Assembly (NCBI GenBank): GCA_964571795.1
Contig: CAZNDK010000004.1
Location: forward strand, 64,203 to 128,202
Reading direction: 5' to 3'
DNA: 64,000 bases
Source: an uncultured Gemmatimonadaceae bacterium
GTDB taxonomy: Bacteria; Gemmatimonadota; Gemmatimonadetes; Gemmatimonadales; GWC2-71-9
The translations under genes and the position numbers were made by a program. Shown piece by piece: positions 1 through 64,000 of the stretch. How positions within the stretch are numbered: position 1 is the first letter of the stretch; every line of letters starts with the position of its first letter. Under the pieces are notes generated by a model. The model was not told the origin of the DNA and searched no databases. It worked only from the letters and a program-made list of their open reading frames with translations.

Positions 1-281
1 GGCGTGGCGATGAGGACCGACACCTTGACCAGCCGCTTCTTGGGGTTGAACATCGCGTAGACCCGGGATGGGTAGTCCATCACCGTGCCGTCGAAGGTGG
101 CATCGCCGTCGTCGTCGATCTCGGTGAACTCGAAGCCGGCGTCGGTAATGTGTTCCTTGGTCGTGGCGACGTTGTCGTTCCACGAGGTCCCCGCGAAGGT
201 GTAGGTCTGGGCGCCGGCCGGCGCAGCCCAGGATACCAGCCCGAGGAGAGTGAAGAGCGCCGCAGCACGGGCGAGTTTCAT
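1..281 (-). CDS. Exported hypothetical protein (5' part; runs off window start)
   Basis: Own translation from ATG at 281: MKLARAAALFTLLGLVSWAAPAGAQTYTFAGTSW..., open to position 1; Sec signal peptide ending AGA-Q; upstream TTGCGC-N17-CATTTT (370..342, minus). Confidence 0.75.
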   Translation of the reverse strand, partial: MKLARAAALFTLLGLVSWAAPAGAQTYTFAGTSWNDNVATTKEHITDAGFEFTEIDDDGDATFDGTVMDYPSRVYAMFNPKKRLVKVSVLIAT

Positions 282-409
282 GAGAGGGATCTCCGAATAG
301 GGGAATCGGGACGAGGCGCCCGCGGTCACATCACAATTCGGAAAATGGGTATCCGCGCCGGGAGGCGCAAGACACTCCAGCGTGCGTTCGGCCGGACGCG
401 CCTCGCCGG

Positions 410-2527
410 CTACCGCCGAGCGTGGAGCCGGGCCTTGAGGCGCTCGACCTCGGCGCGGAGTTCCGCCAGGTCGGCGTCCATTCGCTCCAACGAACGGAGC
501 AGGTCCACCTCGAACGGCACCGACGCCCCCGCTTCCCGCGTGACCGCGGTCGGGGCGGCGACATCCGGCGGGACCGGGTCCGGGACGAGTTCCTGGGTGA
601 CGCGCAGGCGGCGAGGCTCGAGGTAGAAAGTCCACACCACGGCCGCGAGCAGGAGCACCAGCAGGATCGCCTGCGCCGAGAGCGACTCGACGGTCCGGTA
701 AATGCCCAGTCGCTCGATCTGCGGCGCCCAGCTCACCACCGTGATCGGCACGACCCCTCCGCCCTGCAATTCCGCGATGCCCTTCCCCAAGAAGACGAAG
801 GCCATGTAGTAGAGGAAGGCGCTCGTGACGCCGAAGAACGGCTTGAGGGGCAGCCTGACGCCGAAGCGGTTGATGAGCACGTACACCACGCCCAGCACCA
901 CCGAGGCCGCCCCGATCCCGAGCACCACGGGCAGCACTGCGCCCCCGGCCGGCCCCGCCACCATGAGCGCCTTGTAGAACAGCACCGTCTCGACGCCCTC
1001 CCGGTAGACCGCCAGGAACGCCACCGACGGCAGGGCGAAGGCCGACCCCGAGACCAGCGCGTCCTGCACCTTGCCCTTCACGAACCGGTTCCACTTGGCC
1101 ACTTCCATCTTGGAAAGCAGCCAGTAGCTGACATAGAAGAGGGCGAGGGTGGCCACGAGCATCGTGGCGCCTTCGAGGACCTCCTGGCTGGCCGGGGAGA
1201 ACCGGAAGATGGTCTCGAACGCCACGGCGGTGAGGAGGCTGACGACGATGGCGGCGGCCACGCCGACGTGAATGTCGCGCCGGCGCTGGGCGTTGCCGGT
1301 CTTGACCAGGAAGGCGATCAGCGCCCCGATGAGGAGGATCGCCTCGAGCCCTTCGCGGAGCAGGATGACGAACGACTGGACGAAGAGCTCCATGCCGGTC
1401 ATCGGCTTGCCGATGATCCGCTCCGCGCGGGCCAGGTCGGTGGCCAGCTCGGCTCGAAGCGCGGCGAGCTCCCCGGAGGTGGCGCCGCCGCCGGCGCGCC
1501 CCCGCAGCGTGGCGAAGGCCGCCTCGAGCCGGCCCGCGAGCGCCGGGTCCTTGGCCCGCACGCCGGACTCGACCTGCTCGAAGGTAAGGTAGGCCTCGAA
1601 CGCCTCGCCGCTCGCGGCCCCCGGCTGCCCCGCGCCGGCGAGGGCGAGGACCGAGTCGAGCTGCCGGCCCACTTCGGCGAAGACTGCTTCGGCCTCCTGG
1701 CCCGACTCCTGGCCGTGGAAGCTCCGCACGGCGGCGATGACCGGAGCGGCCTGGACGGCCACGGGGAGCTGCATCGCCGCGGCGATCTGGGTGTCGGTCA
1801 TCCGCGCCGTGGTACCGAAGGCCCGGAGCCCCGCGGGCACGTCGCCCGAAGGAGCCGGGTAGCGGAGCAGCGTGGTGTAGGCCGCGGCGGCCCACCGGTC
1901 GGCGCTGCTCAGGCGGGTCTCGAAGGCGGGCATGGCGGTGCCCGCCACGCCGATGGTGATGCGCCGGTAGAAGTCGAGCGGCGAAACGTCGACGAGCCGC
2001 ACCCCATCGGTGAGCGCCGAAGGCGGCGGAGTCAGCCCCAATCCATCCGGGCCGTCTCCCCGGCCCGCGAGACCATGACACCCGGCGCAATTCTGCTGGT
2101 ACACCTGCGCGCCTCTCGCGAGGGACGGCGCCTCGTCGGGGACCTGGTCCAGATCCACGTGGTAGCGGTCCGCGAGCCCGGCCGTGAGCGCGCTCGCCCC
2201 GAGCGCGACGGAATCGGGATCGGCGGTGCGGGCGACGGCGGCGATCAACGCATCGACCGCCGTGATCGTGGCGGCGGCGGATTCCGGGGGCAGGCGGCCC
2301 GCGGTGCGCCGCGCCTCCGCGAGGAACAGGCTCGCCTCCTCGACCTCCGCGGGCGCGATGACCCGCCCTCCCTGGACGCCGATCCGGTATTCCTGCGCGG
2401 CGAGCTGCACGGTCGTGGCGATCCGCTGGACGACCGGCGCCAAATCGCCCCCACCGGGGGGCGACTGCACGCCCTGCTGGAGGGCGGAGAGGAGGGCGAC
2501 CGAGGCGATCGCAGAGGTGAGAATCAT
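410..2527 (-). CDS. Cytochrome c / FTR1-family iron permease fusion
   Basis: Signal peptide, CAGCH heme motif, two RExxE motifs (REGLE, REGVE) in a multi-TM C-terminal domain; start put at ATG 2527. Confidence 0.92.
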   Translation of the reverse strand: MILTSAIASVALLSALQQGVQSPPGGGDLAPVVQRIATTVQLAAQEYRIGVQGGRVIAPAEVEEASLFLAEARRTAGRLPPESAAATITAVDALIAAVARTADPDSVALGASALTAGLADRYHVDLDQVPDEAPSLARGAQVYQQNCAGCHGLAGRGDGPDGLGLTPPPSALTDGVRLVDVSPLDFYRRITIGVAGTAMPAFETRLSSADRWAAAAYTTLLRYPAPSGDVPAGLRAFGTTARMTDTQIAAAMQLPVAVQAAPVIAAVRSFHGQESGQEAEAVFAEVGRQLDSVLALAGAGQPGAASGEAFEAYLTFEQVESGVRAKDPALAGRLEAAFATLRGRAGGGATSGELAALRAELATDLARAERIIGKPMTGMELFVQSFVILLREGLEAILLIGALIAFLVKTGNAQRRRDIHVGVAAAIVVSLLTAVAFETIFRFSPASQEVLEGATMLVATLALFYVSYWLLSKMEVAKWNRFVKGKVQDALVSGSAFALPSVAFLAVYREGVETVLFYKALMVAGPAGGAVLPVVLGIGAASVVLGVVYVLINRFGVRLPLKPFFGVTSAFLYYMAFVFLGKGIAELQGGGVVPITVVSWAPQIERLGIYRTVESLSAQAILLVLLLAAVVWTFYLEPRRLRVTQELVPDPVPPDVAAPTAVTREAGASVPFEVDLLRSLERMDADLAELRAEVERLKARLHARR

Positions 2528-2532
2528 TATCA
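2518..2532. promoter_or_regulatory. Fur box (7-1-7 inverted repeat)
   Basis: Minus strand TGATAAT-G-ATTCTCA, 13/14 match to TGATAAT-N-ATTATCA, at the start of an iron permease. Confidence 0.8.
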
Positions 2533-2587
2533 AGTCATTTGATTGACGAGGCTGGAAACTAGACCGCGGCTGTCGGATTGGCTAGGG

Positions 2588-2965
2588 TCAACCCGAGGAG
2601 AGCACCGCCACCGCCCCAGCCACGCCGTGGGTGTGCGTCAGCGAGAGATGCAGCGTCCAGTCGAAGGGAACCGTGGCGGCGAGCCCGTGCCGGATCAGTT
2701 CGGGCCGCCCCTCGCCGTCCCGGGCGACTTCGAGGTCGTGCCAGCCGACTGCGCGCATGCCGGGCAGCGACTGCAGCGCCTTGTAGGCCGCCTCCTTCGC
2801 GGCCACCCGCACCGCGAAGTGCGGCGCCGGATCGGGTTGCCGCAGCACGTAGTCGCGCTCCTCGGAGGTGAGGAACCTCACCAGCGCTCGCTCGCCGAAG
2901 CGTGCGAGGATGGTGCGGGCCCGCTCCACCTCCACCACGTCGATCCCGATGCCGACCACGCTCAC
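2588..2965 (-). CDS. acpS: Holo-[acyl-carrier-protein] synthase
   Basis: GIGIDVVE...AAKEAAYKA...HLSLTH motifs; GTG start overlaps upstream stop. Confidence 0.93.
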   Translation of the reverse strand: MSVVGIGIDVVEVERARTILARFGERALVRFLTSEERDYVLRQPDPAPHFAVRVAAKEAAYKALQSLPGMRAVGWHDLEVARDGEGRPELIRHGLAATVPFDWTLHLSLTHTHGVAGAVAVLSSG

Positions 2966-3654
2966 AGCCGGCCCCAGACGAACTCGGCCGCCGGACGCAG
3001 CGGTGCCGGCACCGGCAGGAACCCGCCGAGCACCAGCCCGCACCACAGCGCGAAGGCGAACACCCCGGCGGTCACCGTCCAGAGGGGCCACTGCGGGCGG
3101 CGCCACGCGGCGACAGCCTCGATGTCGGCCTCCCACTCCGCGAGTTCGCGCTCCGCCGCGGCGGTGAGCGCCGACCACGCCGCTTCCAGGCGTCGGGCGG
3201 TGGCCAGGACCTGTGCCGCCCATCCCGGATTCGACACCCGGTCGAGCTCGCCCGCCGAGCGGAGCAGCGCCCCCGCTCCGGCGCCGAGCCGCGCATGGAT
3301 TCCGCGGTGCTCGGCGGCCGTGACGAGGTGCCGTTCGGCGCGCCAGGCCGGCATGCGCGCCGCGGCCGCGGCGCCGAGGAGCCGCTCGTCGAGTCGCCGG
3401 ATGAGTATGCCGGCCGCCTGTTCCGCGGCGGCATCCCACATCGCGGCCCAGGCAGCGGGCGACAGCGCAGCGCGGGCCGCCGGCTCGCGGCCTTCCAGGA
3501 GCGCAACGCGCGCCGTGCCGGCCGCCTCGAGCAAACGGGTCACGAGCGACAGGCGCACCGGTGCGAGCAGCCGGTCGGCCGCGGACGCGGAGGCCGGATG
3601 CACCAGCCTCCCGAGGGCGGGCCCCAGTTCGGGCAGCGTGGCGCGTTCGCTCAT
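2962..3654 (-). CDS. Hypothetical helical protein with C-terminal TM anchor
   Basis: 4-nt overlaps on both sides; Ala-rich helices then WPLWTVTAGVFAFALWCGLVLGG. Confidence 0.75.
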   Translation of the reverse strand: MSERATLPELGPALGRLVHPASASAADRLLAPVRLSLVTRLLEAAGTARVALLEGREPAARAALSPAAWAAMWDAAAEQAAGILIRRLDERLLGAAAAARMPAWRAERHLVTAAEHRGIHARLGAGAGALLRSAGELDRVSNPGWAAQVLATARRLEAAWSALTAAAERELAEWEADIEAVAAWRRPQWPLWTVTAGVFAFALWCGLVLGGFLPVPAPLRPAAEFVWGRL

Positions 3655-4268
3655 CGTCGATCCCACAGCGGGCGTCCCTCCTTGAGATTCGAGACGGCCA
3701 GGACGGCGGACTCGCCGGTGCGCGCCTCATAACGCCTCACGAATTCCGCCAGCGGCTCCGGCTCGAAGGCCGTCCGCGGCAGGCCGGTGACGCCGAGCGC
3801 CGATTCGATGGCCGCGGCCGTCCCTTCCACCTCGACCAGGACGTCCATCCGGGGATACCACTCGATGCGGATCTCGGCCCCGTGCGCCCGGTAGATCTCC
3901 ACGAACCGGTCGATCGCCTGGCTGACTTCGTAGCCGAGCGCCGCGAGCAGGTGCGCGGGGGCGCCGGCGTCGCCCTCGGCGGCAAACTCCAGCTCGTCCC
4001 GCAGCTTCATCCCCTCGGGCGACCGTCGGGTGACGCCCTTCCAGGCGACCTGCGCCCTCGCGGGCGCGCCGTCGGGCCGCCAGGTACGGACCCGGAGCAC
4101 TTCGCCCCGCTCCTTCAGCGCGCCACCCCGGTCGAAGAGCCGGTCCTCCATCAGCCCGCGGAAGCCGGGCTCCGCTCCCGATTCCACGAGGTGGCGCCGG
4201 AGCAGCGCCGGATCGGGCACCGCCGCCTTGACCTCCAGCTCCTGCACCGCTCCTGGGGTGGCGCTCAT
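3651..4268 (-). CDS. CYTH-domain protein (CyaB / triphosphate tunnel metalloenzyme family)
   Basis: N-terminal ELEVK (ExExK), VLRVR, DELE, VEVE motifs. Confidence 0.85.
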   Translation of the reverse strand: MSATPGAVQELEVKAAVPDPALLRRHLVESGAEPGFRGLMEDRLFDRGGALKERGEVLRVRTWRPDGAPARAQVAWKGVTRRSPEGMKLRDELEFAAEGDAGAPAHLLAALGYEVSQAIDRFVEIYRAHGAEIRIEWYPRMDVLVEVEGTAAAIESALGVTGLPRTAFEPEPLAEFVRRYEARTGESAVLAVSNLKEGRPLWDRR

Positions 4269-4963
4269 CCGAGCAGCGCCTCGAGGACTGCGTCCGTGTC
4301 GGAGAGGTCGTCGAACGCCGCACGGGCGCCGGCCTCCCGCAGGACCGTGGCGGAGTAGCTGCCGGTGGCCACCGCCACCGCGCGGGCCCCGATGGCCCGC
4401 CCGCAGGTCACGTCCGCGGGCGTGTCGCCGACGATGACGACGGTGTCGCCGTGCGGCACGCGCCCGAAGATCGGCGCCGCGCGCTCGGCGGCGATGGCGG
4501 GAAGGTCCGGTCGGTGGGCGGAGTCCGAGCCGTAGGCGCCCACCCGGAACCGCGCCGGGTCGAGTCCGCCGGAGCGGAGCTTGAGGCCCGCCCCGCGCAC
4601 GACGTTGCCGGTCAGGAGTCCGAGCACCACGTCGCCGCGCCGCTCGAGCCGGTCGAGGAGCGGCATCACGCCGGGCAGCACCTGCGTGGCGCCTGGCGAG
4701 CGCTCCAGTTCCTCCTCGAGATACGCCACGTACCGCTCGCAGACGTCCGCGATCATGTCCGGGTCGTCCGCCGCCGCGTCGCCCGCGGCCTCGAGGAGTT
4801 CCCGGACGATCTGGGGGTCGGTCTTGCCGTCGAATCGGACCTGGCGCCAGGCGTCGTGGGCGCCGAGTCGGTCCGCGAGCGCCGCCGTGATGGCGCGGCG
4901 TCCGGCGCCGGCGGTGAGGAGGAGGGTGCCGTCGATGTCGAAGAGGATGAGCGCGCGCGTCAT
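4265..4963 (-). CDS. HAD-family phosphatase (Gph-like)
   Basis: FDIDGTL motif I, LLTGN motif II, GDTPADV motif IV; start ATG 4963. Confidence 0.9.
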   Translation of the reverse strand: MTRALILFDIDGTLLLTAGAGRRAITAALADRLGAHDAWRQVRFDGKTDPQIVRELLEAAGDAAADDPDMIADVCERYVAYLEEELERSPGATQVLPGVMPLLDRLERRGDVVLGLLTGNVVRGAGLKLRSGGLDPARFRVGAYGSDSAHRPDLPAIAAERAAPIFGRVPHGDTVVIVGDTPADVTCGRAIGARAVAVATGSYSATVLREAGARAAFDDLSDTDAVLEALLG

Positions 4964-5751
4964 GCGGTGGCCGCGTCCGGGATCCGGCGCGCGGCCACGA
5001 ACTGGGCGCGGAGTTGCGCCGCGCGGTGCCCTTCGGACCACGGCTCCGTCAGCACGCCGCCGCAGGACACCGTCGAGTGGACCAGGCACTCGCCGGGGGC
5101 GGCGAACGCCACGTGGGACACGCTCCGGCCGTTTTCGCTGAAGAAGAGGAGGTCGCCGGGGCGCACCGCCTCGAGCGGCACTTCCTCGCCGACCTTCGAC
5201 TGGGCGGAGGAGTCGCGCGGGAGGCCCACGCCCCGTGCCGCGAAAGTGGTCTGCACCAGCCCCGAACAGTCCACGCCGCACTCGGTCACCCCGCCCCATT
5301 CGTACCGCACGCCGGCGAAGGTCGCGGCCGCCCACTGCTCCGGCGCCACGGCCCGGGCGGCGCGCGTCACCTCCGCCAGCGGGAGGACGTGGCCCTGCAC
5401 CAGCGAGCCCGATACGCCGTCGGGCAGCCGGACGCGGCCGTGTTCCAGCGCCGCGCGGGCCCGGACCGGCAACCGCCGGCGGCCGGCCGGCGTGTCCACC
5501 TCGGCACCTTCGGACCAACCGTCGGCTTCCGTGCGCCACCGCGCCGCGGCGTCGGTGTCGCACTCCAGCAGGTAGCCCCGGTGGGCCCAGCCCTCGTAGC
5601 CGTCCACCGCGGTGCGAACCCGCAGCCAGGGACCCTCGCTCGCGAGCACGTCGGCGGTTTCGCCCAGCACCAGCTGGGACACCTGCTCGGTGCGCAGCGA
5701 CGGCTCGAGGTGGAGCGGCGCCACCGAGGCGCGGGCGATGACGGCGCTCAC
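4960..5751 (-). CDS. SH3b + NlpC/P60 peptidase (YkfC-like gamma-D-glutamyl endopeptidase), no signal peptide
   Basis: SQLVLGE...DGYEGW SH3b; YEWGG..GVDCSG, LPRDS, PGDLLFF, HV catalytic motifs. Confidence 0.88.
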   Translation of the reverse strand: MSAVIARASVAPLHLEPSLRTEQVSQLVLGETADVLASEGPWLRVRTAVDGYEGWAHRGYLLECDTDAAARWRTEADGWSEGAEVDTPAGRRRLPVRARAALEHGRVRLPDGVSGSLVQGHVLPLAEVTRAARAVAPEQWAAATFAGVRYEWGGVTECGVDCSGLVQTTFAARGVGLPRDSSAQSKVGEEVPLEAVRPGDLLFFSENGRSVSHVAFAAPGECLVHSTVSCGGVLTEPWSEGHRAAQLRAQFVAARRIPDAATA

Positions 5752-5927
5752 GCGAGATTGGCCCCGCGGCGCTTCTGCTGGCAGTCGGCGCAGCGGTCCA
5801 CGCCGCGGAAGAAGCAGATGAGGCAGATGAAGGTGCCGCAGTCCGCGCAGGGATAGCCCTCGGAGGCCCGCTCCTCACGCCCGCAGGCGCGGCACTTCAT
5901 CGCGTCGTGTTCGTGGATTTCCGCCAT
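5748..5927 (-). CDS. 59-aa microprotein with four CxxC motifs (putative double zinc finger)
   Basis: MAEIHEHDAMKCRAC...CADC...CLIC...CADC; GGAGG RBS; stop overlaps NlpC start. Confidence 0.8.
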   Translation of the reverse strand: MAEIHEHDAMKCRACGREERASEGYPCADCGTFICLICFFRGVDRCADCQQKRRGANLA

Positions 5928-5938
5928 GGAGCCTCCGC

Positions 5939-7285
<1,347 letters not shown>

Positions 7286-7289
7286 CGTG

Positions 7290-10200
7290 TCACCTCGCGC
7301 CGCGGCCGGGGTGCCGCGGGAGTTCGAACCAGAAGCGCGCCCCGCCTCCCGGGCGGTTCTCGGCGCGGATGTCGCCGCCGTGCGCGCGGATGATGCCGTG
7401 CGATATCGACAGGCCAAGCCCGGTGCCGTCGCCCACGGGCTTGGTCGTGAAGAACGGCTCGAAGATCCGGGCCATCAGTTCTGGCGGAATGCCGGAGCCG
7501 GCGTCCGCCACCTCGAGGAAGACCGACTGCTCGTCGGCCCACGCGCGCACCGTGCCCTCGCCGCCGGTGCCGCGCATGGCGTGTCCGCCGTTGGCGAGCA
7601 GGTTGAGGACCACCTGCCGGAGCTGGTCGGGGTCGGCGTGGACCACCGGCAGGTCGGATGGACAATCTACCTTCCAATCGCCGAGCCGCCCGCCGGCCGA
7701 CGCCAGCACCTCCCGGACCAGCCCGCCGAGATCGAGCTCCACCCGCCGCAGCGGCCGCTGTCGGGCGAAGGTGAGCAGGTCGGTGACGATCTGTGCCGCG
7801 CGGGTGGCTTCCCCGCGGATGGCCTCGACCACCCGTCGGCTCCCCTCGTCGAGCGGCTCGTCCAGGATCAGCGCCTGTGCCAGCGCGCTGATGCCCGCAA
7901 GCGGATTGTTGAGCTCGTGCGCCACGCCGCTCACCAGGCGGCCGAGCGCCGCCAGCTTCTCGGTGTGGCCCAGTTGCTCGCGCAACCGTTGCTCGTCGGT
8001 CACGTCGCGCGCGATGGCCAGGACCAGCGGGACCACCGCCCCCTCGCCGGCCGCGGGCACCGCCACCACCGCCGCCTCCCGCACGACGCCGTCGGGCCGC
8101 CGCAGGTGCATCAGGAACTCCCGGGGCTCGCCGCCGCGCACCGCCGCCCACTGCCCCTCGACGTATTCCCGCTCGGCCGGCACCAGGAAATCCGAGAGCC
8201 TTGGCGCCCCGTCCTCGAAGCCGGCCAGCGCCCGCGCCGCCGGGTTCACCGAGCGGAGCATGCCGTGGTCGTCCAGCGTGAAGATGGCGACCGGAACCGT
8301 GGCGAACAATGCCCGGTAGCGCGCCTCGGAACGACGCAGCTCCTCGGTCGCCACCCGCTCCCGCGTGACGTCCCGCATCAGCGCCACCGACCCGCCGGCT
8401 CCCTCTCCGGAACCGAGGGGCGCCAGCGACACCGCGAGCAGCCGTGCCTGCCCGTCCGGGCGGACGAGGCGCGACTCGAACCGGCGGGAGCCGCCGGCCG
8501 AGGAATCGCCCGGCAGGAGCTCGGCCAGCGCCCGCCCGGCGAGCGCGTCCACCGGCGCGCCGAACAGTTCCACCGCGGCGGCGTTCGCGAAGCGGACCCG
8601 CCCCTGGTGGTCCGTCAGGATGATGGCGTCGTGGGCCGCCTCCACGACGAGCCGGAACCGCTGCTCCAGCCGGAGGACGTGACTCACGTCGTCCACTGCC
8701 ACCACGTGCCCGCCTTCGGGGAGCGGCGTGGCGGTGATCACGAGCGACCTGCCGTCGGCGGCCTCGAGCAGGTCCGTCACCGCGGAGCCCGCCCTGGCCG
8801 AGAGCGCGAGTGGGTCGTGCCTCCCCTCTCCCGCCCCGACGAAGAGGCCGTCGAACGAGCGCCCAACGATCTCGGTGACGGGAACCCCCGCCAGGTCGGC
8901 GACGAACCGGTTGGCCCGGGCGATCCGGCCCTGCGCGTCGAGGATGGCGAGTCCGGTGGCGGCGGCGTCGAAAGCGGTCTGCCATTCGCGCCGGCTCCGG
9001 CTGACCAGGTCGAAGAGCCGGCTCTTGCCGATGGCGAGCGCGGCCTGGTCGGCAAATGCCACCGCCAGCCGGCGCTCCTCCGGTGAGTACTCCCGCGGGC
9101 GGTCGTGGAAGAAGGCCAGCACGCCGATGGTCTCTTCGGCGAACACCAGCGGGAGGTAGGCCGCCGAGGCGTAGCCCTCGGCCTGGACCGCCGCGGCCAT
9201 CGGCGAGGCGAAGTCGCGCCGCGCGTGGTCGACGAAGACCGGATGCCCCTCGAGCAGCACTCGCGCCGAGGCGAGCGCGTGGAACTGCCGCTCGTATGCC
9301 TGCGCGTAGTCGGCCGACAGCCCGATCCGGGCCAGGCAGGAGGCGGTGTGGGCCGCCCGGTTCAGGAGGAACACCCCGGTCCGCTCCGCCCCGAAAACCC
9401 GCATCCCTTCTTCTGCGAGGAAATGCGTGGTGCGGTCGGCGTCCTCCACACCGGTGAGCGCGTGGGCCACACGGCCGAGCGCATCGATCTGGTCGAGCCG
9501 GGTCAGCAGCTCGCCGCGAAGCCGGAGTCCGCTCACGGCGGCCGCCACCTGGTCGGCCACCGCCTGGAGCATGGCCAGCGTGTCGGCGCCCGGAGCGGGC
9601 CAGCTGGAATCCGGGCCGGACACGGTCAGCACGCCGGTCAGCACGGAGCCGAAGCGCATCGGGACCATGGCGCCCGGCCGGGGCGGCCGCGGCCGGCGGG
9701 GATCGGGACCCGCTTCGGGCTCTCCCTCGAGGTCGGCGCTGGCCCGCGCCTCGCCACTGCGCGCCACTGCCACCTGCGGGTCGCGCTCTCCCAGCACGTC
9801 GCCCACCCGGTAGAGCCGCGCCTCGCGGCCGACGGCGCCCAGCACCACGAGCCCGGGCAGTTGTTCGCCGGGCCGCCCCGCGATCATGGCCCCGGCCGCC
9901 TGGGCCACGGCCAGCGCGGCCTGGAGCCCCCGCTCCACGGTGGCGTCCAGCGTCCCGAGATTGGAGAGATCGTGCGCCAGCGCGCGCAGCGCGTCGCTCC
10001 CCGCGAGGGTCGCCCGCGCCGCGGCGGCCGCCTCCCGGGTTGTGCTCGCGGTGCGGGTGGCCTCGATGGCGATGGCGGCGTGCGCGGCGATGGCCGCCAC
10101 CATCCGGACGGCTTCCTCGTCGTAGGCGCCGGCCCGGTAGGATTGCGTCGAGAGGACGCCGATCAGCCGGTCGCCGAGCAGCATCGGCGCGTGCACGGCG

Positions 10201-10556
10201 GACTGGCTCGCCTCGGGCGAGCCGAACCGGTTGCCGCGCGCCGCCTCGACCGACTCCGGGCGGCCCAGTGCGAGCACCTGGCGCTGGCGCACCACCCAAC
10301 TCGTGGGCCCTTGGCCGAGCGGCGCTTCCGACGATGGCAGGCGCACGCCGCGATCGGTGTGCGCCACGAAGCGGAGCCGTTCGGTGCCGGGATCCCAGAG
10401 CGCCACGTAGAAGGCGTCGCAGTCCACCAGCCGGGCCACCTGTTCGCGCAGCACGTCGTACAACGCCTCCGGCGGCAGCAGCCGGGCGGTGGCCTCGGCG
10501 ATGGCGGCCAGCACCTCCACCGGCAGCGCGGCGGCGCGCTCGGCGCGGTGCATCAC
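7290..10556 (-). CDS. Soluble sensor histidine kinase (3xGAF, ~3xPAS, HisKA, HATPase)
   Basis: AHELNNPL H-box, QVVLNLLAN N-box, DAGSGI, FEPFFTTK, GTGLGL; GAF/PAS signatures; no TM seen. Confidence 0.93.
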   Translation of the reverse strand: MMHRAERAAALPVEVLAAIAEATARLLPPEALYDVLREQVARLVDCDAFYVALWDPGTERLRFVAHTDRGVRLPSSEAPLGQGPTSWVVRQRQVLALGRPESVEAARGNRFGSPEASQSAVHAPMLLGDRLIGVLSTQSYRAGAYDEEAVRMVAAIAAHAAIAIEATRTASTTREAAAAARATLAGSDALRALAHDLSNLGTLDATVERGLQAALAVAQAAGAMIAGRPGEQLPGLVVLGAVGREARLYRVGDVLGERDPQVAVARSGEARASADLEGEPEAGPDPRRPRPPRPGAMVPMRFGSVLTGVLTVSGPDSSWPAPGADTLAMLQAVADQVAAAVSGLRLRGELLTRLDQIDALGRVAHALTGVEDADRTTHFLAEEGMRVFGAERTGVFLLNRAAHTASCLARIGLSADYAQAYERQFHALASARVLLEGHPVFVDHARRDFASPMAAAVQAEGYASAAYLPLVFAEETIGVLAFFHDRPREYSPEERRLAVAFADQAALAIGKSRLFDLVSRSRREWQTAFDAAATGLAILDAQGRIARANRFVADLAGVPVTEIVGRSFDGLFVGAGEGRHDPLALSARAGSAVTDLLEAADGRSLVITATPLPEGGHVVAVDDVSHVLRLEQRFRLVVEAAHDAIILTDHQGRVRFANAAAVELFGAPVDALAGRALAELLPGDSSAGGSRRFESRLVRPDGQARLLAVSLAPLGSGEGAGGSVALMRDVTRERVATEELRRSEARYRALFATVPVAIFTLDDHGMLRSVNPAARALAGFEDGAPRLSDFLVPAEREYVEGQWAAVRGGEPREFLMHLRRPDGVVREAAVVAVPAAGEGAVVPLVLAIARDVTDEQRLREQLGHTEKLAALGRLVSGVAHELNNPLAGISALAQALILDEPLDEGSRRVVEAIRGEATRAAQIVTDLLTFARQRPLRRVELDLGGLVREVLASAGGRLGDWKVDCPSDLPVVHADPDQLRQVVLNLLANGGHAMRGTGGEGTVRAWADEQSVFLEVADAGSGIPPELMARIFEPFFTTKPVGDGTGLGLSISHGIIRAHGGDIRAENRPGGGARFWFELPRHPGRGAR

Positions 10557-11446
10557 GACGCCGGCACCATGACGCGGATGGCACCCGGCACGACGGCCGC
10601 GGTGAACGGCGTGGCGCCGCCGAGGTCACCGTCGAGCTGCACCGGCACGGGGTGATCGGTCTCGACGTGGATCTCGCGGCCCCGTACGTGACCGATCCGG
10701 GAATCGGGCCCCTCGGTCCTGCGCAGGAACTGCCAGAGCGCATGCACCCCGTCCGCCATGCTATCGGCCCGCAGGACGACGACGTCGAGCAGGCCGTCGT
10801 CGGGGCGCACGCCGTCGCCGAACCGGAGGATCGGCGGGATCACCTCGGCGCAGTTGGCCACCAGGACGAGCGCGGCGTGCGCGTCGTAGTCGACGCCGTC
10901 CACCTTGATGCGGTACCGGATGCTCCGGACCTCGTTGAGGAGCCGCAGCGTCGTGGCGACGTAGGCGCCCATGCCCCAGCGCCGCTTCAGCGGACCCGAG
11001 GTTTCCGCCATGATCCGCGCATCGAAGCCAGCGCCGCACGCCACCGCGAAGTAATGGTGCTCCCCCGAGGCGTCCAGCCGCCCGAGGTCCAGCCGCCGCG
11101 CCTTGCCGCCCACCAGGATCTCGGCGGCGCGCAACGGGGACATCGGGATCCGCAGGTTTCCGGCGAGCAGGTTGCCGGTGCCGCCGGGGATCAGCCCGAG
11201 CACCACCTCGGTGCCGACCAGCGCGGAGGCCGCCTGCATCGTGGTGCCGTCGCCCCCGAAGACCGCCACGGTGTCCACGCCGGCGGTGGCCCCCTCCGCC
11301 GCGAGGCGCCGCGCGTCGCCGGGGCCGCCGGTGGCCACGACCTCCACCTGCCACCCGCCGCGACGCAGCACGTCGCGCACGTCGCGCACCGTCTTGGGCT
11401 GGGTGCGCGCCGCCGCCGGATTGGTGATGACCAGTGCGCGTGCCAC
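10553..11446 (-). CDS. Diacylglycerol/lipid kinase (YegS/DgkB family)
   Basis: NPAA, GGDGT, PGGTGN, GAGFDA, QLDGD motifs; GTG start after GGAG. Confidence 0.9.
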   Translation of the reverse strand: MARALVITNPAAARTQPKTVRDVRDVLRRGGWQVEVVATGGPGDARRLAAEGATAGVDTVAVFGGDGTTMQAASALVGTEVVLGLIPGGTGNLLAGNLRIPMSPLRAAEILVGGKARRLDLGRLDASGEHHYFAVACGAGFDARIMAETSGPLKRRWGMGAYVATTLRLLNEVRSIRYRIKVDGVDYDAHAALVLVANCAEVIPPILRFGDGVRPDDGLLDVVVLRADSMADGVHALWQFLRRTEGPDSRIGHVRGREIHVETDHPVPVQLDGDLGGATPFTAAVVPGAIRVMVPAS

Positions 11447-11447
11447 G

Positions 11448-14400
11448 CTAGAACTCCTGCTCCCAGAGGACGTCGAGGCCGGCCTGGTACCGGTCATTGG
11501 TCGTGATCGGCGCGGTCTGCTGGTCCGCGGTGCAGGATGCGGAGGGCTCGAAGCTCGCGAGGAAGCGGAAGCCCCGCGCAAATCGGTATTCGAAGCTGGC
11601 CCCGATGTTCTTGTAGCTCGTGGCGCCGCCGGTGGTGCAGATGCCGGCGCTGAAGGTGAGGAAGGTCTTTCGGCCGATCTGCCACCCGGCGGCCAGCTGG
11701 GTCGCGGTGGAGGAGCCGTACGCGCCGCCCGCCGTGCCGGGGCGCAGCTCAATGTAGTCCACCGGGACGCGCAGGTCGGTGATCAGCGTGCGTTGCAGTT
11801 CGCTGGTCACCGCGCTGGAGAGGTACGCCAGGCCGAGATTCAGCGCCTGCTGCTGGTCGCCCGTGGCGCCGCTGGTCGTCTGCAGGGTCGAGGCGGGCCG
11901 GCGGAACATCAGGTAGGAGACGAGGTTGGTCTCCGAGATCGGCGGCAGGATGGTGGACGTCAGCTCCAGCTTCGGCTCGAGCAGCGTGCCGGTGATCTTC
12001 GCGATGACTGGCACGTCCTGGCTGCCGTCGAGCGGCCGCACGACATGTTCCGCCTCGATGTCGAGGTCGGCGTTGAGGTCGGGGGTGCCGAGGAACCGCA
12101 CCTGGCCCTTCTGCACCTTGAAGTCGCGGCGCACAGGTCCGATGGCGAGGGTGTAGCTGCCGCGCAGCGCGTCGAGCCGGCCGTCCACACGGTAATCGCG
12201 GCGCTGCTTGTCCACCCGCACCTCGCCGCCCAACTGGATGTTGGCCTCGTTGGACCGGAGCCAAAAGGCCTCCCCCACCCGCACCCGGAGGTTCTCCACG
12301 CGCAGGGAGTCGACGAACCGGTTCCGCGTCGAATACCCGCGCTGGAGCATGCGCTGAAAGCGCTGGTCCAAGAGGTCGCGGAATTCCGGGTCGTCGAGGT
12401 CCACGACGTCCTTCGTCACGAGGTCCGCGAAGTAGAGCGCCCCGCGGTTCGCCGTCACGCTTCCCGTCAGCGTGGGGGCGCGGAGCGGACCGGCCAGCCG
12501 CATCCGCCCGCTCCCCTCCAGCGTCAGGAACCCCCGAATGTCGGTGGCCCGGAAGTCGGTGGCCACGATGCCCATGTTGACGGTGGGATTCGTGAGCGTG
12601 TTGAAGCGGACGCTGCCCGAGGCGCGGAGCGATCCGACCCCCGGCGAGGTCTGCAGCAGGAGCGAATCGAGGATCAGCGAGTCGCCCATGAACCCCGCAT
12701 GCCCGGTGATGGTCGAGTACCGCACGCCGAGGCCGGGGACGGAGCCCTGTCCGTTCCGCACGTCGATGAACCCGGCGAGTCGGGGCGCCTGCCAGGTGCC
12801 CTCGACGCGCGCGTCGACGCTGAGGACCCCCGACACCCGGCGGACGCTCGTCGTGAAGGCTTCGAAGGTCCCGAGGTCGAGGCTGTCGGCGTGGGCCCGG
12901 ATCCGCAGCGGACCCTCGATCTGGCGACGCGGGACCGTGGCGAACGCCAGATCGAGGGGCAGCGCGAGGTCCACGACGAGAATCCGCTGGCCGGTCTTCC
13001 AGATGGACAGGTTGCCCTGCAGCAGCCGGGTGTCGTAGTGCAGGATCCCCTGGATGAAGGGAGACCGGAAGTCGCCGAAGACCGCGTCCCCCAGGGAAGC
13101 CGTGCCGTCGATGACCGGAGAGAGCCGGGTCCCTGCGATCTGAAGATCGGCACCGATCGATCCGGACACGCCGGTCGTGTCGCCGCGCAGCAGGCCGGCC
13201 ACGTCCCGGAGGTCGAGCCCGTACACGTGCATCTGGAGCGAGCCGGGCCGGTCTCCCGGCACGCTGCCGGAGATGTCGATGGCGCCCGAGCCGTCCACCG
13301 ACTCGAGGCGGAGCGGAGTGAGCACCATACCGGAATCGGTGCTCGTGGCGGCCGCGGGCGCCTGCAGCCGCCACACATGTCCGGTGAGCGCCATGGCGAG
13401 GGAATCGAACGCGATCCGGCGCGCGCCCTCCGACTCCGAGTATCGGCCGCTGGCGCCGAGGGCCGCCGCGTCTCCGCTCTCGAAGGAGGTGGACCACTCG
13501 AGCGCGTCCCTCGGGCCGAGCGCGCCCGCCCGGACGTTGGTGGCCACCATGCGGCCGGCGGCGACGGTGTCGGCCAGCAGTTCGAGGCTCACTTCGGGGC
13601 GGCTGCCGCCCAGCCACCCGACGGTGGCCGAGACTGAGTTGATCCGTCCGCCGCGGAAACGCACCTGGCTCGCGTCCGCGAAGCCCGAGGCGACGAGCGA
13701 GTCGAGCGAACCCGACAGCGACAGCTCGACCTGCCCCCGCCCCTGCAGCGCCGCCTCGGCGGAGTCCGGCCCGAGCCCGAGGGCGTCGACCAGGAGCGAA
13801 TCGAAGGCGCGCAGGCTGTCGAACCGCGCGCGCAACTGGAGTTGCCCCTCGTGCGGCTGGACCCACCCGATGCTTCCCTGGGCGTCCATGGCGCCCCCGT
13901 GCCACTCCACCGCGAGCGTGTCGACCAGGAGGACACTGTCCCGCACCGCGAACCGGCCGGCCGCCGTGTCGAGCCGGAAGGCGGCGATCCGTCCGGGCCC
14001 CAGCGCGCCGGCGATCGAGCCCTCGGGCGCGCGAAGGGTGTCGATCGATCCATTGACCAGCACGCTGCCCGTGAGGTCCGAGGTCGGCCCGATCCCGCGC
14101 AAGGCGTGGAGGTTCAGGTGGCGGAAGTCGATCGCGAGCGAATCGCCGCCCCAATGGGGCGTCGCCGCGGTGGCGGTCCCCCGCATCCGGAGCGTCCCGA
14201 TCTCGCCCTGCACGTCGGCGTCGAGGTCCATGCGCTCCAGCGTGCCGAGCAGCCGCACCTGTCCCGTCAGGGAGCCAAGGCTCGGCAGAGTCGGATAGCC
14301 GGCGCGGATGCCCTCGAAGGAAAGCGAATCGAGGGTGAGGTCGCCGTCGAACGCCGTGACGAGCGTGCGGGTGTCGAGCCGCACCCATCCGGCGACGGCG

Positions 14401-15863
14401 CTCACCGGGCGCTCGCCGTCCTGGTGCCGCATGGTGCCGGTGAACAGCACGTTCTTCCAGGGGCCCTCGAGGCTTCCGGTGAGGTCTGCCCGTCCCTGCA
14501 GCGTGACCGAGGGCGTCAGCAGCTGCACCGTCCGCAGGTCCACGTCGGACGAGGCGAGGGCGAACCGGCTGAAGACGAGCCCCTCGGCGCCGCCCATCAG
14601 CAGGTGGCCCCGTCCCGCGAAGCGGCTCGTCGCGCCGCCCGGCACCCCGATGTCCGTCACCTGCACGTCGAACGAGAGGTCCATGTCCGACAGGAACCCG
14701 CTGCCGGCCACCCGCCCCGACAGGCTGCCGCGCAGGGGAAGCGTGTCGAGATAGGGCCGGGCCGCCTCGAGGTCGAGCCGCATGATCGTGAGGTCCATGT
14801 CGCGCACGCCCAGCCCCAGCCGCCGGTCGGTCAGCGCCACCAGTTGCCCGTCGATGCGGGTGGTGTCGTTCTCGAGATGCAGCTCCTGGAGCGCGTAGCT
14901 GACCCGGTCGGCGTCGGCCGACTTCGCCACCACCACCGCCCTGCCGTGCAGCGCCGGGAAGTCCGGTGAGACCCAGCGAAGGTCGACGAGGTCGAGTTCG
15001 CTGAAGCGCATCGCGAAATCGAAGAGCAGCGGGCCGTCGGGCCAGGTGACGGCGCCGCCGCCCTGGAACCGGGATGCCGGGAGGGCGCCGCGCGTGATCT
15101 CGAAGACCAGGCTGTCGCCGTGAATGCGCGCCCGGCCCCGCGCCTGCTGCAGCCGGACGCCGGGATCGCTCACCCGGACGCCGAGCGTGTCGATGAGCAT
15201 CGACAGGGGATCGCGGTTCGGCGTGCTGATCGTGAGCCGTTCGAGGCCGAGCGCGAGGCTGTCGAACCGCCGGACCAGCTCCAACCCCTCCGCACCGGGG
15301 ACGATCACCCGCCCCGGGAGGGCCCGTTCGGCCGCCAGCGCGGAATCGCGCTGGCGCGGGCTGGCGCCCTTCGGCGGATCCCAAGGGAGGCGGAGGGTGA
15401 GCGTCCCCCCCACCAGTTCGAGATCGTGGATCTCGATGAGTGGCGGGCGCCCGCCCCCGGTGCCTTCGCCGAGGTGCAGGACTTCTTCGTAGTTCATCCG
15501 GCCGTTGCGGCGCCGGACGAGGTCGATCACCGGCGACTCGGCGCGGAGGCTCACGAAGTCGAAGCGCCGGGCGAGCAGGTTCGCCAGGTGGTAGCGGACG
15601 TCGAGCAGGGGGAACTCCGCCACCGTGGCGCCGCCGCTGTCGGTCAGCACCACGCCGGTGAGCTCGAGGTGGTTGATGAAGTTGCCCGACACCGCCCCGA
15701 TGGTCAGGTGACCGCGGAAGATGCGGTCGGACAACTCGGTCACGGTGCGCGCAAGCAGCCGCCGGCCCGACGGGGCCACGGTCAGGGCCCCGAGCAGGCC
15801 AAGCACGAGCCCCAGGGCGCCGAAGCCCGTCACGAACACGATGTGCGCCACACGCCGGCGCAT
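11448..15863 (-). CDS. tamB: Translocation and assembly module TamB (AsmA-like)
   Basis: ~1470 aa, N-terminal TM anchor, repetitive beta-strand pattern, C-terminal TamB-like region (G.V.F.G.PDLNA.LDIEA, ITGTLLEPKLEL); adjacent to Omp85 gene. Confidence 0.85.
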   Translation of the reverse strand: MRRRVAHIVFVTGFGALGLVLGLLGALTVAPSGRRLLARTVTELSDRIFRGHLTIGAVSGNFINHLELTGVVLTDSGGATVAEFPLLDVRYHLANLLARRFDFVSLRAESPVIDLVRRRNGRMNYEEVLHLGEGTGGGRPPLIEIHDLELVGGTLTLRLPWDPPKGASPRQRDSALAAERALPGRVIVPGAEGLELVRRFDSLALGLERLTISTPNRDPLSMLIDTLGVRVSDPGVRLQQARGRARIHGDSLVFEITRGALPASRFQGGGAVTWPDGPLLFDFAMRFSELDLVDLRWVSPDFPALHGRAVVVAKSADADRVSYALQELHLENDTTRIDGQLVALTDRRLGLGVRDMDLTIMRLDLEAARPYLDTLPLRGSLSGRVAGSGFLSDMDLSFDVQVTDIGVPGGATSRFAGRGHLLMGGAEGLVFSRFALASSDVDLRTVQLLTPSVTLQGRADLTGSLEGPWKNVLFTGTMRHQDGERPVSAVAGWVRLDTRTLVTAFDGDLTLDSLSFEGIRAGYPTLPSLGSLTGQVRLLGTLERMDLDADVQGEIGTLRMRGTATAATPHWGGDSLAIDFRHLNLHALRGIGPTSDLTGSVLVNGSIDTLRAPEGSIAGALGPGRIAAFRLDTAAGRFAVRDSVLLVDTLAVEWHGGAMDAQGSIGWVQPHEGQLQLRARFDSLRAFDSLLVDALGLGPDSAEAALQGRGQVELSLSGSLDSLVASGFADASQVRFRGGRINSVSATVGWLGGSRPEVSLELLADTVAAGRMVATNVRAGALGPRDALEWSTSFESGDAAALGASGRYSESEGARRIAFDSLAMALTGHVWRLQAPAAATSTDSGMVLTPLRLESVDGSGAIDISGSVPGDRPGSLQMHVYGLDLRDVAGLLRGDTTGVSGSIGADLQIAGTRLSPVIDGTASLGDAVFGDFRSPFIQGILHYDTRLLQGNLSIWKTGQRILVVDLALPLDLAFATVPRRQIEGPLRIRAHADSLDLGTFEAFTTSVRRVSGVLSVDARVEGTWQAPRLAGFIDVRNGQGSVPGLGVRYSTITGHAGFMGDSLILDSLLLQTSPGVGSLRASGSVRFNTLTNPTVNMGIVATDFRATDIRGFLTLEGSGRMRLAGPLRAPTLTGSVTANRGALYFADLVTKDVVDLDDPEFRDLLDQRFQRMLQRGYSTRNRFVDSLRVENLRVRVGEAFWLRSNEANIQLGGEVRVDKQRRDYRVDGRLDALRGSYTLAIGPVRRDFKVQKGQVRFLGTPDLNADLDIEAEHVVRPLDGSQDVPVIAKITGTLLEPKLELTSTILPPISETNLVSYLMFRRPASTLQTTSGATGDQQQALNLGLAYLSSAVTSELQRTLITDLRVPVDYIELRPGTAGGAYGSSTATQLAAGWQIGRKTFLTFSAGICTTGGATSYKNIGASFEYRFARGFRFLASFEPSASCTADQQTAPITTNDRYQAGLDVLWEQEF

Positions 15864-17971
15864 CAGAACGCCTGTCCCACGGCGAAATGGACCACGAAGC
15901 GGTCCGGATTGCCGCTCGGGGTGTAGACCTCGCGGATGCGGTACACCGCGTCGTTCTGGCTCTGATAGAGCGCGCCGCTCTGCCGCCCGTAGCCGTTGTA
16001 CCCGACGTCGAGCCGCACCGGTCCGAGCGGCGTGACCAGCCGGATTCCTGCACCGGGCGTTACCCGCACGATGGGGTCGGTCTGGTACCGGTCCCACAGG
16101 ACGCCCGCATCAACGAAGACCACCCACCGGAAGATTCGCCCCCAGATCGGGGAGGGCAGCCGGAGTTCGACATTCCCGACCCCGAGCATGTTTCCGCCGA
16201 TCGGCGAGTACATGATGGCGCCCGGAGGCACCGGCCCCGTGCCCGTGGTATCCACGGGAAAGGTGTCGTTGTCCACCAGGTAGTTGATCGGACCGAGCCC
16301 GTTCAGCTGGTACCCGCGCACGTCGTTGGGCCCGCCGGCATAGAAGCGGTTGGCGGGCGGGATGTAATTCGTCGCCTCGTTGCTGCCGAAGGAGGTGAGC
16401 GGCGCCCAGATCACGCCGCCCCGCAGCCGGTAGCTGAGGACGGTCTGCCGAGACAGGGTGCGATACCAGGAGCGCTCCGCCACCAGCTGGATGAACTGCT
16501 GGGTCGAGGCCGATCCGAGGAGTTGTGCGCTGATCGTCGTCTGCAGGGTCGTGCGCGTGCCGCGTGTAGGGTCCAGCGGATTGTTCACCGTGGGGAAGGA
16601 CGCGGACGCGTTCAGCGTGCCGAGCCCGAGGTCCGCGCTCAGCCGCGCGATGTCCTCCGAACTGCACACCAGCAGGGACACGCAGAAGCTGGCGGGGCTC
16701 GCCTGCGTGTGCCCGTAGGTGTAGGCGTAGGTCAGGGCCAGCCGGGCCAGCTTGGCCGTCTCACGGCTGATGCTGAACCCGGTGCCGATTTCCTGGCGGA
16801 GATACACCAGGTAGTCGGAGCGCCGGTCGGCGAAGACCGTCGTGGTGAGCGTGTTGTGCGGCGAGAGGAAGGCCGGCCGGCGCAGCGACACCGCCAGGCT
16901 GTAGTTGACCTCCCCGGACCCGAGGGTATCGGGCTTCAGCTGCGAGCACATCGTCCCGTTTTCGAGGCCCCAGGCCGTCGGCTCGCCGACGCCGATCTTG
17001 GAGAGTCGTCCGCTGATGTCCAGGACGCGTCCACCGCCGGCGAAGTCCCGGAACGTGATGCCCGCGCCGAGCCGGATGCAGTCTTCCGTCGCGTAGCCGA
17101 CGCTCCCCCGCGCCCGTCTCGGCTTGCTCTCGATGACCCGGACCTGGAGCGGCACCGAATCGGAGGCGGGGTCATACGTGGCGCTGTCGATGGTGACAGC
17201 CGCGAAGCTGAACAGCTCCGACCGGTAGAGGTTGCGCTGGCTCCGGTACAGGTCCTCCTGCGAGAATTGCTGCCCCGGTCGCGTCGCCAGCAGGGAGCGC
17301 ACCACGTCGGGCGACACCCGCTTGGTTCCCGAGATGCCGATGCCGCTCACGTCGGACAGTGGGCCGGGCTGGACGTCGATGGCCGCCGTGGCCTTGAGGG
17401 AGGTCCGCTCGCGCTCGAAGCTCTGGAAGGCGACCGCGTCGGGGTACCCGAGGTTGCGCAGTCGCCGCACGAGGGTGTCAGAGGTGGCGTCGAGCTGGAT
17501 CCGGCTGAAGGGATCGCCGGGCTGGAGTGGGAGGTCGCGCTCCACGGCGGCTCGCTTGGCCACCGAGTCGAGCCCCAGGACCTGCAGCGAGTCGAGCCGG
17601 ACCGGCGGACCCTCGGTGATCAGGAAGGTGATGTAGATGCTGTTCGCGTTCCGGCGCACGAGCGTATCCACCTCGGCGCTCATGTACCCGCTCTTCTTGT
17701 AGAGCAGCGTCAACCGGAGCACGTCCCGCTGGAATTCCACCGGATCGAAGTCCCGCTTTTCGCCGAGACCGATCCACTTGACCGTTCCCGTACGCGCGAA
17801 CCACGAGGAATTCGTGGTGGCGATCGCCGCCGAGAGCTGGGTCGCGTCGAGGGCGTGATTGCCCTTGAACTTCAGGCCGCGCACGATGAGCGGTTCGTCC
17901 TGCGCCTGAAGCGGCAAGACGGCCAGGAGCACGGCCAGCACGACGAAGAGCGCGCAACGGGGCACGCTCAC
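15863..17971 (-). CDS. tamA: Omp85-family outer membrane protein (TamA-like; POTRA + beta-barrel)
   Basis: Signal peptide ending LQA-Q, POTRA-like repeats, FYAGG..DVRGY, TPLGPVRLD, C-terminal GQAF; GTG start approximate. Confidence 0.85.
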   Translation of the reverse strand: MSVPRCALFVVLAVLLAVLPLQAQDEPLIVRGLKFKGNHALDATQLSAAIATTNSSWFARTGTVKWIGLGEKRDFDPVEFQRDVLRLTLLYKKSGYMSAEVDTLVRRNANSIYITFLITEGPPVRLDSLQVLGLDSVAKRAAVERDLPLQPGDPFSRIQLDATSDTLVRRLRNLGYPDAVAFQSFERERTSLKATAAIDVQPGPLSDVSGIGISGTKRVSPDVVRSLLATRPGQQFSQEDLYRSQRNLYRSELFSFAAVTIDSATYDPASDSVPLQVRVIESKPRRARGSVGYATEDCIRLGAGITFRDFAGGGRVLDISGRLSKIGVGEPTAWGLENGTMCSQLKPDTLGSGEVNYSLAVSLRRPAFLSPHNTLTTTVFADRRSDYLVYLRQEIGTGFSISRETAKLARLALTYAYTYGHTQASPASFCVSLLVCSSEDIARLSADLGLGTLNASASFPTVNNPLDPTRGTRTTLQTTISAQLLGSASTQQFIQLVAERSWYRTLSRQTVLSYRLRGGVIWAPLTSFGSNEATNYIPPANRFYAGGPNDVRGYQLNGLGPINYLVDNDTFPVDTTGTGPVPPGAIMYSPIGGNMLGVGNVELRLPSPIWGRIFRWVVFVDAGVLWDRYQTDPIVRVTPGAGIRLVTPLGPVRLDVGYNGYGRQSGALYQSQNDAVYRIREVYTPSGNPDRFVVHFAVGQAF

Positions 17972-18005
17972 GCGGTGGGCCCCGCAACGTCGGGGGCGCA
18001 CGTGA

Positions 18006-18034
18006 TTGACGGCATGCTGTAAGATGCCTAGTTT
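18006..18034 (+). promoter_or_regulatory. Sigma70-type promoter for the ABC transporter operon
   Basis: TTGACG-N17-TAGTTT. Confidence 0.6.
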
Positions 18035-18126
18035 CACCACCTTACGCCACGGCGGAGGAGCCTCAGGCTCCACCCTCCTTCCGGTGCGCGGACCACCCCT
18101 CGTCAACCCGCACGGATCACCTGCCG

Positions 18127-19659
18127 ATGACGCGCTTCCTCCTCGCCGCGATGCTGGTCCTGACCGCCTGCGGCGGCGAAGGGGGACCCCGCACCATCAC
18201 GTACTATTTCACCGCCGACCCGCGCTCCCTCGACCCCGCCTTCTCCACCGACGTGCCGAGCGGCGAGATGATCGCCATGCTGTTCGACAACGTGACGCAG
18301 TTCGACGTGGCGGGACGCCTGGTGCCTGGCATCGCCACCCGCTGGGAAGCCGATTCCACGGGGTCGGTGTACACATTCCACCTTCGGCCCGACGCCCGGT
18401 TCCACGACGGCCGCCCCATCACTGCGCGGACGGTGCGGGCCTCGTTCCGGCGGGTGCTCTCGCTCGCCTCGAAGGGGTCACGGACCTGGACGCTCACCCC
18501 CATCCTGGGCGCGACAGCCTTCGCCTCGGGCGACGCCTCCGACGTGGAGGGCCTCGCCACCCCAAACGATTCGACGCTGGTGGTCACCCTCGCGGAACCG
18601 CTCAACGTCTTTCCCAAGCTGCTTGCCATGCCCGCCTCGGCCATCGTGCCCGAATCGCTGGGGCCCGACTTCGGCGAGCGCCCGGTAGGCAGCGGGCCCT
18701 GGAAGTTCGTGAGCTGGTCGCACGACGATGCGCTCCTGGTGGCCGCGAACGAGGACTACTGGGGCGGCCGGCCGCTCTCCGACTCGCTCCGCGTGCGAAT
18801 CATTCCCGAGCCCCTCACGCAGGCCGCCGAGTACGAGTTCGGCCAGTTGGCGATCGTGGAAGTGCCGTTCAGCGAAACGGTCCGCTGGGAGCGGGAGCAT
18901 GGCCCGGAACTCCAGCGGCGTCCGGCGCTCCGCGCGCTCTACGTGGCGATCAACACCCAGCGCGGCGCGCTCAAGGACGTGCGCGTGCGCCGGGCGCTCA
19001 ACCTGGCCGTGGACGCGGGCACGATGATGCGCACCATCATGGCCGGGCGCGGCGTGCGCTCGGCGGGCGCCATCCCGCCGGGCATCGAGGGGTACGACAG
19101 CGCCCGCGCGCCGTACCCCCACGACACCGCCGCGGCGCGGGCGTTGCTGGTCGAGGCCGGGTACGCCGGCGGGCTGACCCTCAAGCTCTGGCGGACGCAG
19201 CGCTCGGAGCTGGCGCGCATCGCGCAGTCCATCCAGCAGAGCCTGGGGCAGGTCGGCGTGACGGTCGAGATCATCGAACGCGACGCCTCGAGCGCCCGCG
19301 CCGCGTCGTCCAAGGGCGAGGCGGACCTCTTCCTGACCGACTGGTACGCCGACTACCCCGACCCCGAGAGCTTCAATTATCCCACCTTCTACTCGAAAAA
19401 CGCCGGCGGCGGCGGCAACCGGGCGTTCTATGCCGACCCGGTCACCGACCGGATGATCATGCGCGCCCGGGGCACTCCTGATGCGGCGCTGAAGGACAGC
19501 CTCAGCCGCGCCATCGACCAGCGGATCTTCGAGGCGGCGCCCTGGATCTTCCTCTGGTTTCCGGTGGACCTGTGGGCCGAGCGGCCGAACGTCACGGGAT
19601 GGGAAGTGCCGGCCATCTTCAACGGGCAGCGCTGGCGGACCGTCGAGAGGCTCCCGTGA
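18127..19659 (+). CDS. Peptide/nickel ABC transporter substrate-binding lipoprotein (SBP family 5)
   Basis: LTAC lipobox; YTFHLR..ARFHDG, PVGSGPW, VRRALNLAVD. Confidence 0.93.
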   Translation: MTRFLLAAMLVLTACGGEGGPRTITYYFTADPRSLDPAFSTDVPSGEMIAMLFDNVTQFDVAGRLVPGIATRWEADSTGSVYTFHLRPDARFHDGRPITARTVRASFRRVLSLASKGSRTWTLTPILGATAFASGDASDVEGLATPNDSTLVVTLAEPLNVFPKLLAMPASAIVPESLGPDFGERPVGSGPWKFVSWSHDDALLVAANEDYWGGRPLSDSLRVRIIPEPLTQAAEYEFGQLAIVEVPFSETVRWEREHGPELQRRPALRALYVAINTQRGALKDVRVRRALNLAVDAGTMMRTIMAGRGVRSAGAIPPGIEGYDSARAPYPHDTAAARALLVEAGYAGGLTLKLWRTQRSELARIAQSIQQSLGQVGVTVEIIERDASSARAASSKGEADLFLTDWYADYPDPESFNYPTFYSKNAGGGGNRAFYADPVTDRMIMRARGTPDAALKDSLSRAIDQRIFEAAPWIFLWFPVDLWAERPNVTGWEVPAIFNGQRWRTVERLP

Positions 19660-20576
19660 CCCGCTTCCTGGCCTGGCGGCTCCTGCTGGTGCTCCCGACG
19701 CTCTTCGGCGTGCTGGTGGTGGCGTTCCTGCTCCTGCACGTGGCCCCGGGCGACCCGGTCCAGGCGATGGTCGGCGAGCGCGCGGACTCGGCCACGCTCG
19801 TGCGGCTCCGCGCCGAGCTGCATCTCGACGAGCCGCTCCCCAAGCGCTTCGTCCTCTACACCGCCGGCATCCTCCGGGGAGACCTGGGCAACAGCTACAT
19901 CACCGGCCGGTCGATCCTCGGCGAATTGCTGCATCGGTTCCCCTACACCCTCCGCCTGGCGCTCGCCGCGATGCTCTTCGCGGTGACCCTCGGGCTCCTG
20001 GTGGGGATCTTCGGGGCGTGGCGCCCGGGCAGCTGGTTCGACCGCGCCATGACGCTGGGGGCCTACCTCGGCGTGTCGTTCCCGGTATACTGGGTCGGGC
20101 TGCTGCTGATCCTGATCTTCGCGGTCCAGCTGCACTGGTTGCCGCCGAGCGGATCGGGGGGGCTCGCGTTCCTGGTGCTCCCGGCGCTGACGCTGGGCAT
20201 GCGCTCCGTCGCGGTGATCGCGCGGATGACGCGGGCCGCGATGCAGGAGGTCCTGCAGGCCGACTACATCCGCTCCGCCCGCGTCATCGGGCTCGGCGAG
20301 GGGCGCGTGGTGTTGCGCCACGGCCTGCGGAACGCCCTGCTCCCGGTCATCACGGTCGTGGGCCTCGACTTCGGCAGCTACTTGACGGGCTCCATCCTGA
20401 CGGAGACCATCTTCTCGTGGCCCGGAGTGGGGCGGTATGTGCTCACCGCCATCAGCAAGCGCGACCTTCCTGCCGTCCAGGGAAGCATCCTCTTCCTCAG
20501 CGTGGTCTTCGTGCTGGTCAACCTCCTCACCGACATCCTCTATGCCAAAGCCGACCCCAGGGTCTCGTATGACTGA
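19656..20576 (+). CDS. Peptide ABC transporter permease (DppB-like)
   Basis: PGDP, GDLGNS, EAA-loop region (DYIRSAR..GL), ETIFSWPGVG, DPRV; GTG start. Confidence 0.93.
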   Translation: MTRFLAWRLLLVLPTLFGVLVVAFLLLHVAPGDPVQAMVGERADSATLVRLRAELHLDEPLPKRFVLYTAGILRGDLGNSYITGRSILGELLHRFPYTLRLALAAMLFAVTLGLLVGIFGAWRPGSWFDRAMTLGAYLGVSFPVYWVGLLLILIFAVQLHWLPPSGSGGLAFLVLPALTLGMRSVAVIARMTRAAMQEVLQADYIRSARVIGLGEGRVVLRHGLRNALLPVITVVGLDFGSYLTGSILTETIFSWPGVGRYVLTAISKRDLPAVQGSILFLSVVFVLVNLLTDILYAKADPRVSYD

Positions 20577-22056
20577 CGCCGCCCGGCGCGCCGCCGTCGT
20601 CCTCGCGCTGGCCCTGCTCCTCGGGGCGGCCCCGGCCGGCGCCCAGGCCCTCCAGAAGCGGATCGACACCCGGCTCGGCGCGCCGCCGCTCAATCGCAAC
20701 CTCTGGGGCGTCGTCCTCCTCGGGCCGGACGGCAAGCAGCTCTACGGCCGGAACGCGGACCGGATGTTCATCCCGGCCAGCAACACGAAGCTGGTGGTGG
20801 CGGCGGTGGCCGCCGCCCTGTTCCCGCCGGACTGGACCGTGAACACCAGCGTGTACGCCGACGGCCCCCTCGTGGGCGGCATCGTCGACGGGGACCTCGT
20901 CCTCTACGGGCGCGGCGACCCGACCATGGGCGCGCGGTGCTACGCGGTGGACACCACCGCGCCCGGCGCTTGCGACACCGATGCCTCCCAGCGGCTCCGC
21001 GTGCTGGCGGGGGCGCTCCGTGCCCGTGGCGTCACCACGGTCACCGGCGACCTGGTGGGCGACGGCAGCTGGTTCCAGGGCGACCTCGTCAACGGCGATT
21101 GGGAAGCTTACGACCTCAACTGGTGGTACGCCGCGCCCGTGTCCGGCCTCGGCTTCAACGACAACAGCATCGACTTCACCTACGCACCCGGCGCCGCCGT
21201 CGGGGCACCGGCCGCCATCAGCTTCACCCCGGACTTCGGGATGGTCGCCTTCGAGAACCGGACGCGCACCGTGCCGGCAGGCCAGCCGACGACCATCGAC
21301 TTCTACCGGGAACCCGGGACGCTTCGCGTCTGGGCCGAGGGCGACGTGGCGCTCGACTCCCGCGGCGGGAAGGAGTACTTCGCGCTTCCCGACCCCGACC
21401 TCTTCGCCGCCTGGGCGCTGCGGGCGGCGCTGGCCGACAGCGGCATCGCCGTGCTCGGGGCCACGCGCTCGACCACCGATTCCACGCAGTACCGCGCCGC
21501 CCGCGAGCGGGGTGCGCTCGCGGAGGTGGCATCGCGACCGCTGAAGGATTGGATCTTCCCGGTGCTCAACACCAGCCAGAACTGGTACGCCGAGATGCTG
21601 CTCAAGCAGCTCGGCCGCCAGTTCGGCGACGGCGGCTCGTGGCGGGGCGGACTCGCGGTGGAGCGCCGCTTCCTGATCGATTCGATGCGGGTGGATTCGC
21701 TGCAGTTCGCGCTGCGGGATGGCTCCGGACTGTCGAGCAGCAACCTGGTGTCCCCACAGGCCTTCGCCACGCTCCTCGCGTGGATGCGGCGCCACCCGCA
21801 CTTCGAGGCCTTCGCGGCCGGGCTGCCGCAATCCGGCCAGCGAGGGTCGCTCAAGTCGCGATTTGTTGGCACCCCGCTGGAGGGGAAGGTGCGCGCCAAG
21901 ACCGGAAGCATCAGCCGCGTCAACACCCTTTCAGGCTACATCGAGCTGCCCGGCCGCACGCTCGTCTTCTCGGTCGAGGCCAACAACCACACGCTCGGCG
22001 GCCGGGTGATGATCCCGCAGATCGACAGCCTGGTGGTCCAGATGGGGAAGAAGTAG
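20569..22056 (+). CDS. dacB: D-Ala-D-Ala carboxypeptidase/endopeptidase (PBP4, peptidase S13)
   Basis: PASNTK (SxxK), SQN (SxN), KTG motifs, DGSGLS; signal peptide. Confidence 0.93.
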   Translation: MTDAARRAAVVLALALLLGAAPAGAQALQKRIDTRLGAPPLNRNLWGVVLLGPDGKQLYGRNADRMFIPASNTKLVVAAVAAALFPPDWTVNTSVYADGPLVGGIVDGDLVLYGRGDPTMGARCYAVDTTAPGACDTDASQRLRVLAGALRARGVTTVTGDLVGDGSWFQGDLVNGDWEAYDLNWWYAAPVSGLGFNDNSIDFTYAPGAAVGAPAAISFTPDFGMVAFENRTRTVPAGQPTTIDFYREPGTLRVWAEGDVALDSRGGKEYFALPDPDLFAAWALRAALADSGIAVLGATRSTTDSTQYRAARERGALAEVASRPLKDWIFPVLNTSQNWYAEMLLKQLGRQFGDGGSWRGGLAVERRFLIDSMRVDSLQFALRDGSGLSSSNLVSPQAFATLLAWMRRHPHFEAFAAGLPQSGQRGSLKSRFVGTPLEGKVRAKTGSISRVNTLSGYIELPGRTLVFSVEANNHTLGGRVMIPQIDSLVVQMGKK

Positions 22057-22057
22057 A

Positions 22058-23446
22058 GTGGCGGCCGCGCCGCTGCGCATCGCGGTCGTCGGCGCCGGTC
22101 CCGCCGGGTTCTACGCCGCCGATCACTTGCTCAAGCAGGACCGGCCCGTTGCGGTGGACCTCTTCGACCGGCTGCCCACCCCGTTCGGCCTGGTGCGGGG
22201 CGGCGTCGCCCCCGACCACCCGAAGATCAAGTCCGTCACCCGCATCTATGACAAGGTGGCCGCCCACCCCGCCTTTCGCTTCTTCGGCAACGTGACGGCC
22301 GGGAAGGACCTCACCCCCGCGGAGATCGCGCGGCACTACCACGCCGTCGTCTGGGCGGTCGGCGCCGAGGCGGACCGGGCGCTCGACATTCCCGGTGAGT
22401 CGCTGCCCGGCAGCCACACCGCCACGGAGTTCGTCGGCTGGTACAACGGGCACCCGGACTACCAGGACCGCCAGTTCGACCTGACCCAGGAGGCGGCCGC
22501 CGTCGTCGGCGTGGGCAACGTCGCCATGGACGTGACGCGCATTCTGGCGAGCGACCCGGAGGAACTGGCCGCCACCGACATCGCGGCTTCGGCGCTGGCG
22601 GCGCTGCGGGCCAGCCGGGTGCGGACCATCTACCTCCTCGGACGTCGCGGACCCGCGCAAGCGGCGTTCACCAATCCCGAACTCAAGGAGTTCGGCGAAC
22701 TGGCCCAAGCCGACGTAGTCGTGCGGCCCGAGGACCTCGAACTCGACCCGGCCACCCGCGCGTCGCTGGAGGCGGCCCCCGACCGCGAGGCGGAGAAGAA
22801 CCTCAAGACCCTCCACGCGCTCGCGGAGCGCGGCATCCTTGGGAGGCCGCGGCGGATCGTGCTCATGTTTCGAACGTCCCCCGTCCGGATCGAGGGCGAT
22901 GGCCGGGTCGAGCGGCTGGTCGTCGGCAGCAACCGGCTGGAGGCCGGCCCGCGCGGCGTGCAGGCGGTGCCGACCGGGGCGGAAGAGACGCTGCCCGTCG
23001 GGCTGGTGTTCCGGTCGGTGGGGTACCGCGCGCTGCCCGTGCCGGGACTCCCGTTCGACGCGAAGCGCGCCGTCATGCCGAACGAGCGGGGGCGCGTGCT
23101 GGCCGCGGAGGGAGGGCCTGCGGTTCCCGGGTGCTACGTGGCGGGATGGATCAAGCGGGGCCCGAGCGGGGTCATCGGCACCAACAAGCCCGACGCCGTG
23201 GAGACCGTCACCTGCCTCCTCGAGGACGCCGACCTCGGCGTGCTGCCGGAGGCGGCGGAGCCGTCGCCCGACGCGATCGAGGCGCTGTTGCGCGGCCGGG
23301 GCATCGAGGCCGTCACCTGGCGCGACTGGCAGGCGCTGGACGCGCACGAGACGAACGCCGGCGGCTCCAGGAAGGCGCCAAGGGAAAAAGTCACCGACGT
23401 CGGCGAGATGCTGGCCATCATTCGGCGCGCGAGGCAGGCCCCATGA
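22058..23446 (+). CDS. Ferredoxin-NADP+ reductase (FprA / adrenodoxin reductase type)
   Basis: GAGPAGFY, PFGLVRGGVAPDH, GVGNVAMD, GWIKRGPSGVIGTN. Confidence 0.92.
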   Translation: MAAAPLRIAVVGAGPAGFYAADHLLKQDRPVAVDLFDRLPTPFGLVRGGVAPDHPKIKSVTRIYDKVAAHPAFRFFGNVTAGKDLTPAEIARHYHAVVWAVGAEADRALDIPGESLPGSHTATEFVGWYNGHPDYQDRQFDLTQEAAAVVGVGNVAMDVTRILASDPEELAATDIAASALAALRASRVRTIYLLGRRGPAQAAFTNPELKEFGELAQADVVVRPEDLELDPATRASLEAAPDREAEKNLKTLHALAERGILGRPRRIVLMFRTSPVRIEGDGRVERLVVGSNRLEAGPRGVQAVPTGAEETLPVGLVFRSVGYRALPVPGLPFDAKRAVMPNERGRVLAAEGGPAVPGCYVAGWIKRGPSGVIGTNKPDAVETVTCLLEDADLGVLPEAAEPSPDAIEALLRGRGIEAVTWRDWQALDAHETNAGGSRKAPREKVTDVGEMLAIIRRARQAP

Positions 23447-23988
23447 AGATATACACGCGAACCGGCGACGAGGGCGACACCGGGCTGTTCGGCGGCGGGC
23501 GAGTGCCCAAGGACCACCCCCGCGTGGCGGCCTACGGCGACGTCGACGAGCTCAACGCCGTGCTCGGCGTGGCGCGCGCCACCGCGCCAGGGGCGGATTC
23601 CGACACCCTGCTCGAACAGGTGCAGCGGGACCTCTTCAGCATCGGCGGCTACCTCGCCACACCGGACCCGTCCCGGGTGGCCGCCGCGCTCGCGAAGGCG
23701 GAACTGCCGGCCACGCGCATCCAGGAATTCGAGCGGGCCATCGACGCCGCCGACGCCGAGCTCCCGCCGCTCAAGGCCTTCGTATTGCCGGCCGGCACGC
23801 CGCACGCCGCCGCCCTGCACCACGCGCGGACTGTCTGTCGGCGGGCCGAGCGGAGCGTCGTCCACCTGGCGCACGAGAGCGAAGTCCCGGGGTTGTTCAT
23901 CATCTACCTCAACCGGCTCTCCGACCTGCTCTTCACGCTGGCCCGCCTGACCAACCACCGGTCCGGCGTGGCCGACGACACCTGGTAG
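23443..23988 (+). CDS. Cob(I)alamin adenosyltransferase, PduO type
   Basis: MKIYTRTGDEG, YGDVDELN, RTVCRRAER, YLNRLSD. Confidence 0.94.
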   Translation: MKIYTRTGDEGDTGLFGGGRVPKDHPRVAAYGDVDELNAVLGVARATAPGADSDTLLEQVQRDLFSIGGYLATPDPSRVAAALAKAELPATRIQEFERAIDAADAELPPLKAFVLPAGTPHAAALHHARTVCRRAERSVVHLAHESEVPGLFIIYLNRLSDLLFTLARLTNHRSGVADDTW

Positions 23989-23990
23989 TC

Positions 23991-25082
23991 GTGCCCGACT
24001 TCCGCATCACCCACGCGCTCGGCAGCTATCCGGTGCACGTTGCCCCGGGCGCCCTGGACGAGCTCCCCGCCCTCGTCGCGCGGCTCTGGCCGACTCGCCG
24101 GGTGGCGGTCATCACCGACGACACCGTGGGAGCACTGCTCGCCGACCGCCTGGCCGGAGGGCCGTGGGCGCTCGTCCTGTCGGTGCCCGCGGGCGAGGCG
24201 TCGAAGACACGCGCCCGGTGGGAGGCGCTGACCGACGCGCTCTTCGCGGGGGGCTTCTCGCGCGATTCGGCGATCGTGGCGCTCGGCGGCGGGATGGTCG
24301 GCGACCTGGCCGGCTTCGTGGCCGCCACCTATGCCCGGGGCATCCCGTTCCTGCACGTTCCCACCACGTTGCTTGCCATGGTGGATTCCTCGGTGGGTGG
24401 CAAGACCGGCGTGGATACCGCGCACGGCAAGAACCTGGTGGGGGCGTTCCATCCTCCAGCCGCCGTCCTGGCCGATCCGCTCGCGCTGCAGTCGCTCCCG
24501 CCGCAGCACCTCCGCGGGGGCCTGGCCGAGATGGCGAAGCACGGGCTGATCGCTGACGCCGCGTATTGGCGCGAGCTGGGGCAATCCGCCGCCGAGCTCA
24601 AGGCGCGGGAACCGGCGGTGCTGACCCACTTCATCGCCCGGAGCGTGGAGATCAAGGCCGCGGTGGTCATGGAGGACGAGCGGGAGGGCGGCCGCCGCGC
24701 CGTGCTGAACGCGGGGCACACGGTGGCGCACGCGGTGGAGCACGCCTCGGGCTTCGGGATACCGCACGGCGACGCGGTGGCGATTGGGCTCGTGGCCGAG
24801 GCCCACCTCGCCGAGTCGGTGGGCGTGGCGGTGCCGGGGCTCGCGGCCGAAATCACCGCCGGGCTCCGTCGATTCTCCCTGCCGACTCGGCTCTCGCTCG
24901 AACTCGATGCGAACCAGCTGCTCGAGGCGATGCGGCTCGACAAGAAACGCGCGGGCACCGAGCTCCGCTTCGCCTTGCCGCACGATATTGGCGAGATGGC
25001 ACGGGACGGCGATCGCTGGACGATCGCAGTGCAAGACGCATCCGCGATTGTGCACGCGCTCCGCAGCGCCGGCGCCGCCTGA
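23991..25082 (+). CDS. aroB: 3-dehydroquinate synthase
   Basis: GEASK, GGGMVGDLAGF, PTTLLAMVDSSVGGKTG, KNLVGAF, LNAGHT, HGDAVA. Confidence 0.95.
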   Translation: MPDFRITHALGSYPVHVAPGALDELPALVARLWPTRRVAVITDDTVGALLADRLAGGPWALVLSVPAGEASKTRARWEALTDALFAGGFSRDSAIVALGGGMVGDLAGFVAATYARGIPFLHVPTTLLAMVDSSVGGKTGVDTAHGKNLVGAFHPPAAVLADPLALQSLPPQHLRGGLAEMAKHGLIADAAYWRELGQSAAELKAREPAVLTHFIARSVEIKAAVVMEDEREGGRRAVLNAGHTVAHAVEHASGFGIPHGDAVAIGLVAEAHLAESVGVAVPGLAAEITAGLRRFSLPTRLSLELDANQLLEAMRLDKKRAGTELRFALPHDIGEMARDGDRWTIAVQDASAIVHALRSAGAA

Positions 25083-25124
25083 ATCCACAGTCATCCACAT
25101 TCATCATTTTTCGTGTTGATCGGC

Positions 25125-25147
25125 AAGTTATTGCAATGCAATAGCTT
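25125..25147. promoter_or_regulatory. Imperfect AT-rich palindrome upstream of the sigma factor gene
   Basis: AAGTTATTGCA-A-TGCAATAGCTT (10/11 arm match). Confidence 0.5.
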
Positions 25148-25253
25148 ACTGATATTTATCAACCTGACGGAGCTCGGGCGCCGGAGGCTCGAGTGGAGGA
25201 AATCCGCAACTCATTTCAATGGTTGTTTTTGTGATGTGGAAAGAATTTTTCGC

Positions 25254-25282
25254 TTGACCAGTTTCTAGGCGTGTCCTATATT
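25254..25282 (+). promoter_or_regulatory. Sigma70-type promoter of the sigma factor gene
   Basis: TTGACC-N17-TATATT preceded by an A/T-rich UP-like tract. Confidence 0.75.
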
Positions 25283-25367
25283 CGCACACTCGACGGCACG
25301 CCTCCCGCCGTTCGCTCCGCCAACATGACCAATGTGCTCGTTCGCGCCACGACCCACGGGGATCGCC

Positions 25368-26261
25368 ATGGCTCACGGTAGTGCCACCAAGGCAAAGGCC
25401 CTCTTTCGCGCCGTGCCGACTGGGGCCTTCGACCAGTACCTTCACGACATCCAGAAGCTCCCGATGATCTCCGACCCCGCGGAGGAGAAGCGACTGGCCA
25501 GGCTGGCGCAGGCCGGCGACGAGAAGGCCGCGGAGCGACTCGTCACCGCCAATCTCCGGTTCGTGATCTCCTACGTGAAGAAGTACCAGGGGCACGGGCT
25601 CGACCTCTCCGAACTGGTGGCCATCGGCAACGAGGGACTCCTGAAGGCGGTTCGCAAGTTCGATCCCGATCACGGCGTGAAGTTCATCTCGTATGCCGTG
25701 TGGTGGGTGCGCCAGGCGGTCCTGAAGGCCCTCGCCGAGCAGACCCGCAGCGTCCGCATCCCGCTCAACCAGAATTCGGCCCTGATCAAGATGTCGCGTG
25801 CCGAGAGCTTCCTGGCCCAGGAAATGGGGCGGGAGCCGACCGATCGCGAGGTGGCCACGGCGCTCAACGATTCGGTCGAGAACGTCCGCCTGGCCCGCCG
25901 AATGAGTTCGGGAGAATTGTCGCTCGACGCGCCGGTCGAGCGGAGCGACCGTGGCTCCAGTACCTTCGGGGAGCGGTTCCCGGGCACCGGCGGCTCCGAC
26001 ATCGAGGAGCAGACCGACGCACGGCTCACCCGGGAATTCATCGACCGGCTCTTCGACCAGTATCTCACCCCCCGTGAACGGAAGATCCTCTACCTCTATT
26101 ACGGCCTCGAAGAGGGCTCCGACGCCCTCACCCTCGAGCGCATCGGCGAGCTGCTCGGCGTCACACGCGAGCGGATCCGCCAGATCCGCGAGCGCGCCTT
26201 CGAGAAGCTGCGCCAGGCCCCCGACGTGAAGGGCCTCAACGGGATGTGGGGCGCGGCGTAA
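25368..26261 (+). CDS. RNA polymerase sigma-70 factor (RpoD/SigA-like, lacking region 1.1)
   Basis: DQYLHDI (1.2), ANLRFV, KFDPDHGVKFISYAVWWVRQ (2.3-2.4), SLDAPV, TLERIG..TRERIRQI (4.2). Confidence 0.92.
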   Translation: MAHGSATKAKALFRAVPTGAFDQYLHDIQKLPMISDPAEEKRLARLAQAGDEKAAERLVTANLRFVISYVKKYQGHGLDLSELVAIGNEGLLKAVRKFDPDHGVKFISYAVWWVRQAVLKALAEQTRSVRIPLNQNSALIKMSRAESFLAQEMGREPTDREVATALNDSVENVRLARRMSSGELSLDAPVERSDRGSSTFGERFPGTGGSDIEEQTDARLTREFIDRLFDQYLTPRERKILYLYYGLEEGSDALTLERIGELLGVTRERIRQIRERAFEKLRQAPDVKGLNGMWGAA

Positions 26262-26310
26262 GCCGGCCCGTCCTCCCGCCTCCGCCGCGGGCATTGCGCT
26301 AGATTCCGGC

Positions 26311-26976
26311 ATGCCCTCCCGGCTCCCGCTCTTCCCGCTCGATGTGGTGCTCTTTCCGGGAACCCCGCTCCCGCTCCACATCTTCGAGCCCCGCTACCGC
26401 ACGATGCTGGCCGACTGCCTCAAGGGGGACGAGCGCTTTGGCTTGCTGCCGCCTGACCGGGACGGCAGTCCGCCCCGCGCGGGGACGGTCGGCTGCGTGG
26501 CCCGGGTGCGCGCCGCGCACCAGCTCCCCGACGGCCGCTCGAACATCGTCGTCGTCGGCGAACGCCGGTTCCTCCTCCGCCAGTCCCTCGCCGGTGAGAC
26601 CCCCTACCTGATCGGCCTGGTCGACACGTTCGACGACCTCGCCGGGCCGGACGTACCCGTCGAATCGCTCGCCGCGCTCCGGGAAGTGGCCTCCACCTAC
26701 CTCGGCGCCATGGAAGCGCTGGGCGGCGGGGGCGAGCACACCCCATGGGCCGACGACGCGGAGGCGCTCACCTTCCAGGTGGCGGCGGCGGTGGATTTCG
26801 AGTTCGAGGTCAAGCGGCGACTCCTGGAAATGCGGACCGCCTCCGAGCGGGTGGCGCTCCTCCTGGACCTGCTGCCGCCGCTCGCCAGCGAGGCCGCCAG
26901 CCGGGCCCGGGTCCACGCCCGCGCCCGCAGCAACGGAAAGGGCGGCCCCCACCCCGACATCGCCGTCGCCACGTGA
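26311..26976 (+). CDS. Lon substrate-binding (Lon-N) domain protein
   Basis: LPLFPL.VVLFPG..LPLHIFEPRY, DGRSNI; no AAA+ or protease domain. Confidence 0.9.
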   Translation: MPSRLPLFPLDVVLFPGTPLPLHIFEPRYRTMLADCLKGDERFGLLPPDRDGSPPRAGTVGCVARVRAAHQLPDGRSNIVVVGERRFLLRQSLAGETPYLIGLVDTFDDLAGPDVPVESLAALREVASTYLGAMEALGGGGEHTPWADDAEALTFQVAAAVDFEFEVKRRLLEMRTASERVALLLDLLPPLASEAASRARVHARARSNGKGGPHPDIAVAT

Positions 26977-28388
26977 GCCAGGCGCTCGCGGCGGAACTCG
27001 GGCGGATCGTGGGACCGCGCTGGGTCCGCACCAGGCCCTCCGAGCTCACCGCGTATGAAGCCGACGGCCTCCCCACGCACGCCTCTCGCCCCGCCATCGC
27101 GGTGCTCCCCGGCACCCGCACCGAACTCATCGCCGTCATCCGCCTGCTGCACGTGGCCGCCGTGCCCTTCGTGGCCCGCGGGGCCGGCACCGGTCTCTCA
27201 GGGGGGGCCCTGGCCGCGCCCGACGCCGTGCTGGTGGTCCTGACCCGGCTCAACCGGATTCTCCACCTCGACCCGACGCGCCGGCGTGCGGTGGTCGAAC
27301 CGGGCGTCGTGAACGCCCGGCTCTCCGACGCCGCGGAGCCCCACGGCCTCTACTATGCTCCCGACCCCTCCAGCCAGAGCGCCTGCACCCTGGGCGGCAA
27401 CGTGGCGGAGAACGCCGGCGGACCCCACTGCCTCAAGTACGGCGTCACCACCAACCATGTGGTCGCGCTGGAGGTGCTGCTGCCCGACGGGCGGGTGGTC
27501 CGCCTCGGATCTCGAAGCGGCGAGAGCTGGGGACCGGACCTGGTCGGGCTCTTCGTGGGCAGCGAAGGCATGTTCGGCATCGCCACCGAAATCACACTGC
27601 GGCTCGAGCCGCTGCCCGCCTCCGTGCGCACCCTGCTCGCCGCCTTCCCGTCCATCCGCGCCGCCAGCGAGGCGGTGAGCGGGATCATCGCCGCCGGCAT
27701 CGTGCCGGCCGCGATGGAAATGATGGACCAGGCCTGCGTGCGGGCAGTGGAAGCGTCCATCTACGCGGCGGGCTACCCCGCCGATGCCGCGGCCGTGCTC
27801 CTCGTGGAGGTCGATGGCGCTCCCGGGGCCGTGCAGGCCGAGGCGGACCAGGTCGAGGCGCTCCTCCTCCGGCACCGTGCCACCGAAGTCCGGCGTGCCG
27901 ATACGCCCGCGGAGCGCGTCCGCCTCTGGCAGGGGCGGAAGAAGGCCTTCGGGGCCATGGGCCGGATCGCGCCCGACCTCGCGGTCCAGGACGCAGTGGT
28001 CCCGCGCAGCGCCCTGCCCGACGTCCTCGACCAGGTGGCGGCCATCGCCGCACGGTACGACCTGCGGGTGGCCAACGTCTTCCACGCCGGCGACGGCAAT
28101 CTCCATCCGAACATCAGCTTCGACGGCCGGGACCCCGCCGTCGTGGCCCGCGTGCGCGCGGCGAACCACGACATCATGCACGCCTGCCTCGCGGTGGGCG
28201 GGAGCATCACCGGTGAGCACGGCGTCGGCAGCGACAAGCTGGAGTACATGCCGGACGCGTTCGACGCCGAGACCCTGGGGGCCATGCGCGCGGTGCGGCT
28301 GGTCTTCGATCCGGCGTCCCGCGCCAACCCCGGCAAGGTGCTCCCGAGCCACGCCTGCCGTGAATGGCGCCGCGGGGCCGTGGCATGA
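26973..28388 (+). CDS. glcD: Glycolate oxidase FAD subunit
   Basis: RGAGTGLSGG, PDPSS..CTLGGN, GGPHCLKYG, GSEG, HAGDGNLHP, GEHGVG. Confidence 0.88.
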   Translation: MSQALAAELGRIVGPRWVRTRPSELTAYEADGLPTHASRPAIAVLPGTRTELIAVIRLLHVAAVPFVARGAGTGLSGGALAAPDAVLVVLTRLNRILHLDPTRRRAVVEPGVVNARLSDAAEPHGLYYAPDPSSQSACTLGGNVAENAGGPHCLKYGVTTNHVVALEVLLPDGRVVRLGSRSGESWGPDLVGLFVGSEGMFGIATEITLRLEPLPASVRTLLAAFPSIRAASEAVSGIIAAGIVPAAMEMMDQACVRAVEASIYAAGYPADAAAVLLVEVDGAPGAVQAEADQVEALLLRHRATEVRRADTPAERVRLWQGRKKAFGAMGRIAPDLAVQDAVVPRSALPDVLDQVAAIAARYDLRVANVFHAGDGNLHPNISFDGRDPAVVARVRAANHDIMHACLAVGGSITGEHGVGSDKLEYMPDAFDAETLGAMRAVRLVFDPASRANPGKVLPSHACREWRRGAVA

Positions 28389-29599
28389 ACCCGGGCGTCC
28401 TCGACCGTCTGCGTGCCCTCCTCGGCGTCGCCGCCGTGAGCCGCGATCCCGACGGGGTGCCGCGTGCGGTGCCCGACTCGGTGGACGCACTGGCCGCCAC
28501 GCTGCGGCTCGTCGACGAAGCCGGGTGGCGGGTCCGCCTCGAGGGGCACGGCAGCTGGGTGCCGCCCGACGCCAGGGCCGACCTGGCGCTCACCACCCGC
28601 GGCCTCGACCGGATCGTCGCGGTGCATCCCGCCGACCTCGTGGCCACCGTCGAGGGCGGCGTGCCGATGGACGCGCTGCAGCGGCGCCTCGCCGCCGACG
28701 GGATGTGGCTCCCGCTCGACCCGCCTGGGCGCCCGGAGCGCACCATCGGGTCGGTCGTCGCGACTGCCACCGCCGGGGCGCTCCGTGCCGGATTCGGCCC
28801 GGTACGCGACCACGTCCTCGGCTGCACCGCGGTGACCGGCGACGGCCGGGTCATTCGCCCGGGCGGCACCGTCGTCAAGAACGTGGCGGGCTACGACCTG
28901 ACCAAGCTGCAGGTCGGCGGCTTCGGCGCCTTCGGCGTCCTCACCACGCTGCACCTGCGGCTCCGCGCCCGGCCCGCCGCAGACATCACGCTCCTCTCGC
29001 GCGCGCCGCGCGACCACCTGACCAGCGCGGCGCGCGATCTCGAGGAGGCCGGTGCCTCCTTCTCCGCGCTCGAGCTCTTCTCGCCGACGGTGGCGGCCGA
29101 GGCCGACTGGTTGCTCGCCGCGCGCTGCACCGGCTCGGAGGCCGGCGTGGCCGGCGACCGTGCCCTGCTGCTGGATACGACCGGGCTCTCGTGGACCGAA
29201 CTGGACCCCGACCGTGCCCACGCCTTCTGGCACCTGGTGACTCACGCCGGCAGCGGGGCGGCGGTGACCCTCCGGCTCGGGGTGCTCGCCCCCGGACTCG
29301 ACGAGTTGCTCGACCTGGTGGGGCAGCAGCTCGACGAGGGGCTGATCTGGGCGGGGGCCTCGCACGGCGGCCTGCGCTGGGCGGGCGACGCATCGCCTGA
29401 CCAGCTCCGGACCCTGCGCAACCTGGCCGCGGCGCGCGAGGTCCCGCTGACGCTCGAGCGCGCCCCGTGGGCCACCCGGCAGGCGGTGGGGCACTTCGGC
29501 GCGTACCGGGAAGGCGTGGGACCGCTCGTGGCCCAGCTGCGCGAGGTGTTCGATCCGTCCGGGCGGCTCGTCGTCGCGATGGACGGGGCAGACTCGTGA
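28385..29599 (+). CDS. glcE: Glycolate oxidase FAD-binding subunit
   Basis: GG.VVKNVAGYDLTKL signature; lies between glcD and glcF. Confidence 0.85.
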   Translation: MNPGVLDRLRALLGVAAVSRDPDGVPRAVPDSVDALAATLRLVDEAGWRVRLEGHGSWVPPDARADLALTTRGLDRIVAVHPADLVATVEGGVPMDALQRRLAADGMWLPLDPPGRPERTIGSVVATATAGALRAGFGPVRDHVLGCTAVTGDGRVIRPGGTVVKNVAGYDLTKLQVGGFGAFGVLTTLHLRLRARPAADITLLSRAPRDHLTSAARDLEEAGASFSALELFSPTVAAEADWLLAARCTGSEAGVAGDRALLLDTTGLSWTELDPDRAHAFWHLVTHAGSGAAVTLRLGVLAPGLDELLDLVGQQLDEGLIWAGASHGGLRWAGDASPDQLRTLRNLAAAREVPLTLERAPWATRQAVGHFGAYREGVGPLVAQLREVFDPSGRLVVAMDGADS

Positions 29600-30864
29600 A
29601 CGGCGAGGCCGCCGCCGGCATCCTCGAGCCGCTAGCGCCCTGCGTGCACTGCGGATTCTGCCTCCCGGCCTGCCCGACGTATCTCGCCACCGGAGACGAG
29701 AACGACAGCCCGCGAGGCCGAATCGTCTTGATGCGCGCCCTCGCCGCCGGCGCTCTCGCCCCCACCGACACGGCGCTGGCGAATCACCTCGACCGCTGCC
29801 TCGGGTGCCGCGGCTGCGAACCGGCCTGCCCGTCCGGCGTGTCGTACGGGGAAGGCCTCATGGCGGCACGGCGGCGGCTGGTGGCGGCGCGCGGGCTCCC
29901 GGTCGCCGCCCGGGTCATCCTGCGCATCTTTTCCACGCCCTTGCTCTGGCGCCCTTTGCTGACGGCGGCACGGTGGCTTCGGGCGAGCGGGATTCCCCGG
30001 GCGCTGGCCGGCTCCGGGAGAATCTCCTTCTCGTTCGGGATGCTGGCGGCCACCGAACCACCCTCCCTCCCCGCTTCCCCGCTTCCCCGCCGCGATGGTG
30101 CTCCTGCCTCCGCGCCGACGGTCGCCCTCTTCACCGGCTGCGTCATGGACACGGTGTTCGCGCACGTGCACGCCGCCGCACGGCGCACGCTCGAGGCCAA
30201 CGGATACCGCGTGGTGGACGTCCGGGGCCAGGAATGCTGCGGCGCGCTCCACGAGCACGCCGGCGACAGGACCGGCGCCGTCGCGCTGGCCCGCCGGAAC
30301 GTCACCGCCTTCCTCGGAGCGGCGGACTTCATCGCCGTGGACAGCGCCGGGTGCGGCGCGCTCCTCAAAGAGTACGCCCACCTGCTGGGCGGCACCGACG
30401 CAGCGGAGTTCGCGTCCCGCGTGCGCGACGTGACCGAGCTGCTCGCCGACCGGGGGCCCCGCGCGGCCGGCCCGCTGGACCTCGAGGTGGCGTACGACGC
30501 GCCATGCCACCTGCAACACGCCCAGCGCGTGCATGCGGCGCCGCTCGCGGTGCTCCGGGCCATCGAGGGGCTGCGGCTCCGCGAGTTGCCGGGCGCGGAC
30601 CGGTGCTGCGGCAGTGCGGGCATCTACTCGATGCTCGAGCCTGCCCTGTCGCGCGACGTGCTCGAGGCGAAGGTCGGGTCCGTCCTGGCCGCCACCCCTG
30701 AAGTCGGAGCGGTCGCCACCGGCAACCCCGGTTGCCTCATGCAGATCGGCGCCGGACTGCTGGCCGCGGGCCACCCCGCGCGCGTGGCCCACCCGGTCGA
30801 GCTGCTGGACGAGGCCTACCGGGTCGGCGGGGTCTATGCGCCGCCCGGCCCGGCGCCGCGCTAG
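29596..30864 (+). CDS. glcF: Glycolate oxidase iron-sulfur subunit
   Basis: CVHCGFCLPACPTY, SPRGRI, CLGCRGCEPACP, two CCG domains. Confidence 0.88.
   Translation: MNGEAAAGILEPLAPCVHCGFCLPACPTYLATGDENDSPRGRIVLMRALAAGALAPTDTALANHLDRCLGCRGCEPACPSGVSYGEGLMAARRRLVAARGLPVAARVILRIFSTPLLWRPLLTAARWLRASGIPRALAGSGRISFSFGMLAATEPPSLPASPLPRRDGAPASAPTVALFTGCVMDTVFAHVHAAARRTLEANGYRVVDVRGQECCGALHEHAGDRTGAVALARRNVTAFLGAADFIAVDSAGCGALLKEYAHLLGGTDAAEFASRVRDVTELLADRGPRAAGPLDLEVAYDAPCHLQHAQRVHAAPLAVLRAIEGLRLRELPGADRCCGSAGIYSMLEPALSRDVLEAKVGSVLAATPEVGAVATGNPGCLMQIGAGLLAAGHPARVAHPVELLDEAYRVGGVYAPPGPAPR
30066..30092 (+). repeat. Tandem CTTCCCCG octamers inside glcF
   Basis: CCTCCCCG-CTTCCCCG-CTTCCCCG-CCG; 19 nt identical to 58186..58204. 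Confidence 0.5.
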
Positions 30865-30873
30865 CTTTCGTCC

Positions 30874-31851
30874 ATGCTCCCCACCACTCTCCCGGACTTC
30901 GAGCAGCTGCACCGCCTCCGGGGCGGGGCCGTCGTCGCGCCCACCCCCGCCGCGCTCTTCCGCGTCGTCGGTCCGGGCGCGCTCTCGTGCCTTCAGGGAC
31001 TCTGGACCAACGACCTCCTCGAGCCGGGAGACGGCTCGATCAGCTACGGGGCGCTCCTCACCGCCAAGGGGATGATCATCGCCGACGGCTGGGCCCTCCG
31101 CGCTGGCGAGGCGGTGACCCTGCTCCTGCCGTCGGCCGCCCGTGAGGCCGTGCTGCAGATCCTCCGCCGTTCGCTTCCGCCCCGCCTCGCGACCGCCACG
31201 GACCTCACCGACACGACGCGCGCCCTGCTGCTCCTCGGTGACCAGGCGGGGGAGCGATGGCCGGTGGTGCCCCTCGGCCGGTTGCCGGACCCCGGCACGG
31301 TCACGACCGGCACCGCCGCCGACGGGGAGTTCGTCCTCGCAACCCCGCAGGCCGGGCCGTTTGTCGCGGTCCTGCTCGGATCGCCCGATGGCATGACCGG
31401 CGTGGCCCGGCTGCTCAAGGCGGCCGGAATGGCACCCGGCGGCGAGGATGATCGCGAAGCGGCCAGGATCCTGGCGGGCTGGCCCGCCCTCGGCGCCGAG
31501 ATCGACGAGCGCACGCTGCCGCAGGAGGTGCGGTTCGACGAGCACGCCGGCGTGTCGTACACCAAGGGCTGCTACACCGGGCAGGAGACGGTGGCGCGGC
31601 TCCACTTCCGGGGGCACGCGAACCGGCTCCTGCGCGGACTCCGGTGGAAGCCGGGTCCTCTCGAGGGAGACGTCGTGCTGGCCGGCCAGAAGCAGGTGGG
31701 ACGGGTGAGCTCGCTGCTGACCCTGCCGGACCGCATCCTCGGCCTCGCCGTGCTGCGCCGGGAACTTCAGCCCGGCAACCGGGTGACGGCAGGCGGCGCA
31801 GTGGCCACCGTCACCGAGTTGCCCTTCGGGCCGGCGGACATCGAGGGATGA
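30874..31851 (+). CDS. ygfZ: Folate-binding YgfZ/GcvT-family protein
   Basis: KGCYTGQE motif; LQGLWTND. Confidence 0.9.
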   Translation: MLPTTLPDFEQLHRLRGGAVVAPTPAALFRVVGPGALSCLQGLWTNDLLEPGDGSISYGALLTAKGMIIADGWALRAGEAVTLLLPSAAREAVLQILRRSLPPRLATATDLTDTTRALLLLGDQAGERWPVVPLGRLPDPGTVTTGTAADGEFVLATPQAGPFVAVLLGSPDGMTGVARLLKAAGMAPGGEDDREAARILAGWPALGAEIDERTLPQEVRFDEHAGVSYTKGCYTGQETVARLHFRGHANRLLRGLRWKPGPLEGDVVLAGQKQVGRVSSLLTLPDRILGLAVLRRELQPGNRVTAGGAVATVTELPFGPADIEG

Positions 31852-32840
31852 GGATCATCGTCACAGGAGGCACCGGACTCGTGGGGGGTCCGGTGGTCCG
31901 GTTGCTGCGCAGTCGGGGCGACGAGGTGGACGTCGTGGTGCGCGACGAAGTGGGGGCGGCGCGCATGCGCGAACTCGGCGCCTCGCCGGTGTTCGGCAGT
32001 GTCGAGGATCCGCGCCTCTGGGAGGCCGTCGATCGCGCCGAAGGCATCATCCACGTCGCCGCCCTCGTGGCGTCCCGCACGCCGTGGCAAACCTTCTTCC
32101 AGGTGAACGTCGAGGGCACACGCCTCGCCGCAGCGACCGCCCGGCGACTCGGCGCACGGCTGGTCCACACCTCCTCGGTGGCGGTCTACGGCCGGCAGGC
32201 CTACGACGACCCCTCCGGCAGCCGGCGGGAAGGGTCAGCGTTCGGGCCACTCGAGGAACACGACTTCTACGCCCGGAGCAAGCGGCTCGCCGAGGAAGCG
32301 GTGCGCGCCGAGGTGGCACTTGGCCTCGAAGCGGTGATTCTCCGGCCGTGCGTGGTGTACGGAGAGGGCGACCGGCTGTTCCTGCCGCGGATGGCGGCAG
32401 TGGCCCGCCGCGGGTGGCTGCCCCGGGTCGGGCCAGGCGACGTGCCCATGGCGGTGGTGCACGCCGAAAGCGTCGCCGAGGCCGCGCTTCGCGCGCTCGA
32501 CACGCCGCGCGCGGCGAGCCGGATCTACAACGTCACGAACGACGGCGACATCACGCCGCGGGAGTTCGTCGCGGCCCTCGCGGAGGGAGTCGGACGCCGG
32601 GTGCGGACGTTTCCCGTTCCCGAACGCGCAGCCCTCGCTGCGGCGCACGTAGTGCAGGCCGCGCTTCGCACGATGGGACCGGGGCTCTACCCCGGCACCA
32701 TCACCGGAGCCGTACGGTTCTGGCGGGGCGGCAACCCATACACTTCGGAGCGCGCGCAGGAAGAACTGGGCTGGAAGCCCGCCGTGGCGCATCGGCCGGT
32801 GATCGCGTCGCTGGTGCGCAAGTTGTCCGGCCCAGCGTAA
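31848..32840 (+). CDS. NAD-dependent epimerase/dehydratase (extended SDR)
   Basis: TGGTGLVG, TSSVAVYG, YARSK (YxxxK), LRPCVVYG. Confidence 0.9.
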   Translation: MRIIVTGGTGLVGGPVVRLLRSRGDEVDVVVRDEVGAARMRELGASPVFGSVEDPRLWEAVDRAEGIIHVAALVASRTPWQTFFQVNVEGTRLAAATARRLGARLVHTSSVAVYGRQAYDDPSGSRREGSAFGPLEEHDFYARSKRLAEEAVRAEVALGLEAVILRPCVVYGEGDRLFLPRMAAVARRGWLPRVGPGDVPMAVVHAESVAEAALRALDTPRAASRIYNVTNDGDITPREFVAALAEGVGRRVRTFPVPERAALAAAHVVQAALRTMGPGLYPGTITGAVRFWRGGNPYTSERAQEELGWKPAVAHRPVIASLVRKLSGPA

Positions 32841-32865
32841 CCCCGCCGGCCGGGCTGGAAATGAA

Positions 32866-32895
32866 CGAGGCCCCACGGCATGCCGTGGGGCCTCG
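32866..32895. terminator. Perfect 30-bp palindrome between convergent genes (likely bidirectional terminator)
   Basis: CGAGGCCCCACGGCA|TGCCGTGGGGCCTCG. Confidence 0.75.
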
Positions 32896-32919
32896 ATGCT
32901 GTCGGAACCCCGACCAGCC

Positions 32920-33108
32920 TTACATCGTCTTGGCGGTATCCCGGGCCATGGTGGAATCGGCGGCCGGCGCCATGCTGTCCGTCTTGGCGGTGGTGTCGGA
33001 GACCGGAGCCGCGACGACGCTGTCGGCGGCCGGGGTGGCGGGAGCCGGCTTCTCGCCGGCACAGGCCGCGAGGGTCACCAGGGCGGCCACGGCGAAGAAC
33101 TTCTTCAT
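32920..33108 (-). CDS. Small (62 aa) low-complexity lipoprotein
   Basis: MKKFFAVAALVTLAAC lipobox; Ala/Pro/Asp/Ser/Thr-rich tail; own promoter and terminator. Confidence 0.85.
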   Translation of the reverse strand: MKKFFAVAALVTLAACAGEKPAPATPAADSVVAAPVSDTTAKTDSMAPAADSTMARDTAKTM

Positions 33109-33185
33109 CGGTGTCTCACTTTCAAGGGTCGAATTCGGGGGTCCAGCCGCCGTGGCATGAGCAACGCGGCAACAAGGGCGCGGGC

Positions 33186-33213
33186 AAGATACGGTAAGTG
33201 CCGTGTGTGTCAA
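33186..33213 (-). promoter_or_regulatory. Sigma70-type promoter of the small lipoprotein
   Basis: TTGACA-N16-TATCTT on minus strand. Confidence 0.7.
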
Positions 33214-33854
33214 GGGTTGTGGTCCGCCCGAGCCCAGCCCAGCCGGACCGCCCGGTCCACGATCACGTCCCCGGCCCCGTCGTATCCGAGCAACCCGGTG
33301 TTCAGCACGAGGTGAAAGTGTGTCGGGTCCGCCCAGTCCCGGTCGTAGTACTCCCGGTGATACCGCTGCCGGTGAGCATCGGTCTCCTCCATCAGCTTCT
33401 GCGCTTCGGCCGGCCCGAGCGAATGGCGAGCCATGACGGCCCGGATCCGGTCGGCCTTCGGGGCCACCACGCGCACGTGAAGGGCCGCTTCCTTGCGCCC
33501 GAGCACGGCCGGAGCCGCACGGCCCACGAGCACCACGCGTCCCTCGGCCGCGAGGTCCGCCACCACGCTCTCGGTGACCCGGACCAGCGCCGCTTCCTCA
33601 AGCTCGGCCGGCGGCGATGCGACCGCAGGCGAGAAGAGCTCCGGTGCGGCTCGTGACAACGCGCGCAGCAGCCACTCCCGGAACCCCGGCGCCCGTTCGT
33701 CCCGCAGGGCCACGGCGGATTCGGGCAGCCCCGCGCGGGCCGCCACTCGCGCGACGAAGTCATTGTCCACCAGCCTCCAGCCGAGGGCCCGCGCCGCATG
33801 CGCCGCCACCAGCGAGCCGCCGGCACCGAACTCCCGTGAGACCGTGATGAGCAT
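33210..33854 (-). CDS. Cytidylate kinase-like family protein
   Basis: ITVSREFGAGG, VLVGRAA, RQRYHREYY..W.DP..FHLVLNT. Confidence 0.88.
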   Translation of the reverse strand: MLITVSREFGAGGSLVAAHAARALGWRLVDNDFVARVAARAGLPESAVALRDERAPGFREWLLRALSRAAPELFSPAVASPPAELEEAALVRVTESVVADLAAEGRVVLVGRAAPAVLGRKEAALHVRVVAPKADRIRAVMARHSLGPAEAQKLMEETDAHRQRYHREYYDRDWADPTHFHLVLNTGLLGYDGAGDVIVDRAVRLGWARADHNP

Positions 33855-33880
33855 CGTCGTACCGTCCGGGATGGAGGGGG

Positions 33881-35110
33881 CTAGGCCGGCGCCGCGAATA
33901 GCTGCGCCCGCGCGCTGCGCCAAGCGAACGCGGCAGCCAGGACACAGATGCTGCCGCCGATGGCCAATGAGGTTCGCACGCCGAGGTGTTCCGAAACGAA
34001 GCCGGCCTGGAGGGCCCCCAGGGGTGCCATGCCGACCACCATGAACGAGTAGAACCCCATGACGCGGCCCCGGAGGTGGTCCGGCGCCTTGGTCTGCAGG
34101 AGGGTGTTCGTCAGAATGCCGGTCAGGGCCCAGGTGCAGCCCGCGAACGTGAGGAGCACCAGCGCCGGCGCGAATCGGCTGGCCAGGCTGGTCGCGAGCA
34201 GCACGCCGCCGAAGAGCGCCGCGAAGGCGAATACCCGCCCCTCCCGATGCACCCGGTGGCCCATCCCCGCCACGAAGAGCGCCGCCGCCGCGGCCCCCAC
34301 CCCGACGCCGGACATCAGCGCGCCATACCCGGTGGCCCCCGACCCCAGCACCTCCGAGGCGTACACCGGGAGCATCGGCGCAAACGAGAAGCCGAACACG
34401 CTGAAGGTGATGGTCAGCAGCGTCAGGAGCCGCGGCTCCGGCGTGTCGAGGATGTAGCGCCACCCGTCGCGGAAGGTGGACCGTCCGGCGAGCCCCGTCG
34501 AGGCCCCCGCAAACGGGGGCCGCATGATCGCCAGCATCCAGAGCACGCCGAGGTAGCTGGCCGCGTTCACGAAGAAGCAGGCCGCCGTCCCGATGGCGGC
34601 GATCAGGAGCCCGGCGATGGCCGGCCCGATGACACGGGTCACGTTGAAGACGGAGGAATTGAGCGCGATGGCCGTCATCAGGTCCTCGCGGCCGGTCATC
34701 TCGCCAAGGAAGGCCTGGCGGGCGGGTATCTCGAACGCGCTGAACAGCCCCTGCGCCGCCGCGAGCACCATGACCCAGCCCACGGTGACGCGGCCGGTGG
34801 CAGTGAGCACCGCCAGCGCGAGCGCCTCGAGCAGCATCAGGCTCTGCAGCACGAGCAGGAACCGGCGCTTGTTGACCCGGTCGGCCACCACGCCGCCGTA
34901 CAGGGTGAAGAGGAGGACGGGGAGCGTGCCGATTGTGGTGACGAGCCCGACCTGGAAGGCGGAGTGGGTGAGCTGGAGCACCAGCCAGCCCTGGGCGACG
35001 GTCTGCATCCAGGTGCCGACCAAGGAAACGAACTGCCCGCCGAGGAAGAGGCGGAAGTTCCGGTGGCGGAGCGCGCCGAAGGCGGACTGGGGCGCCGCGG
35101 CGGCAGTCAC
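33881..35110 (-). CDS. MFS transporter (H+ antiporter-like)
   Basis: FGALRHRNFRLF..GQFVS..GTWMQ, GGVVADR, ~12 TM, RGRVMG. Confidence 0.92.
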   Translation of the reverse strand: MTAAAAPQSAFGALRHRNFRLFLGGQFVSLVGTWMQTVAQGWLVLQLTHSAFQVGLVTTIGTLPVLLFTLYGGVVADRVNKRRFLLVLQSLMLLEALALAVLTATGRVTVGWVMVLAAAQGLFSAFEIPARQAFLGEMTGREDLMTAIALNSSVFNVTRVIGPAIAGLLIAAIGTAACFFVNAASYLGVLWMLAIMRPPFAGASTGLAGRSTFRDGWRYILDTPEPRLLTLLTITFSVFGFSFAPMLPVYASEVLGSGATGYGALMSGVGVGAAAAALFVAGMGHRVHREGRVFAFAALFGGVLLATSLASRFAPALVLLTFAGCTWALTGILTNTLLQTKAPDHLRGRVMGFYSFMVVGMAPLGALQAGFVSEHLGVRTSLAIGGSICVLAAAFAWRSARAQLFAAPA

Positions 35111-35129
35111 CGCGGCGCCCCAGTCACCG

Positions 35130-36590
35130 CTACTTCACCACCTGCTTGACGAGCCGTCCGGCGGGAAGCGCCTCGCCGGTCGACACGCCGTTGAGGAGGG
35201 CAACCTGGTCAATCGGGACGGCGGAGGGATAGGTGGTGTTGAACGTGGTGAGGGACATCGCCCTCGGCAGCTTGACGAGATGGATCCGGGCCGGCTTGAC
35301 GTTGAGCCGAGCCGGGTCGGTCAGCGGCTTGAAACTGCGGATCCAAGCCAGCATGGCGCCGTCGTACGCGGCGGCCTGCGCCGCGATGGCGAGGGTCATC
35401 AGCCGGTAATTGCGGCCGCCGTAGGTGATGAACGCGACATACCCTTCCGCCGCGCCCTGCTCGAGCTGGGCGCGGAAGCGCCCCGACGCCGTGGGGAGGC
35501 CGTTGACCGGCGCCTGCGAGGTCGACACCGCCGTCACGCCTTCCTGGGTGAGGAAGGTGTCGAGCTGGGCCTTGATGGGTGCCGTGCCCCCGAGCTCCAG
35601 CTGGAGGAGTCCGTCCTGCTTCTCGGCGAGGCCGGTCACCGCCGAGAAGCCGTTGTTGGTGCGCCAGCCGGCGGGGAAGAGGACCTGGAACTTCAGTTCG
35701 GGATGGTAAAACGCCTGGCCGTCGAAATACCCCTGCCGCGGGTCGTCGCCGTACACCATTCCCTCGAGCTGGCGAAGGTACTGCTCGCGGTCCCAGGTCA
35801 GGGTCGAGTAGTTCACTTTCGCGCTGTCGAGCATCTGCTCGGTGTGCGCCAGCCGGTTTTCGGGGAACGGGTGCGTCGTGGCCCAGGTGGGGAGGCGCTC
35901 CTGCCCGCTGGCCGCCTCGACCCCCTGCAACATGGAGAAGAGATCGAGCATGGCGTGTGGGTCGTAGCCGCTGCGGAGCGAGTACCGGAAGCCCAGCATG
36001 TCGGCCTGGGTCTCGTCGTCGCGGGTGTACTTGAGGAAGAGCAGTTGCAGGCCCGTGGACAGTACGCCCATGTACTGGGCCATGTCCGGCCGGAGGACGG
36101 TCCCGAGGCCCAGGCCGAGCTGGGCCAGCTGCGCGCGGCTCATCTGGGTGGCGGAATGGCGGGCCGTCACGTGACCAATCTCGTGGCCCAGCACACCGGC
36201 CAGCTCCGCCTCGGAGTTCATGTGGGTCAGGATGCCCCGGGTCACGAAGATGAACCCGCCGGGGAGCGCGAAGGCGTTCACCGCCGGGTCATCCACCACC
36301 GTGAACGCCCAGGGGAGCTGTGGGCGCTCCGACTTGGCGGCCAGCTGGAGTCCGAGCGTGGACACGTAGGACTGCCACGTCGAATCCTGGTACGGCCCGA
36401 TCTGCGCCTTCGTCTGTTGGGCCGCCTGCATGCCCATGGCGATTTCCTGGCTTTCCGACACCAGGTTGAGTTCCTTCTCGCCGGTGGCGGGGTTGGTGGA
36501 ACACCCCGCGACCGTCGCCAGGGCCAGCGCCCCCAGGAGGCGGGCCCCGGCGTTGTTCCCCGCGCGCGCGTAACGCGCCGCGGTGCCCAT
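35130..36590 (-). CDS. M48 metalloprotease lipoprotein (BepA/LoiP-like) with LysM-like C-terminus
   Basis: VAGC lipobox, VNAFALPGG, HEIGH zinc motif, ETQAD, THP. Confidence 0.9.
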   Translation of the reverse strand: MGTAARYARAGNNAGARLLGALALATVAGCSTNPATGEKELNLVSESQEIAMGMQAAQQTKAQIGPYQDSTWQSYVSTLGLQLAAKSERPQLPWAFTVVDDPAVNAFALPGGFIFVTRGILTHMNSEAELAGVLGHEIGHVTARHSATQMSRAQLAQLGLGLGTVLRPDMAQYMGVLSTGLQLLFLKYTRDDETQADMLGFRYSLRSGYDPHAMLDLFSMLQGVEAASGQERLPTWATTHPFPENRLAHTEQMLDSAKVNYSTLTWDREQYLRQLEGMVYGDDPRQGYFDGQAFYHPELKFQVLFPAGWRTNNGFSAVTGLAEKQDGLLQLELGGTAPIKAQLDTFLTQEGVTAVSTSQAPVNGLPTASGRFRAQLEQGAAEGYVAFITYGGRNYRLMTLAIAAQAAAYDGAMLAWIRSFKPLTDPARLNVKPARIHLVKLPRAMSLTTFNTTYPSAVPIDQVALLNGVSTGEALPAGRLVKQVVK

Positions 36591-38698
36591 CAGCTCCCCG
36601 TCATTTCATCCGCCAGGGCTCCGGCGCCGTACACCTTCCGCAGCGCCTCGATGATGGCCCGGCTGTCCACCCAGACCGAGCGCGCCACCCGCTCCGTGAA
36701 GAGGAAGCGGTTGGGAAGCGACTCGATGTTGCCGTCGAAGATCAGCCCGACGACTTCCGCGTTTGCGTTGATGACCGGGCTCCCCGAGTTGCCGCCGATG
36801 ATGTCCGGCGTGCCCGCCGCGTTGAACGGCGTGGCGAGGTCGATTGAGCTCCGGGCCGCCTTCCACTTGGCTGTCAGGTCGAACGGCGCGGCGCCGGCGA
36901 ACCCGTCCGTGCGGTCATAGAGGCCGTAGAACGTGGTGAACGGCTGCGCGACCGTGCCGTTGTAGGGGTACCGCAGGATCTCGCCGTCGCTGATCCGCAG
37001 GCTGAACGTGGCGTCGGGCGCCACGCTGTTGCCGTAGACGGCCAGGAGCGCCCGCGCCACGAGTTCGTCCTGCGCCGCCTCCCGGTCGGCCAGCGCCGTC
37101 CACTGCGTGGTCACGGCGCGCTCGAGGGGATCGATCACCCTCGCGAGAACGATGAACGGATCAGTGGAGGCCGCGACCGCCGGGGCGCCGCCCTTGATCA
37201 GCGCCTCGCGCTCCGCCGCCGTTCCGATCGTCGAGCCGCGCACCATGGCGGCCGCCGCCTCGGCCGGCGTCCGGCCCTTGAGCGCCGCGGCGAGCACCGG
37301 ATCCGACGCCGGCAGCGCGGCCTGCATGGCCTCGAACCACTGGGTCAGCAGGAGGCGCTCCTGCAGCGTGTCGATCGGCGTGGCCGACGACAGCGCGCGC
37401 TCGCGGCCCGCCTTGCGCGAATCCTGGTAGGCCGGCAGGCGCGCCGAATCGGGCTTGGCCATTTCTGTCGGGGTCCGGACGATGAGCCCCGCCAGCTGCA
37501 GCGAGCGCGTGCCGTACGCGTTGTAGGTGTAGAAGAACCGCTTGGTGAACAGCTGCCGCATGGAGGTCCGGGCCTGCTCGATGCCCTTCCACGGGTCGCC
37601 GTAGGTCTTCTTGTACGCGGCGTTGGTGCTCACCGAGCGGCGGAAATTCGCCTCCCAGGTCCGCTTCTGGTTCATCAGCGCGGGGTCGAGCAACCCGGAC
37701 TGATAGCCGGTCACCGCCTTCTGGGAGTTCTCGAGCCCGAAGATGGTGTTCCGGTTCGCCATGGCGCGGGCGCTGTCCGCGGCGGAGAGCTGCTTGTACA
37801 CCGCGATCTGCCGCTTGTAGCCGTCGAGCGTGGCCGGATAGGTGAGGTCACGGAGGAATTCGAGCTGCGACATCGTGTTGAGCCGCCCCGTCGACCCGGG
37901 GTTGCCGATCACGAACACGAGGTCCCTTTCCTTCGCGCCCGTCTTGGCCCACCGGAAGTACTCCGTCCTGGCCGGCTTCCCGTCCACGTACGCCCGGACC
38001 ATCGACATGTCGAGGTCGAAGCGCGGGTACGTGAAGTTGTCCGGGTCGCCACCGAAGAAGGCCGTCTGGCTCTCCACGGCGAAGACCAGGCGGATGTCCG
38101 AGAAGCGGCGGAAGCGGTACAGCATGTACTTCCCGCCCCGGTACATCGTGACCACCTGGCACGCAGCGTCGGGGGCCGTCTTCCCGCACTGGGCCTCGAG
38201 CCTTCCGATGGCCTCCGCCCGTTTGGTGGCCGCCACCGTCGGCGTGCTGCCGGCCGGCACGGCGTGGGTCACGCTGTCCGTGACGTCGGTGATCTCCTGC
38301 AACTGGTCGATGGTCAGCCCCGTGCAGGCCCGCTCGTCGGCGCGGGTCGGCGCGTAGAAGCCGTCGCCCAGCAGGTCCTCCCCAGGCTTGGTGGACGACT
38401 CGACACAGGCGCGGGCGCAGTGGTGGTTGGTCATGATCAGGCCGTCCGGCGAGACGAACGACGCCGAACAGCCGCTGTTCATCCGGAGTGAGCTGAGCCG
38501 CGCGTGGTCCAGCCACTGCGGTGTGGCCTGGAATCCGTAGCGCTTGGCCCAGTAGGCGAGCGGCGGCTGGTCGAAGGTCCACATCTTCCCGGTCTCGAGT
38601 CCGGGGTACTCGCTCGGCGCCCAGGTTTCCTGGGCGGTCAACGGCCCGGCAACGAGGAACCCGAGGAAAGCCAGGAAGGGCAGGATGCGGCGGGACAT
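36590..38698 (-). CDS. S46 dipeptidyl peptidase (DPP7/DAP BII-like)
   Basis: GKMW, GCSASFVS, TNHHC, FGGDPDNF, DIIGGNSGSP, FDGN (Gly rather than Arg at the S1 position); signal peptide. Confidence 0.92.
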   Translation of the reverse strand: MSRRILPFLAFLGFLVAGPLTAQETWAPSEYPGLETGKMWTFDQPPLAYWAKRYGFQATPQWLDHARLSSLRMNSGCSASFVSPDGLIMTNHHCARACVESSTKPGEDLLGDGFYAPTRADERACTGLTIDQLQEITDVTDSVTHAVPAGSTPTVAATKRAEAIGRLEAQCGKTAPDAACQVVTMYRGGKYMLYRFRRFSDIRLVFAVESQTAFFGGDPDNFTYPRFDLDMSMVRAYVDGKPARTEYFRWAKTGAKERDLVFVIGNPGSTGRLNTMSQLEFLRDLTYPATLDGYKRQIAVYKQLSAADSARAMANRNTIFGLENSQKAVTGYQSGLLDPALMNQKRTWEANFRRSVSTNAAYKKTYGDPWKGIEQARTSMRQLFTKRFFYTYNAYGTRSLQLAGLIVRTPTEMAKPDSARLPAYQDSRKAGRERALSSATPIDTLQERLLLTQWFEAMQAALPASDPVLAAALKGRTPAEAAAAMVRGSTIGTAAEREALIKGGAPAVAASTDPFIVLARVIDPLERAVTTQWTALADREAAQDELVARALLAVYGNSVAPDATFSLRISDGEILRYPYNGTVAQPFTTFYGLYDRTDGFAGAAPFDLTAKWKAARSSIDLATPFNAAGTPDIIGGNSGSPVINANAEVVGLIFDGNIESLPNRFLFTERVARSVWVDSRAIIEALRKVYGAGALADEMTGS

Positions 38699-38757
38699 GA
38701 GCGGCTCCACGTCAGGATGAATGAGGGCGCCCGCGTGGGCGGCCCGATGCAATGCGG

Positions 38758-39051
38758 TCAAAGCGTGTCCAGCTGTTCCCGCCCGATGACCGGATTCCAG
38801 GGCAGGAGTTCGTAGGCGGCAACGCCGAGCCGGGTGAACGGGTCGTCGTCACGCACTCTCTGCAGCGTCTCGAGCGGCGCGTGGTCCGGCAGGCGGAGGA
38901 GCAGCGCGCCGCCGTGCCGGGGCTCGAACGGACCCGACGCGAGCAGCACGCCGTCCGCGGCGAGCCCCCGCAGGTAACTCCGGTGGGCGTCCACGTGCTC
39001 GAGGACGTCCGCCAGCGGCTTCAGGTACCGCAGGATGGCGAGCGCGTACAT
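38758..39051 (-). CDS. YciI family protein
   Basis: AHRSYL, LASGPF, GGALL, DDPF. Confidence 0.88.
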   Translation of the reverse strand: MYALAILRYLKPLADVLEHVDAHRSYLRGLAADGVLLASGPFEPRHGGALLLRLPDHAPLETLQRVRDDDPFTRLGVAAYELLPWNPVIGREQLDTL

Positions 39052-39089
39052 CCCTTAACCATCCACCGATGGCAGGCGGACGCAAGGGG

Positions 39090-39602
39090 TCAGTTATTGC
39101 GCACGTCCACGAGCTCGACCACGAATACCAGAGTGGCGTTCCCGGGTATGAGCCCGCCGGCGCCGCTCGCCCCGTAGCCCAGTGCCGGCGGAATGACGAG
39201 CTGGCGTCGCCCCCCGACGCGCATGCCGGCCAAGCCTTCGTCCCATCCCGCGATGACCCGCCCGCGCCCCAACTGGAACGAGTACGGCTTTCCGGCGTTC
39301 TTGCTGCTGTCGAACTGCCGCCCGTCAGGGAGCCAGCCGGTGTAATCGGCAGCCACCGTGCTGCCCGCCACCGCTTCCGCGCCGTCGCCCACGACCAGGT
39401 CCTTCCAGTAGAGCCCGCTGGCGCTCCGGGCCATCATCGCGAGGTCCACGTTGAGGACCGGATTGTAGGTGACTTGCTCGGGCGAGCCGATGTTCGGGCT
39501 GCCGGGCACCTTGGTCTGTGCGTCCAGCGGCTTGGAACGGACGGTATCGAGGGTGCAGCCGGACAACAGGATGAGGGCGACAAACCCCAGGACTCGACGC
39601 AT
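39090..39602 (-). CDS. FKBP-type peptidyl-prolyl isomerase lipoprotein
   Basis: LSGC lipobox; YTGWL.DG..FDSS, VIAGWDEGL, IPPALGYG, IPGNATLVFVVEL. Confidence 0.93.
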   Translation of the reverse strand: MRRVLGFVALILLSGCTLDTVRSKPLDAQTKVPGSPNIGSPEQVTYNPVLNVDLAMMARSASGLYWKDLVVGDGAEAVAGSTVAADYTGWLPDGRQFDSSKNAGKPYSFQLGRGRVIAGWDEGLAGMRVGGRRQLVIPPALGYGASGAGGLIPGNATLVFVVELVDVRNN

Positions 39603-41380
39603 CAGGATCTCCTTGCAAGGAAAGCGCGCGCGAGGGCCACCCCCTCCTCGAGGGTGGCCGCAAAGGCGATGCGCCCCGGCTCCGGGACGATGCCCACGCG
39701 GGCCATGAATTTGGCGGGCTGAGACTGCACCCGCACGAAAATGACCTTCGTTCGGTCTCGCGCCAGTCGCGCCAGCGCCGATTCCAGGTTGACCATCCCG
39801 GTGGCGTCGATGACCGGCACGGCGCTGAGCTCGAGCAGCACCACCCCTGCCTCCCCGGCGGTGGCGTGCAGCGAATCCATCGCCTTCTCCGCCGCACCGA
39901 AAAATAACGGGCCCGCGATCTCATAGAGGACCGCCCCGGCGGGCAGCGGCTCCCGGAGCGCCGGATGCTGTCCCTCCTCCACCAGGCGGGCCCCGGACAG
40001 GTCCGCCATCCGTCGCATGAACAGGACGGCCGCCAGCAGGACCCCTGCCGTCACCGCGACGGTCATATCGAAGAGGACCGTCAGCAGGAAGCAGGTGACC
40101 AGGACCAGCGCGTCGCTCCGGGGCGCCAGGCGCAGGACGCGGATCACGTGCGGCAAGTCGCTCATGTTCCACGCCACCAGCAGGAGGAGCGCGGCCAGCG
40201 CGGCCATCGGCAGGGCCCCGAGGAACGGCGCGAGTGCCAGCATGGCGATCAGCACCACCGCGCTGTGCGCGATGGCAGCCACCGGCGAGCGCCCGCCCGC
40301 GCGGAAGTTGGTGGCGGTCCGGGCGATGGCGCCGGTGGCGGCGAATCCCCCGAAGAAGGGCGCAATCAGGTTGCCGGTTCCTTGCGCCATCAACTCCGCG
40401 TTGGGGTCGTGCTTGGTGCCGGCCATGCCGTCGGCGACCACCGCCGACAGCAGCGACTCGATGGCGCCAAGGACCGCGATGGCAAAGGCGGACGGCAGGA
40501 GGTCCTGCAGCGCTCCAAACGTCAGCCTCAGCGGTGCCCCGTCGGCGCCCGGAAGGTGCCAGGGGATGACCGGCATCGGGGGCATCTGGGGAATGCCCGC
40601 GTGCGGCACGCCATCCACGAAGTACTGGAATCGGCTCCCGATCGTGGCCACGTCGAAGCCGGGCAAGAACCGACGGAGCAGGAGGGCCGCCACCGCGGCG
40701 GCGGCCAGGGCCACCAGGGGCGCGGGGATCTTGGTCCGGAGGCGCGGCCATCCGAGAAGGACGGCCAGCGTCCCCGCCCCGATGAGCGCTTCTTCCCAGC
40801 GGGCGCCCGGCGCCGCGTCGATCAGCGTGCCGACCCGCTCGGCGAAATGCTCCGGCGCCCCGAGTGGGGTCAGCCCGAAGAAGTCCTTCAATTGCAGCAC
40901 GGCGATCACCAGAGCGATGCCGGCCGTGAAGCCCGCCGTCACTGGCAACGGAATGAACTGGATCAGCTTGCCCATCCGCGCCGCGCCGAACCCGACCAGG
41001 ATGGCGCCTGCCATCATGGTGGCCACCAGCAGCCCGCCAACCCCGAATCGATTCACGATCGGGACCAGGATGACCACAAATGCAGCGGTGGGCCCGGAGA
41101 CCTGCATCCGGGAGCCGCCCAGCGCGGCGATCACCGCGCCGGCGACGATGGCGGTGTAGAGGCCGTGCTGCGGCGCCACTCCGGCCGCGATGGCGAGAGC
41201 CATGGAAAGGGGCAACGCGACGACGCCGACCACGGCGCCGGCCAGGATGTCATTGCGGAGCTTGCGACGGGTATAGCCCTCCGCCAGCGCTTCCCGCAGG
41301 GCAGACGCGGGGCGGAGTTCGAGCTCGGGGAGGAGCCGGCGTGCCTGGCGGAGGCGGACGCGGACGCGTTTGGGGCTCAT
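39602..41380 (-). CDS. SulP/SLC26 anion transporter with STAS domain (DauA-like)
   Basis: ALPLSMALA, GLYTA, VSGPTAAF, ESLLSA, TGAIART, GPLFFGA STAS. Confidence 0.92.
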   Translation of the reverse strand: MSPKRVRVRLRQARRLLPELELRPASALREALAEGYTRRKLRNDILAGAVVGVVALPLSMALAIAAGVAPQHGLYTAIVAGAVIAALGGSRMQVSGPTAAFVVILVPIVNRFGVGGLLVATMMAGAILVGFGAARMGKLIQFIPLPVTAGFTAGIALVIAVLQLKDFFGLTPLGAPEHFAERVGTLIDAAPGARWEEALIGAGTLAVLLGWPRLRTKIPAPLVALAAAAVAALLLRRFLPGFDVATIGSRFQYFVDGVPHAGIPQMPPMPVIPWHLPGADGAPLRLTFGALQDLLPSAFAIAVLGAIESLLSAVVADGMAGTKHDPNAELMAQGTGNLIAPFFGGFAATGAIARTATNFRAGGRSPVAAIAHSAVVLIAMLALAPFLGALPMAALAALLLLVAWNMSDLPHVIRVLRLAPRSDALVLVTCFLLTVLFDMTVAVTAGVLLAAVLFMRRMADLSGARLVEEGQHPALREPLPAGAVLYEIAGPLFFGAAEKAMDSLHATAGEAGVVLLELSAVPVIDATGMVNLESALARLARDRTKVIFVRVQSQPAKFMARVGIVPEPGRIAFAATLEEGVALARAFLARRS

Positions 41381-41910
41381 GCGGACGGGTAGCCGGCAGC
41401 CCGGCGGATGCGGTGCACCTGGCGGAGGTGGTGCCGAATGTGATCAGCGAGGAAGGCCACCCCTTCGTCCGCGGTCACCCAACCGCCGATCGGATGGCGG
41501 AAGCGCGGGGCGCGGGCGTCGGCTCCGCTGATTGCCTCGAGGAACCGCTCCAGCCCCCGCCTCGACTCGTTCCAGCGCGACTCCAATTCCTGGAGCGACG
41601 CCGTGCCCTCCGGGATCACCCTGGCCACCGGCACCTTGATCCGGATGTCCGTCTTCATGACGAGGCGCACCAGCGCCATGCGGGCGTGCGCGACCGGCGT
41701 GACGGTCATCCCCGGGGGCGGGCCCTTCAGCATCCCCAGCAGGCTCTTCTCCTCCGCCAGGACGAGATGCTCCGTCACATCCAGCATCGACCAGGCGCCG
41801 GGAACGGGGCGGAACCGGAGTTGCGCCGCGCCAGCCTCCGACACCGGTGCCAGGAACTCGAGTCGAGCCTTGTCCAGCGCAACGAGCCTGTCCGCCAATC
41901 CGCGCAGCAT
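41377..41910 (-). CDS. DinB/YfiT-like four-helix metalloprotein
   Basis: WSMLDVTEHL, HPIGG, HIRHHLRQ His triad; start ATG 41910. Confidence 0.85.
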   Translation of the reverse strand: MLRGLADRLVALDKARLEFLAPVSEAGAAQLRFRPVPGAWSMLDVTEHLVLAEEKSLLGMLKGPPPGMTVTPVAHARMALVRLVMKTDIRIKVPVARVIPEGTASLQELESRWNESRRGLERFLEAISGADARAPRFRHPIGGWVTADEGVAFLADHIRHHLRQVHRIRRAAGYPSA

Positions 41911-41926
41911 GACGACCTTTCGAATG

Positions 41927-43162
41927 CTAGGGTGTGAGCCGACGGAGCGCGCCGTGCCCCGCGGCCCTCCCCGTGGCCCACGCCCACAGGAAATTGTAGC
42001 CGCCGATCGGGCCAAAGGCGTCGAGGATTTCCCCGCACAGGAAGAGGCCCGGCGTCCGCCGGCTCTCCATCGTGACGGGGTCGATTTCGGAGAGCGCCAC
42101 ACCGCCCCCCGTCACCTCGGCCTTGCGGTACCCTTCGTCCCCCGAGACCGGCAGCGGCAGCGCGGTGAGCGCGTCCAACGCGCGCTCCCGCTCGTCCCGC
42201 CGGAGCTGCGCGAGCATCCGGTCCGCGGGCACGCCCGCCTCCTCCAGCAGCGCCAGCACCAGTCGCTCCGGCAGCCGGCGACGGAGCACCGTGGCCAGTT
42301 GCGCGCGGCCGCCCGCATTGAAGTCCCGTTCCCACTCCGCCCGGGAAAGGCCGTCCCACGCTGCGAGGATGGCCGGCGGTGCGCCCTCGCGCGGCCGCGT
42401 GAACACGTGGGAGATGTTCAGCACCGCCGGCCCGCTGAACCCGCGGTGCGTAAAGAGTAATCCCTGCCGGCGGTTGTAGCGCGGCGTCTCCGGCGGCGAC
42501 ACGAGCCGCGCATCGAGCGACACGCCCGACAGGTCGGTCCAGCGCGCCACCCGCGTGGTCAGCGGCGTCAGGGCGGGATAGGTGGGGTGCACCGTGTGCC
42601 CGAGGCGCCCGACCAGGCCGAGCCCTCCGCCGTCGCTCCCGGTGTTCGGCACGCTGAGCCCGCCGGTGGCGATCACCACGGCGCGGGCCTGGAGCGAGTC
42701 GCCCCCCTCCAGTTCGAGCCGCCACCCGCCGCCGGCAGGAGCCAGCTCCATCAGCCGTGCGTCGAACCGCACATCGGCGCCGCGCGAGCGCGCGAACCCC
42801 AGGAGGCGGTCCCGCACATCGCGTGCGCGGTTCGAGGCCGGGAACAGCTTGCCGGATTCCGCCTCGAGCGCGAGGGGAAGGTCGAGCTCGTCCTCGAAGA
42901 ACTGCCGTTGCGCGGCGAGCGGCCAGCTGCGCAGGATGTTGCGGAGGGAGTGGGGCGAGGAGTCGGTGACGAACCACTCCGCCTCGACTTCGGAGGGGAG
43001 GATGTTGCAGCGCCCGCCGCCGCTGATCAGGATCTTGCGGCCGCCGTCGCGCGTGCGCTCGAGCAGGACCACCCTTCGCCCCTCACCCGCCGCAAACGCC
43101 GCGGCCAGGAGCCCCGCGGCTCCCGCGCCGACGACGGCCACGTCCACCCGGTCAGCGCTCAC
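41927..43162 (-). CDS. HI0933/BaiN-family flavoprotein oxidoreductase
   Basis: GAGAAG, GRKILISGGGRCN, ATGGLS.P.TGSDG, LLFTHRGFSGP, VTGGGV, GPIGGYN. Confidence 0.92.
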   Translation of the reverse strand: MSADRVDVAVVGAGAAGLLAAAFAAGEGRRVVLLERTRDGGRKILISGGGRCNILPSEVEAEWFVTDSSPHSLRNILRSWPLAAQRQFFEDELDLPLALEAESGKLFPASNRARDVRDRLLGFARSRGADVRFDARLMELAPAGGGWRLELEGGDSLQARAVVIATGGLSVPNTGSDGGGLGLVGRLGHTVHPTYPALTPLTTRVARWTDLSGVSLDARLVSPPETPRYNRRQGLLFTHRGFSGPAVLNISHVFTRPREGAPPAILAAWDGLSRAEWERDFNAGGRAQLATVLRRRLPERLVLALLEEAGVPADRMLAQLRRDERERALDALTALPLPVSGDEGYRKAEVTGGGVALSEIDPVTMESRRTPGLFLCGEILDAFGPIGGYNFLWAWATGRAAGHGALRRLTP

Positions 43163-43699
43163 TCAGGCCAGCACGGCGTACACCACGAGGTCCTCGAACT
43201 CGCCCCACTTCAGCACGTGATCGCGAAGCACGCCCTCCCGGGCCATGCCCAGCTTTTGCATGACACGCCCGGAAGCCTCGTTCCGGGCCATGTGCCGCGC
43301 CATGATTCGGTGCAGGCCCAGCGTGCCGAAGCCGAAGTCGATGAGCCCGCGGGAGGCTTCCGTCGCCATTCCGCGATTCCACCACGGCACGCCGATCCAG
43401 TACCCGAGTTCGGCGCGGCGATCGGCCATGACGAGCGCCAGGCCGACGGCGCCCACGAGCGCGCCGTCCTCGCGCAGGGTGACCGCGAGCGTGAGCCCCC
43501 GGCGCTCGGCCCAGGCCGCGGCGTGCGTCGCGATCCACTCCTCCGCCGCTCCGTCCGGGTAGGGGTGTGGCACGGTCAGGGTCGTGGCAGCGATTTCGCG
43601 CGCCCCGGCGAGCCGCTGCACCATCGGGGCGTCCCCAAGCCGGAAGGGCCGCAGGACCAGGCGCGCCGTGGCGAGCGTCGGGAGCGCGTCGGCGATCAC
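43163..43699 (-). CDS. GNAT acetyltransferase (RimJ/RimL family)
   Basis: TARLVLR, AELGYWIG..WWNRGMATEA, NEASGRVMQKLGM; GTG start. Confidence 0.9.
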   Translation of the reverse strand: MIADALPTLATARLVLRPFRLGDAPMVQRLAGAREIAATTLTVPHPYPDGAAEEWIATHAAAWAERRGLTLAVTLREDGALVGAVGLALVMADRRAELGYWIGVPWWNRGMATEASRGLIDFGFGTLGLHRIMARHMARNEASGRVMQKLGMAREGVLRDHVLKWGEFEDLVVYAVLA

Positions 43700-44544
43700 G
43701 CGCCCTCCACGGGGAGGTCGTCGCGCGCGCCCCATTCGGTCCACGAGCCGTCGTAGAGCGCGCCGGGCGGTTCCCCAAGCACCTCGAGCGCAAGAAGCAC
43801 GGCGCAGGCGGACGTCCCCGAGCCGCAGCTGGCCACCACGGGTCGCCCCGGATCGAGCCCCGCCAGGCGGAGGCGCTGGCGAAGCGCTTCGCGGGGCAGC
43901 AACCGTCCCCGGGCGTCCACCAGTTCAGCATAGGGAACGTTCACCGAGCCGGGAATGTGCCCGCCCCGAAGCCCGGGGCGCGGTTCCGGATCGCGCCCCC
44001 AGAAGCGCCCAGCCGGGCGCGCATCCACGATGAGGGCGTTTCCCCGCTCGATGCCGGCGCGCACCTCCTCCAGGGAGCGGATGCGCTCGGGTTGCAGTCG
44101 GGCCACGAAGTCGCCCGGGCGGGCGGGCGCGGGTTCTCCCTGCTCCGTCGCCCGCCCCTCCGCGAGCCAGAGCCCCACCCCTCCGTCGAGCACGGCCACC
44201 CGGGCGTGCCCGAACGCCCGGAACATCCACCACACCCGGGCGGCGCTGAGGTTGACCCCCGAGCCGTCATAGACCACGACGGTGCTGTCGGTGGAAACGC
44301 CCAACGCCCGCGCCACCGCCTCGAACTCACCCGGGGTGGGCAGCATGTGCGGCAGGGTGGTCGCGTGGTCGCTCGCGAGGTCGAGATCGAAGAACCGGGC
44401 GCCAGGGATGCGCGCGTGCAGGTACTCGGCGCGGGCGTCCCGCCCCGACATCGGCAGGTACCAGCTCGCATCCAGCACGACGAGGCGCGGGTCGTCCAAT
44501 TGGTGCTGCAGGGCCGCGGTGCTGAGCAGCGGCGGAAATGGCAT
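43696..44544 (-). CDS. sseA: 3-mercaptopyruvate sulfurtransferase (tandem rhodanese)
   Basis: LDASWYLP, IPGA, ARVWW, LDGG, CGSGTSA active loop, YDGSWTEW. Confidence 0.9.
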   Translation of the reverse strand: MPFPPLLSTAALQHQLDDPRLVVLDASWYLPMSGRDARAEYLHARIPGARFFDLDLASDHATTLPHMLPTPGEFEAVARALGVSTDSTVVVYDGSGVNLSAARVWWMFRAFGHARVAVLDGGVGLWLAEGRATEQGEPAPARPGDFVARLQPERIRSLEEVRAGIERGNALIVDARPAGRFWGRDPEPRPGLRGGHIPGSVNVPYAELVDARGRLLPREALRQRLRLAGLDPGRPVVASCGSGTSACAVLLALEVLGEPPGALYDGSWTEWGARDDLPVEGA

Positions 44545-44621
44545 CACGAATCTTAGTTTCCACCGACGCCGGGCCACAATACTATTCCCCCGTCACGCCA
44601 CCACGTCCCTGGAGCCTGCCC

Positions 44622-46217
44622 TTGCCCCCCAGCCGCGCCGAGCGCCTCGCCGCCGTCATCCTCGTCCTCGGGGCGTTCGGCGTCGTGCTGGTCGTGGCCC
44701 CGTTCCGCGCGTTCGAACTCGACCGCTTCTTCCTCCCGAAAGAGGTCGTGCTCCACGCCACCGCGCTCCTGGTGGCGCTCCTCGTCATTCCGGGGCGGCG
44801 AGAGTGGACCTGGAACCGTCTCGACATCCTGCTGCTCGGATACCTCGGCCTCTCGATCCTCTCGGCCGCGTTCGCGACCAACGGCTGGCTCGCCGCGCGC
44901 GCGCTGGGCATCACCTGGTCGAGCCTCGTGCTCTTCTGGTCCGCCCGGCAGCTGGCGCGCGCCGGGCTCGGCCGCGCGATCACGCTTGGCCTCGCGGCAG
45001 GTGCCGTGGCCGGGGTCCTCACCGCCCTGGGGCAGGCGTACGGCGTCCTCGACTCCGACCTCCTGAGTCTCAGCCGGGCGCCGGGCGGCACGTTCGGAAA
45101 CCGGAACTTCGTGGCCCACCTTGCCGCGATCGCGCTTCCGGCGCTGGTGGCCGGCGCGCTCGCCGCGCGGAGCCGGTTCGGCTACCTGCTCGCCGTGGTG
45201 GCGACGCTGCTCACGGTCGGCCTGCTCGTGCTGACGCGCTCGCGCGCCGCCTGGCTCGCCACCGCCGCCTCGGGCCTCGTGCTCTTCGGCTTGGGGTTCC
45301 TGCCCGGCGGGCTCTGGAAGGACGAAGTCGCGAGGCGACGCGTGGTCGGCCCCGCGCTCGCGGTCCTGGCGGGAACGCTTCTGGCCCTCACGCTCCCCAA
45401 CGCTCTCGACTGGCGAAGCGATTCACCCTACATCGACACGCTGAAGGGGCTGGCCAACTACCAGGAGGGGAGCGGCCGAGGCCGCCTGCTGCAGTGGCAA
45501 AACAGCCTCTCGCTCTCCGTGGCCGACCCCGTCCTGGGTGTCGGCCCGGGCAACTGGGCGGTGGCATATCCCGCCGTCGTGCGTCCCGACGATCCATCGC
45601 TCGCCAGCGACGGAATGACCGCCAATCCGTGGCCGAGCAGCGACTGGGTGGCCCTGCTGTCGGAGCGCGGCATTCCGGCCTTCCTGCTCCTGACTGCAGC
45701 CGGGGGCCTGTTGTTCCTCGCGGGGGCCGTAGGGTGGCTCGGGGGAGCGCGGGGCGTCGCCGACCTCCCCTCTCTCGTCCTGGCGGCCACGATCACCGCC
45801 GCAGCAGTCGTCGGCGCGTTCGATGCGGTGCTCCTCCTGGCGGTGCCGGCGCTGTACGTGTGGAGCCTGGCCGGCGTGCTCCTTCCCGCCGATCCGTTTC
45901 CCCGGCGCACGCCCGCCGGGTGGCGGTCACGCGCCGCGGCGGTGGTCCTCGTACTGGGGATCGGTACGGCGCTCACCTGGCGCAGCGTGGCCCAGGTGCG
46001 CGCCATGGAGTTGATCTCGGTGTGGGGACGGCTGAGTTCCCGCGCGGAGGCGGCGCGGATGGACCCCGGCAGCTATCGCGTGCAGGTGCTGGTGGCGCAG
46101 TCCTACCGGCGGCGGGGCCGGTGCCGCGAGGCCGTGACCTTTGCCCGCCAGGCCGCGCGCCTCTTCCCGGAAGCGGCGGAGCCCAGGGTCATCCTCCGCT
46201 CGTGCGGGGAGCGCTGA
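44622..46217 (+). CDS. O-antigen ligase/PglL-like (Wzy_C) polytopic membrane protein
   Basis: Many TM helices; GTFGNRNF, LTRSRAAWLA, GRLLQW, PVLGVGPGN; TTG start after GGAG (approximate). Confidence 0.8.
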   Translation: MPPSRAERLAAVILVLGAFGVVLVVAPFRAFELDRFFLPKEVVLHATALLVALLVIPGRREWTWNRLDILLLGYLGLSILSAAFATNGWLAARALGITWSSLVLFWSARQLARAGLGRAITLGLAAGAVAGVLTALGQAYGVLDSDLLSLSRAPGGTFGNRNFVAHLAAIALPALVAGALAARSRFGYLLAVVATLLTVGLLVLTRSRAAWLATAASGLVLFGLGFLPGGLWKDEVARRRVVGPALAVLAGTLLALTLPNALDWRSDSPYIDTLKGLANYQEGSGRGRLLQWQNSLSLSVADPVLGVGPGNWAVAYPAVVRPDDPSLASDGMTANPWPSSDWVALLSERGIPAFLLLTAAGGLLFLAGAVGWLGGARGVADLPSLVLAATITAAAVVGAFDAVLLLAVPALYVWSLAGVLLPADPFPRRTPAGWRSRAAAVVLVLGIGTALTWRSVAQVRAMELISVWGRLSSRAEAARMDPGSYRVQVLVAQSYRRRGRCREAVTFARQAARLFPEAAEPRVILRSCGER

Positions 46218-46287
46218 CGCGCGGCGCTCGAAACGCCCGCGCGGGAGCTGACGTAGAGCAGGGACCGCCCTGACCCGGAGCCCAGCC

Positions 46288-47280
46288 ATGGTTGAAGCCC
46301 GACGCGCCGCCCTGTTGCTCACCTCGATCGCGGCCAGCGCGACGCCACTCACCGCGCAGGCACCCGCCCCCAGCGTCATCGAGTACACCATTCCGCGGGC
46401 CGGCAATTTCCCGCATGACCCTGCCGTCGCGGCCGACGGCATCGTCTGGTACACCGACCAGACCAACAGCTACATCGGGCGACTGGACCCCGCCACCGGC
46501 AAGATCACCGACTACGCGACGCCCACGCCGGGTTCCGGGCCGCACGGGATCGCCGTCGCGCCCGATGGATTCGTCTGGTACACGGCGCAGCGGACCGGGC
46601 TGCTGGGCCGGGTCAACCCGAAGGACGGGTCGATCGAGGAGTTCGCCCTGCCCGACGAAGCGCGCAATCCGCATACCCCGATCGTGCACCGGGGAGCCGT
46701 CTGGTTCACCGACGCGAACAACAACAGCTACGGCCGCTTCGACCCGCGCACCGGGAAGATGGACGTCTGGATCGCCCCCACGCCGAATTCCATCCCCTAC
46801 GGCATGTACGCCGCGCCGGACGGCAGCGTGTGGATCGCGCACCTCGGCGTCAACGAACTGGGCCGCGTGGATCCGGCCACCGGGCAGCTGCGGGTGTACC
46901 CCCTGCCCGACCCGGCCGCGCGGCCGCGGCGACTGGCCATCACGCCGGACGGCACGGTCTGGTACACCGACTACGCGCGGGGGTACCTCGGCGCGCTCGA
47001 CCCCGCCACGGGAAAGGTGCGCGAATGGCGGAGCCCGGGAGGAAACGCGGGGCCCTACGGCATCAGCATCGGGACCGACGGCCGGATCTGGTATTGCGAG
47101 GCGAAGACCGGCAGCATGGTCGCCTTCGACCCGAAGACCCAGCAGATGACGGTGGTTCCGATTCCCACGCCGGGCGCCATCGTGCGCCACATGGTGACGG
47201 ACACGACGCGCGGGCGAGTGTGGCTGGCGCTGAGTGGTACCGGGCGGATCGGGGAGATCGAGCTCGGGGCGCCGCGCTAG
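46288..47280 (+). CDS. Exported Vgb-like beta-propeller protein
   Basis: Repeats PxGI...DG.VWYT....LGRLDP.TG; signal peptide ending LTA-Q. Confidence 0.85.
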   Translation: MVEARRAALLLTSIAASATPLTAQAPAPSVIEYTIPRAGNFPHDPAVAADGIVWYTDQTNSYIGRLDPATGKITDYATPTPGSGPHGIAVAPDGFVWYTAQRTGLLGRVNPKDGSIEEFALPDEARNPHTPIVHRGAVWFTDANNNSYGRFDPRTGKMDVWIAPTPNSIPYGMYAAPDGSVWIAHLGVNELGRVDPATGQLRVYPLPDPAARPRRLAITPDGTVWYTDYARGYLGALDPATGKVREWRSPGGNAGPYGISIGTDGRIWYCEAKTGSMVAFDPKTQQMTVVPIPTPGAIVRHMVTDTTRGRVWLALSGTGRIGEIELGAPR

Positions 47281-47287
47281 CGGTCGG

Positions 47288-49393
47288 TCAGCTGCGGAGC
47301 AGCACGCGGCCGTCCACGGCGACGGCGCGGTCGGGAAAGGCGAGGAGCGGGTTCACGTCGAGTTCGGCGATTTCCGGGAAGTCGCCGGCGAGGCGGGAGA
47401 GGCGGAGTAGGACGTCCTCGATGGCCTGGCGGTCGGCCGGCGGCGTCCCGCGCAGGGCGTCGAGGAGCCGGGCGCCGCGGAGCCCCGCGATCATGTCCGC
47501 GGCGTCGCGCCGGGAAATCGGCGCCACCCGGAATACCACGTCGCGCAGCACCTCCACGAAGATCCCCCCCAGGCCGAACATCACCAGCGGCCCGAAGGAG
47601 AGGTCCCGGGTCACGCCGGCGATCGTCTCCCGCCCGCCGGTCACCATTTCCTGGACCAGCACGCCGTGGATCGTGGCGTCGGGCACGGCGCGGCGGGCCG
47701 CGGTCACGATCTCCTCGAACGCCGCCCGCACGGCGGCCGCCCCCGCCACGCCGACCTTCACGCCCCCCACGTCCGTCTTGTGGACGATTTCGGGCGACAC
47801 GATCTTCATCGCGACCGCGCCCCCCGACTTCGCGGCCAGCGCGACGGCGTCCTCCGCAGTCCGCGCCAGCCCCGCTGCCGCCGTGCGGATGCCGTACGCC
47901 TGGAGCAGCTCGAGCGATTCCGCCTCGCCGAGCCGGGTCTGCCCAGCCGCGCGGGCCTCCGCCACCAGCCGCCCCGCCGTCTCGCGATCCACCACGAATT
48001 CCTCGACCGGCGCGAGCGGCCGCTCGGCCCATTCCCGCTGGCGGCAGAGCGCGGAGAGCGCGCGCGCCGCCGATTCGGGGAAGATGTAAGCGGGCACGCC
48101 CACCTCGTGGAGTTCGGCCTTGCCCTGCGGCAGTCCCTCGCGCCCCATCAGCACCGCCAGCACCGGCTTCTCCGGGTGGGTGCCCGCCACGCTGGCGATC
48201 GCCTCCGCCACGTCCGCCTGCTTGATCCCGAGCGGCGGGACGAAGATGGCCAGCGCGGAGTCGACGTTCGGGTCGTCGAGCAGGGCGGCCAGCGCGGCGC
48301 GGTAGCCGGGCGGGGTGGCGCTCGCGATCATGTCCAGGGGATTGCGGAGCGACGCCTCCTCCGGGAAGAGGGGCTTGAGCCGCGCCACCGTCTCGGGCGC
48401 GAGGTCCGGCAGTTCAACCGCGACCCGCTCGAGGGCGTCGGCGGCCAGGATGCCGGGCCCGCCGGAGTTGGTCACCACCGCGGTTCGGCGCGAGCGCGGC
48501 AACGGGCCGCCCGAGAACGCCATGGCGAGGTCGAAGAGCTCCTCGACCGACTCCGCGCGCATCACCCCGGCCTGCGCCAGCATGGCGTCCACCAGGGCGT
48601 CGCTGGCCGCGAGCGCCCCGGTGTGCGAGCTGGCGGCGCGCGCGCCCACCTTCGAGCGGCCGGACTTCACCACGATGATCGGCTTGTGCCGGGTCATGCG
48701 ACGGGCGATCTCGAGGAACTTCCTCGGGTTGCCGAAGTTCTCGACGTACATCAGCACCACGCCCACCGCCGGGTCGTTTTCCCAGTGCAGCAGCAGGTCG
48801 TTGCCGCTCACGTCGGGCTTGTTGCCCATGGACACGAACTGGCAGATCCCGATGCCGTATTCCTGGGCGTAGTCCAGCACGCTCAGCCCCATGGCGCCCG
48901 ACTGCGACACGAACGCCGCCCGCCCGAAGGGGGGCATGCTCGGCGCGAAGGTGGCGTTCATCGACACCGCGGGGTCCGCATTCAGCACGCCCATGCAGTT
49001 CGGCCCGACCATCCGCATGCCGTACCGCCGGACCACTTCCATCAGCTTGCGTTCGCGCTCGATGCCTTCCCCTCCCACTTCCCGGAATCCGGCCGAGATG
49101 ATGGTCAGCGCCTGGACGCCGGCCGCGCCGCATTCCTCGGCCACCGCCAGGACGTGCTGCTTCGGCACCGTGATGACCGCCATGTCGACGGGATCCGGCA
49201 CGGCGCCGATGCGGGGATAGGTCTTGAGGGAATGAATCGAGTCGGCCTGCGGATTCACCGGGAAGACGGTCCCGGTGAATCCGTAGTCGACGAGGTTGGA
49301 GACGATCTCGTGCCCGATCGTGTGCGGCGTGCGGGAGGCACCGATCACCGCCACGCGGCGGGGTCGGAGCACGCAGTCGAGCGACGCCGTCAC
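47288..49393 (-). CDS. ADP-forming acetate/acyl-CoA ligase (fused alpha-beta)
   Basis: VAVIGAS, GPNCMG, SQSG, AASSHTGAL (phospho-His retained), NPLD, HKTDVGGV ATP-grasp, ELDVNP; no GNAT domain. Confidence 0.9.
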   Translation of the reverse strand: MTASLDCVLRPRRVAVIGASRTPHTIGHEIVSNLVDYGFTGTVFPVNPQADSIHSLKTYPRIGAVPDPVDMAVITVPKQHVLAVAEECGAAGVQALTIISAGFREVGGEGIERERKLMEVVRRYGMRMVGPNCMGVLNADPAVSMNATFAPSMPPFGRAAFVSQSGAMGLSVLDYAQEYGIGICQFVSMGNKPDVSGNDLLLHWENDPAVGVVLMYVENFGNPRKFLEIARRMTRHKPIIVVKSGRSKVGARAASSHTGALAASDALVDAMLAQAGVMRAESVEELFDLAMAFSGGPLPRSRRTAVVTNSGGPGILAADALERVAVELPDLAPETVARLKPLFPEEASLRNPLDMIASATPPGYRAALAALLDDPNVDSALAIFVPPLGIKQADVAEAIASVAGTHPEKPVLAVLMGREGLPQGKAELHEVGVPAYIFPESAARALSALCRQREWAERPLAPVEEFVVDRETAGRLVAEARAAGQTRLGEAESLELLQAYGIRTAAAGLARTAEDAVALAAKSGGAVAMKIVSPEIVHKTDVGGVKVGVAGAAAVRAAFEEIVTAARRAVPDATIHGVLVQEMVTGGRETIAGVTRDLSFGPLVMFGLGGIFVEVLRDVVFRVAPISRRDAADMIAGLRGARLLDALRGTPPADRQAIEDVLLRLSRLAGDFPEIAELDVNPLLAFPDRAVAVDGRVLLRS

Positions 49394-49394
49394 A

Positions 49395-49907
49395 TCAGCC
49401 GCGACGGCCCCGGCCGCCGCGGTCGTCGTCCCGCGGACGGGACTTGGCGCGCTCGGCCGCGGCCTCCGTCGCCTGGCGCAGCATCTTTTCCGGCGGCATC
49501 GGATTGGCGCCGGGCCGCGCCGGGCCGGCCTTCAGGGTGATTTCCCCTTCGGCGTTGCCCACCGTGAGCGGACGCCCGCCGCGCACTTCATACGCGCCCA
49601 CGACTTCCTCGCTCATGAACGCGGCATTCTTGATCCGCTCGACCAGCGCTTCACGGGTCGGCAGGCCCTCGCAGGACGAGAACGCCACGCCGCTCGCCGC
49701 GTTGACGCGGATGACGACCGCGTACTTGGCTCCCGCCAGGTCCTTCTTCGACCGGAGCTCCGTGCCGGCGGCCTCGCGCGCCCAGCGCAACGCCTCCTGC
49801 TCCTGAGAGCTCAGCCCTTCGGCCGCGCTCGCCGCGGCCCCACCACGCTTCCCCTGCCCCCCTCGGTTCTGCCGCAACCGCTGCAGATACATCGGTTCGT
49901 CGCTCAC
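49395..49907 (-). CDS. Hypothetical cytoplasmic protein with basic Arg/Gly termini
   Basis: GTG start after AGGGAGG RBS; GC3-biased codons; ends immediately before the ligase start. Confidence 0.72.
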   Translation of the reverse strand: MSDEPMYLQRLRQNRGGQGKRGGAAASAAEGLSSQEQEALRWAREAAGTELRSKKDLAGAKYAVVIRVNAASGVAFSSCEGLPTREALVERIKNAAFMSEEVVGAYEVRGGRPLTVGNAEGEITLKAGPARPGANPMPPEKMLRQATEAAAERAKSRPRDDDRGGRGRRG

Positions 49908-50119
49908 CCTGCCCTCCCTGCGCCTGATTGAGTGCTTTCCAGTGGCGGCAGGATAAGCTGTTACCCCAAGAGATACAAGGACTTGCAAGCCGGGTCCGGG
50001 GACCGGATTCGCCCCGAACGACCCCCGAGCTGTAGAAGCCCCGCCGCGACAGCCGTTGCACATCGCCGCAATTTATTGACATAGCAATTTGCAGAGCATT
50101 GGAATTAAAGGAGTTATGG

Positions 50120-50136
50120 CTGGCCTAAGTGTTGCT
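50120..50136 (+). promoter_or_regulatory. Sigma54 (-24/-12) promoter
   Basis: CTGGCCTAAGTGTTGCT: GG-N10-GC with TTGC, ~58 nt upstream of ATG 50194, in an AT-rich region. Confidence 0.65.
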
Positions 50137-50193
50137 TGTATTGACGGTTGGGCAAAAAGGTGATGGCGCCCGCTGGTTCACCTTGGGGGCAGC

Positions 50194-52005
50194 ATGTACC
50201 GCATCCGACTCGCATCCGGACAGGAGCAGGTCTACCGCTCGATCCAGGAACTCACCGCCGGTGTCCAGCGCGGCGAGGTCACGGCCGAGTCGGAGATCTA
50301 TCACCAGCGCACGGAGCGCTGGCTTTCCATCGAGAGCCATCCGCACTACCGGATGGCGGTCGAGGGCGGTACCGCCACGCGCCAGTCGCGCCTCAAGTTC
50401 ACCCGTCCCTCCAGCCCCATCACGAACTCCGGAGTGCGGCCGACGCCGCCCGCCGCTGAGCGCCCCGACCAGGGCGACCTCGAGGAGCTCAACCGGCTCC
50501 TCGTCCTGCTCGATCCGCTCCCGACGCCGGCGCAGCGCGCCGAGCCGCCGGCGCCGCCCGTGCAGTCCCCGCCCGACCTCGCGCTTGTACGCCCGGAGCC
50601 GATCCCGCCGTCGATGTCGTCCGACGACCCGCAGCCTTCGTTCGGCACGATGCTTCGGCTGGAGGATCTCGAGCTGGCGCCGAAGGCCGTTCCGCCTGCC
50701 CCGATCGCTCCGCCCGTCGTGGAGATCATTCGCGACGAACGGCCGATCCAAGAGGAACTTGAGGCCTCGGCAGCGGAACCGCCCGCGGTCGAGCCCTTGG
50801 CCGCCCTTTCGGACGTGGCGCCGAGCGACCTTGGCCTCCCCGTCGAGATCCATCTCGACGAGATCCCCGTGCCCGTCGAACTGGAGCCGCTCGCGATCGA
50901 GGAGTCGTTCCCAGCCCCGGAAGCCGCCCCGAAGGCGGAGCCGGCCCCGGTCCCGTTCGCCCAGGTCTCGTTCGCCCCGGTCGTCGCCGAGGCCGCGCCG
51001 GTGGCGTTCGTGTCCGCGCCAACGCACACGGTCGCCGAGGACAGCCAGCCGGCGGCGCGATCCCCGCGTCCCCGTCGACCGATGCTCTTCGTGGCGGTCG
51101 CCGCCATCCTCGCGCTCGCGGTCTTCGCCTTCACCGGCGGCAGCAACGATCCCGAACAGAGCATCGTGACCCTCGCCTCGGCCACCGCGCCGAACGGCGT
51201 GGCGGCGCCCACAACGGCGGACTCCGCGCCCGCCAGCTCGGGCCCGGGCGTCGGCTTCCCGCTCCCCGCGCCAGGTTCGGCGAACAAGGGGACCACGACG
51301 GATCCTCGGACCGCGGCGGTCAAGGACAGCCTTCCGCCCGCGGCCGTCCTCCCCAGCGCGCCGACCATCGACCTCCGGTCCTCGGGCACGGAGATGGTGG
51401 ATGCCGGGGCCGCTGCTCCACGTGCCGATGCAGGCAGCGGTGCCGCCCTCGCGCGCGGCTACGCGCGGTCGTACGCCGCACTCGAGTCGGATTTCACCGC
51501 CCAGATGGACCGGACCGGACTGGTCCGGCTCTTCAGCCAGACCCAGCTCACCACTGCCGACGGCCTCTCGGGCGCCCGCCGGGCGCTGGACGCTGCGGCC
51601 GCGGCGGTCCGCCAGTACCACGCGAAGGAAACGACCATCGAACGCGCCTACCAGGACTCCGCCCGGGCGCTCGAGCGCAATGGCGCCTCCGCCGCGGACC
51701 TGCGGGACTGGATGACGCATGCGTCGCTGAAGGAATCGCAGGAGGCGGCCGGCGAGAGCGCGCGCCTCATCGGCCAGATTGACGCCGTCTTCGCCCTGCT
51801 GCAGTCGCAGTCCGGCCGCTACCGCGTCGAAGGCTCCACCATCAAGTTCGACGATTCGAACGCGGCCGCCCGCTACGCCGACCTGCAGAGCTGGATTACC
51901 CGGCGGCTCGAGCACTGGGCGGGCCAGCCCACCTCCGCCGTGCCCAACACCGTGGAACCGCTCCTCGAGGGAATCGGGCTCACCCGACTTCCCACTTCCC
52001 GCTGA
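50194..52005 (+). CDS. Single-pass membrane hypothetical protein (small N-terminal GYF-like domain, Pro/Glu-rich linker, TM, periplasmic helical domain)
   Basis: ELTAGVQRGEVTAESEIY..RW pattern; TM MLFVAVAAILALAVFAF. Confidence 0.8.
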   Translation: MYRIRLASGQEQVYRSIQELTAGVQRGEVTAESEIYHQRTERWLSIESHPHYRMAVEGGTATRQSRLKFTRPSSPITNSGVRPTPPAAERPDQGDLEELNRLLVLLDPLPTPAQRAEPPAPPVQSPPDLALVRPEPIPPSMSSDDPQPSFGTMLRLEDLELAPKAVPPAPIAPPVVEIIRDERPIQEELEASAAEPPAVEPLAALSDVAPSDLGLPVEIHLDEIPVPVELEPLAIEESFPAPEAAPKAEPAPVPFAQVSFAPVVAEAAPVAFVSAPTHTVAEDSQPAARSPRPRRPMLFVAVAAILALAVFAFTGGSNDPEQSIVTLASATAPNGVAAPTTADSAPASSGPGVGFPLPAPGSANKGTTTDPRTAAVKDSLPPAAVLPSAPTIDLRSSGTEMVDAGAAAPRADAGSGAALARGYARSYAALESDFTAQMDRTGLVRLFSQTQLTTADGLSGARRALDAAAAAVRQYHAKETTIERAYQDSARALERNGASAADLRDWMTHASLKESQEAAGESARLIGQIDAVFALLQSQSGRYRVEGSTIKFDDSNAAARYADLQSWITRRLEHWAGQPTSAVPNTVEPLLEGIGLTRLPTSR

Positions 52006-52082
52006 CGTGACGGCCGCCTCCGGGCGGCCGCTTCACTTCCACCCCCAGTCTTGCGCGATGCTCCTCGAAGCGCTTTTATAGA

Positions 52083-52103
52083 GGGTTACGATTCGCGTAA
52101 CCC
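52083..52103 (+). promoter_or_regulatory. 5'-leader hairpin
   Basis: GGGTTACG-ATTCG-CGTAACCC just upstream of GAGGAG RBS. Confidence 0.45.
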
Positions 52104-52119
52104 GTTCGAGGAGACTGTG

Positions 52120-53043
52120 ATGCGCATCACCTTCCGCCCCCGCGTGGTGGGATTCCTGGCCCTGGCGACCCTGGCGCTCGGTGCCTGCATGTCACCCGCT
52201 GAAAAGCAGAAGCAGCAAGAGGCACTCCAGGCCCAATTGGATCAGGTCACGGCGCTTTCGGCCGAGAAGGACACGCTGCTGCAGGCGGTCGCGGAGAACG
52301 CGCGCCTCATGAACGAAATCAACACCGAGATGGCCAAGGTGAAGGACCTCAAGGCCGGCGTCGCCCCGGTGGTCGGGGCCGAGGGTGGCCAGCAGCCGGT
52401 CGCGGACCAGCGCGCCATCATCCTGGCCCGGGTCAAGGAAATGACCGAGCGCCTGAACGACGCCGAAAAGCGGCTCGGCGCCAGCCAGGCGCGGATCCGC
52501 CGCCTCAGCAAGCAGTCGGACAGCCTGAAGGCCGACCTCGGCTCGCTCGAAACGACCGTCGCCGAGTACCAGCAGATGATCGCGACCCAGCGGGTCGAGA
52601 TCGCCACCATGAGCGAGCAGCTTGCCACCACGCAGGCGGAAGTGGCCACGCTCTCGGTGGAGAAGGCGGCGCTGATCGACACCGTCACCGCCATCACCGA
52701 CCGCAGCAACATGGTCTACTACGTGATCGGGACGAAGGACTCGCTGAAGGCCAAGGGGATCATCGTCGAGGAGGGCGGATCCAAGGTGCTGTTCTTCGGC
52801 AGCCACGCCCTGCAGCCGGCGCGGGTGCTGAACGAGGCCGACTTCACCGCCGTCGACCGGCGCGTGGTGATGGAAATCCCGTCGCCGATGACGACGCAGC
52901 GCTACAAGATCGTGTCGCGCCAGAACACCGACTACGCCGAGAACAAGCCCGACTCCAAGGGGCGCGTGACAGGCGGGGTCAAGATCGCCTCTCCCGAGGG
53001 GTTCTGGGCGCCGTCGAAGTTCCTGATCCTCGTCGTCGACTGA
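52120..53043 (+). CDS. Coiled-coil lipoprotein (resembles Bacteroidota Cbp1-like family)
   Basis: LGAC lipobox; long heptad region; C-terminal YYVIGTKDSLKAKGII..GG and PEGFW..SKFLI. Confidence 0.8.
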   Translation: MRITFRPRVVGFLALATLALGACMSPAEKQKQQEALQAQLDQVTALSAEKDTLLQAVAENARLMNEINTEMAKVKDLKAGVAPVVGAEGGQQPVADQRAIILARVKEMTERLNDAEKRLGASQARIRRLSKQSDSLKADLGSLETTVAEYQQMIATQRVEIATMSEQLATTQAEVATLSVEKAALIDTVTAITDRSNMVYYVIGTKDSLKAKGIIVEEGGSKVLFFGSHALQPARVLNEADFTAVDRRVVMEIPSPMTTQRYKIVSRQNTDYAENKPDSKGRVTGGVKIASPEGFWAPSKFLILVVD

Positions 53044-53066
53044 ACTCGGCGGGGTGAGCAGGTGGG

Positions 53067-53092
53067 CGGGGCGCGGAGCGATCCGCGCCCCG
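53067..53092. terminator. Intrinsic terminator between convergent genes
   Basis: CGGGGCGCGGA-GCGA-TCCGCGCCCCG followed by TTTCCGTT. Confidence 0.75.
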
Positions 53093-53100
53093 TTTCCGTT

Positions 53101-53871
53101 CTATCGTTCGAGGAGCAGGCGCCGCCGCTTCGGCGCGGGCCGCACCCTGGGCAGCCCCGCCACCCCTCGCTCGATCGCCGCCACCGCCTCGTCCACCGAA
53201 TCCGTCACCGTCAGGATCTCGAGGTCCTTCGGGTCCACCATGCCCCTGGCGGCGAGCGTGTCGCGCAGGAAGGCGAGGAGCGGGGCCCAGTAGGCGGTGC
53301 CCATCAGGACGATGGGGAACGCGGCGATCTTGCCGGTCTGCACCAGGGTGGCCGCCTCGAACAACTCGTCGAGCGTGCCGAACCCGCCCGGCATGACGAC
53401 GAACGCGACGCTGTACTTGACCAGCATCACCTTGCGGACGAAGAAGTACCGGAACGTGACGAATCGGTCGAGGTACGGGTTGGGGCGCTGCTCATGCGGC
53501 AACTCGATGTTGCAGCCGATGGAGCGGCCGCCCGCCTCGTGGGCCCCCCGATTGGCGGCCTCCATGATGCCGGGGCCCCCGCCCGTCATCACCGTGAACC
53601 CCAGCCCTGCCATCCGCGCCCCCACCGACCGAGCCAGCGTGTAGTGCGGGTCGTCCTCCGCCACCCGGGCCGATCCGAACACCGTCACGCAGGGCCCCAG
53701 GAAGTGCAGGGCCCGGAAGCCCCGGAGGAACTCGGCGAAGATGCGGCCCAGCCGCGCCAGTTCGCTCCTGCGGGACCGGGGGCCACCCAGCCAGTCGCGA
53801 ATGTCTTCCGGGCCGGGGCCGGAGCCCCAGGGGTCGGGCTGGCGGCGTGGTGCGTCGGTGGTTTCGGTCAT
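53101..53871 (-). CDS. LOG-family nucleotide phosphoribohydrolase (TIGR00730)
   Basis: VTVFGSAR, TGGGPGIMEA, FFVRK, PGGFGTLDE. Confidence 0.92.
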   Translation of the reverse strand: MTETTDAPRRQPDPWGSGPGPEDIRDWLGGPRSRRSELARLGRIFAEFLRGFRALHFLGPCVTVFGSARVAEDDPHYTLARSVGARMAGLGFTVMTGGGPGIMEAANRGAHEAGGRSIGCNIELPHEQRPNPYLDRFVTFRYFFVRKVMLVKYSVAFVVMPGGFGTLDELFEAATLVQTGKIAAFPIVLMGTAYWAPLLAFLRDTLAARGMVDPKDLEILTVTDSVDEAVAAIERGVAGLPRVRPAPKRRRLLLER

Positions 53872-54008
53872 GCCGGAATCTCCCCGACGCCCGGGCCGGG
53901 CGCAAACCCGGCCCCCTGCAGTCGGCCGTCCTCCCGGTGTATCTTGTGGCCCGGCAGCACGGCCCGCCGAGTGGGCCGGGACACTCCAACGCAGGGATTG
54001 CAGAGCTC

Positions 54009-54566
54009 ATGAAGGCCACCGACGTCCGCAAGGGACATGTCATCTTGATCGAGGGGCAGCCGTGCCGCGTGATGGACTTCACGCACCGCACCCCCGGTAA
54101 CCTCCGTGCCTTCGTCCAGGTGCGGTTTCGGAACCTGATCTCGGGCAACACGTTCGACACCCGGCTCAACGCGTCCGACTTCGTGGACCAGGCCCGGCTC
54201 GATACCAAGGAAATGCAGGTGCTCTACCAGGACGGCCAGGGCACCCACGTCATGGACCAGGACACCTACGACCAGGTCACGCTCAACGAGGAGATCACCG
54301 GCGACCTGACTCCATGGCTCCAGCCCGAAATGAAGTTCATGGTCGAGTGGCTGGGCGGGAAGCCGATCGCGATCAACCTTCCGAGCACCATCGAGCTGGA
54401 GGTGGTGGAGACCGCCCCGATCATGAAGACCGCTACCAAGACGGCCAGCACCAAGCCGGCCCTGCTGAGCAATGGCGTCACGATCAACGTGCCCGAGTTC
54501 GTCAACCAGGGCGAAAAGGTCCGGGTCAATCCGAACACCGGCGATTACCTCGAGCGCGTCAAGTAA
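54009..54566 (+). CDS. efp: Elongation factor P family protein (PGN-tip type)
   Basis: ATDVRKG, H.TPGNLRAF loop, KPALL.NG..I.VPEFV..GEKVRV...G.YLER. Confidence 0.9.
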   Translation: MKATDVRKGHVILIEGQPCRVMDFTHRTPGNLRAFVQVRFRNLISGNTFDTRLNASDFVDQARLDTKEMQVLYQDGQGTHVMDQDTYDQVTLNEEITGDLTPWLQPEMKFMVEWLGGKPIAINLPSTIELEVVETAPIMKTATKTASTKPALLSNGVTINVPEFVNQGEKVRVNPNTGDYLERVK

Positions 54567-54590
54567 GCCGCTCCGCCGCCGGCGCCATTC

Positions 54591-54618
54591 AAGGCCTCGC
54601 ACCCCGGTGCGGGGCCTT
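54591..54618 (+). terminator. Hairpin terminator after efp
   Basis: AAGGCCTCGCACC...GGTGCGGGGCCTT followed by CTATCTT. Confidence 0.65.
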
Positions 54619-54707
54619 CTATCTTGCAGGACCCATCCCTCCCCATGTTCGAGATTCCGCATGACACCCACGAGCATCGCCCCTTGCTCCCGCACCGTTC
54701 GGCGCCA

Positions 54708-55517
54708 ATGCATCGCGCGGTGATCCTGGCGCGGGGACTCGGGAGCCGGATGCGGCGGGCCGATTCCGCCGCGTCGCTGGATGCGGACCAGGAGGCCGCC
54801 GCCGCCGAGGGGCTCAAGGGGATGATGCCGATCGGGCGCCCCTTCCTCGACTACCTGCTCTCCTCGCTCGCTGACGCGGGATTCGACGAGGCGTGCCTCG
54901 TCATCGGTCCCGAGCACCACTCGGTGCGCAGGTATTACGAGACCCCGGGCCGATTGTCGCGTATCGCCGTGTCCTTCGCCGTGCAGGAGGAGGCCCGTGG
55001 CACGGCCGACGCCGTGCGCGCGGCGGAGTACTACGCCGGCGGTCAGCCCTTCCTGGTCTGCAACGCCGACAACTATTACCCGTCGCCGGTCCTCGCGGCG
55101 CTGCGCGCGCTGACGGAGCCCGGCCTGGCCGGCTTCGCGCCCGGGGCGCTCGTCGGGCTGAGCAACATCCCCGCGAGCCGGGTGTCGCAATTCGCCCTCC
55201 TGGCGGAGACCGCGGACGGGTATCTCGCCGACATCGTCGAGAAGCCGGATGCCGCCGCCGTGTCCCGGCTCGGCCCCCGCGCACGCGTCAGCATGAACGC
55301 CTGGGCCTTCTGGCCGGACATCTTCGAGGCCTGCCGCCACGTGACGCTCTCGGCGCGGGGCGAACTCGAACTGCAGGACGCGGTGCGCTATGCCATCCGC
55401 GCGCTCGGAACCCGGTTTCGCGTGGTCCCCGTCGAGGCCGGGGTGCTCGACCTCTCCAACCGGGGCGACGTCGCGACGGTGGCCGAGCACCTGGCCGGGA
55501 TCGAGGTCAGGCTCTGA
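54708..55517 (+). CDS. Sugar-1-phosphate nucleotidyltransferase family protein
   Basis: AVILARGLGSRM, LK, QEEARGTADAV, NADN, EKP, SARGELEL; alternative in-frame ATG at 54645. Confidence 0.85.
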   Translation: MHRAVILARGLGSRMRRADSAASLDADQEAAAAEGLKGMMPIGRPFLDYLLSSLADAGFDEACLVIGPEHHSVRRYYETPGRLSRIAVSFAVQEEARGTADAVRAAEYYAGGQPFLVCNADNYYPSPVLAALRALTEPGLAGFAPGALVGLSNIPASRVSQFALLAETADGYLADIVEKPDAAAVSRLGPRARVSMNAWAFWPDIFEACRHVTLSARGELELQDAVRYAIRALGTRFRVVPVEAGVLDLSNRGDVATVAEHLAGIEVRL

Positions 55518-56791
55518 GCGGAAACGACCTCCGGGAAACGGTGTCCGACGCGCTGGGGGGCGACGCCCGCGCCGTCGCGCTCTGGCACGTCCCCGGCCGG
55601 GTGGAGCTGCTGGGCAAGCACACCGACTACGCCGGCGGCCGGAGCCTCCTCGCGGCGCTGGAGCGCGGACTGGTCGTCGGCATGGTGCCGCGGTCCGATT
55701 CCCTCGTCACCTTCCTGGACACCTCGAGCGGTGCGCGCGCCGAGTTTCCGCTCGATCCGGGGCTCGTGCCGCTCAGCGGACGCTGGGCCGGCTTCCCGAT
55801 GACGGTGGCTCGCCGGCTCGCGGCGAACTTTCCGGACGCGCGCCGGGGTGCGGACCTCGCACTGGCCAGCGACCTCCCCAGTGCCGCCGGAATGAGCAGT
55901 TCGAGCGCGCTCGTCGTCGGCACCTTCCTGGCCCTGGCCGAAGCCAACCGCCTCTCCGACACCGACACCTGGCGCCGCCACCTCGCCACCCCCGAATCCC
56001 TCGCGGAGTACCTGGGCTGCATCGAGAACGGGCAGAGTTTCGGGCCGCTGGTCGGCGACCGTGGCGTCGGCACGTTCGGCGGCAGCCAGGACCACACCGC
56101 GATCATCTGCTGCCGCGCCGGCCACGTCAGCCAGTTCTCGTTCTGCCCGGTGAGGCACGAGGCGGAGATCGCCTGGCCCGACGACAAGGCGCTCGTGATC
56201 GCGGTGAGCGGGGTTCGGGCCCGCAAGTCCGGCCCCGAACAGGGCGCCTACAACCGGCTGTCGCTCGCCACGCGCAGCATACTCGGGCGGTGGCGCGAGG
56301 CGTCGGGGTCGGCCGCCGCGACCCTTGCCGCAGCTGCCGCCGAGCCCGGCGCGCCGGCAGACATCGCATCCCTGCTCGAACGCGACACTGACCCCGAATT
56401 CCCGCCGGGGTTCCTGGCGGGGAGATTCCGGCAGTTCGCGGCGGAGTCGTTCGAGATCATCCCCGCGGCGGCGGGCGCGCTGGCCCGGGGCGACCTGGCC
56501 GAGTTGGGCGCCCTGGTCGATCGCTCACAGCGTGGCGCCGAGGAGGAGCTGGGAAATCAGGTGCGCGAAACCATCCACCTCGCCCGGCGCGCGCGGGAGC
56601 TGGGCGCCTACGCCGCGTCGGCGTTCGGCGCGGGGTTCGGCGGCAGCGTCTGGGCGATGGTGGAGCGGGGGGGGGCCGAGCACTTTGGACGGCAATGGAT
56701 GGAAGGTTACGCCGCGCTCTTTCCCGCCGCCGGCCGGCATGCGCGGTGGTTCACCGGGCGGCCCTCGGCGGGCGCGAGTCGAATCAGCTAG
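55514..56791 (+). CDS. GHMP-family sugar kinase (galactokinase-like)
   Basis: PGRVELLGKHTDY, PSAAGMSSSSA ATP motif, GAGFGG; start CTG 55514 or GTG 55541. Confidence 0.85.
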   Translation: MSGNDLRETVSDALGGDARAVALWHVPGRVELLGKHTDYAGGRSLLAALERGLVVGMVPRSDSLVTFLDTSSGARAEFPLDPGLVPLSGRWAGFPMTVARRLAANFPDARRGADLALASDLPSAAGMSSSSALVVGTFLALAEANRLSDTDTWRRHLATPESLAEYLGCIENGQSFGPLVGDRGVGTFGGSQDHTAIICCRAGHVSQFSFCPVRHEAEIAWPDDKALVIAVSGVRARKSGPEQGAYNRLSLATRSILGRWREASGSAAATLAAAAAEPGAPADIASLLERDTDPEFPPGFLAGRFRQFAAESFEIIPAAAGALARGDLAELGALVDRSQRGAEEELGNQVRETIHLARRARELGAYAASAFGAGFGGSVWAMVERGGAEHFGRQWMEGYAALFPAAGRHARWFTGRPSAGASRIS

Positions 56792-57458
56792 GCGCGGGCC
56801 CCGCGTTCGCCGCGTCCACCAGCGCACGCACCTCGGCGGGGTCGCGGGCCGTCCGGCTGTGGAGCTCGCGCGCCCCGGTGCGGGCCACCAGCGCCGCGGC
56901 GTTATGGGCGCGGACCGACCCGCCCACAAGCACCACGATCCGGCGCCCCGCATTGCCAACCAGTTCGGCGATCCGTTCGGCTCCCTCCCACGCCGACGCC
57001 GCGCCCCCGGAGGTCAGGACGCGGCTCACCCCGAGCCGCACCAGGCGCTCCAGGGCCGCCGCCTGATCCGCGATTTCATCGAACGCCCGATGGTACGTCA
57101 CGGGCACACCGCCCGCGGCACCGACCACGGCCTCTACGGCCCGCTCGTCCACCACGACGTCCCGTGTCAGCGCGCCGAACACGATCCCGGAGGCCCCGAG
57201 GCGAACGATACGCCGGACCTCGGCCGCCGCGTGATCGAGTTCACCCCCCTCGAGGACAAATCCCCCGGGCCGGGCGCGGACCATGACGACGACGGGGATC
57301 GAGACCCGGTCGAGACACGCCGCAATCAACGCGTCGCTCGGCGTCAACCCGCCCTGCTCGAGCGAGGCACACAGCTCGAGACGCCCCGCGCCACCCTCCT
57401 CGGCGGCGGCGGCCGAGGCCACATCCTCGACGCAGGCTTCGATCAGGACACGCGGCAT
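56784..57458 (-). CDS. cutC: CutC family protein
   Basis: IEAC, RLELC..L..GGLTPS, MVRARPGGF, TYHRAFD, RVLTSGG. Confidence 0.9.
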   Translation of the reverse strand: MPRVLIEACVEDVASAAAAEEGGAGRLELCASLEQGGLTPSDALIAACLDRVSIPVVVMVRARPGGFVLEGGELDHAAAEVRRIVRLGASGIVFGALTRDVVVDERAVEAVVGAAGGVPVTYHRAFDEIADQAAALERLVRLGVSRVLTSGGAASAWEGAERIAELVGNAGRRIVVLVGGSVRAHNAAALVARTGARELHSRTARDPAEVRALVDAANAGPAPS

Positions 57459-57590
57459 AGGGACAAGATCACTCCCCTAGGGGCTCCGCGGGAAGACGCG
57501 GCCGCCCTTCCCTCCCTGCGCCGTGGACTGCATCTTCCGGGGGTCGCCGGCCCCCTGGTCGGCCTGTAGTCCACTTCCTGGAGGCACCCC

Positions 57591-58148
57591 ATGCTCAGCG
57601 TCACCCTGCTGGCCCTGGCCGGCAGCCTGGCCGCCGCGCCGGCAGATACCACCTTCAACAATGTGACTCTGCCCGGCACGGTGCAGGTCGCCGGGCAAAC
57701 ATTGGTTCTCAACGGCGTGGCTCTCCGCAAGAAAGCCGTTTTCAAGGTCTATGTGGCCGGCCTCTACCTGACGGCCAAGTCTACCGATGCCGACGCCGTG
57801 CTGGCTGCGGATTCCCCGCGCCGGATGGTCATGCAGTTCGTGCGCGACGTCGGGAAGGAGAAGATGTGCGAGGCCTGGGACGAGGCGCTCAAGAACAACA
57901 CGCCAAACGCCTCCGCGCAGCTCAAGACGGAATTCGTGACGCTCTGCAGCTGGATGGAGGACATCAAGGACAAGCAGCAGTTCGTGTTCACCTACGTGCC
58001 GGGCACCGGCACCGAGGTGAGCGTGGCGGGCGCCGTGAAGGGCACGATTCCCGGCAAGGAATTCGCCGACGCGCTCTTCAAGGCGTGGATCGGGCCGAAG
58101 CCGGGCCCGGGTGAGGGGTTCAAGAAGAACCTGATGGGAACGAAGTAA
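57591..58148 (+). CDS. Exported chalcone isomerase-like fold protein
   Basis: Signal peptide; LVLNG..LRKK..FKVYVAGLYL; FADALF..WIG. Confidence 0.85.
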   Translation: MLSVTLLALAGSLAAAPADTTFNNVTLPGTVQVAGQTLVLNGVALRKKAVFKVYVAGLYLTAKSTDADAVLAADSPRRMVMQFVRDVGKEKMCEAWDEALKNNTPNASAQLKTEFVTLCSWMEDIKDKQQFVFTYVPGTGTEVSVAGAVKGTIPGKEFADALFKAWIGPKPGPGEGFKKNLMGTK

Positions 58149-58163
58149 CCCGGCGGGCAGCGA

Positions 58164-58206
58164 AACGGCGGGGAGGTGGGGAGGTCTTCCCCGCTTCCCC
58201 GCCGTT
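58164..58206. terminator. Long hairpin between convergent genes
   Basis: AACGGCGGGGAGGTGGGGAGG..CTTCCCCGCTTCCCCGCCGTT (G-U pairs). Confidence 0.65.
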
Positions 58207-58209
58207 CTC

Positions 58210-61200
58210 TTACTGCGACCCTGCCGGCTTTTCTCCTGCCAGCGCCGCCATCCGCGCGCGCGCTTCCTTGACCTGGGGCTGCAGCACCGGGTCGGCGTCC
58301 CGCCACAACTCGGTGAACTCCCCGTAATACTCGAGGGCCTTGGCGCGGTTGCCCTTCGCCTCGTACATCTCGCCGAGGCGGCGGTAGGTGGGGCCCAGCG
58401 TCCAGTTCTCGTCGCCGGTGTTCGTTCGCGCGTCCGGTTGCGTGACCGACCGCTCGTACCGCACCAACGCGGAATCGGCCTCGCCGGCGCGGTCCCAGGC
58501 CCTCGCGGCGTCGGTCAGCGTGCAGGGCGGGCACTTCATCCGGGTGCGGTAGTCGTCGTAGGCCATGGCGGCCTCCCTCCACCGGCCTTCGGCCTGGGCG
58601 GTGAGCGCTGCCCAATACACCGAATCGGCCGCCGACCGCTCCTCCTGCGGGCGCACCCGGGTCCATTCGGCCTGGAGTTGCCGGACCTTGTCCACCCGAC
58701 CAGCGATGGCGTAGGCGTAGCCGAGCCCCTGGTACGGCCGTTCGTCGGCGGGCAGGCTGTCGAGTACCGCCTTCGGAAAGAGCGAATCGGCGGCCCGCGC
58801 CATCGCCTGTCCATCTCCGAGGAAGTAGGCCCGCGCCTGCGCAGGGTAGCCCTGCAGGTACAGGGCGGTCCCCCGCGCGCCCACGGCGGCCATTGCCGGG
58901 GCGAGCTGGGCCGCGAGCCGTTCCGATTCCGCCACGCGGCCCAGGGCCACTGCCACCCCGATCCGCTCGAACTGGACGGCGAATTGCTGGGCCTGGGCGG
59001 TCGGCACTCGTAGGGCCGGATCCTTGAGGATCGAGTCCACGGCGTGGTAGTCGCGCTGCATGTAGTACTCGACGCGGACCATGTCATCGGGGCGGGTGGA
59101 CTCCGGCCAGCGCCGCCGGAACTCGGCCAGCACCGAGTCGGCCGCGGCCCACTTGCCCTGGGCCATGAGCGCCACCGACAGATTCAGGTACCCACCCTGC
59201 AGCGTGGCCGTCTCCACGAGATGCCGGAGCATCGGCTCGGCCTCCGCCGCACGGCCCTGGTCGTTCAGGATCAGCCCGAGGTTGTTGAGCGCGGTCACCT
59301 CGTCGGGGTCCGCGGCCAGCACGGCACGATACGCGGCCTCTTCCTTGTCGACGTCCCCCGTGACGACGTTGTGATAGTAGGCCTCGGTGAGTCCCCGCTC
59401 GACGGGGGGAAGCCGGTCACGGAACTGGTAGGCGCGCATGGCTGCGGCCTTCGCCTCCGTCCCGCCGCCGATGACCGCCTGGGGCAGCACCACGGCCAGC
59501 TTGCGCCAGGCCATGGCGAAGGTGCTGTCCACCGCCACCGCCTGGCGAAGGAGCTTCACGGCTTCCTCGGAGCGACCAGCAGCATGCTCGCGAACCGCCT
59601 CGCTATAGAGCCGGAGCGCCTCGAGGGAGGAGGTGGTGACCTGCTCGAGCCGGTCGCCGCCGCGAATGCGGCCGAGGGACTCGCCGACCTTTTCGCGCAA
59701 TTCCTTGGAGAGCCGGTCCACCGCGGCGATGAGCTGCGAGGCGTCCGCCGCCGTCGCCCGGATCGGGACCAGCGTTTCCCCGGTGGAGGCGTTGATGACG
59801 CGCGCCGCCAGCGAGTAGCCCGAGCCGAGCGAGGTGATTTCGCCGGTGATGATGGCCTTGATCCCCTCACGCCGCGCCACGTCGCTCGCGAGCGCCACGT
59901 CGAGCGTGGCGTCGGCCGGGCGGCCCATTCGCTGCAGCGCCGCCTGGAGGTCGCCCGCCTCCATCAGCCGCATGACGTTCGATTGCCCGAGGTCGATGCG
60001 CAGCGCCTCGGTGACCGATGCGCCGAGGGTCGAGTCGCTCGTGCGGTTTTCGAACTCGACCAGGATGATGCGGTCCTGTGCCGCGAGCACCCCGGCGCTC
60101 ATCAAGGTGCTGCCCGGCCCGATGCCGAGCTTCCGTGACACCAGGAATCCGCCGGCCAGCAGGGCGACCAGCCCGATCGCCATCCAGCCGCCCAGGATGG
60201 TGCGGCGCCAGGTGAACCAGCCGTGGTGGGCGGGCTCCGGCTCGAAGCGGAGCGTCCCCATGGTCATCGCCACCGCCCGCTTCCGCTCGACTCGGCCGGT
60301 ATAGACGATGATCGGAAGCCCAAGTGCCATCGCGAGCGCCGCGCCTTCCCAGATCCAGTCCGGCAGCTCGAAGACGCGGGTGAGCCCGAACGCCACGCCG
60401 ACCACCACCAGCGAGGCGAGGGCGAAGAGCCCGTATACCCGCGCGGGTGACGAGCGGCGCACCGCCGCCTCGGCGTCCAGGCGGACGCTGGAGACCGGCG
60501 TGGTGGAAATCGGGGTGGTGCCGCCGGTGGGCGTGGTCATTGTCGCCAGGCGCGCCGCGATTTCATCGGCGTTCTGGATTCGGTCGGCCGGGTTCTTTTC
60601 CAGGCACCGCAGCACGAGGTCGTTCATCGCCGGCGGGATCGTGTTCCGGTAGCGGACCGGCGGTTCGGGCCGCTCGGCGATGTGCGCCGCCAGCATGCCC
60701 TGCGGAGTCGGCGCCACGAACGGGGTGCGGCCGCAGAGCATCTCGTAGGCCATGGCGCCCACGGCGTAGATGTCGGCGCGCTGGTCCACCCGTGGGTCGG
60801 CCGCGGCCTGCTCCGGCGACATGTAGGCCGGCGTGCCAAGCGCGATCCCGAGCGAAGTCAGGCTGGTGTGCCCGTCGCCGCTCGAGGCGCTCACCGCCTT
60901 GGCCACGCCGAAGTCCGTCACCAGCGCATGCTTGCCGGAGAGCATCACGTTGTCGGGCTTGATGTCGCGGTGGACGACGCCGTGGTGATGCGAGTAGGCC
61001 AGCGCGTCCACCACGTCGTGCAGGATGCGGAGGACCTCGCTCATCGGGAGCGCGCCCTCCCGGGCCAGCCGCGCGCGCAGGGACTCGCCCTCGATGAACG
61101 GCATGACGTAGTAGGCGAGGTCGGCGTTCGCGCCCGCCGTGAGGAGCTGGACGATGTGGGGATGCTGGAGCGAGGCGGCGAGCTGGATTTCCCGCTCGAA

Positions 61201-61377
61201 CCGCTCGGCGTTGACGCCTGCGGCCATGTCGGGCGGGAGCACCTTGATGACGACGCGCCGGCCGAGCCGCGACTCTTCCGCAAGGAAGACGCGGCTCATG
61301 CCGCCGCCCCCGAGCTCGCGGAGGATGCGGTAGTTGTCGCCGAGGGCCGCGTGCAGGCGGTCCGACAGTTCGGCCAT
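58210..61377 (-). CDS. Hanks-type Ser/Thr kinase with 3 TM, TolB-N-like domain and TPR array
   Basis: LGGGGMS, VIK, HRDIKPDN, DFG, GTPAYMSPE; three hydrophobic segments; TPR-like repeats (ALNNLG). Confidence 0.93.
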   Translation of the reverse strand: MAELSDRLHAALGDNYRILRELGGGGMSRVFLAEESRLGRRVVIKVLPPDMAAGVNAERFEREIQLAASLQHPHIVQLLTAGANADLAYYVMPFIEGESLRARLAREGALPMSEVLRILHDVVDALAYSHHHGVVHRDIKPDNVMLSGKHALVTDFGVAKAVSASSGDGHTSLTSLGIALGTPAYMSPEQAAADPRVDQRADIYAVGAMAYEMLCGRTPFVAPTPQGMLAAHIAERPEPPVRYRNTIPPAMNDLVLRCLEKNPADRIQNADEIAARLATMTTPTGGTTPISTTPVSSVRLDAEAAVRRSSPARVYGLFALASLVVVGVAFGLTRVFELPDWIWEGAALAMALGLPIIVYTGRVERKRAVAMTMGTLRFEPEPAHHGWFTWRRTILGGWMAIGLVALLAGGFLVSRKLGIGPGSTLMSAGVLAAQDRIILVEFENRTSDSTLGASVTEALRIDLGQSNVMRLMEAGDLQAALQRMGRPADATLDVALASDVARREGIKAIITGEITSLGSGYSLAARVINASTGETLVPIRATAADASQLIAAVDRLSKELREKVGESLGRIRGGDRLEQVTTSSLEALRLYSEAVREHAAGRSEEAVKLLRQAVAVDSTFAMAWRKLAVVLPQAVIGGGTEAKAAAMRAYQFRDRLPPVERGLTEAYYHNVVTGDVDKEEAAYRAVLAADPDEVTALNNLGLILNDQGRAAEAEPMLRHLVETATLQGGYLNLSVALMAQGKWAAADSVLAEFRRRWPESTRPDDMVRVEYYMQRDYHAVDSILKDPALRVPTAQAQQFAVQFERIGVAVALGRVAESERLAAQLAPAMAAVGARGTALYLQGYPAQARAYFLGDGQAMARAADSLFPKAVLDSLPADERPYQGLGYAYAIAGRVDKVRQLQAEWTRVRPQEERSAADSVYWAALTAQAEGRWREAAMAYDDYRTRMKCPPCTLTDAARAWDRAGEADSALVRYERSVTQPDARTNTGDENWTLGPTYRRLGEMYEAKGNRAKALEYYGEFTELWRDADPVLQPQVKEARARMAALAGEKPAGSQ

Positions 61378-61510
61378 GCGCTCTCCGGACGGGGGAATCA
61401 CGCTAATAATGCCCCCCAAAGGGCCGGCAGGGAAGGAACCCTGTTTCATTCCTGAAACCGCCTTGCGAACCGGCCGCCGGGGAGGGATGTTGGGCGGGAG
61501 GAGACCCGCA

Positions 61511-62377
61511 ATGCCCGAGTCCGGCCAAAACGCGCAACGACCCACCAGGAAGGACGTGGACATCTTCGGGATGTGTCACGTCGGGCTGGTCCGCGACCAG
61601 AACCAGGACCACTTCCTCGTGGCCAGCCTGCACAAGTCCCTGCAGCTCCACCAGACCACCCTGCCGCATGACGGGCTCGGGTCGCTGGTGAGCGGCGCCC
61701 GCGGGTACGTCTTCCTGGTGGCCGACGGCGTGGGAAGCACGCCGTGGGGGGAGCAGGCCAGCGGTTCCGCGCTGCGCGCCATCGCCGACTACGTCATCCA
61801 TGGGATGGACCTCGAGGCGGCGCCCGACGCGGACCACGAGCAGCGGGTGGTCGACCGGCTCCGCCGATCGGTGGAACTGGGGCACCAGGCCATCCGCGAC
61901 GCCGGCGAGGCCGAGGGGAAGCGCGGGATGGCCACCACGCTCACCATGGTCACCATCTACTGGCCCCGGGCGTACGTCATTCACGTGGGCGACAGCCGTG
62001 CCTACCGGCTCCGCAATGGCGTCCTGACGCAGGTCACCAAGGACCAGACGATGGCCCAGGCCATGGTGGACGCCGGCGCGCTCACGCAGGCGGCCGCGGA
62101 GCAGAGCCGGCTGAAGCACGTGCTATGGAGCGCCCTGGGAGGCAAGGAGGCGCTGCCTGAGGTGATCACCCTCGATGCCGAATGGGAGGACGTCATGCTG
62201 CTGTGCAGCGACGGGCTCACCAAGCACGTCTCGGATGAGGAAATCCGGGACCAGCTCCTGAAGTCGGAATCGGCCGAGGTCAGCTGCCACGCGCTCATCG
62301 ACCTGGCGCTCGCGCGCGGCGGGAGCGATAACGTCACCGTGGTGATCGGCCGGCTCCGGGGACACCGACCGGCCTGA
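61511..62377 (+). CDS. PP2C/PPM-family Ser/Thr phosphatase
   Basis: GLVRDQNQD, VADGVG, MATT, HVGDSRAY, CSDGL, GGSDNVT. Confidence 0.93.
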   Translation: MPESGQNAQRPTRKDVDIFGMCHVGLVRDQNQDHFLVASLHKSLQLHQTTLPHDGLGSLVSGARGYVFLVADGVGSTPWGEQASGSALRAIADYVIHGMDLEAAPDADHEQRVVDRLRRSVELGHQAIRDAGEAEGKRGMATTLTMVTIYWPRAYVIHVGDSRAYRLRNGVLTQVTKDQTMAQAMVDAGALTQAAAEQSRLKHVLWSALGGKEALPEVITLDAEWEDVMLLCSDGLTKHVSDEEIRDQLLKSESAEVSCHALIDLALARGGSDNVTVVIGRLRGHRPA

Positions 62378-62415
62378 CCCCGGGTCGGCCCCACATCACC
62401 TGCTGCGAGGTTTCC

Positions 62416-62856
62416 ATGCGTCCCCGATGGCTGCTTGCGCTCCCCGCCCTGCTCCTGTCCGTCCCCGTGGCCGCCCAGGTGGCCGCCCCCGCGCCCCCGG
62501 CGGCCCGGCTCGATTCGGCCGCCACCATCGCCACCGGTCGCAAGTACACCGAGTGGTTCTACTCCGACATGGGCGACAGCCTCATCGCGCACAGTTCGCC
62601 GCAGGTCAAGGAGAAGGTCACCGCGGCGCAGCTCTCGGAAATCCAGGGACAGCTCACCGCGCAGGTCGGCCCCGAGGCCGAGGTGATCTCGGAGCAGGTG
62701 GTGGCCAAGGACACGCTCTCGGGGTACCTGCGCGAGGTCCGGTTCGAGATGATGCAGGAGCCGCTCGTCCTGGCCTTCACCCTCGGCAAGTCAGGGCTGA
62801 TCTACGGGTTCTTCATTCGGCCGAAGAGCGAGGTGAAGGCGGACGCACCCAACTAG
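62416..62856 (+). CDS. Exported hypothetical protein (DUF3887-like)
   Basis: Signal peptide ending VAA-Q; QLTAQVG, RFE, G.IYGFFIRP C-terminus. Confidence 0.75.
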   Translation: MRPRWLLALPALLLSVPVAAQVAAPAPPAARLDSAATIATGRKYTEWFYSDMGDSLIAHSSPQVKEKVTAAQLSEIQGQLTAQVGPEAEVISEQVVAKDTLSGYLREVRFEMMQEPLVLAFTLGKSGLIYGFFIRPKSEVKADAPN

Positions 62857-62871
62857 GATGCGCCTGATGCG

Positions 62872-62907
62872 AAGCGGGGGTGCGCCGTATCCGGCGCACC
62901 CCCGCTT
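62872..62907. terminator. Bidirectional intrinsic terminator
   Basis: AAGCGGGGGTGCGCCG-TATC-CGGCGCACCCCCGCTT, followed by TGTT. Confidence 0.8.
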
Positions 62908-62927
62908 TGTTGCATCCCCCCGGGATT

Positions 62928-63914
62928 TCAGGTCTGGGCGGGGGGAGTCGCCGGGGCCGGCGGCGCCATGGCCGGCGAGGCCGGAGCCGCCGGCGCCGGT
63001 GGGGCCACCCGCACGCGTACCTTCGGCGCGGCACCGGGCGCGGCCGGAGGGCGCATCGGCCCGGGCGTCCGCATCCGCATGCCATCCGGGATCGTCATCC
63101 GGACACGCGCCGGGACCGTCCACGTCACGGTGGTCTTCTTCTTCATCCGCATGATCTCGAACTTCGCCACGTCGCCGCTGTCGTAGCTGGCGAAGATCCG
63201 CCGGGCCTGGCCGACGGAGGCCGGCTGGCGTCCATCGATTGCGAGGATGACGTCACCGGCCTTGAGCGGCAAGGTGGAGTCGCCCGGGTTCTCGAGCACC
63301 AGCACGCCCTTGGGCGTCCCGAAGTACTCGCCGAGACCGGCGTTCATTTCCGCCAGCTCGAGGCCGAAGGGACCGCCGTCAAACTGGAAGGTGAAGTTGC
63401 GTCCCGCGCTCGCCCAGCTCCGTTCCATGTCCCGCATGGCCATGTCGCGGGCGCCCATCGCGCGCTCCATCTCGAACACGTGGGCATCGCCGGGACCGGA
63501 CCTCCAGGCCCAGTTGGCGCCGCCGAGGTCGGCAGCGACGATCGTGGCGGTGCGGGTGGCCGTGCCTCGGCGGTACTCCACCTTCACCGAGTCGCCGGGG
63601 GAGAGCGCCTGGGCCAGCTCCACGAGCCGCTCGCCGGGCTCACCGTCACCACCGCCGGCCAGCGCCGTACCGTTGAACTTGGTGATGATGTCGCCGGCCT
63701 CGAGGCCGGCCTTCGCGGCCGGTCCGCCCGGGGTGACGGACTTGATGGTGGCGCCGACCTTGTCGTTGGCCGCGCTGGCGTCCATGTCGACAATCACCCC
63801 GATCCGGGGGCGGTCGTTGACCGTGTACACCATCACATTGTCGTCCTGCGCGGCGGCGCCTGCGGGCAGGAGGATCATGGCGCCCAGCGCCAGGGTGATC
63901 CACGAACGTGTCAT
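62928..63914 (-). CDS. Exported tandem-PDZ protein without protease domain
   Basis: Signal peptide; RIGV..GGPAAKAGLEAGDIITKFNG and FGL..GVLV..LKAGDVILAIDG; Pro/Ala tail. Confidence 0.85.
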   Translation of the reverse strand: MTRSWITLALGAMILLPAGAAAQDDNVMVYTVNDRPRIGVIVDMDASAANDKVGATIKSVTPGGPAAKAGLEAGDIITKFNGTALAGGGDGEPGERLVELAQALSPGDSVKVEYRRGTATRTATIVAADLGGANWAWRSGPGDAHVFEMERAMGARDMAMRDMERSWASAGRNFTFQFDGGPFGLELAEMNAGLGEYFGTPKGVLVLENPGDSTLPLKAGDVILAIDGRQPASVGQARRIFASYDSGDVAKFEIMRMKKKTTVTWTVPARVRMTIPDGMRMRTPGPMRPPAAPGAAPKVRVRVAPPAPAAPASPAMAPPAPATPPAQT

Positions 63915-64000
63915 CGGAGCTCTCCCTCGAAGGGTTGTCGGTTACGGGGATGTAGATGCGGCAGGCGTGGGGAAGGTCGCGTGGCAGCGGGGGAGGCGGG

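Follow-up and report, generated by a model that had tools for sequence, protein, structure and literature searches.

The exported proteins of a member of the Gemmatimonadota, including those encoded in the 64,000-nt stretch of DNA analysed here (the window), carry about twice the number of D-(S/T)-(A/I/L/V/M/T) sequons expected by chance, which makes it very likely, as judged from protein sequence, that the organism runs the same sugar-tagging system as the Bacteroidota. Glycosylation of its exported proteins is itself predicted with high confidence. Such a system had been proposed in a first-pass annotation of the window, and the proposal is supported by the enrichment, by its behaviour under the controls given below and by glycan sites in Gemmatimonas phototrophica. 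The sequence-based refutation tests named in that annotation, with control triplets and non-FCB bacteria, did not refute it. Close homologues of the encoded proteins are labelled Gemmatimonadales, in agreement with the host assignment made in that annotation. The accompanying claim of novelty in this phylum is upheld in part: the text of a 2025 review treats the system as found in Bacteroidota alone, gives its transferase as still to be discovered and names only Bacteroidota and Fibrobacterota, but the review had already mapped sequon enrichment over all bacteria.

The enrichment would be explained by a periplasm-facing membrane glycosyltransferase that links an O-glycan to the sequon Ser/Thr, as in Bacteroidota, and that likely belongs to the FCB clade of TMEM260-like (DUF2723, PF11028) GT-C enzymes, a reading considered well founded. 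The donor could be polyprenyl-phosphate-linked mannose or a mannose-initiated core made by a GT2 such as that beside yfhO on contig C39, for which the chances are judged even, and YfhO may, speculatively, act at another step such as addition of the outer glycan. By analogy with Bacteroidota, the glycans would stabilise or hydrate periplasmic proteins.

Sequons in the window proteins

Open reading frames were taken from a self-trained gene caller, and expected counts were derived from the composition of each protein. Family names with a Pfam model were confirmed by Pfam search, which gave no informative family for the proteins at 50194, 52120 and 62416. The exported or membrane-anchored proteins are as follows.

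11448..15863, minus strand: TamB (PF04357), 1471 aa, a predicted substrate; 23 sequons, 6.5 expected
15863..17971, minus strand: TamA/Omp85 (Pfam), 702 aa; 8 sequons
18127..19659, plus strand: ABC solute-binding lipoprotein (SBP_bac_5, Pfam); 6 sequons, 1.7 expected
20569..22056, plus strand: DacB (peptidase S13, Pfam); 5 sequons, 1.7 expected
32920..33108, minus strand: predicted lipoprotein without Pfam family, 62 aa; 5 sequons
35130..36590, minus strand: peptidase M48 lipoprotein (Pfam); 2 sequons, 1.1 expected
36590..38698, minus strand: peptidase S46 (Pfam); 4 sequons, 2.4 expected, which is not significant on its own
50194..52005, plus strand: single-pass membrane protein, 603 aa; no sequon before the TM segment, 3 after
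52120..53043, plus strand: coiled-coil predicted lipoprotein; 4 sequons, 0.9 expected
58210..61377, minus strand: Ser/Thr kinase with TPR ectodomain; 8 sequons, all beyond the TM segments, and none in the kinase part
62416..62856, plus strand: exported protein, 146 aa; 3 sequons, 0.3 expected
62928..63914, minus strand: exported PDZ-domain protein (Pfam); 2 sequons, 0.9 expected

The hand counts of the first-pass annotation were reproduced exactly, both for the exported proteins that it had listed as sequon-rich (TamB, TamA, the solute-binding protein, DacB, the S46 peptidase, the 52120 lipoprotein and the 146-aa protein) and for the cytoplasmic proteins that it had described as poor in sequons: the histidine kinase (1 in 1087 aa), FNR and GlcD (none) and the acyl-CoA ligase (2), with AroB and GlcF (3 each) as exceptions. 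Its two internal controls likewise hold, all 8 sequons of the Ser/Thr kinase lying at residue 448 or later and those of the 50194 protein lying beyond its TM segment. Within TamA, the periplasmic POTRA part has 7 sequons (1.5 expected) and the barrel 1 (1.0 expected). In total, the 12 predicted exported proteins of the window contain 60 sequons against 19.4 expected, or 37 against 12.9 without TamB, and the 28 cytoplasmic proteins contain 23 against 17.0.

The 62-aa lipoprotein was absent from the list in the first-pass annotation. All five of its sequons lie in its Ala/Pro-rich tail, on a stretch of ~30 residues.

Enrichment across the genome and the phylum

Export was called by ad hoc hydrophobicity rules rather than SignalP, and since these rules assign some clearly exported proteins to the cytoplasmic set, the contrast between 486 predicted exported proteins (1141 sequons, 515 expected, 2.21x) and 1484 cytoplasmic proteins (1153 sequons, 1058 expected, 1.09x) is diluted. 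At least one sequon is present in 75% of the predicted exported proteins. Enrichment persisted in the checks against composition and local shuffling, with 200 shuffles of the exported set within 20-residue blocks giving 537.5 +/- 24 sequons and a maximum of 599. Control triplets were flat (E-S/T-x 0.82, S/T-D-x 0.89, reversed 1.00, and likewise N- and permuted triplets); statistically, Glu thus does not substitute for Asp at position -1. Codon bias was rejected as a cause of the excess, the codons inside sequons being ordinary.

In the exported set, D-S is enriched 3.13x and D-T 1.41x, a statistical rather than biochemical preference for Ser. After D-S, only Leu (4.1-fold), Thr (3.4), Ile (3.2), Ala (2.8), Val (2.5) and Met (2.3) are enriched at +1, the remaining 14 residues lying at 0.5-1.2. 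This +1 set and the bias towards Ser are those of Bacteroidota glycosites (PMC12871550), and the sequon is the same. As in Bacteroidota, enrichment of the motif is confined to extracytoplasmic segments: in 23 pooled TM-linked Ser/Thr kinases, observed and expected counts are 12 and 17.2 before the TM segment and 108 and 37.0 after it, and in 68 single-pass proteins 24 and 29.2 before and 97 and 52.3 after. A crude set of 19 barrel proteins, in which TamB was included by error, has an enrichment of 2.07. Targets of the TamA/TamB type are a further likeness, TamA, TamB and LptD being named among the glycosylated or predicted-site-rich proteins of Porphyromonas gingivalis, in which 257 sites are known and abundant surface-exposed proteins avoid the motif.

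Orthologues of TamB were compared with one unassigned genome kept apart and without six loci that duplicated genes already in the set. Sequons number 171 against 61.6 expected in 18 Gemmatimonadota (2.78x), 79 against 41.9 in 11 Bacteroidota (1.89x) and 31 against 62.2 in 22 non-FCB sequences from 18 genomes (0.50x). The net enrichment in Gemmatimonadota is as strong as in Bacteroidota or stronger. When nine Gemmatimonadota TamBs are compared in pairs, which are not independent, conservation is 68% for an Asp within a sequon and 36-41% for other Asp residues. The N-terminal 434 aa of BamA, compared without a Chlorobium piece with two stops in the frame used, gave observed and expected counts of 16 and 9.2 in Gemmatimonadota, 14 and 6.6 in Bacteroidota and 5 and 7.1 in non-FCB bacteria.

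Random 20-kb samples were drawn from 119 loci, none recognisable by name as Fibrobacterota, Latescibacterota or further FCB phyla; three loci were removed for being shorter than 5 kb, and three unassigned genomes were counted separately. The ratio in 62 non-FCB genome samples is 0.93, with one Pseudomonas sample high (14, 6.0 expected). The Bacteroidota positive control showed no enrichment in such samples (68, 83.3 expected, 0.82) and is enriched only on matched orthologues, likely because surface proteins avoid the motif and the export rules miss Bacteroidota signals. Signal strength is uneven in the Gemmatimonadota, with weak TamB enrichment (1.0-1.5) in four genomes (G041, G046, G077 and G083) and 9 sequons against 9.0 in the random samples of another (G080). 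Chlorobium has an FCB-type PF11028 enzyme, no sequon in TamB (2.3 expected) and 3 in random samples (2.6 expected). On a 150-kb plasmid of the cultured Gemmatirosa kalamazoonensis, exported proteins have 50 sequons against 25.1, with a cytoplasmic ratio of 1.16.

Candidate transferases

The presence of the same sequon in a second, distant phylum provides a comparative filter, whereby only genes shared across that distance stay candidates; two named GT-C families are left, both common to Bacteroidota and this genome.

contig C3, 7320-9485, outside the window: TMEM260-like (DUF2723, PF11028) gene 1, intact, catalytic residues kept
contig C3, 59055-61370, outside the window: TMEM260-like (DUF2723, PF11028) gene 2, intact, catalytic residues kept
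contig C39, 11762-14089: yfhO-like GT-C gene, Pfam score weak (E 1.8e-6)

The TMEM260-like proteins score above the PF11028 cut-off and have about 10-11 TM helices. A predicted model matches GT-C enzymes in a fold-library search, which did not return TMEM260 itself, and the best PDB match by sequence is human TMEM260 (9RQL, E 3.5e-18). Residues D52, H67, R355 and the catalytic base D441 of the human protein, all essential there (R355 in part), align with D36, H51, R361 and D452, respectively, R264 and Y267 falling outside the aligned stretches. PF11028 was found in all Gemmatimonadota genomes (31/31 and 36/36, together 67/67), in 11/11 Bacteroidota and in one of 14 control genomes, that of Bacteroides thetaiotaomicron. 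An unrooted FastTree phylogeny was built from 42 of the 61 rows, and its non-FCB branches are long. In it the FCB sequences, those of Gemmatimonadota and Bacteroidota among them, group as a single clade (SH-like 99) in which the motifs R-x-R-D-Y and D-N-D-T are invariant; nine non-FCB homologues lack both.

According to the accessible parts of two reports (PMC10214176; bioRxiv 10.64898/2026.03.17.711096), human TMEM260, which shares the GT-C fold, is a proven protein O-mannosyltransferase, but what it recognises is an extended IPT-domain signature rather than a tripeptide, and the bacterial clade has invariant residues of its own (R258, R359 and D454). The TMEM260-like protein is somewhat favoured as the initiating transferase.

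Alternatively, the YfhO-like protein may initiate glycosylation within the same system, with the TMEM260-like proteins doing something else, which is thought rather unlikely. YfhO is predicted as the Bacteroidota oligosaccharyltransferase in a 2026 preprint (10.64898/2026.07.27.740950), and the gene lies in a GT2-GT4-PF03706-yfhO-GT2 run; no other glycan cassette of this kind adjoins either candidate here. It was detected by Pfam in 58 of 61 Gemmatimonadota, the three misses being recovered with the protein of this genome, and in 9 of 11 Bacteroidota; being as widespread in Gemmatimonadota as PF11028, it cannot be separated from it by distribution there. Nor do the three genomes without a Pfam hit separate the candidates, as the gene is present in all three. 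Against a role of YfhO in initiation, the family is also common outside the FCB group: it occurs in Bacillus and Lactococcus and, of 37 genomes that are non-FCB or unassigned, in 10. The available portion of the same preprint reports its absence from P. gingivalis, which glycosylates 257 sites, and cites no YfhO as protein-modifying, so that its transferase role is a prediction, in contrast to the proven activity of TMEM260.

Initiation by a vertically inherited TMEM260-like clade, in which an invariant arginine would read the Asp of the sequon, would fit a sequon-directed O-glycosylation ancestral to the FCB group and present at least in Bacteroidota and in every class of Gemmatimonadota sampled; this is advanced tentatively, at slightly less than an even chance. 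If true, the clade corresponds in bacteria to an O-mannosyltransferase that is linked to human disease. Sharing of the system by the two phyla also predicts that some three quarters of exported proteins are glycoproteins in an abundant soil and sediment phylum, which would matter for its proteomics, protein structures and heterologous expression.

The glycan and its sites in a relative

The core of the glycan may be unlike that of Bacteroidota, given that RmlC was not found in the 95.7%-complete genome and that no wzx follows metG. RmlD-like matches are moderate only, the genes around metG (contig C13) are not glycan genes and the one clear Wzx is on contig C23. Bacteroidota have such an outer-glycan locus (LFG-like; metG, wzx and glycosyltransferases), although it is not conserved phylum-wide according to the text of the 2025 review.

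O-glycans have been modelled at two sites in the RC-dLH photosystem structure of G. phototrophica (PDB 7O0U), a member of the same order with another family code. In the part of that report consulted (PMC8849296), they are described in the methods only, as a Pedobacter-like Man-Rha-GlcA core, like that of Pedobacter heparinase II, which was fitted to the density with the Pedobacter model as template and lies outside the mass spectrometry coverage; neither 'Bacteroid' nor 'motif' occurs in its main text. Mapped here, the sites are Thr108 (D107-T108-L109) and Ser331 (D330-S331-F332), both Asp-preceded, the latter outside the strict six-residue motif. Three further sequons lie in the C-terminal tail of PufM, a protein that came from proteobacteria. 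The genome of the window organism has no full PufC match, and the comparison covers two sites on one complex.

It is improbable that the motif is recognised to a different end, whether a modification of another kind, sorting or proteolysis, or that it survives from an ancestral system no longer active in this lineage. The missing RmlC and the uneven signal across the phylum would fit such readings, but the family of the window organism (f1) is among those with the strongest signals, TamB being enriched 3.4-4.5x in four of its genomes, both TMEM260-like genes are intact with their catalytic residues, and a sister family has gained sequons on PufC and PufM, which it acquired horizontally.

PglL-type enzymes are known O-oligosaccharyltransferases. 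Two Wzy_C proteins are encoded in the genome, one inside the window (44622-46217), and transfer by such a PglL/WaaL-type enzyme is very improbable, as 9 of the 14 control genomes have Wzy_C, the majority of them lacking the sequon motif, and other bacterial O-glycosylation generally has no sequon (PMC12871550). Least credible is the reading that exported proteins favour the motif for structural reasons (Asx turn, helix cap, strand entry) or through composition or codon usage, with no modification. This would accommodate AroB, GlcF, cytoplasmic ratios of 1.09-1.35 and the one high non-FCB sample, but is largely refuted by depletion of the motif in the same folds (TamB, BamA) of non-FCB bacteria and opposed by the flat triplets, the shuffles, the ordinary codons and the glycan density on such sites in G. 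phototrophica.

Sequon enrichment in exported proteins of the source genome

The source genome (2.87 Mb, GC 69.9%), in which a self-trained model called 2668 genes, is assigned to the Gemmatimonadota, as the first-pass annotation had supposed, by the Gemmatimonadales/Gemmatimonadota labels on near homologues of one window protein. The hand counts of the Bacteroidota O-glycosylation sequon, D-(S/T)-(A/I/L/V/M/T), in that annotation were all exact on recount against the called genes, though five sequons in a 62-aa lipoprotein (32920-33108) had been overlooked.

A total of 2572 proteins were split by export using home-made signal-peptide and TM rules, and the expected number of sequons was calculated from the own composition of each protein. 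The sequon is enriched in exported proteins (n=486; 1141 observed/515 expected, ratio 2.21), including the lipoprotein subset (2.59), with ratios of 1.09 in cytoplasmic (n=1484; 1153/1058) and 1.07 in polytopic proteins (n=118). Control triplets counted in the exported set did not share the enrichment (E-S/T-x, 0.82; N-S/T-x, 0.90; S/T-D-x, 0.89), and values for the reversed triplet, D-A/G-x, and D-S/T followed by any residue outside the six were 1.00, 0.97 and 0.73, respectively. When all 20 residues were scanned at +1 after D-S, L, T, I, A, V and M stood at 2.3-4.1 in exported proteins and no other residue exceeded 1.2; in cytoplasmic proteins, none exceeded 1.3. The enrichment also withstood shuffling in 20-residue blocks (537.5 +/- 24, maximum 599 in 200 shuffles, vs 1141 observed). 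It is widespread, with a median ratio of 2.0 when the 242 long exported proteins are taken singly, and sequons show ordinary codon use.

Within single chains, the signal switches on past the membrane, with 12/17.2 sequons before the membrane segment vs 108/37.0 after it in 23 TM-linked kinases, and 24/29.2 vs 97/52.3 in 68 single-pass proteins. In TamA, the POTRA part has 7/1.5 and the barrel 1/1.0. By motif, this 2.9-Mb genome encodes at least 34 eukaryote-type Ser/Thr kinases, 23 with a TM segment after the kinase domain and 11 without.

Other genomes and the modelled Gemmatimonas phototrophica glycosites

A comparison sample was obtained with a window 16-mer as a random probe (119 named loci, 80 with flanks) and extended by 20-kb regions from 27 genomes; 94 of 100 test gene calls agreed with the stops of the full model. 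All cross-genome figures are descriptive only, as related genomes are not independent. Exported proteins gave 127/72.1 in same-class Gemmatimonadota and 85/44.7 in other classes of the phylum, and those of non-FCB genomes were not enriched (171/184.1 in 62 samples), as expected had the annotation been right to tie the pattern to the FCB group. The positive control of this random-sample design failed, because the Bacteroidota samples showed no enrichment (68/83.3 in 10 samples). TamB was compared as one fold across groups (C-terminal part, mostly 800-1000 aa), giving 171/61.6 in 18 Gemmatimonadota, 79/41.9 in 11 Bacteroidota, 31/62.2 in 22 non-FCB sequences and 0/2.3 in Chlorobium. Within the Gemmatimonadota, the TamB ratio was 3.4-4.5 in seven Gemmatimonadales, 1.9 in an eighth that is truncated, and 1.0-3.3 in the rest of the phylum. 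The N-terminal part of BamA gave 16/9.2 (8 Gemmatimonadota genomes), 14/6.6 (5 Bacteroidota) and 5/7.1 (6 non-FCB), and exported proteins on 150 kb of plasmid from the cultured Gemmatirosa kalamazoonensis gave 50/25.1.

More direct evidence comes from a relative: O-glycans have been modelled at Thr108 and Ser331 of the G. phototrophica photosystem (PMC8849296, PDB 7O0U). Counted along alignments to 7O0U, in which end positions agree, these sites are D107-T108-L109 and D330-S331-F332; Phe belongs to the minor +1 residues of Bacteroidota sites (PMC12871550). Neither 'Bacteroid' nor 'motif' occurs in the main text of PMC8849296. The photosynthesis genes of G. phototrophica are of proteobacterial origin, and its M chain carries an added tail with three more strict sequons, extending past the ends of the proteobacterial chains listed. 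PufM of another phototrophic Gemmatimonadota (L385:2-979, + strand) has a Met/Ala/Pro-rich terminal tail with four tandem D-S-T sequons. As judged from sequence, gain of a sequon-bearing tail on a chain of proteobacterial origin argues for active selection rather than a relic.

The sequence pattern itself is established here, and O-glycosylation in this organism is very probable. Proteins would cross the inner membrane, and a periplasm-facing GT-C enzyme would recognise Asp-Ser/Thr-hydrophobic where the chain is extended or exposed, transferring a lipid-linked sugar to the site, with selection adding sites to periplasmic domains.

Candidate initiating transferases

The initiating transferase (OTase) of the Bacteroidota system is still undiscovered, and homologues of eukaryotic O-mannosylation have been proposed as the place to look (PMC12871550). 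The enrichment is a real feature that provides a testable lead on this long-open question, and a TMEM260-like GT-C protein (PF11028, DUF2723) is, slightly more probably than not, the enzyme. PF11028 was found in 67/67 Gemmatimonadota genomes. Among 50 random genomes searched (50 of the 119 loci), 21 matched. All 11 Bacteroidota, Chlorobium and one Gemmatimonadales did so with E-values no worse than 1e-44, whereas the matches in 8 of the 37 other genomes did not get beyond 8e-35. The source genome carries two copies, both on contig C3. Their alignments to human TMEM260 show matches at D52, H67, R355 and D441, the last being the catalytic base, and the protein model (pLDDT 80) resembles PglB, ArnT and STT3. 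In a FastTree phylogeny of 42 of 61 rows, with long non-FCB branches, the FCB sequences form one clade in which Bacteroidota and Chlorobium split from Gemmatimonadota; its branching agrees with the family codes and includes a duplication in the class to which the window belongs. The motifs R359-x-R-D-Y and D452-N-D-T occur in 51-52 of 52 FCB rows and 0 of 9 non-FCB rows, and, speculatively, R359 or R258 might read the sequon Asp.

Divergent TMEM260-like proteins occur beyond the FCB group in Chloroflexota (L141, L142, L145, L152), Verrucomicrobia (L143) and Planctomycetales (L147), with up to six per Anaerolineales genome. They do not include the FCB motifs, and small samples of these genomes showed no sequon enrichment.

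A YfhO-like GT-C, predicted as the OTase in a 2026 preprint (10.64898/2026.07.27.740950), is a possible but less probable alternative. Its gene is as universal in Gemmatimonadota as PF11028 and lies on contig C39 among GT2, GT4, PF03706 and second GT2 genes. However, the same preprint reports YfhO to be absent from P. gingivalis, and YfhO-like genes are not confined to the FCB group, as 10 of the 37 genomes that are non-FCB or unassigned also carry them.

Other glycan genes and prior reports

The source genome further includes two Wzy_C and 11 GT2 matches and one clear Wzx, located away from metG; PMT_2 gave nothing above cut-off, and RmlC was not found in this genome. The following were also observed:

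L362:13610-14839 (-), contig C3: Big_5 Ig-like lipoprotein with 14 sequons vs 1.6 expected, the highest density genome-wide; one of the TMEM260-like genes lies five genes downstream on the same strand
L361:10908-12775 (-), contig C39: LptC next to a 441-aa exported protein that bears 11 sequons; both precede the GT2-GT4-PF03706-yfhO-GT2 run by a few genes and share its strand
Window 44622-46217 (+): membrane protein of the O-antigen ligase family (Wzy_C), solitary and away from glycan genes
Window 54708-56791 (+): nucleotidyltransferase, then a GHMP kinase of galactokinase-like type; the two resemble a sugar salvage pair and could supply a nucleotide sugar

Sequon enrichment was mapped over a genus tree of all bacteria in PMC12871550, the available text of which describes it as 'mainly' in Bacteroidota, with Fibrobacterota similar, and does not name Gemmatimonadota; Fig. 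2A of that review may show the phylum. In the literature searched, with most subscription journals outside its scope, no paper proposed a general O-glycosylation system in Gemmatimonadota or a TMEM260-like enzyme as OTase, and DUF2723 appeared in the TMEM260 paper only.

Two AT-rich intergenic stretches stand out in this 70% GC genome:

Window 25080-25270: upstream of a sigma-factor-like gene
Window 50060-50190: upstream of the gene for a 603-aa membrane protein
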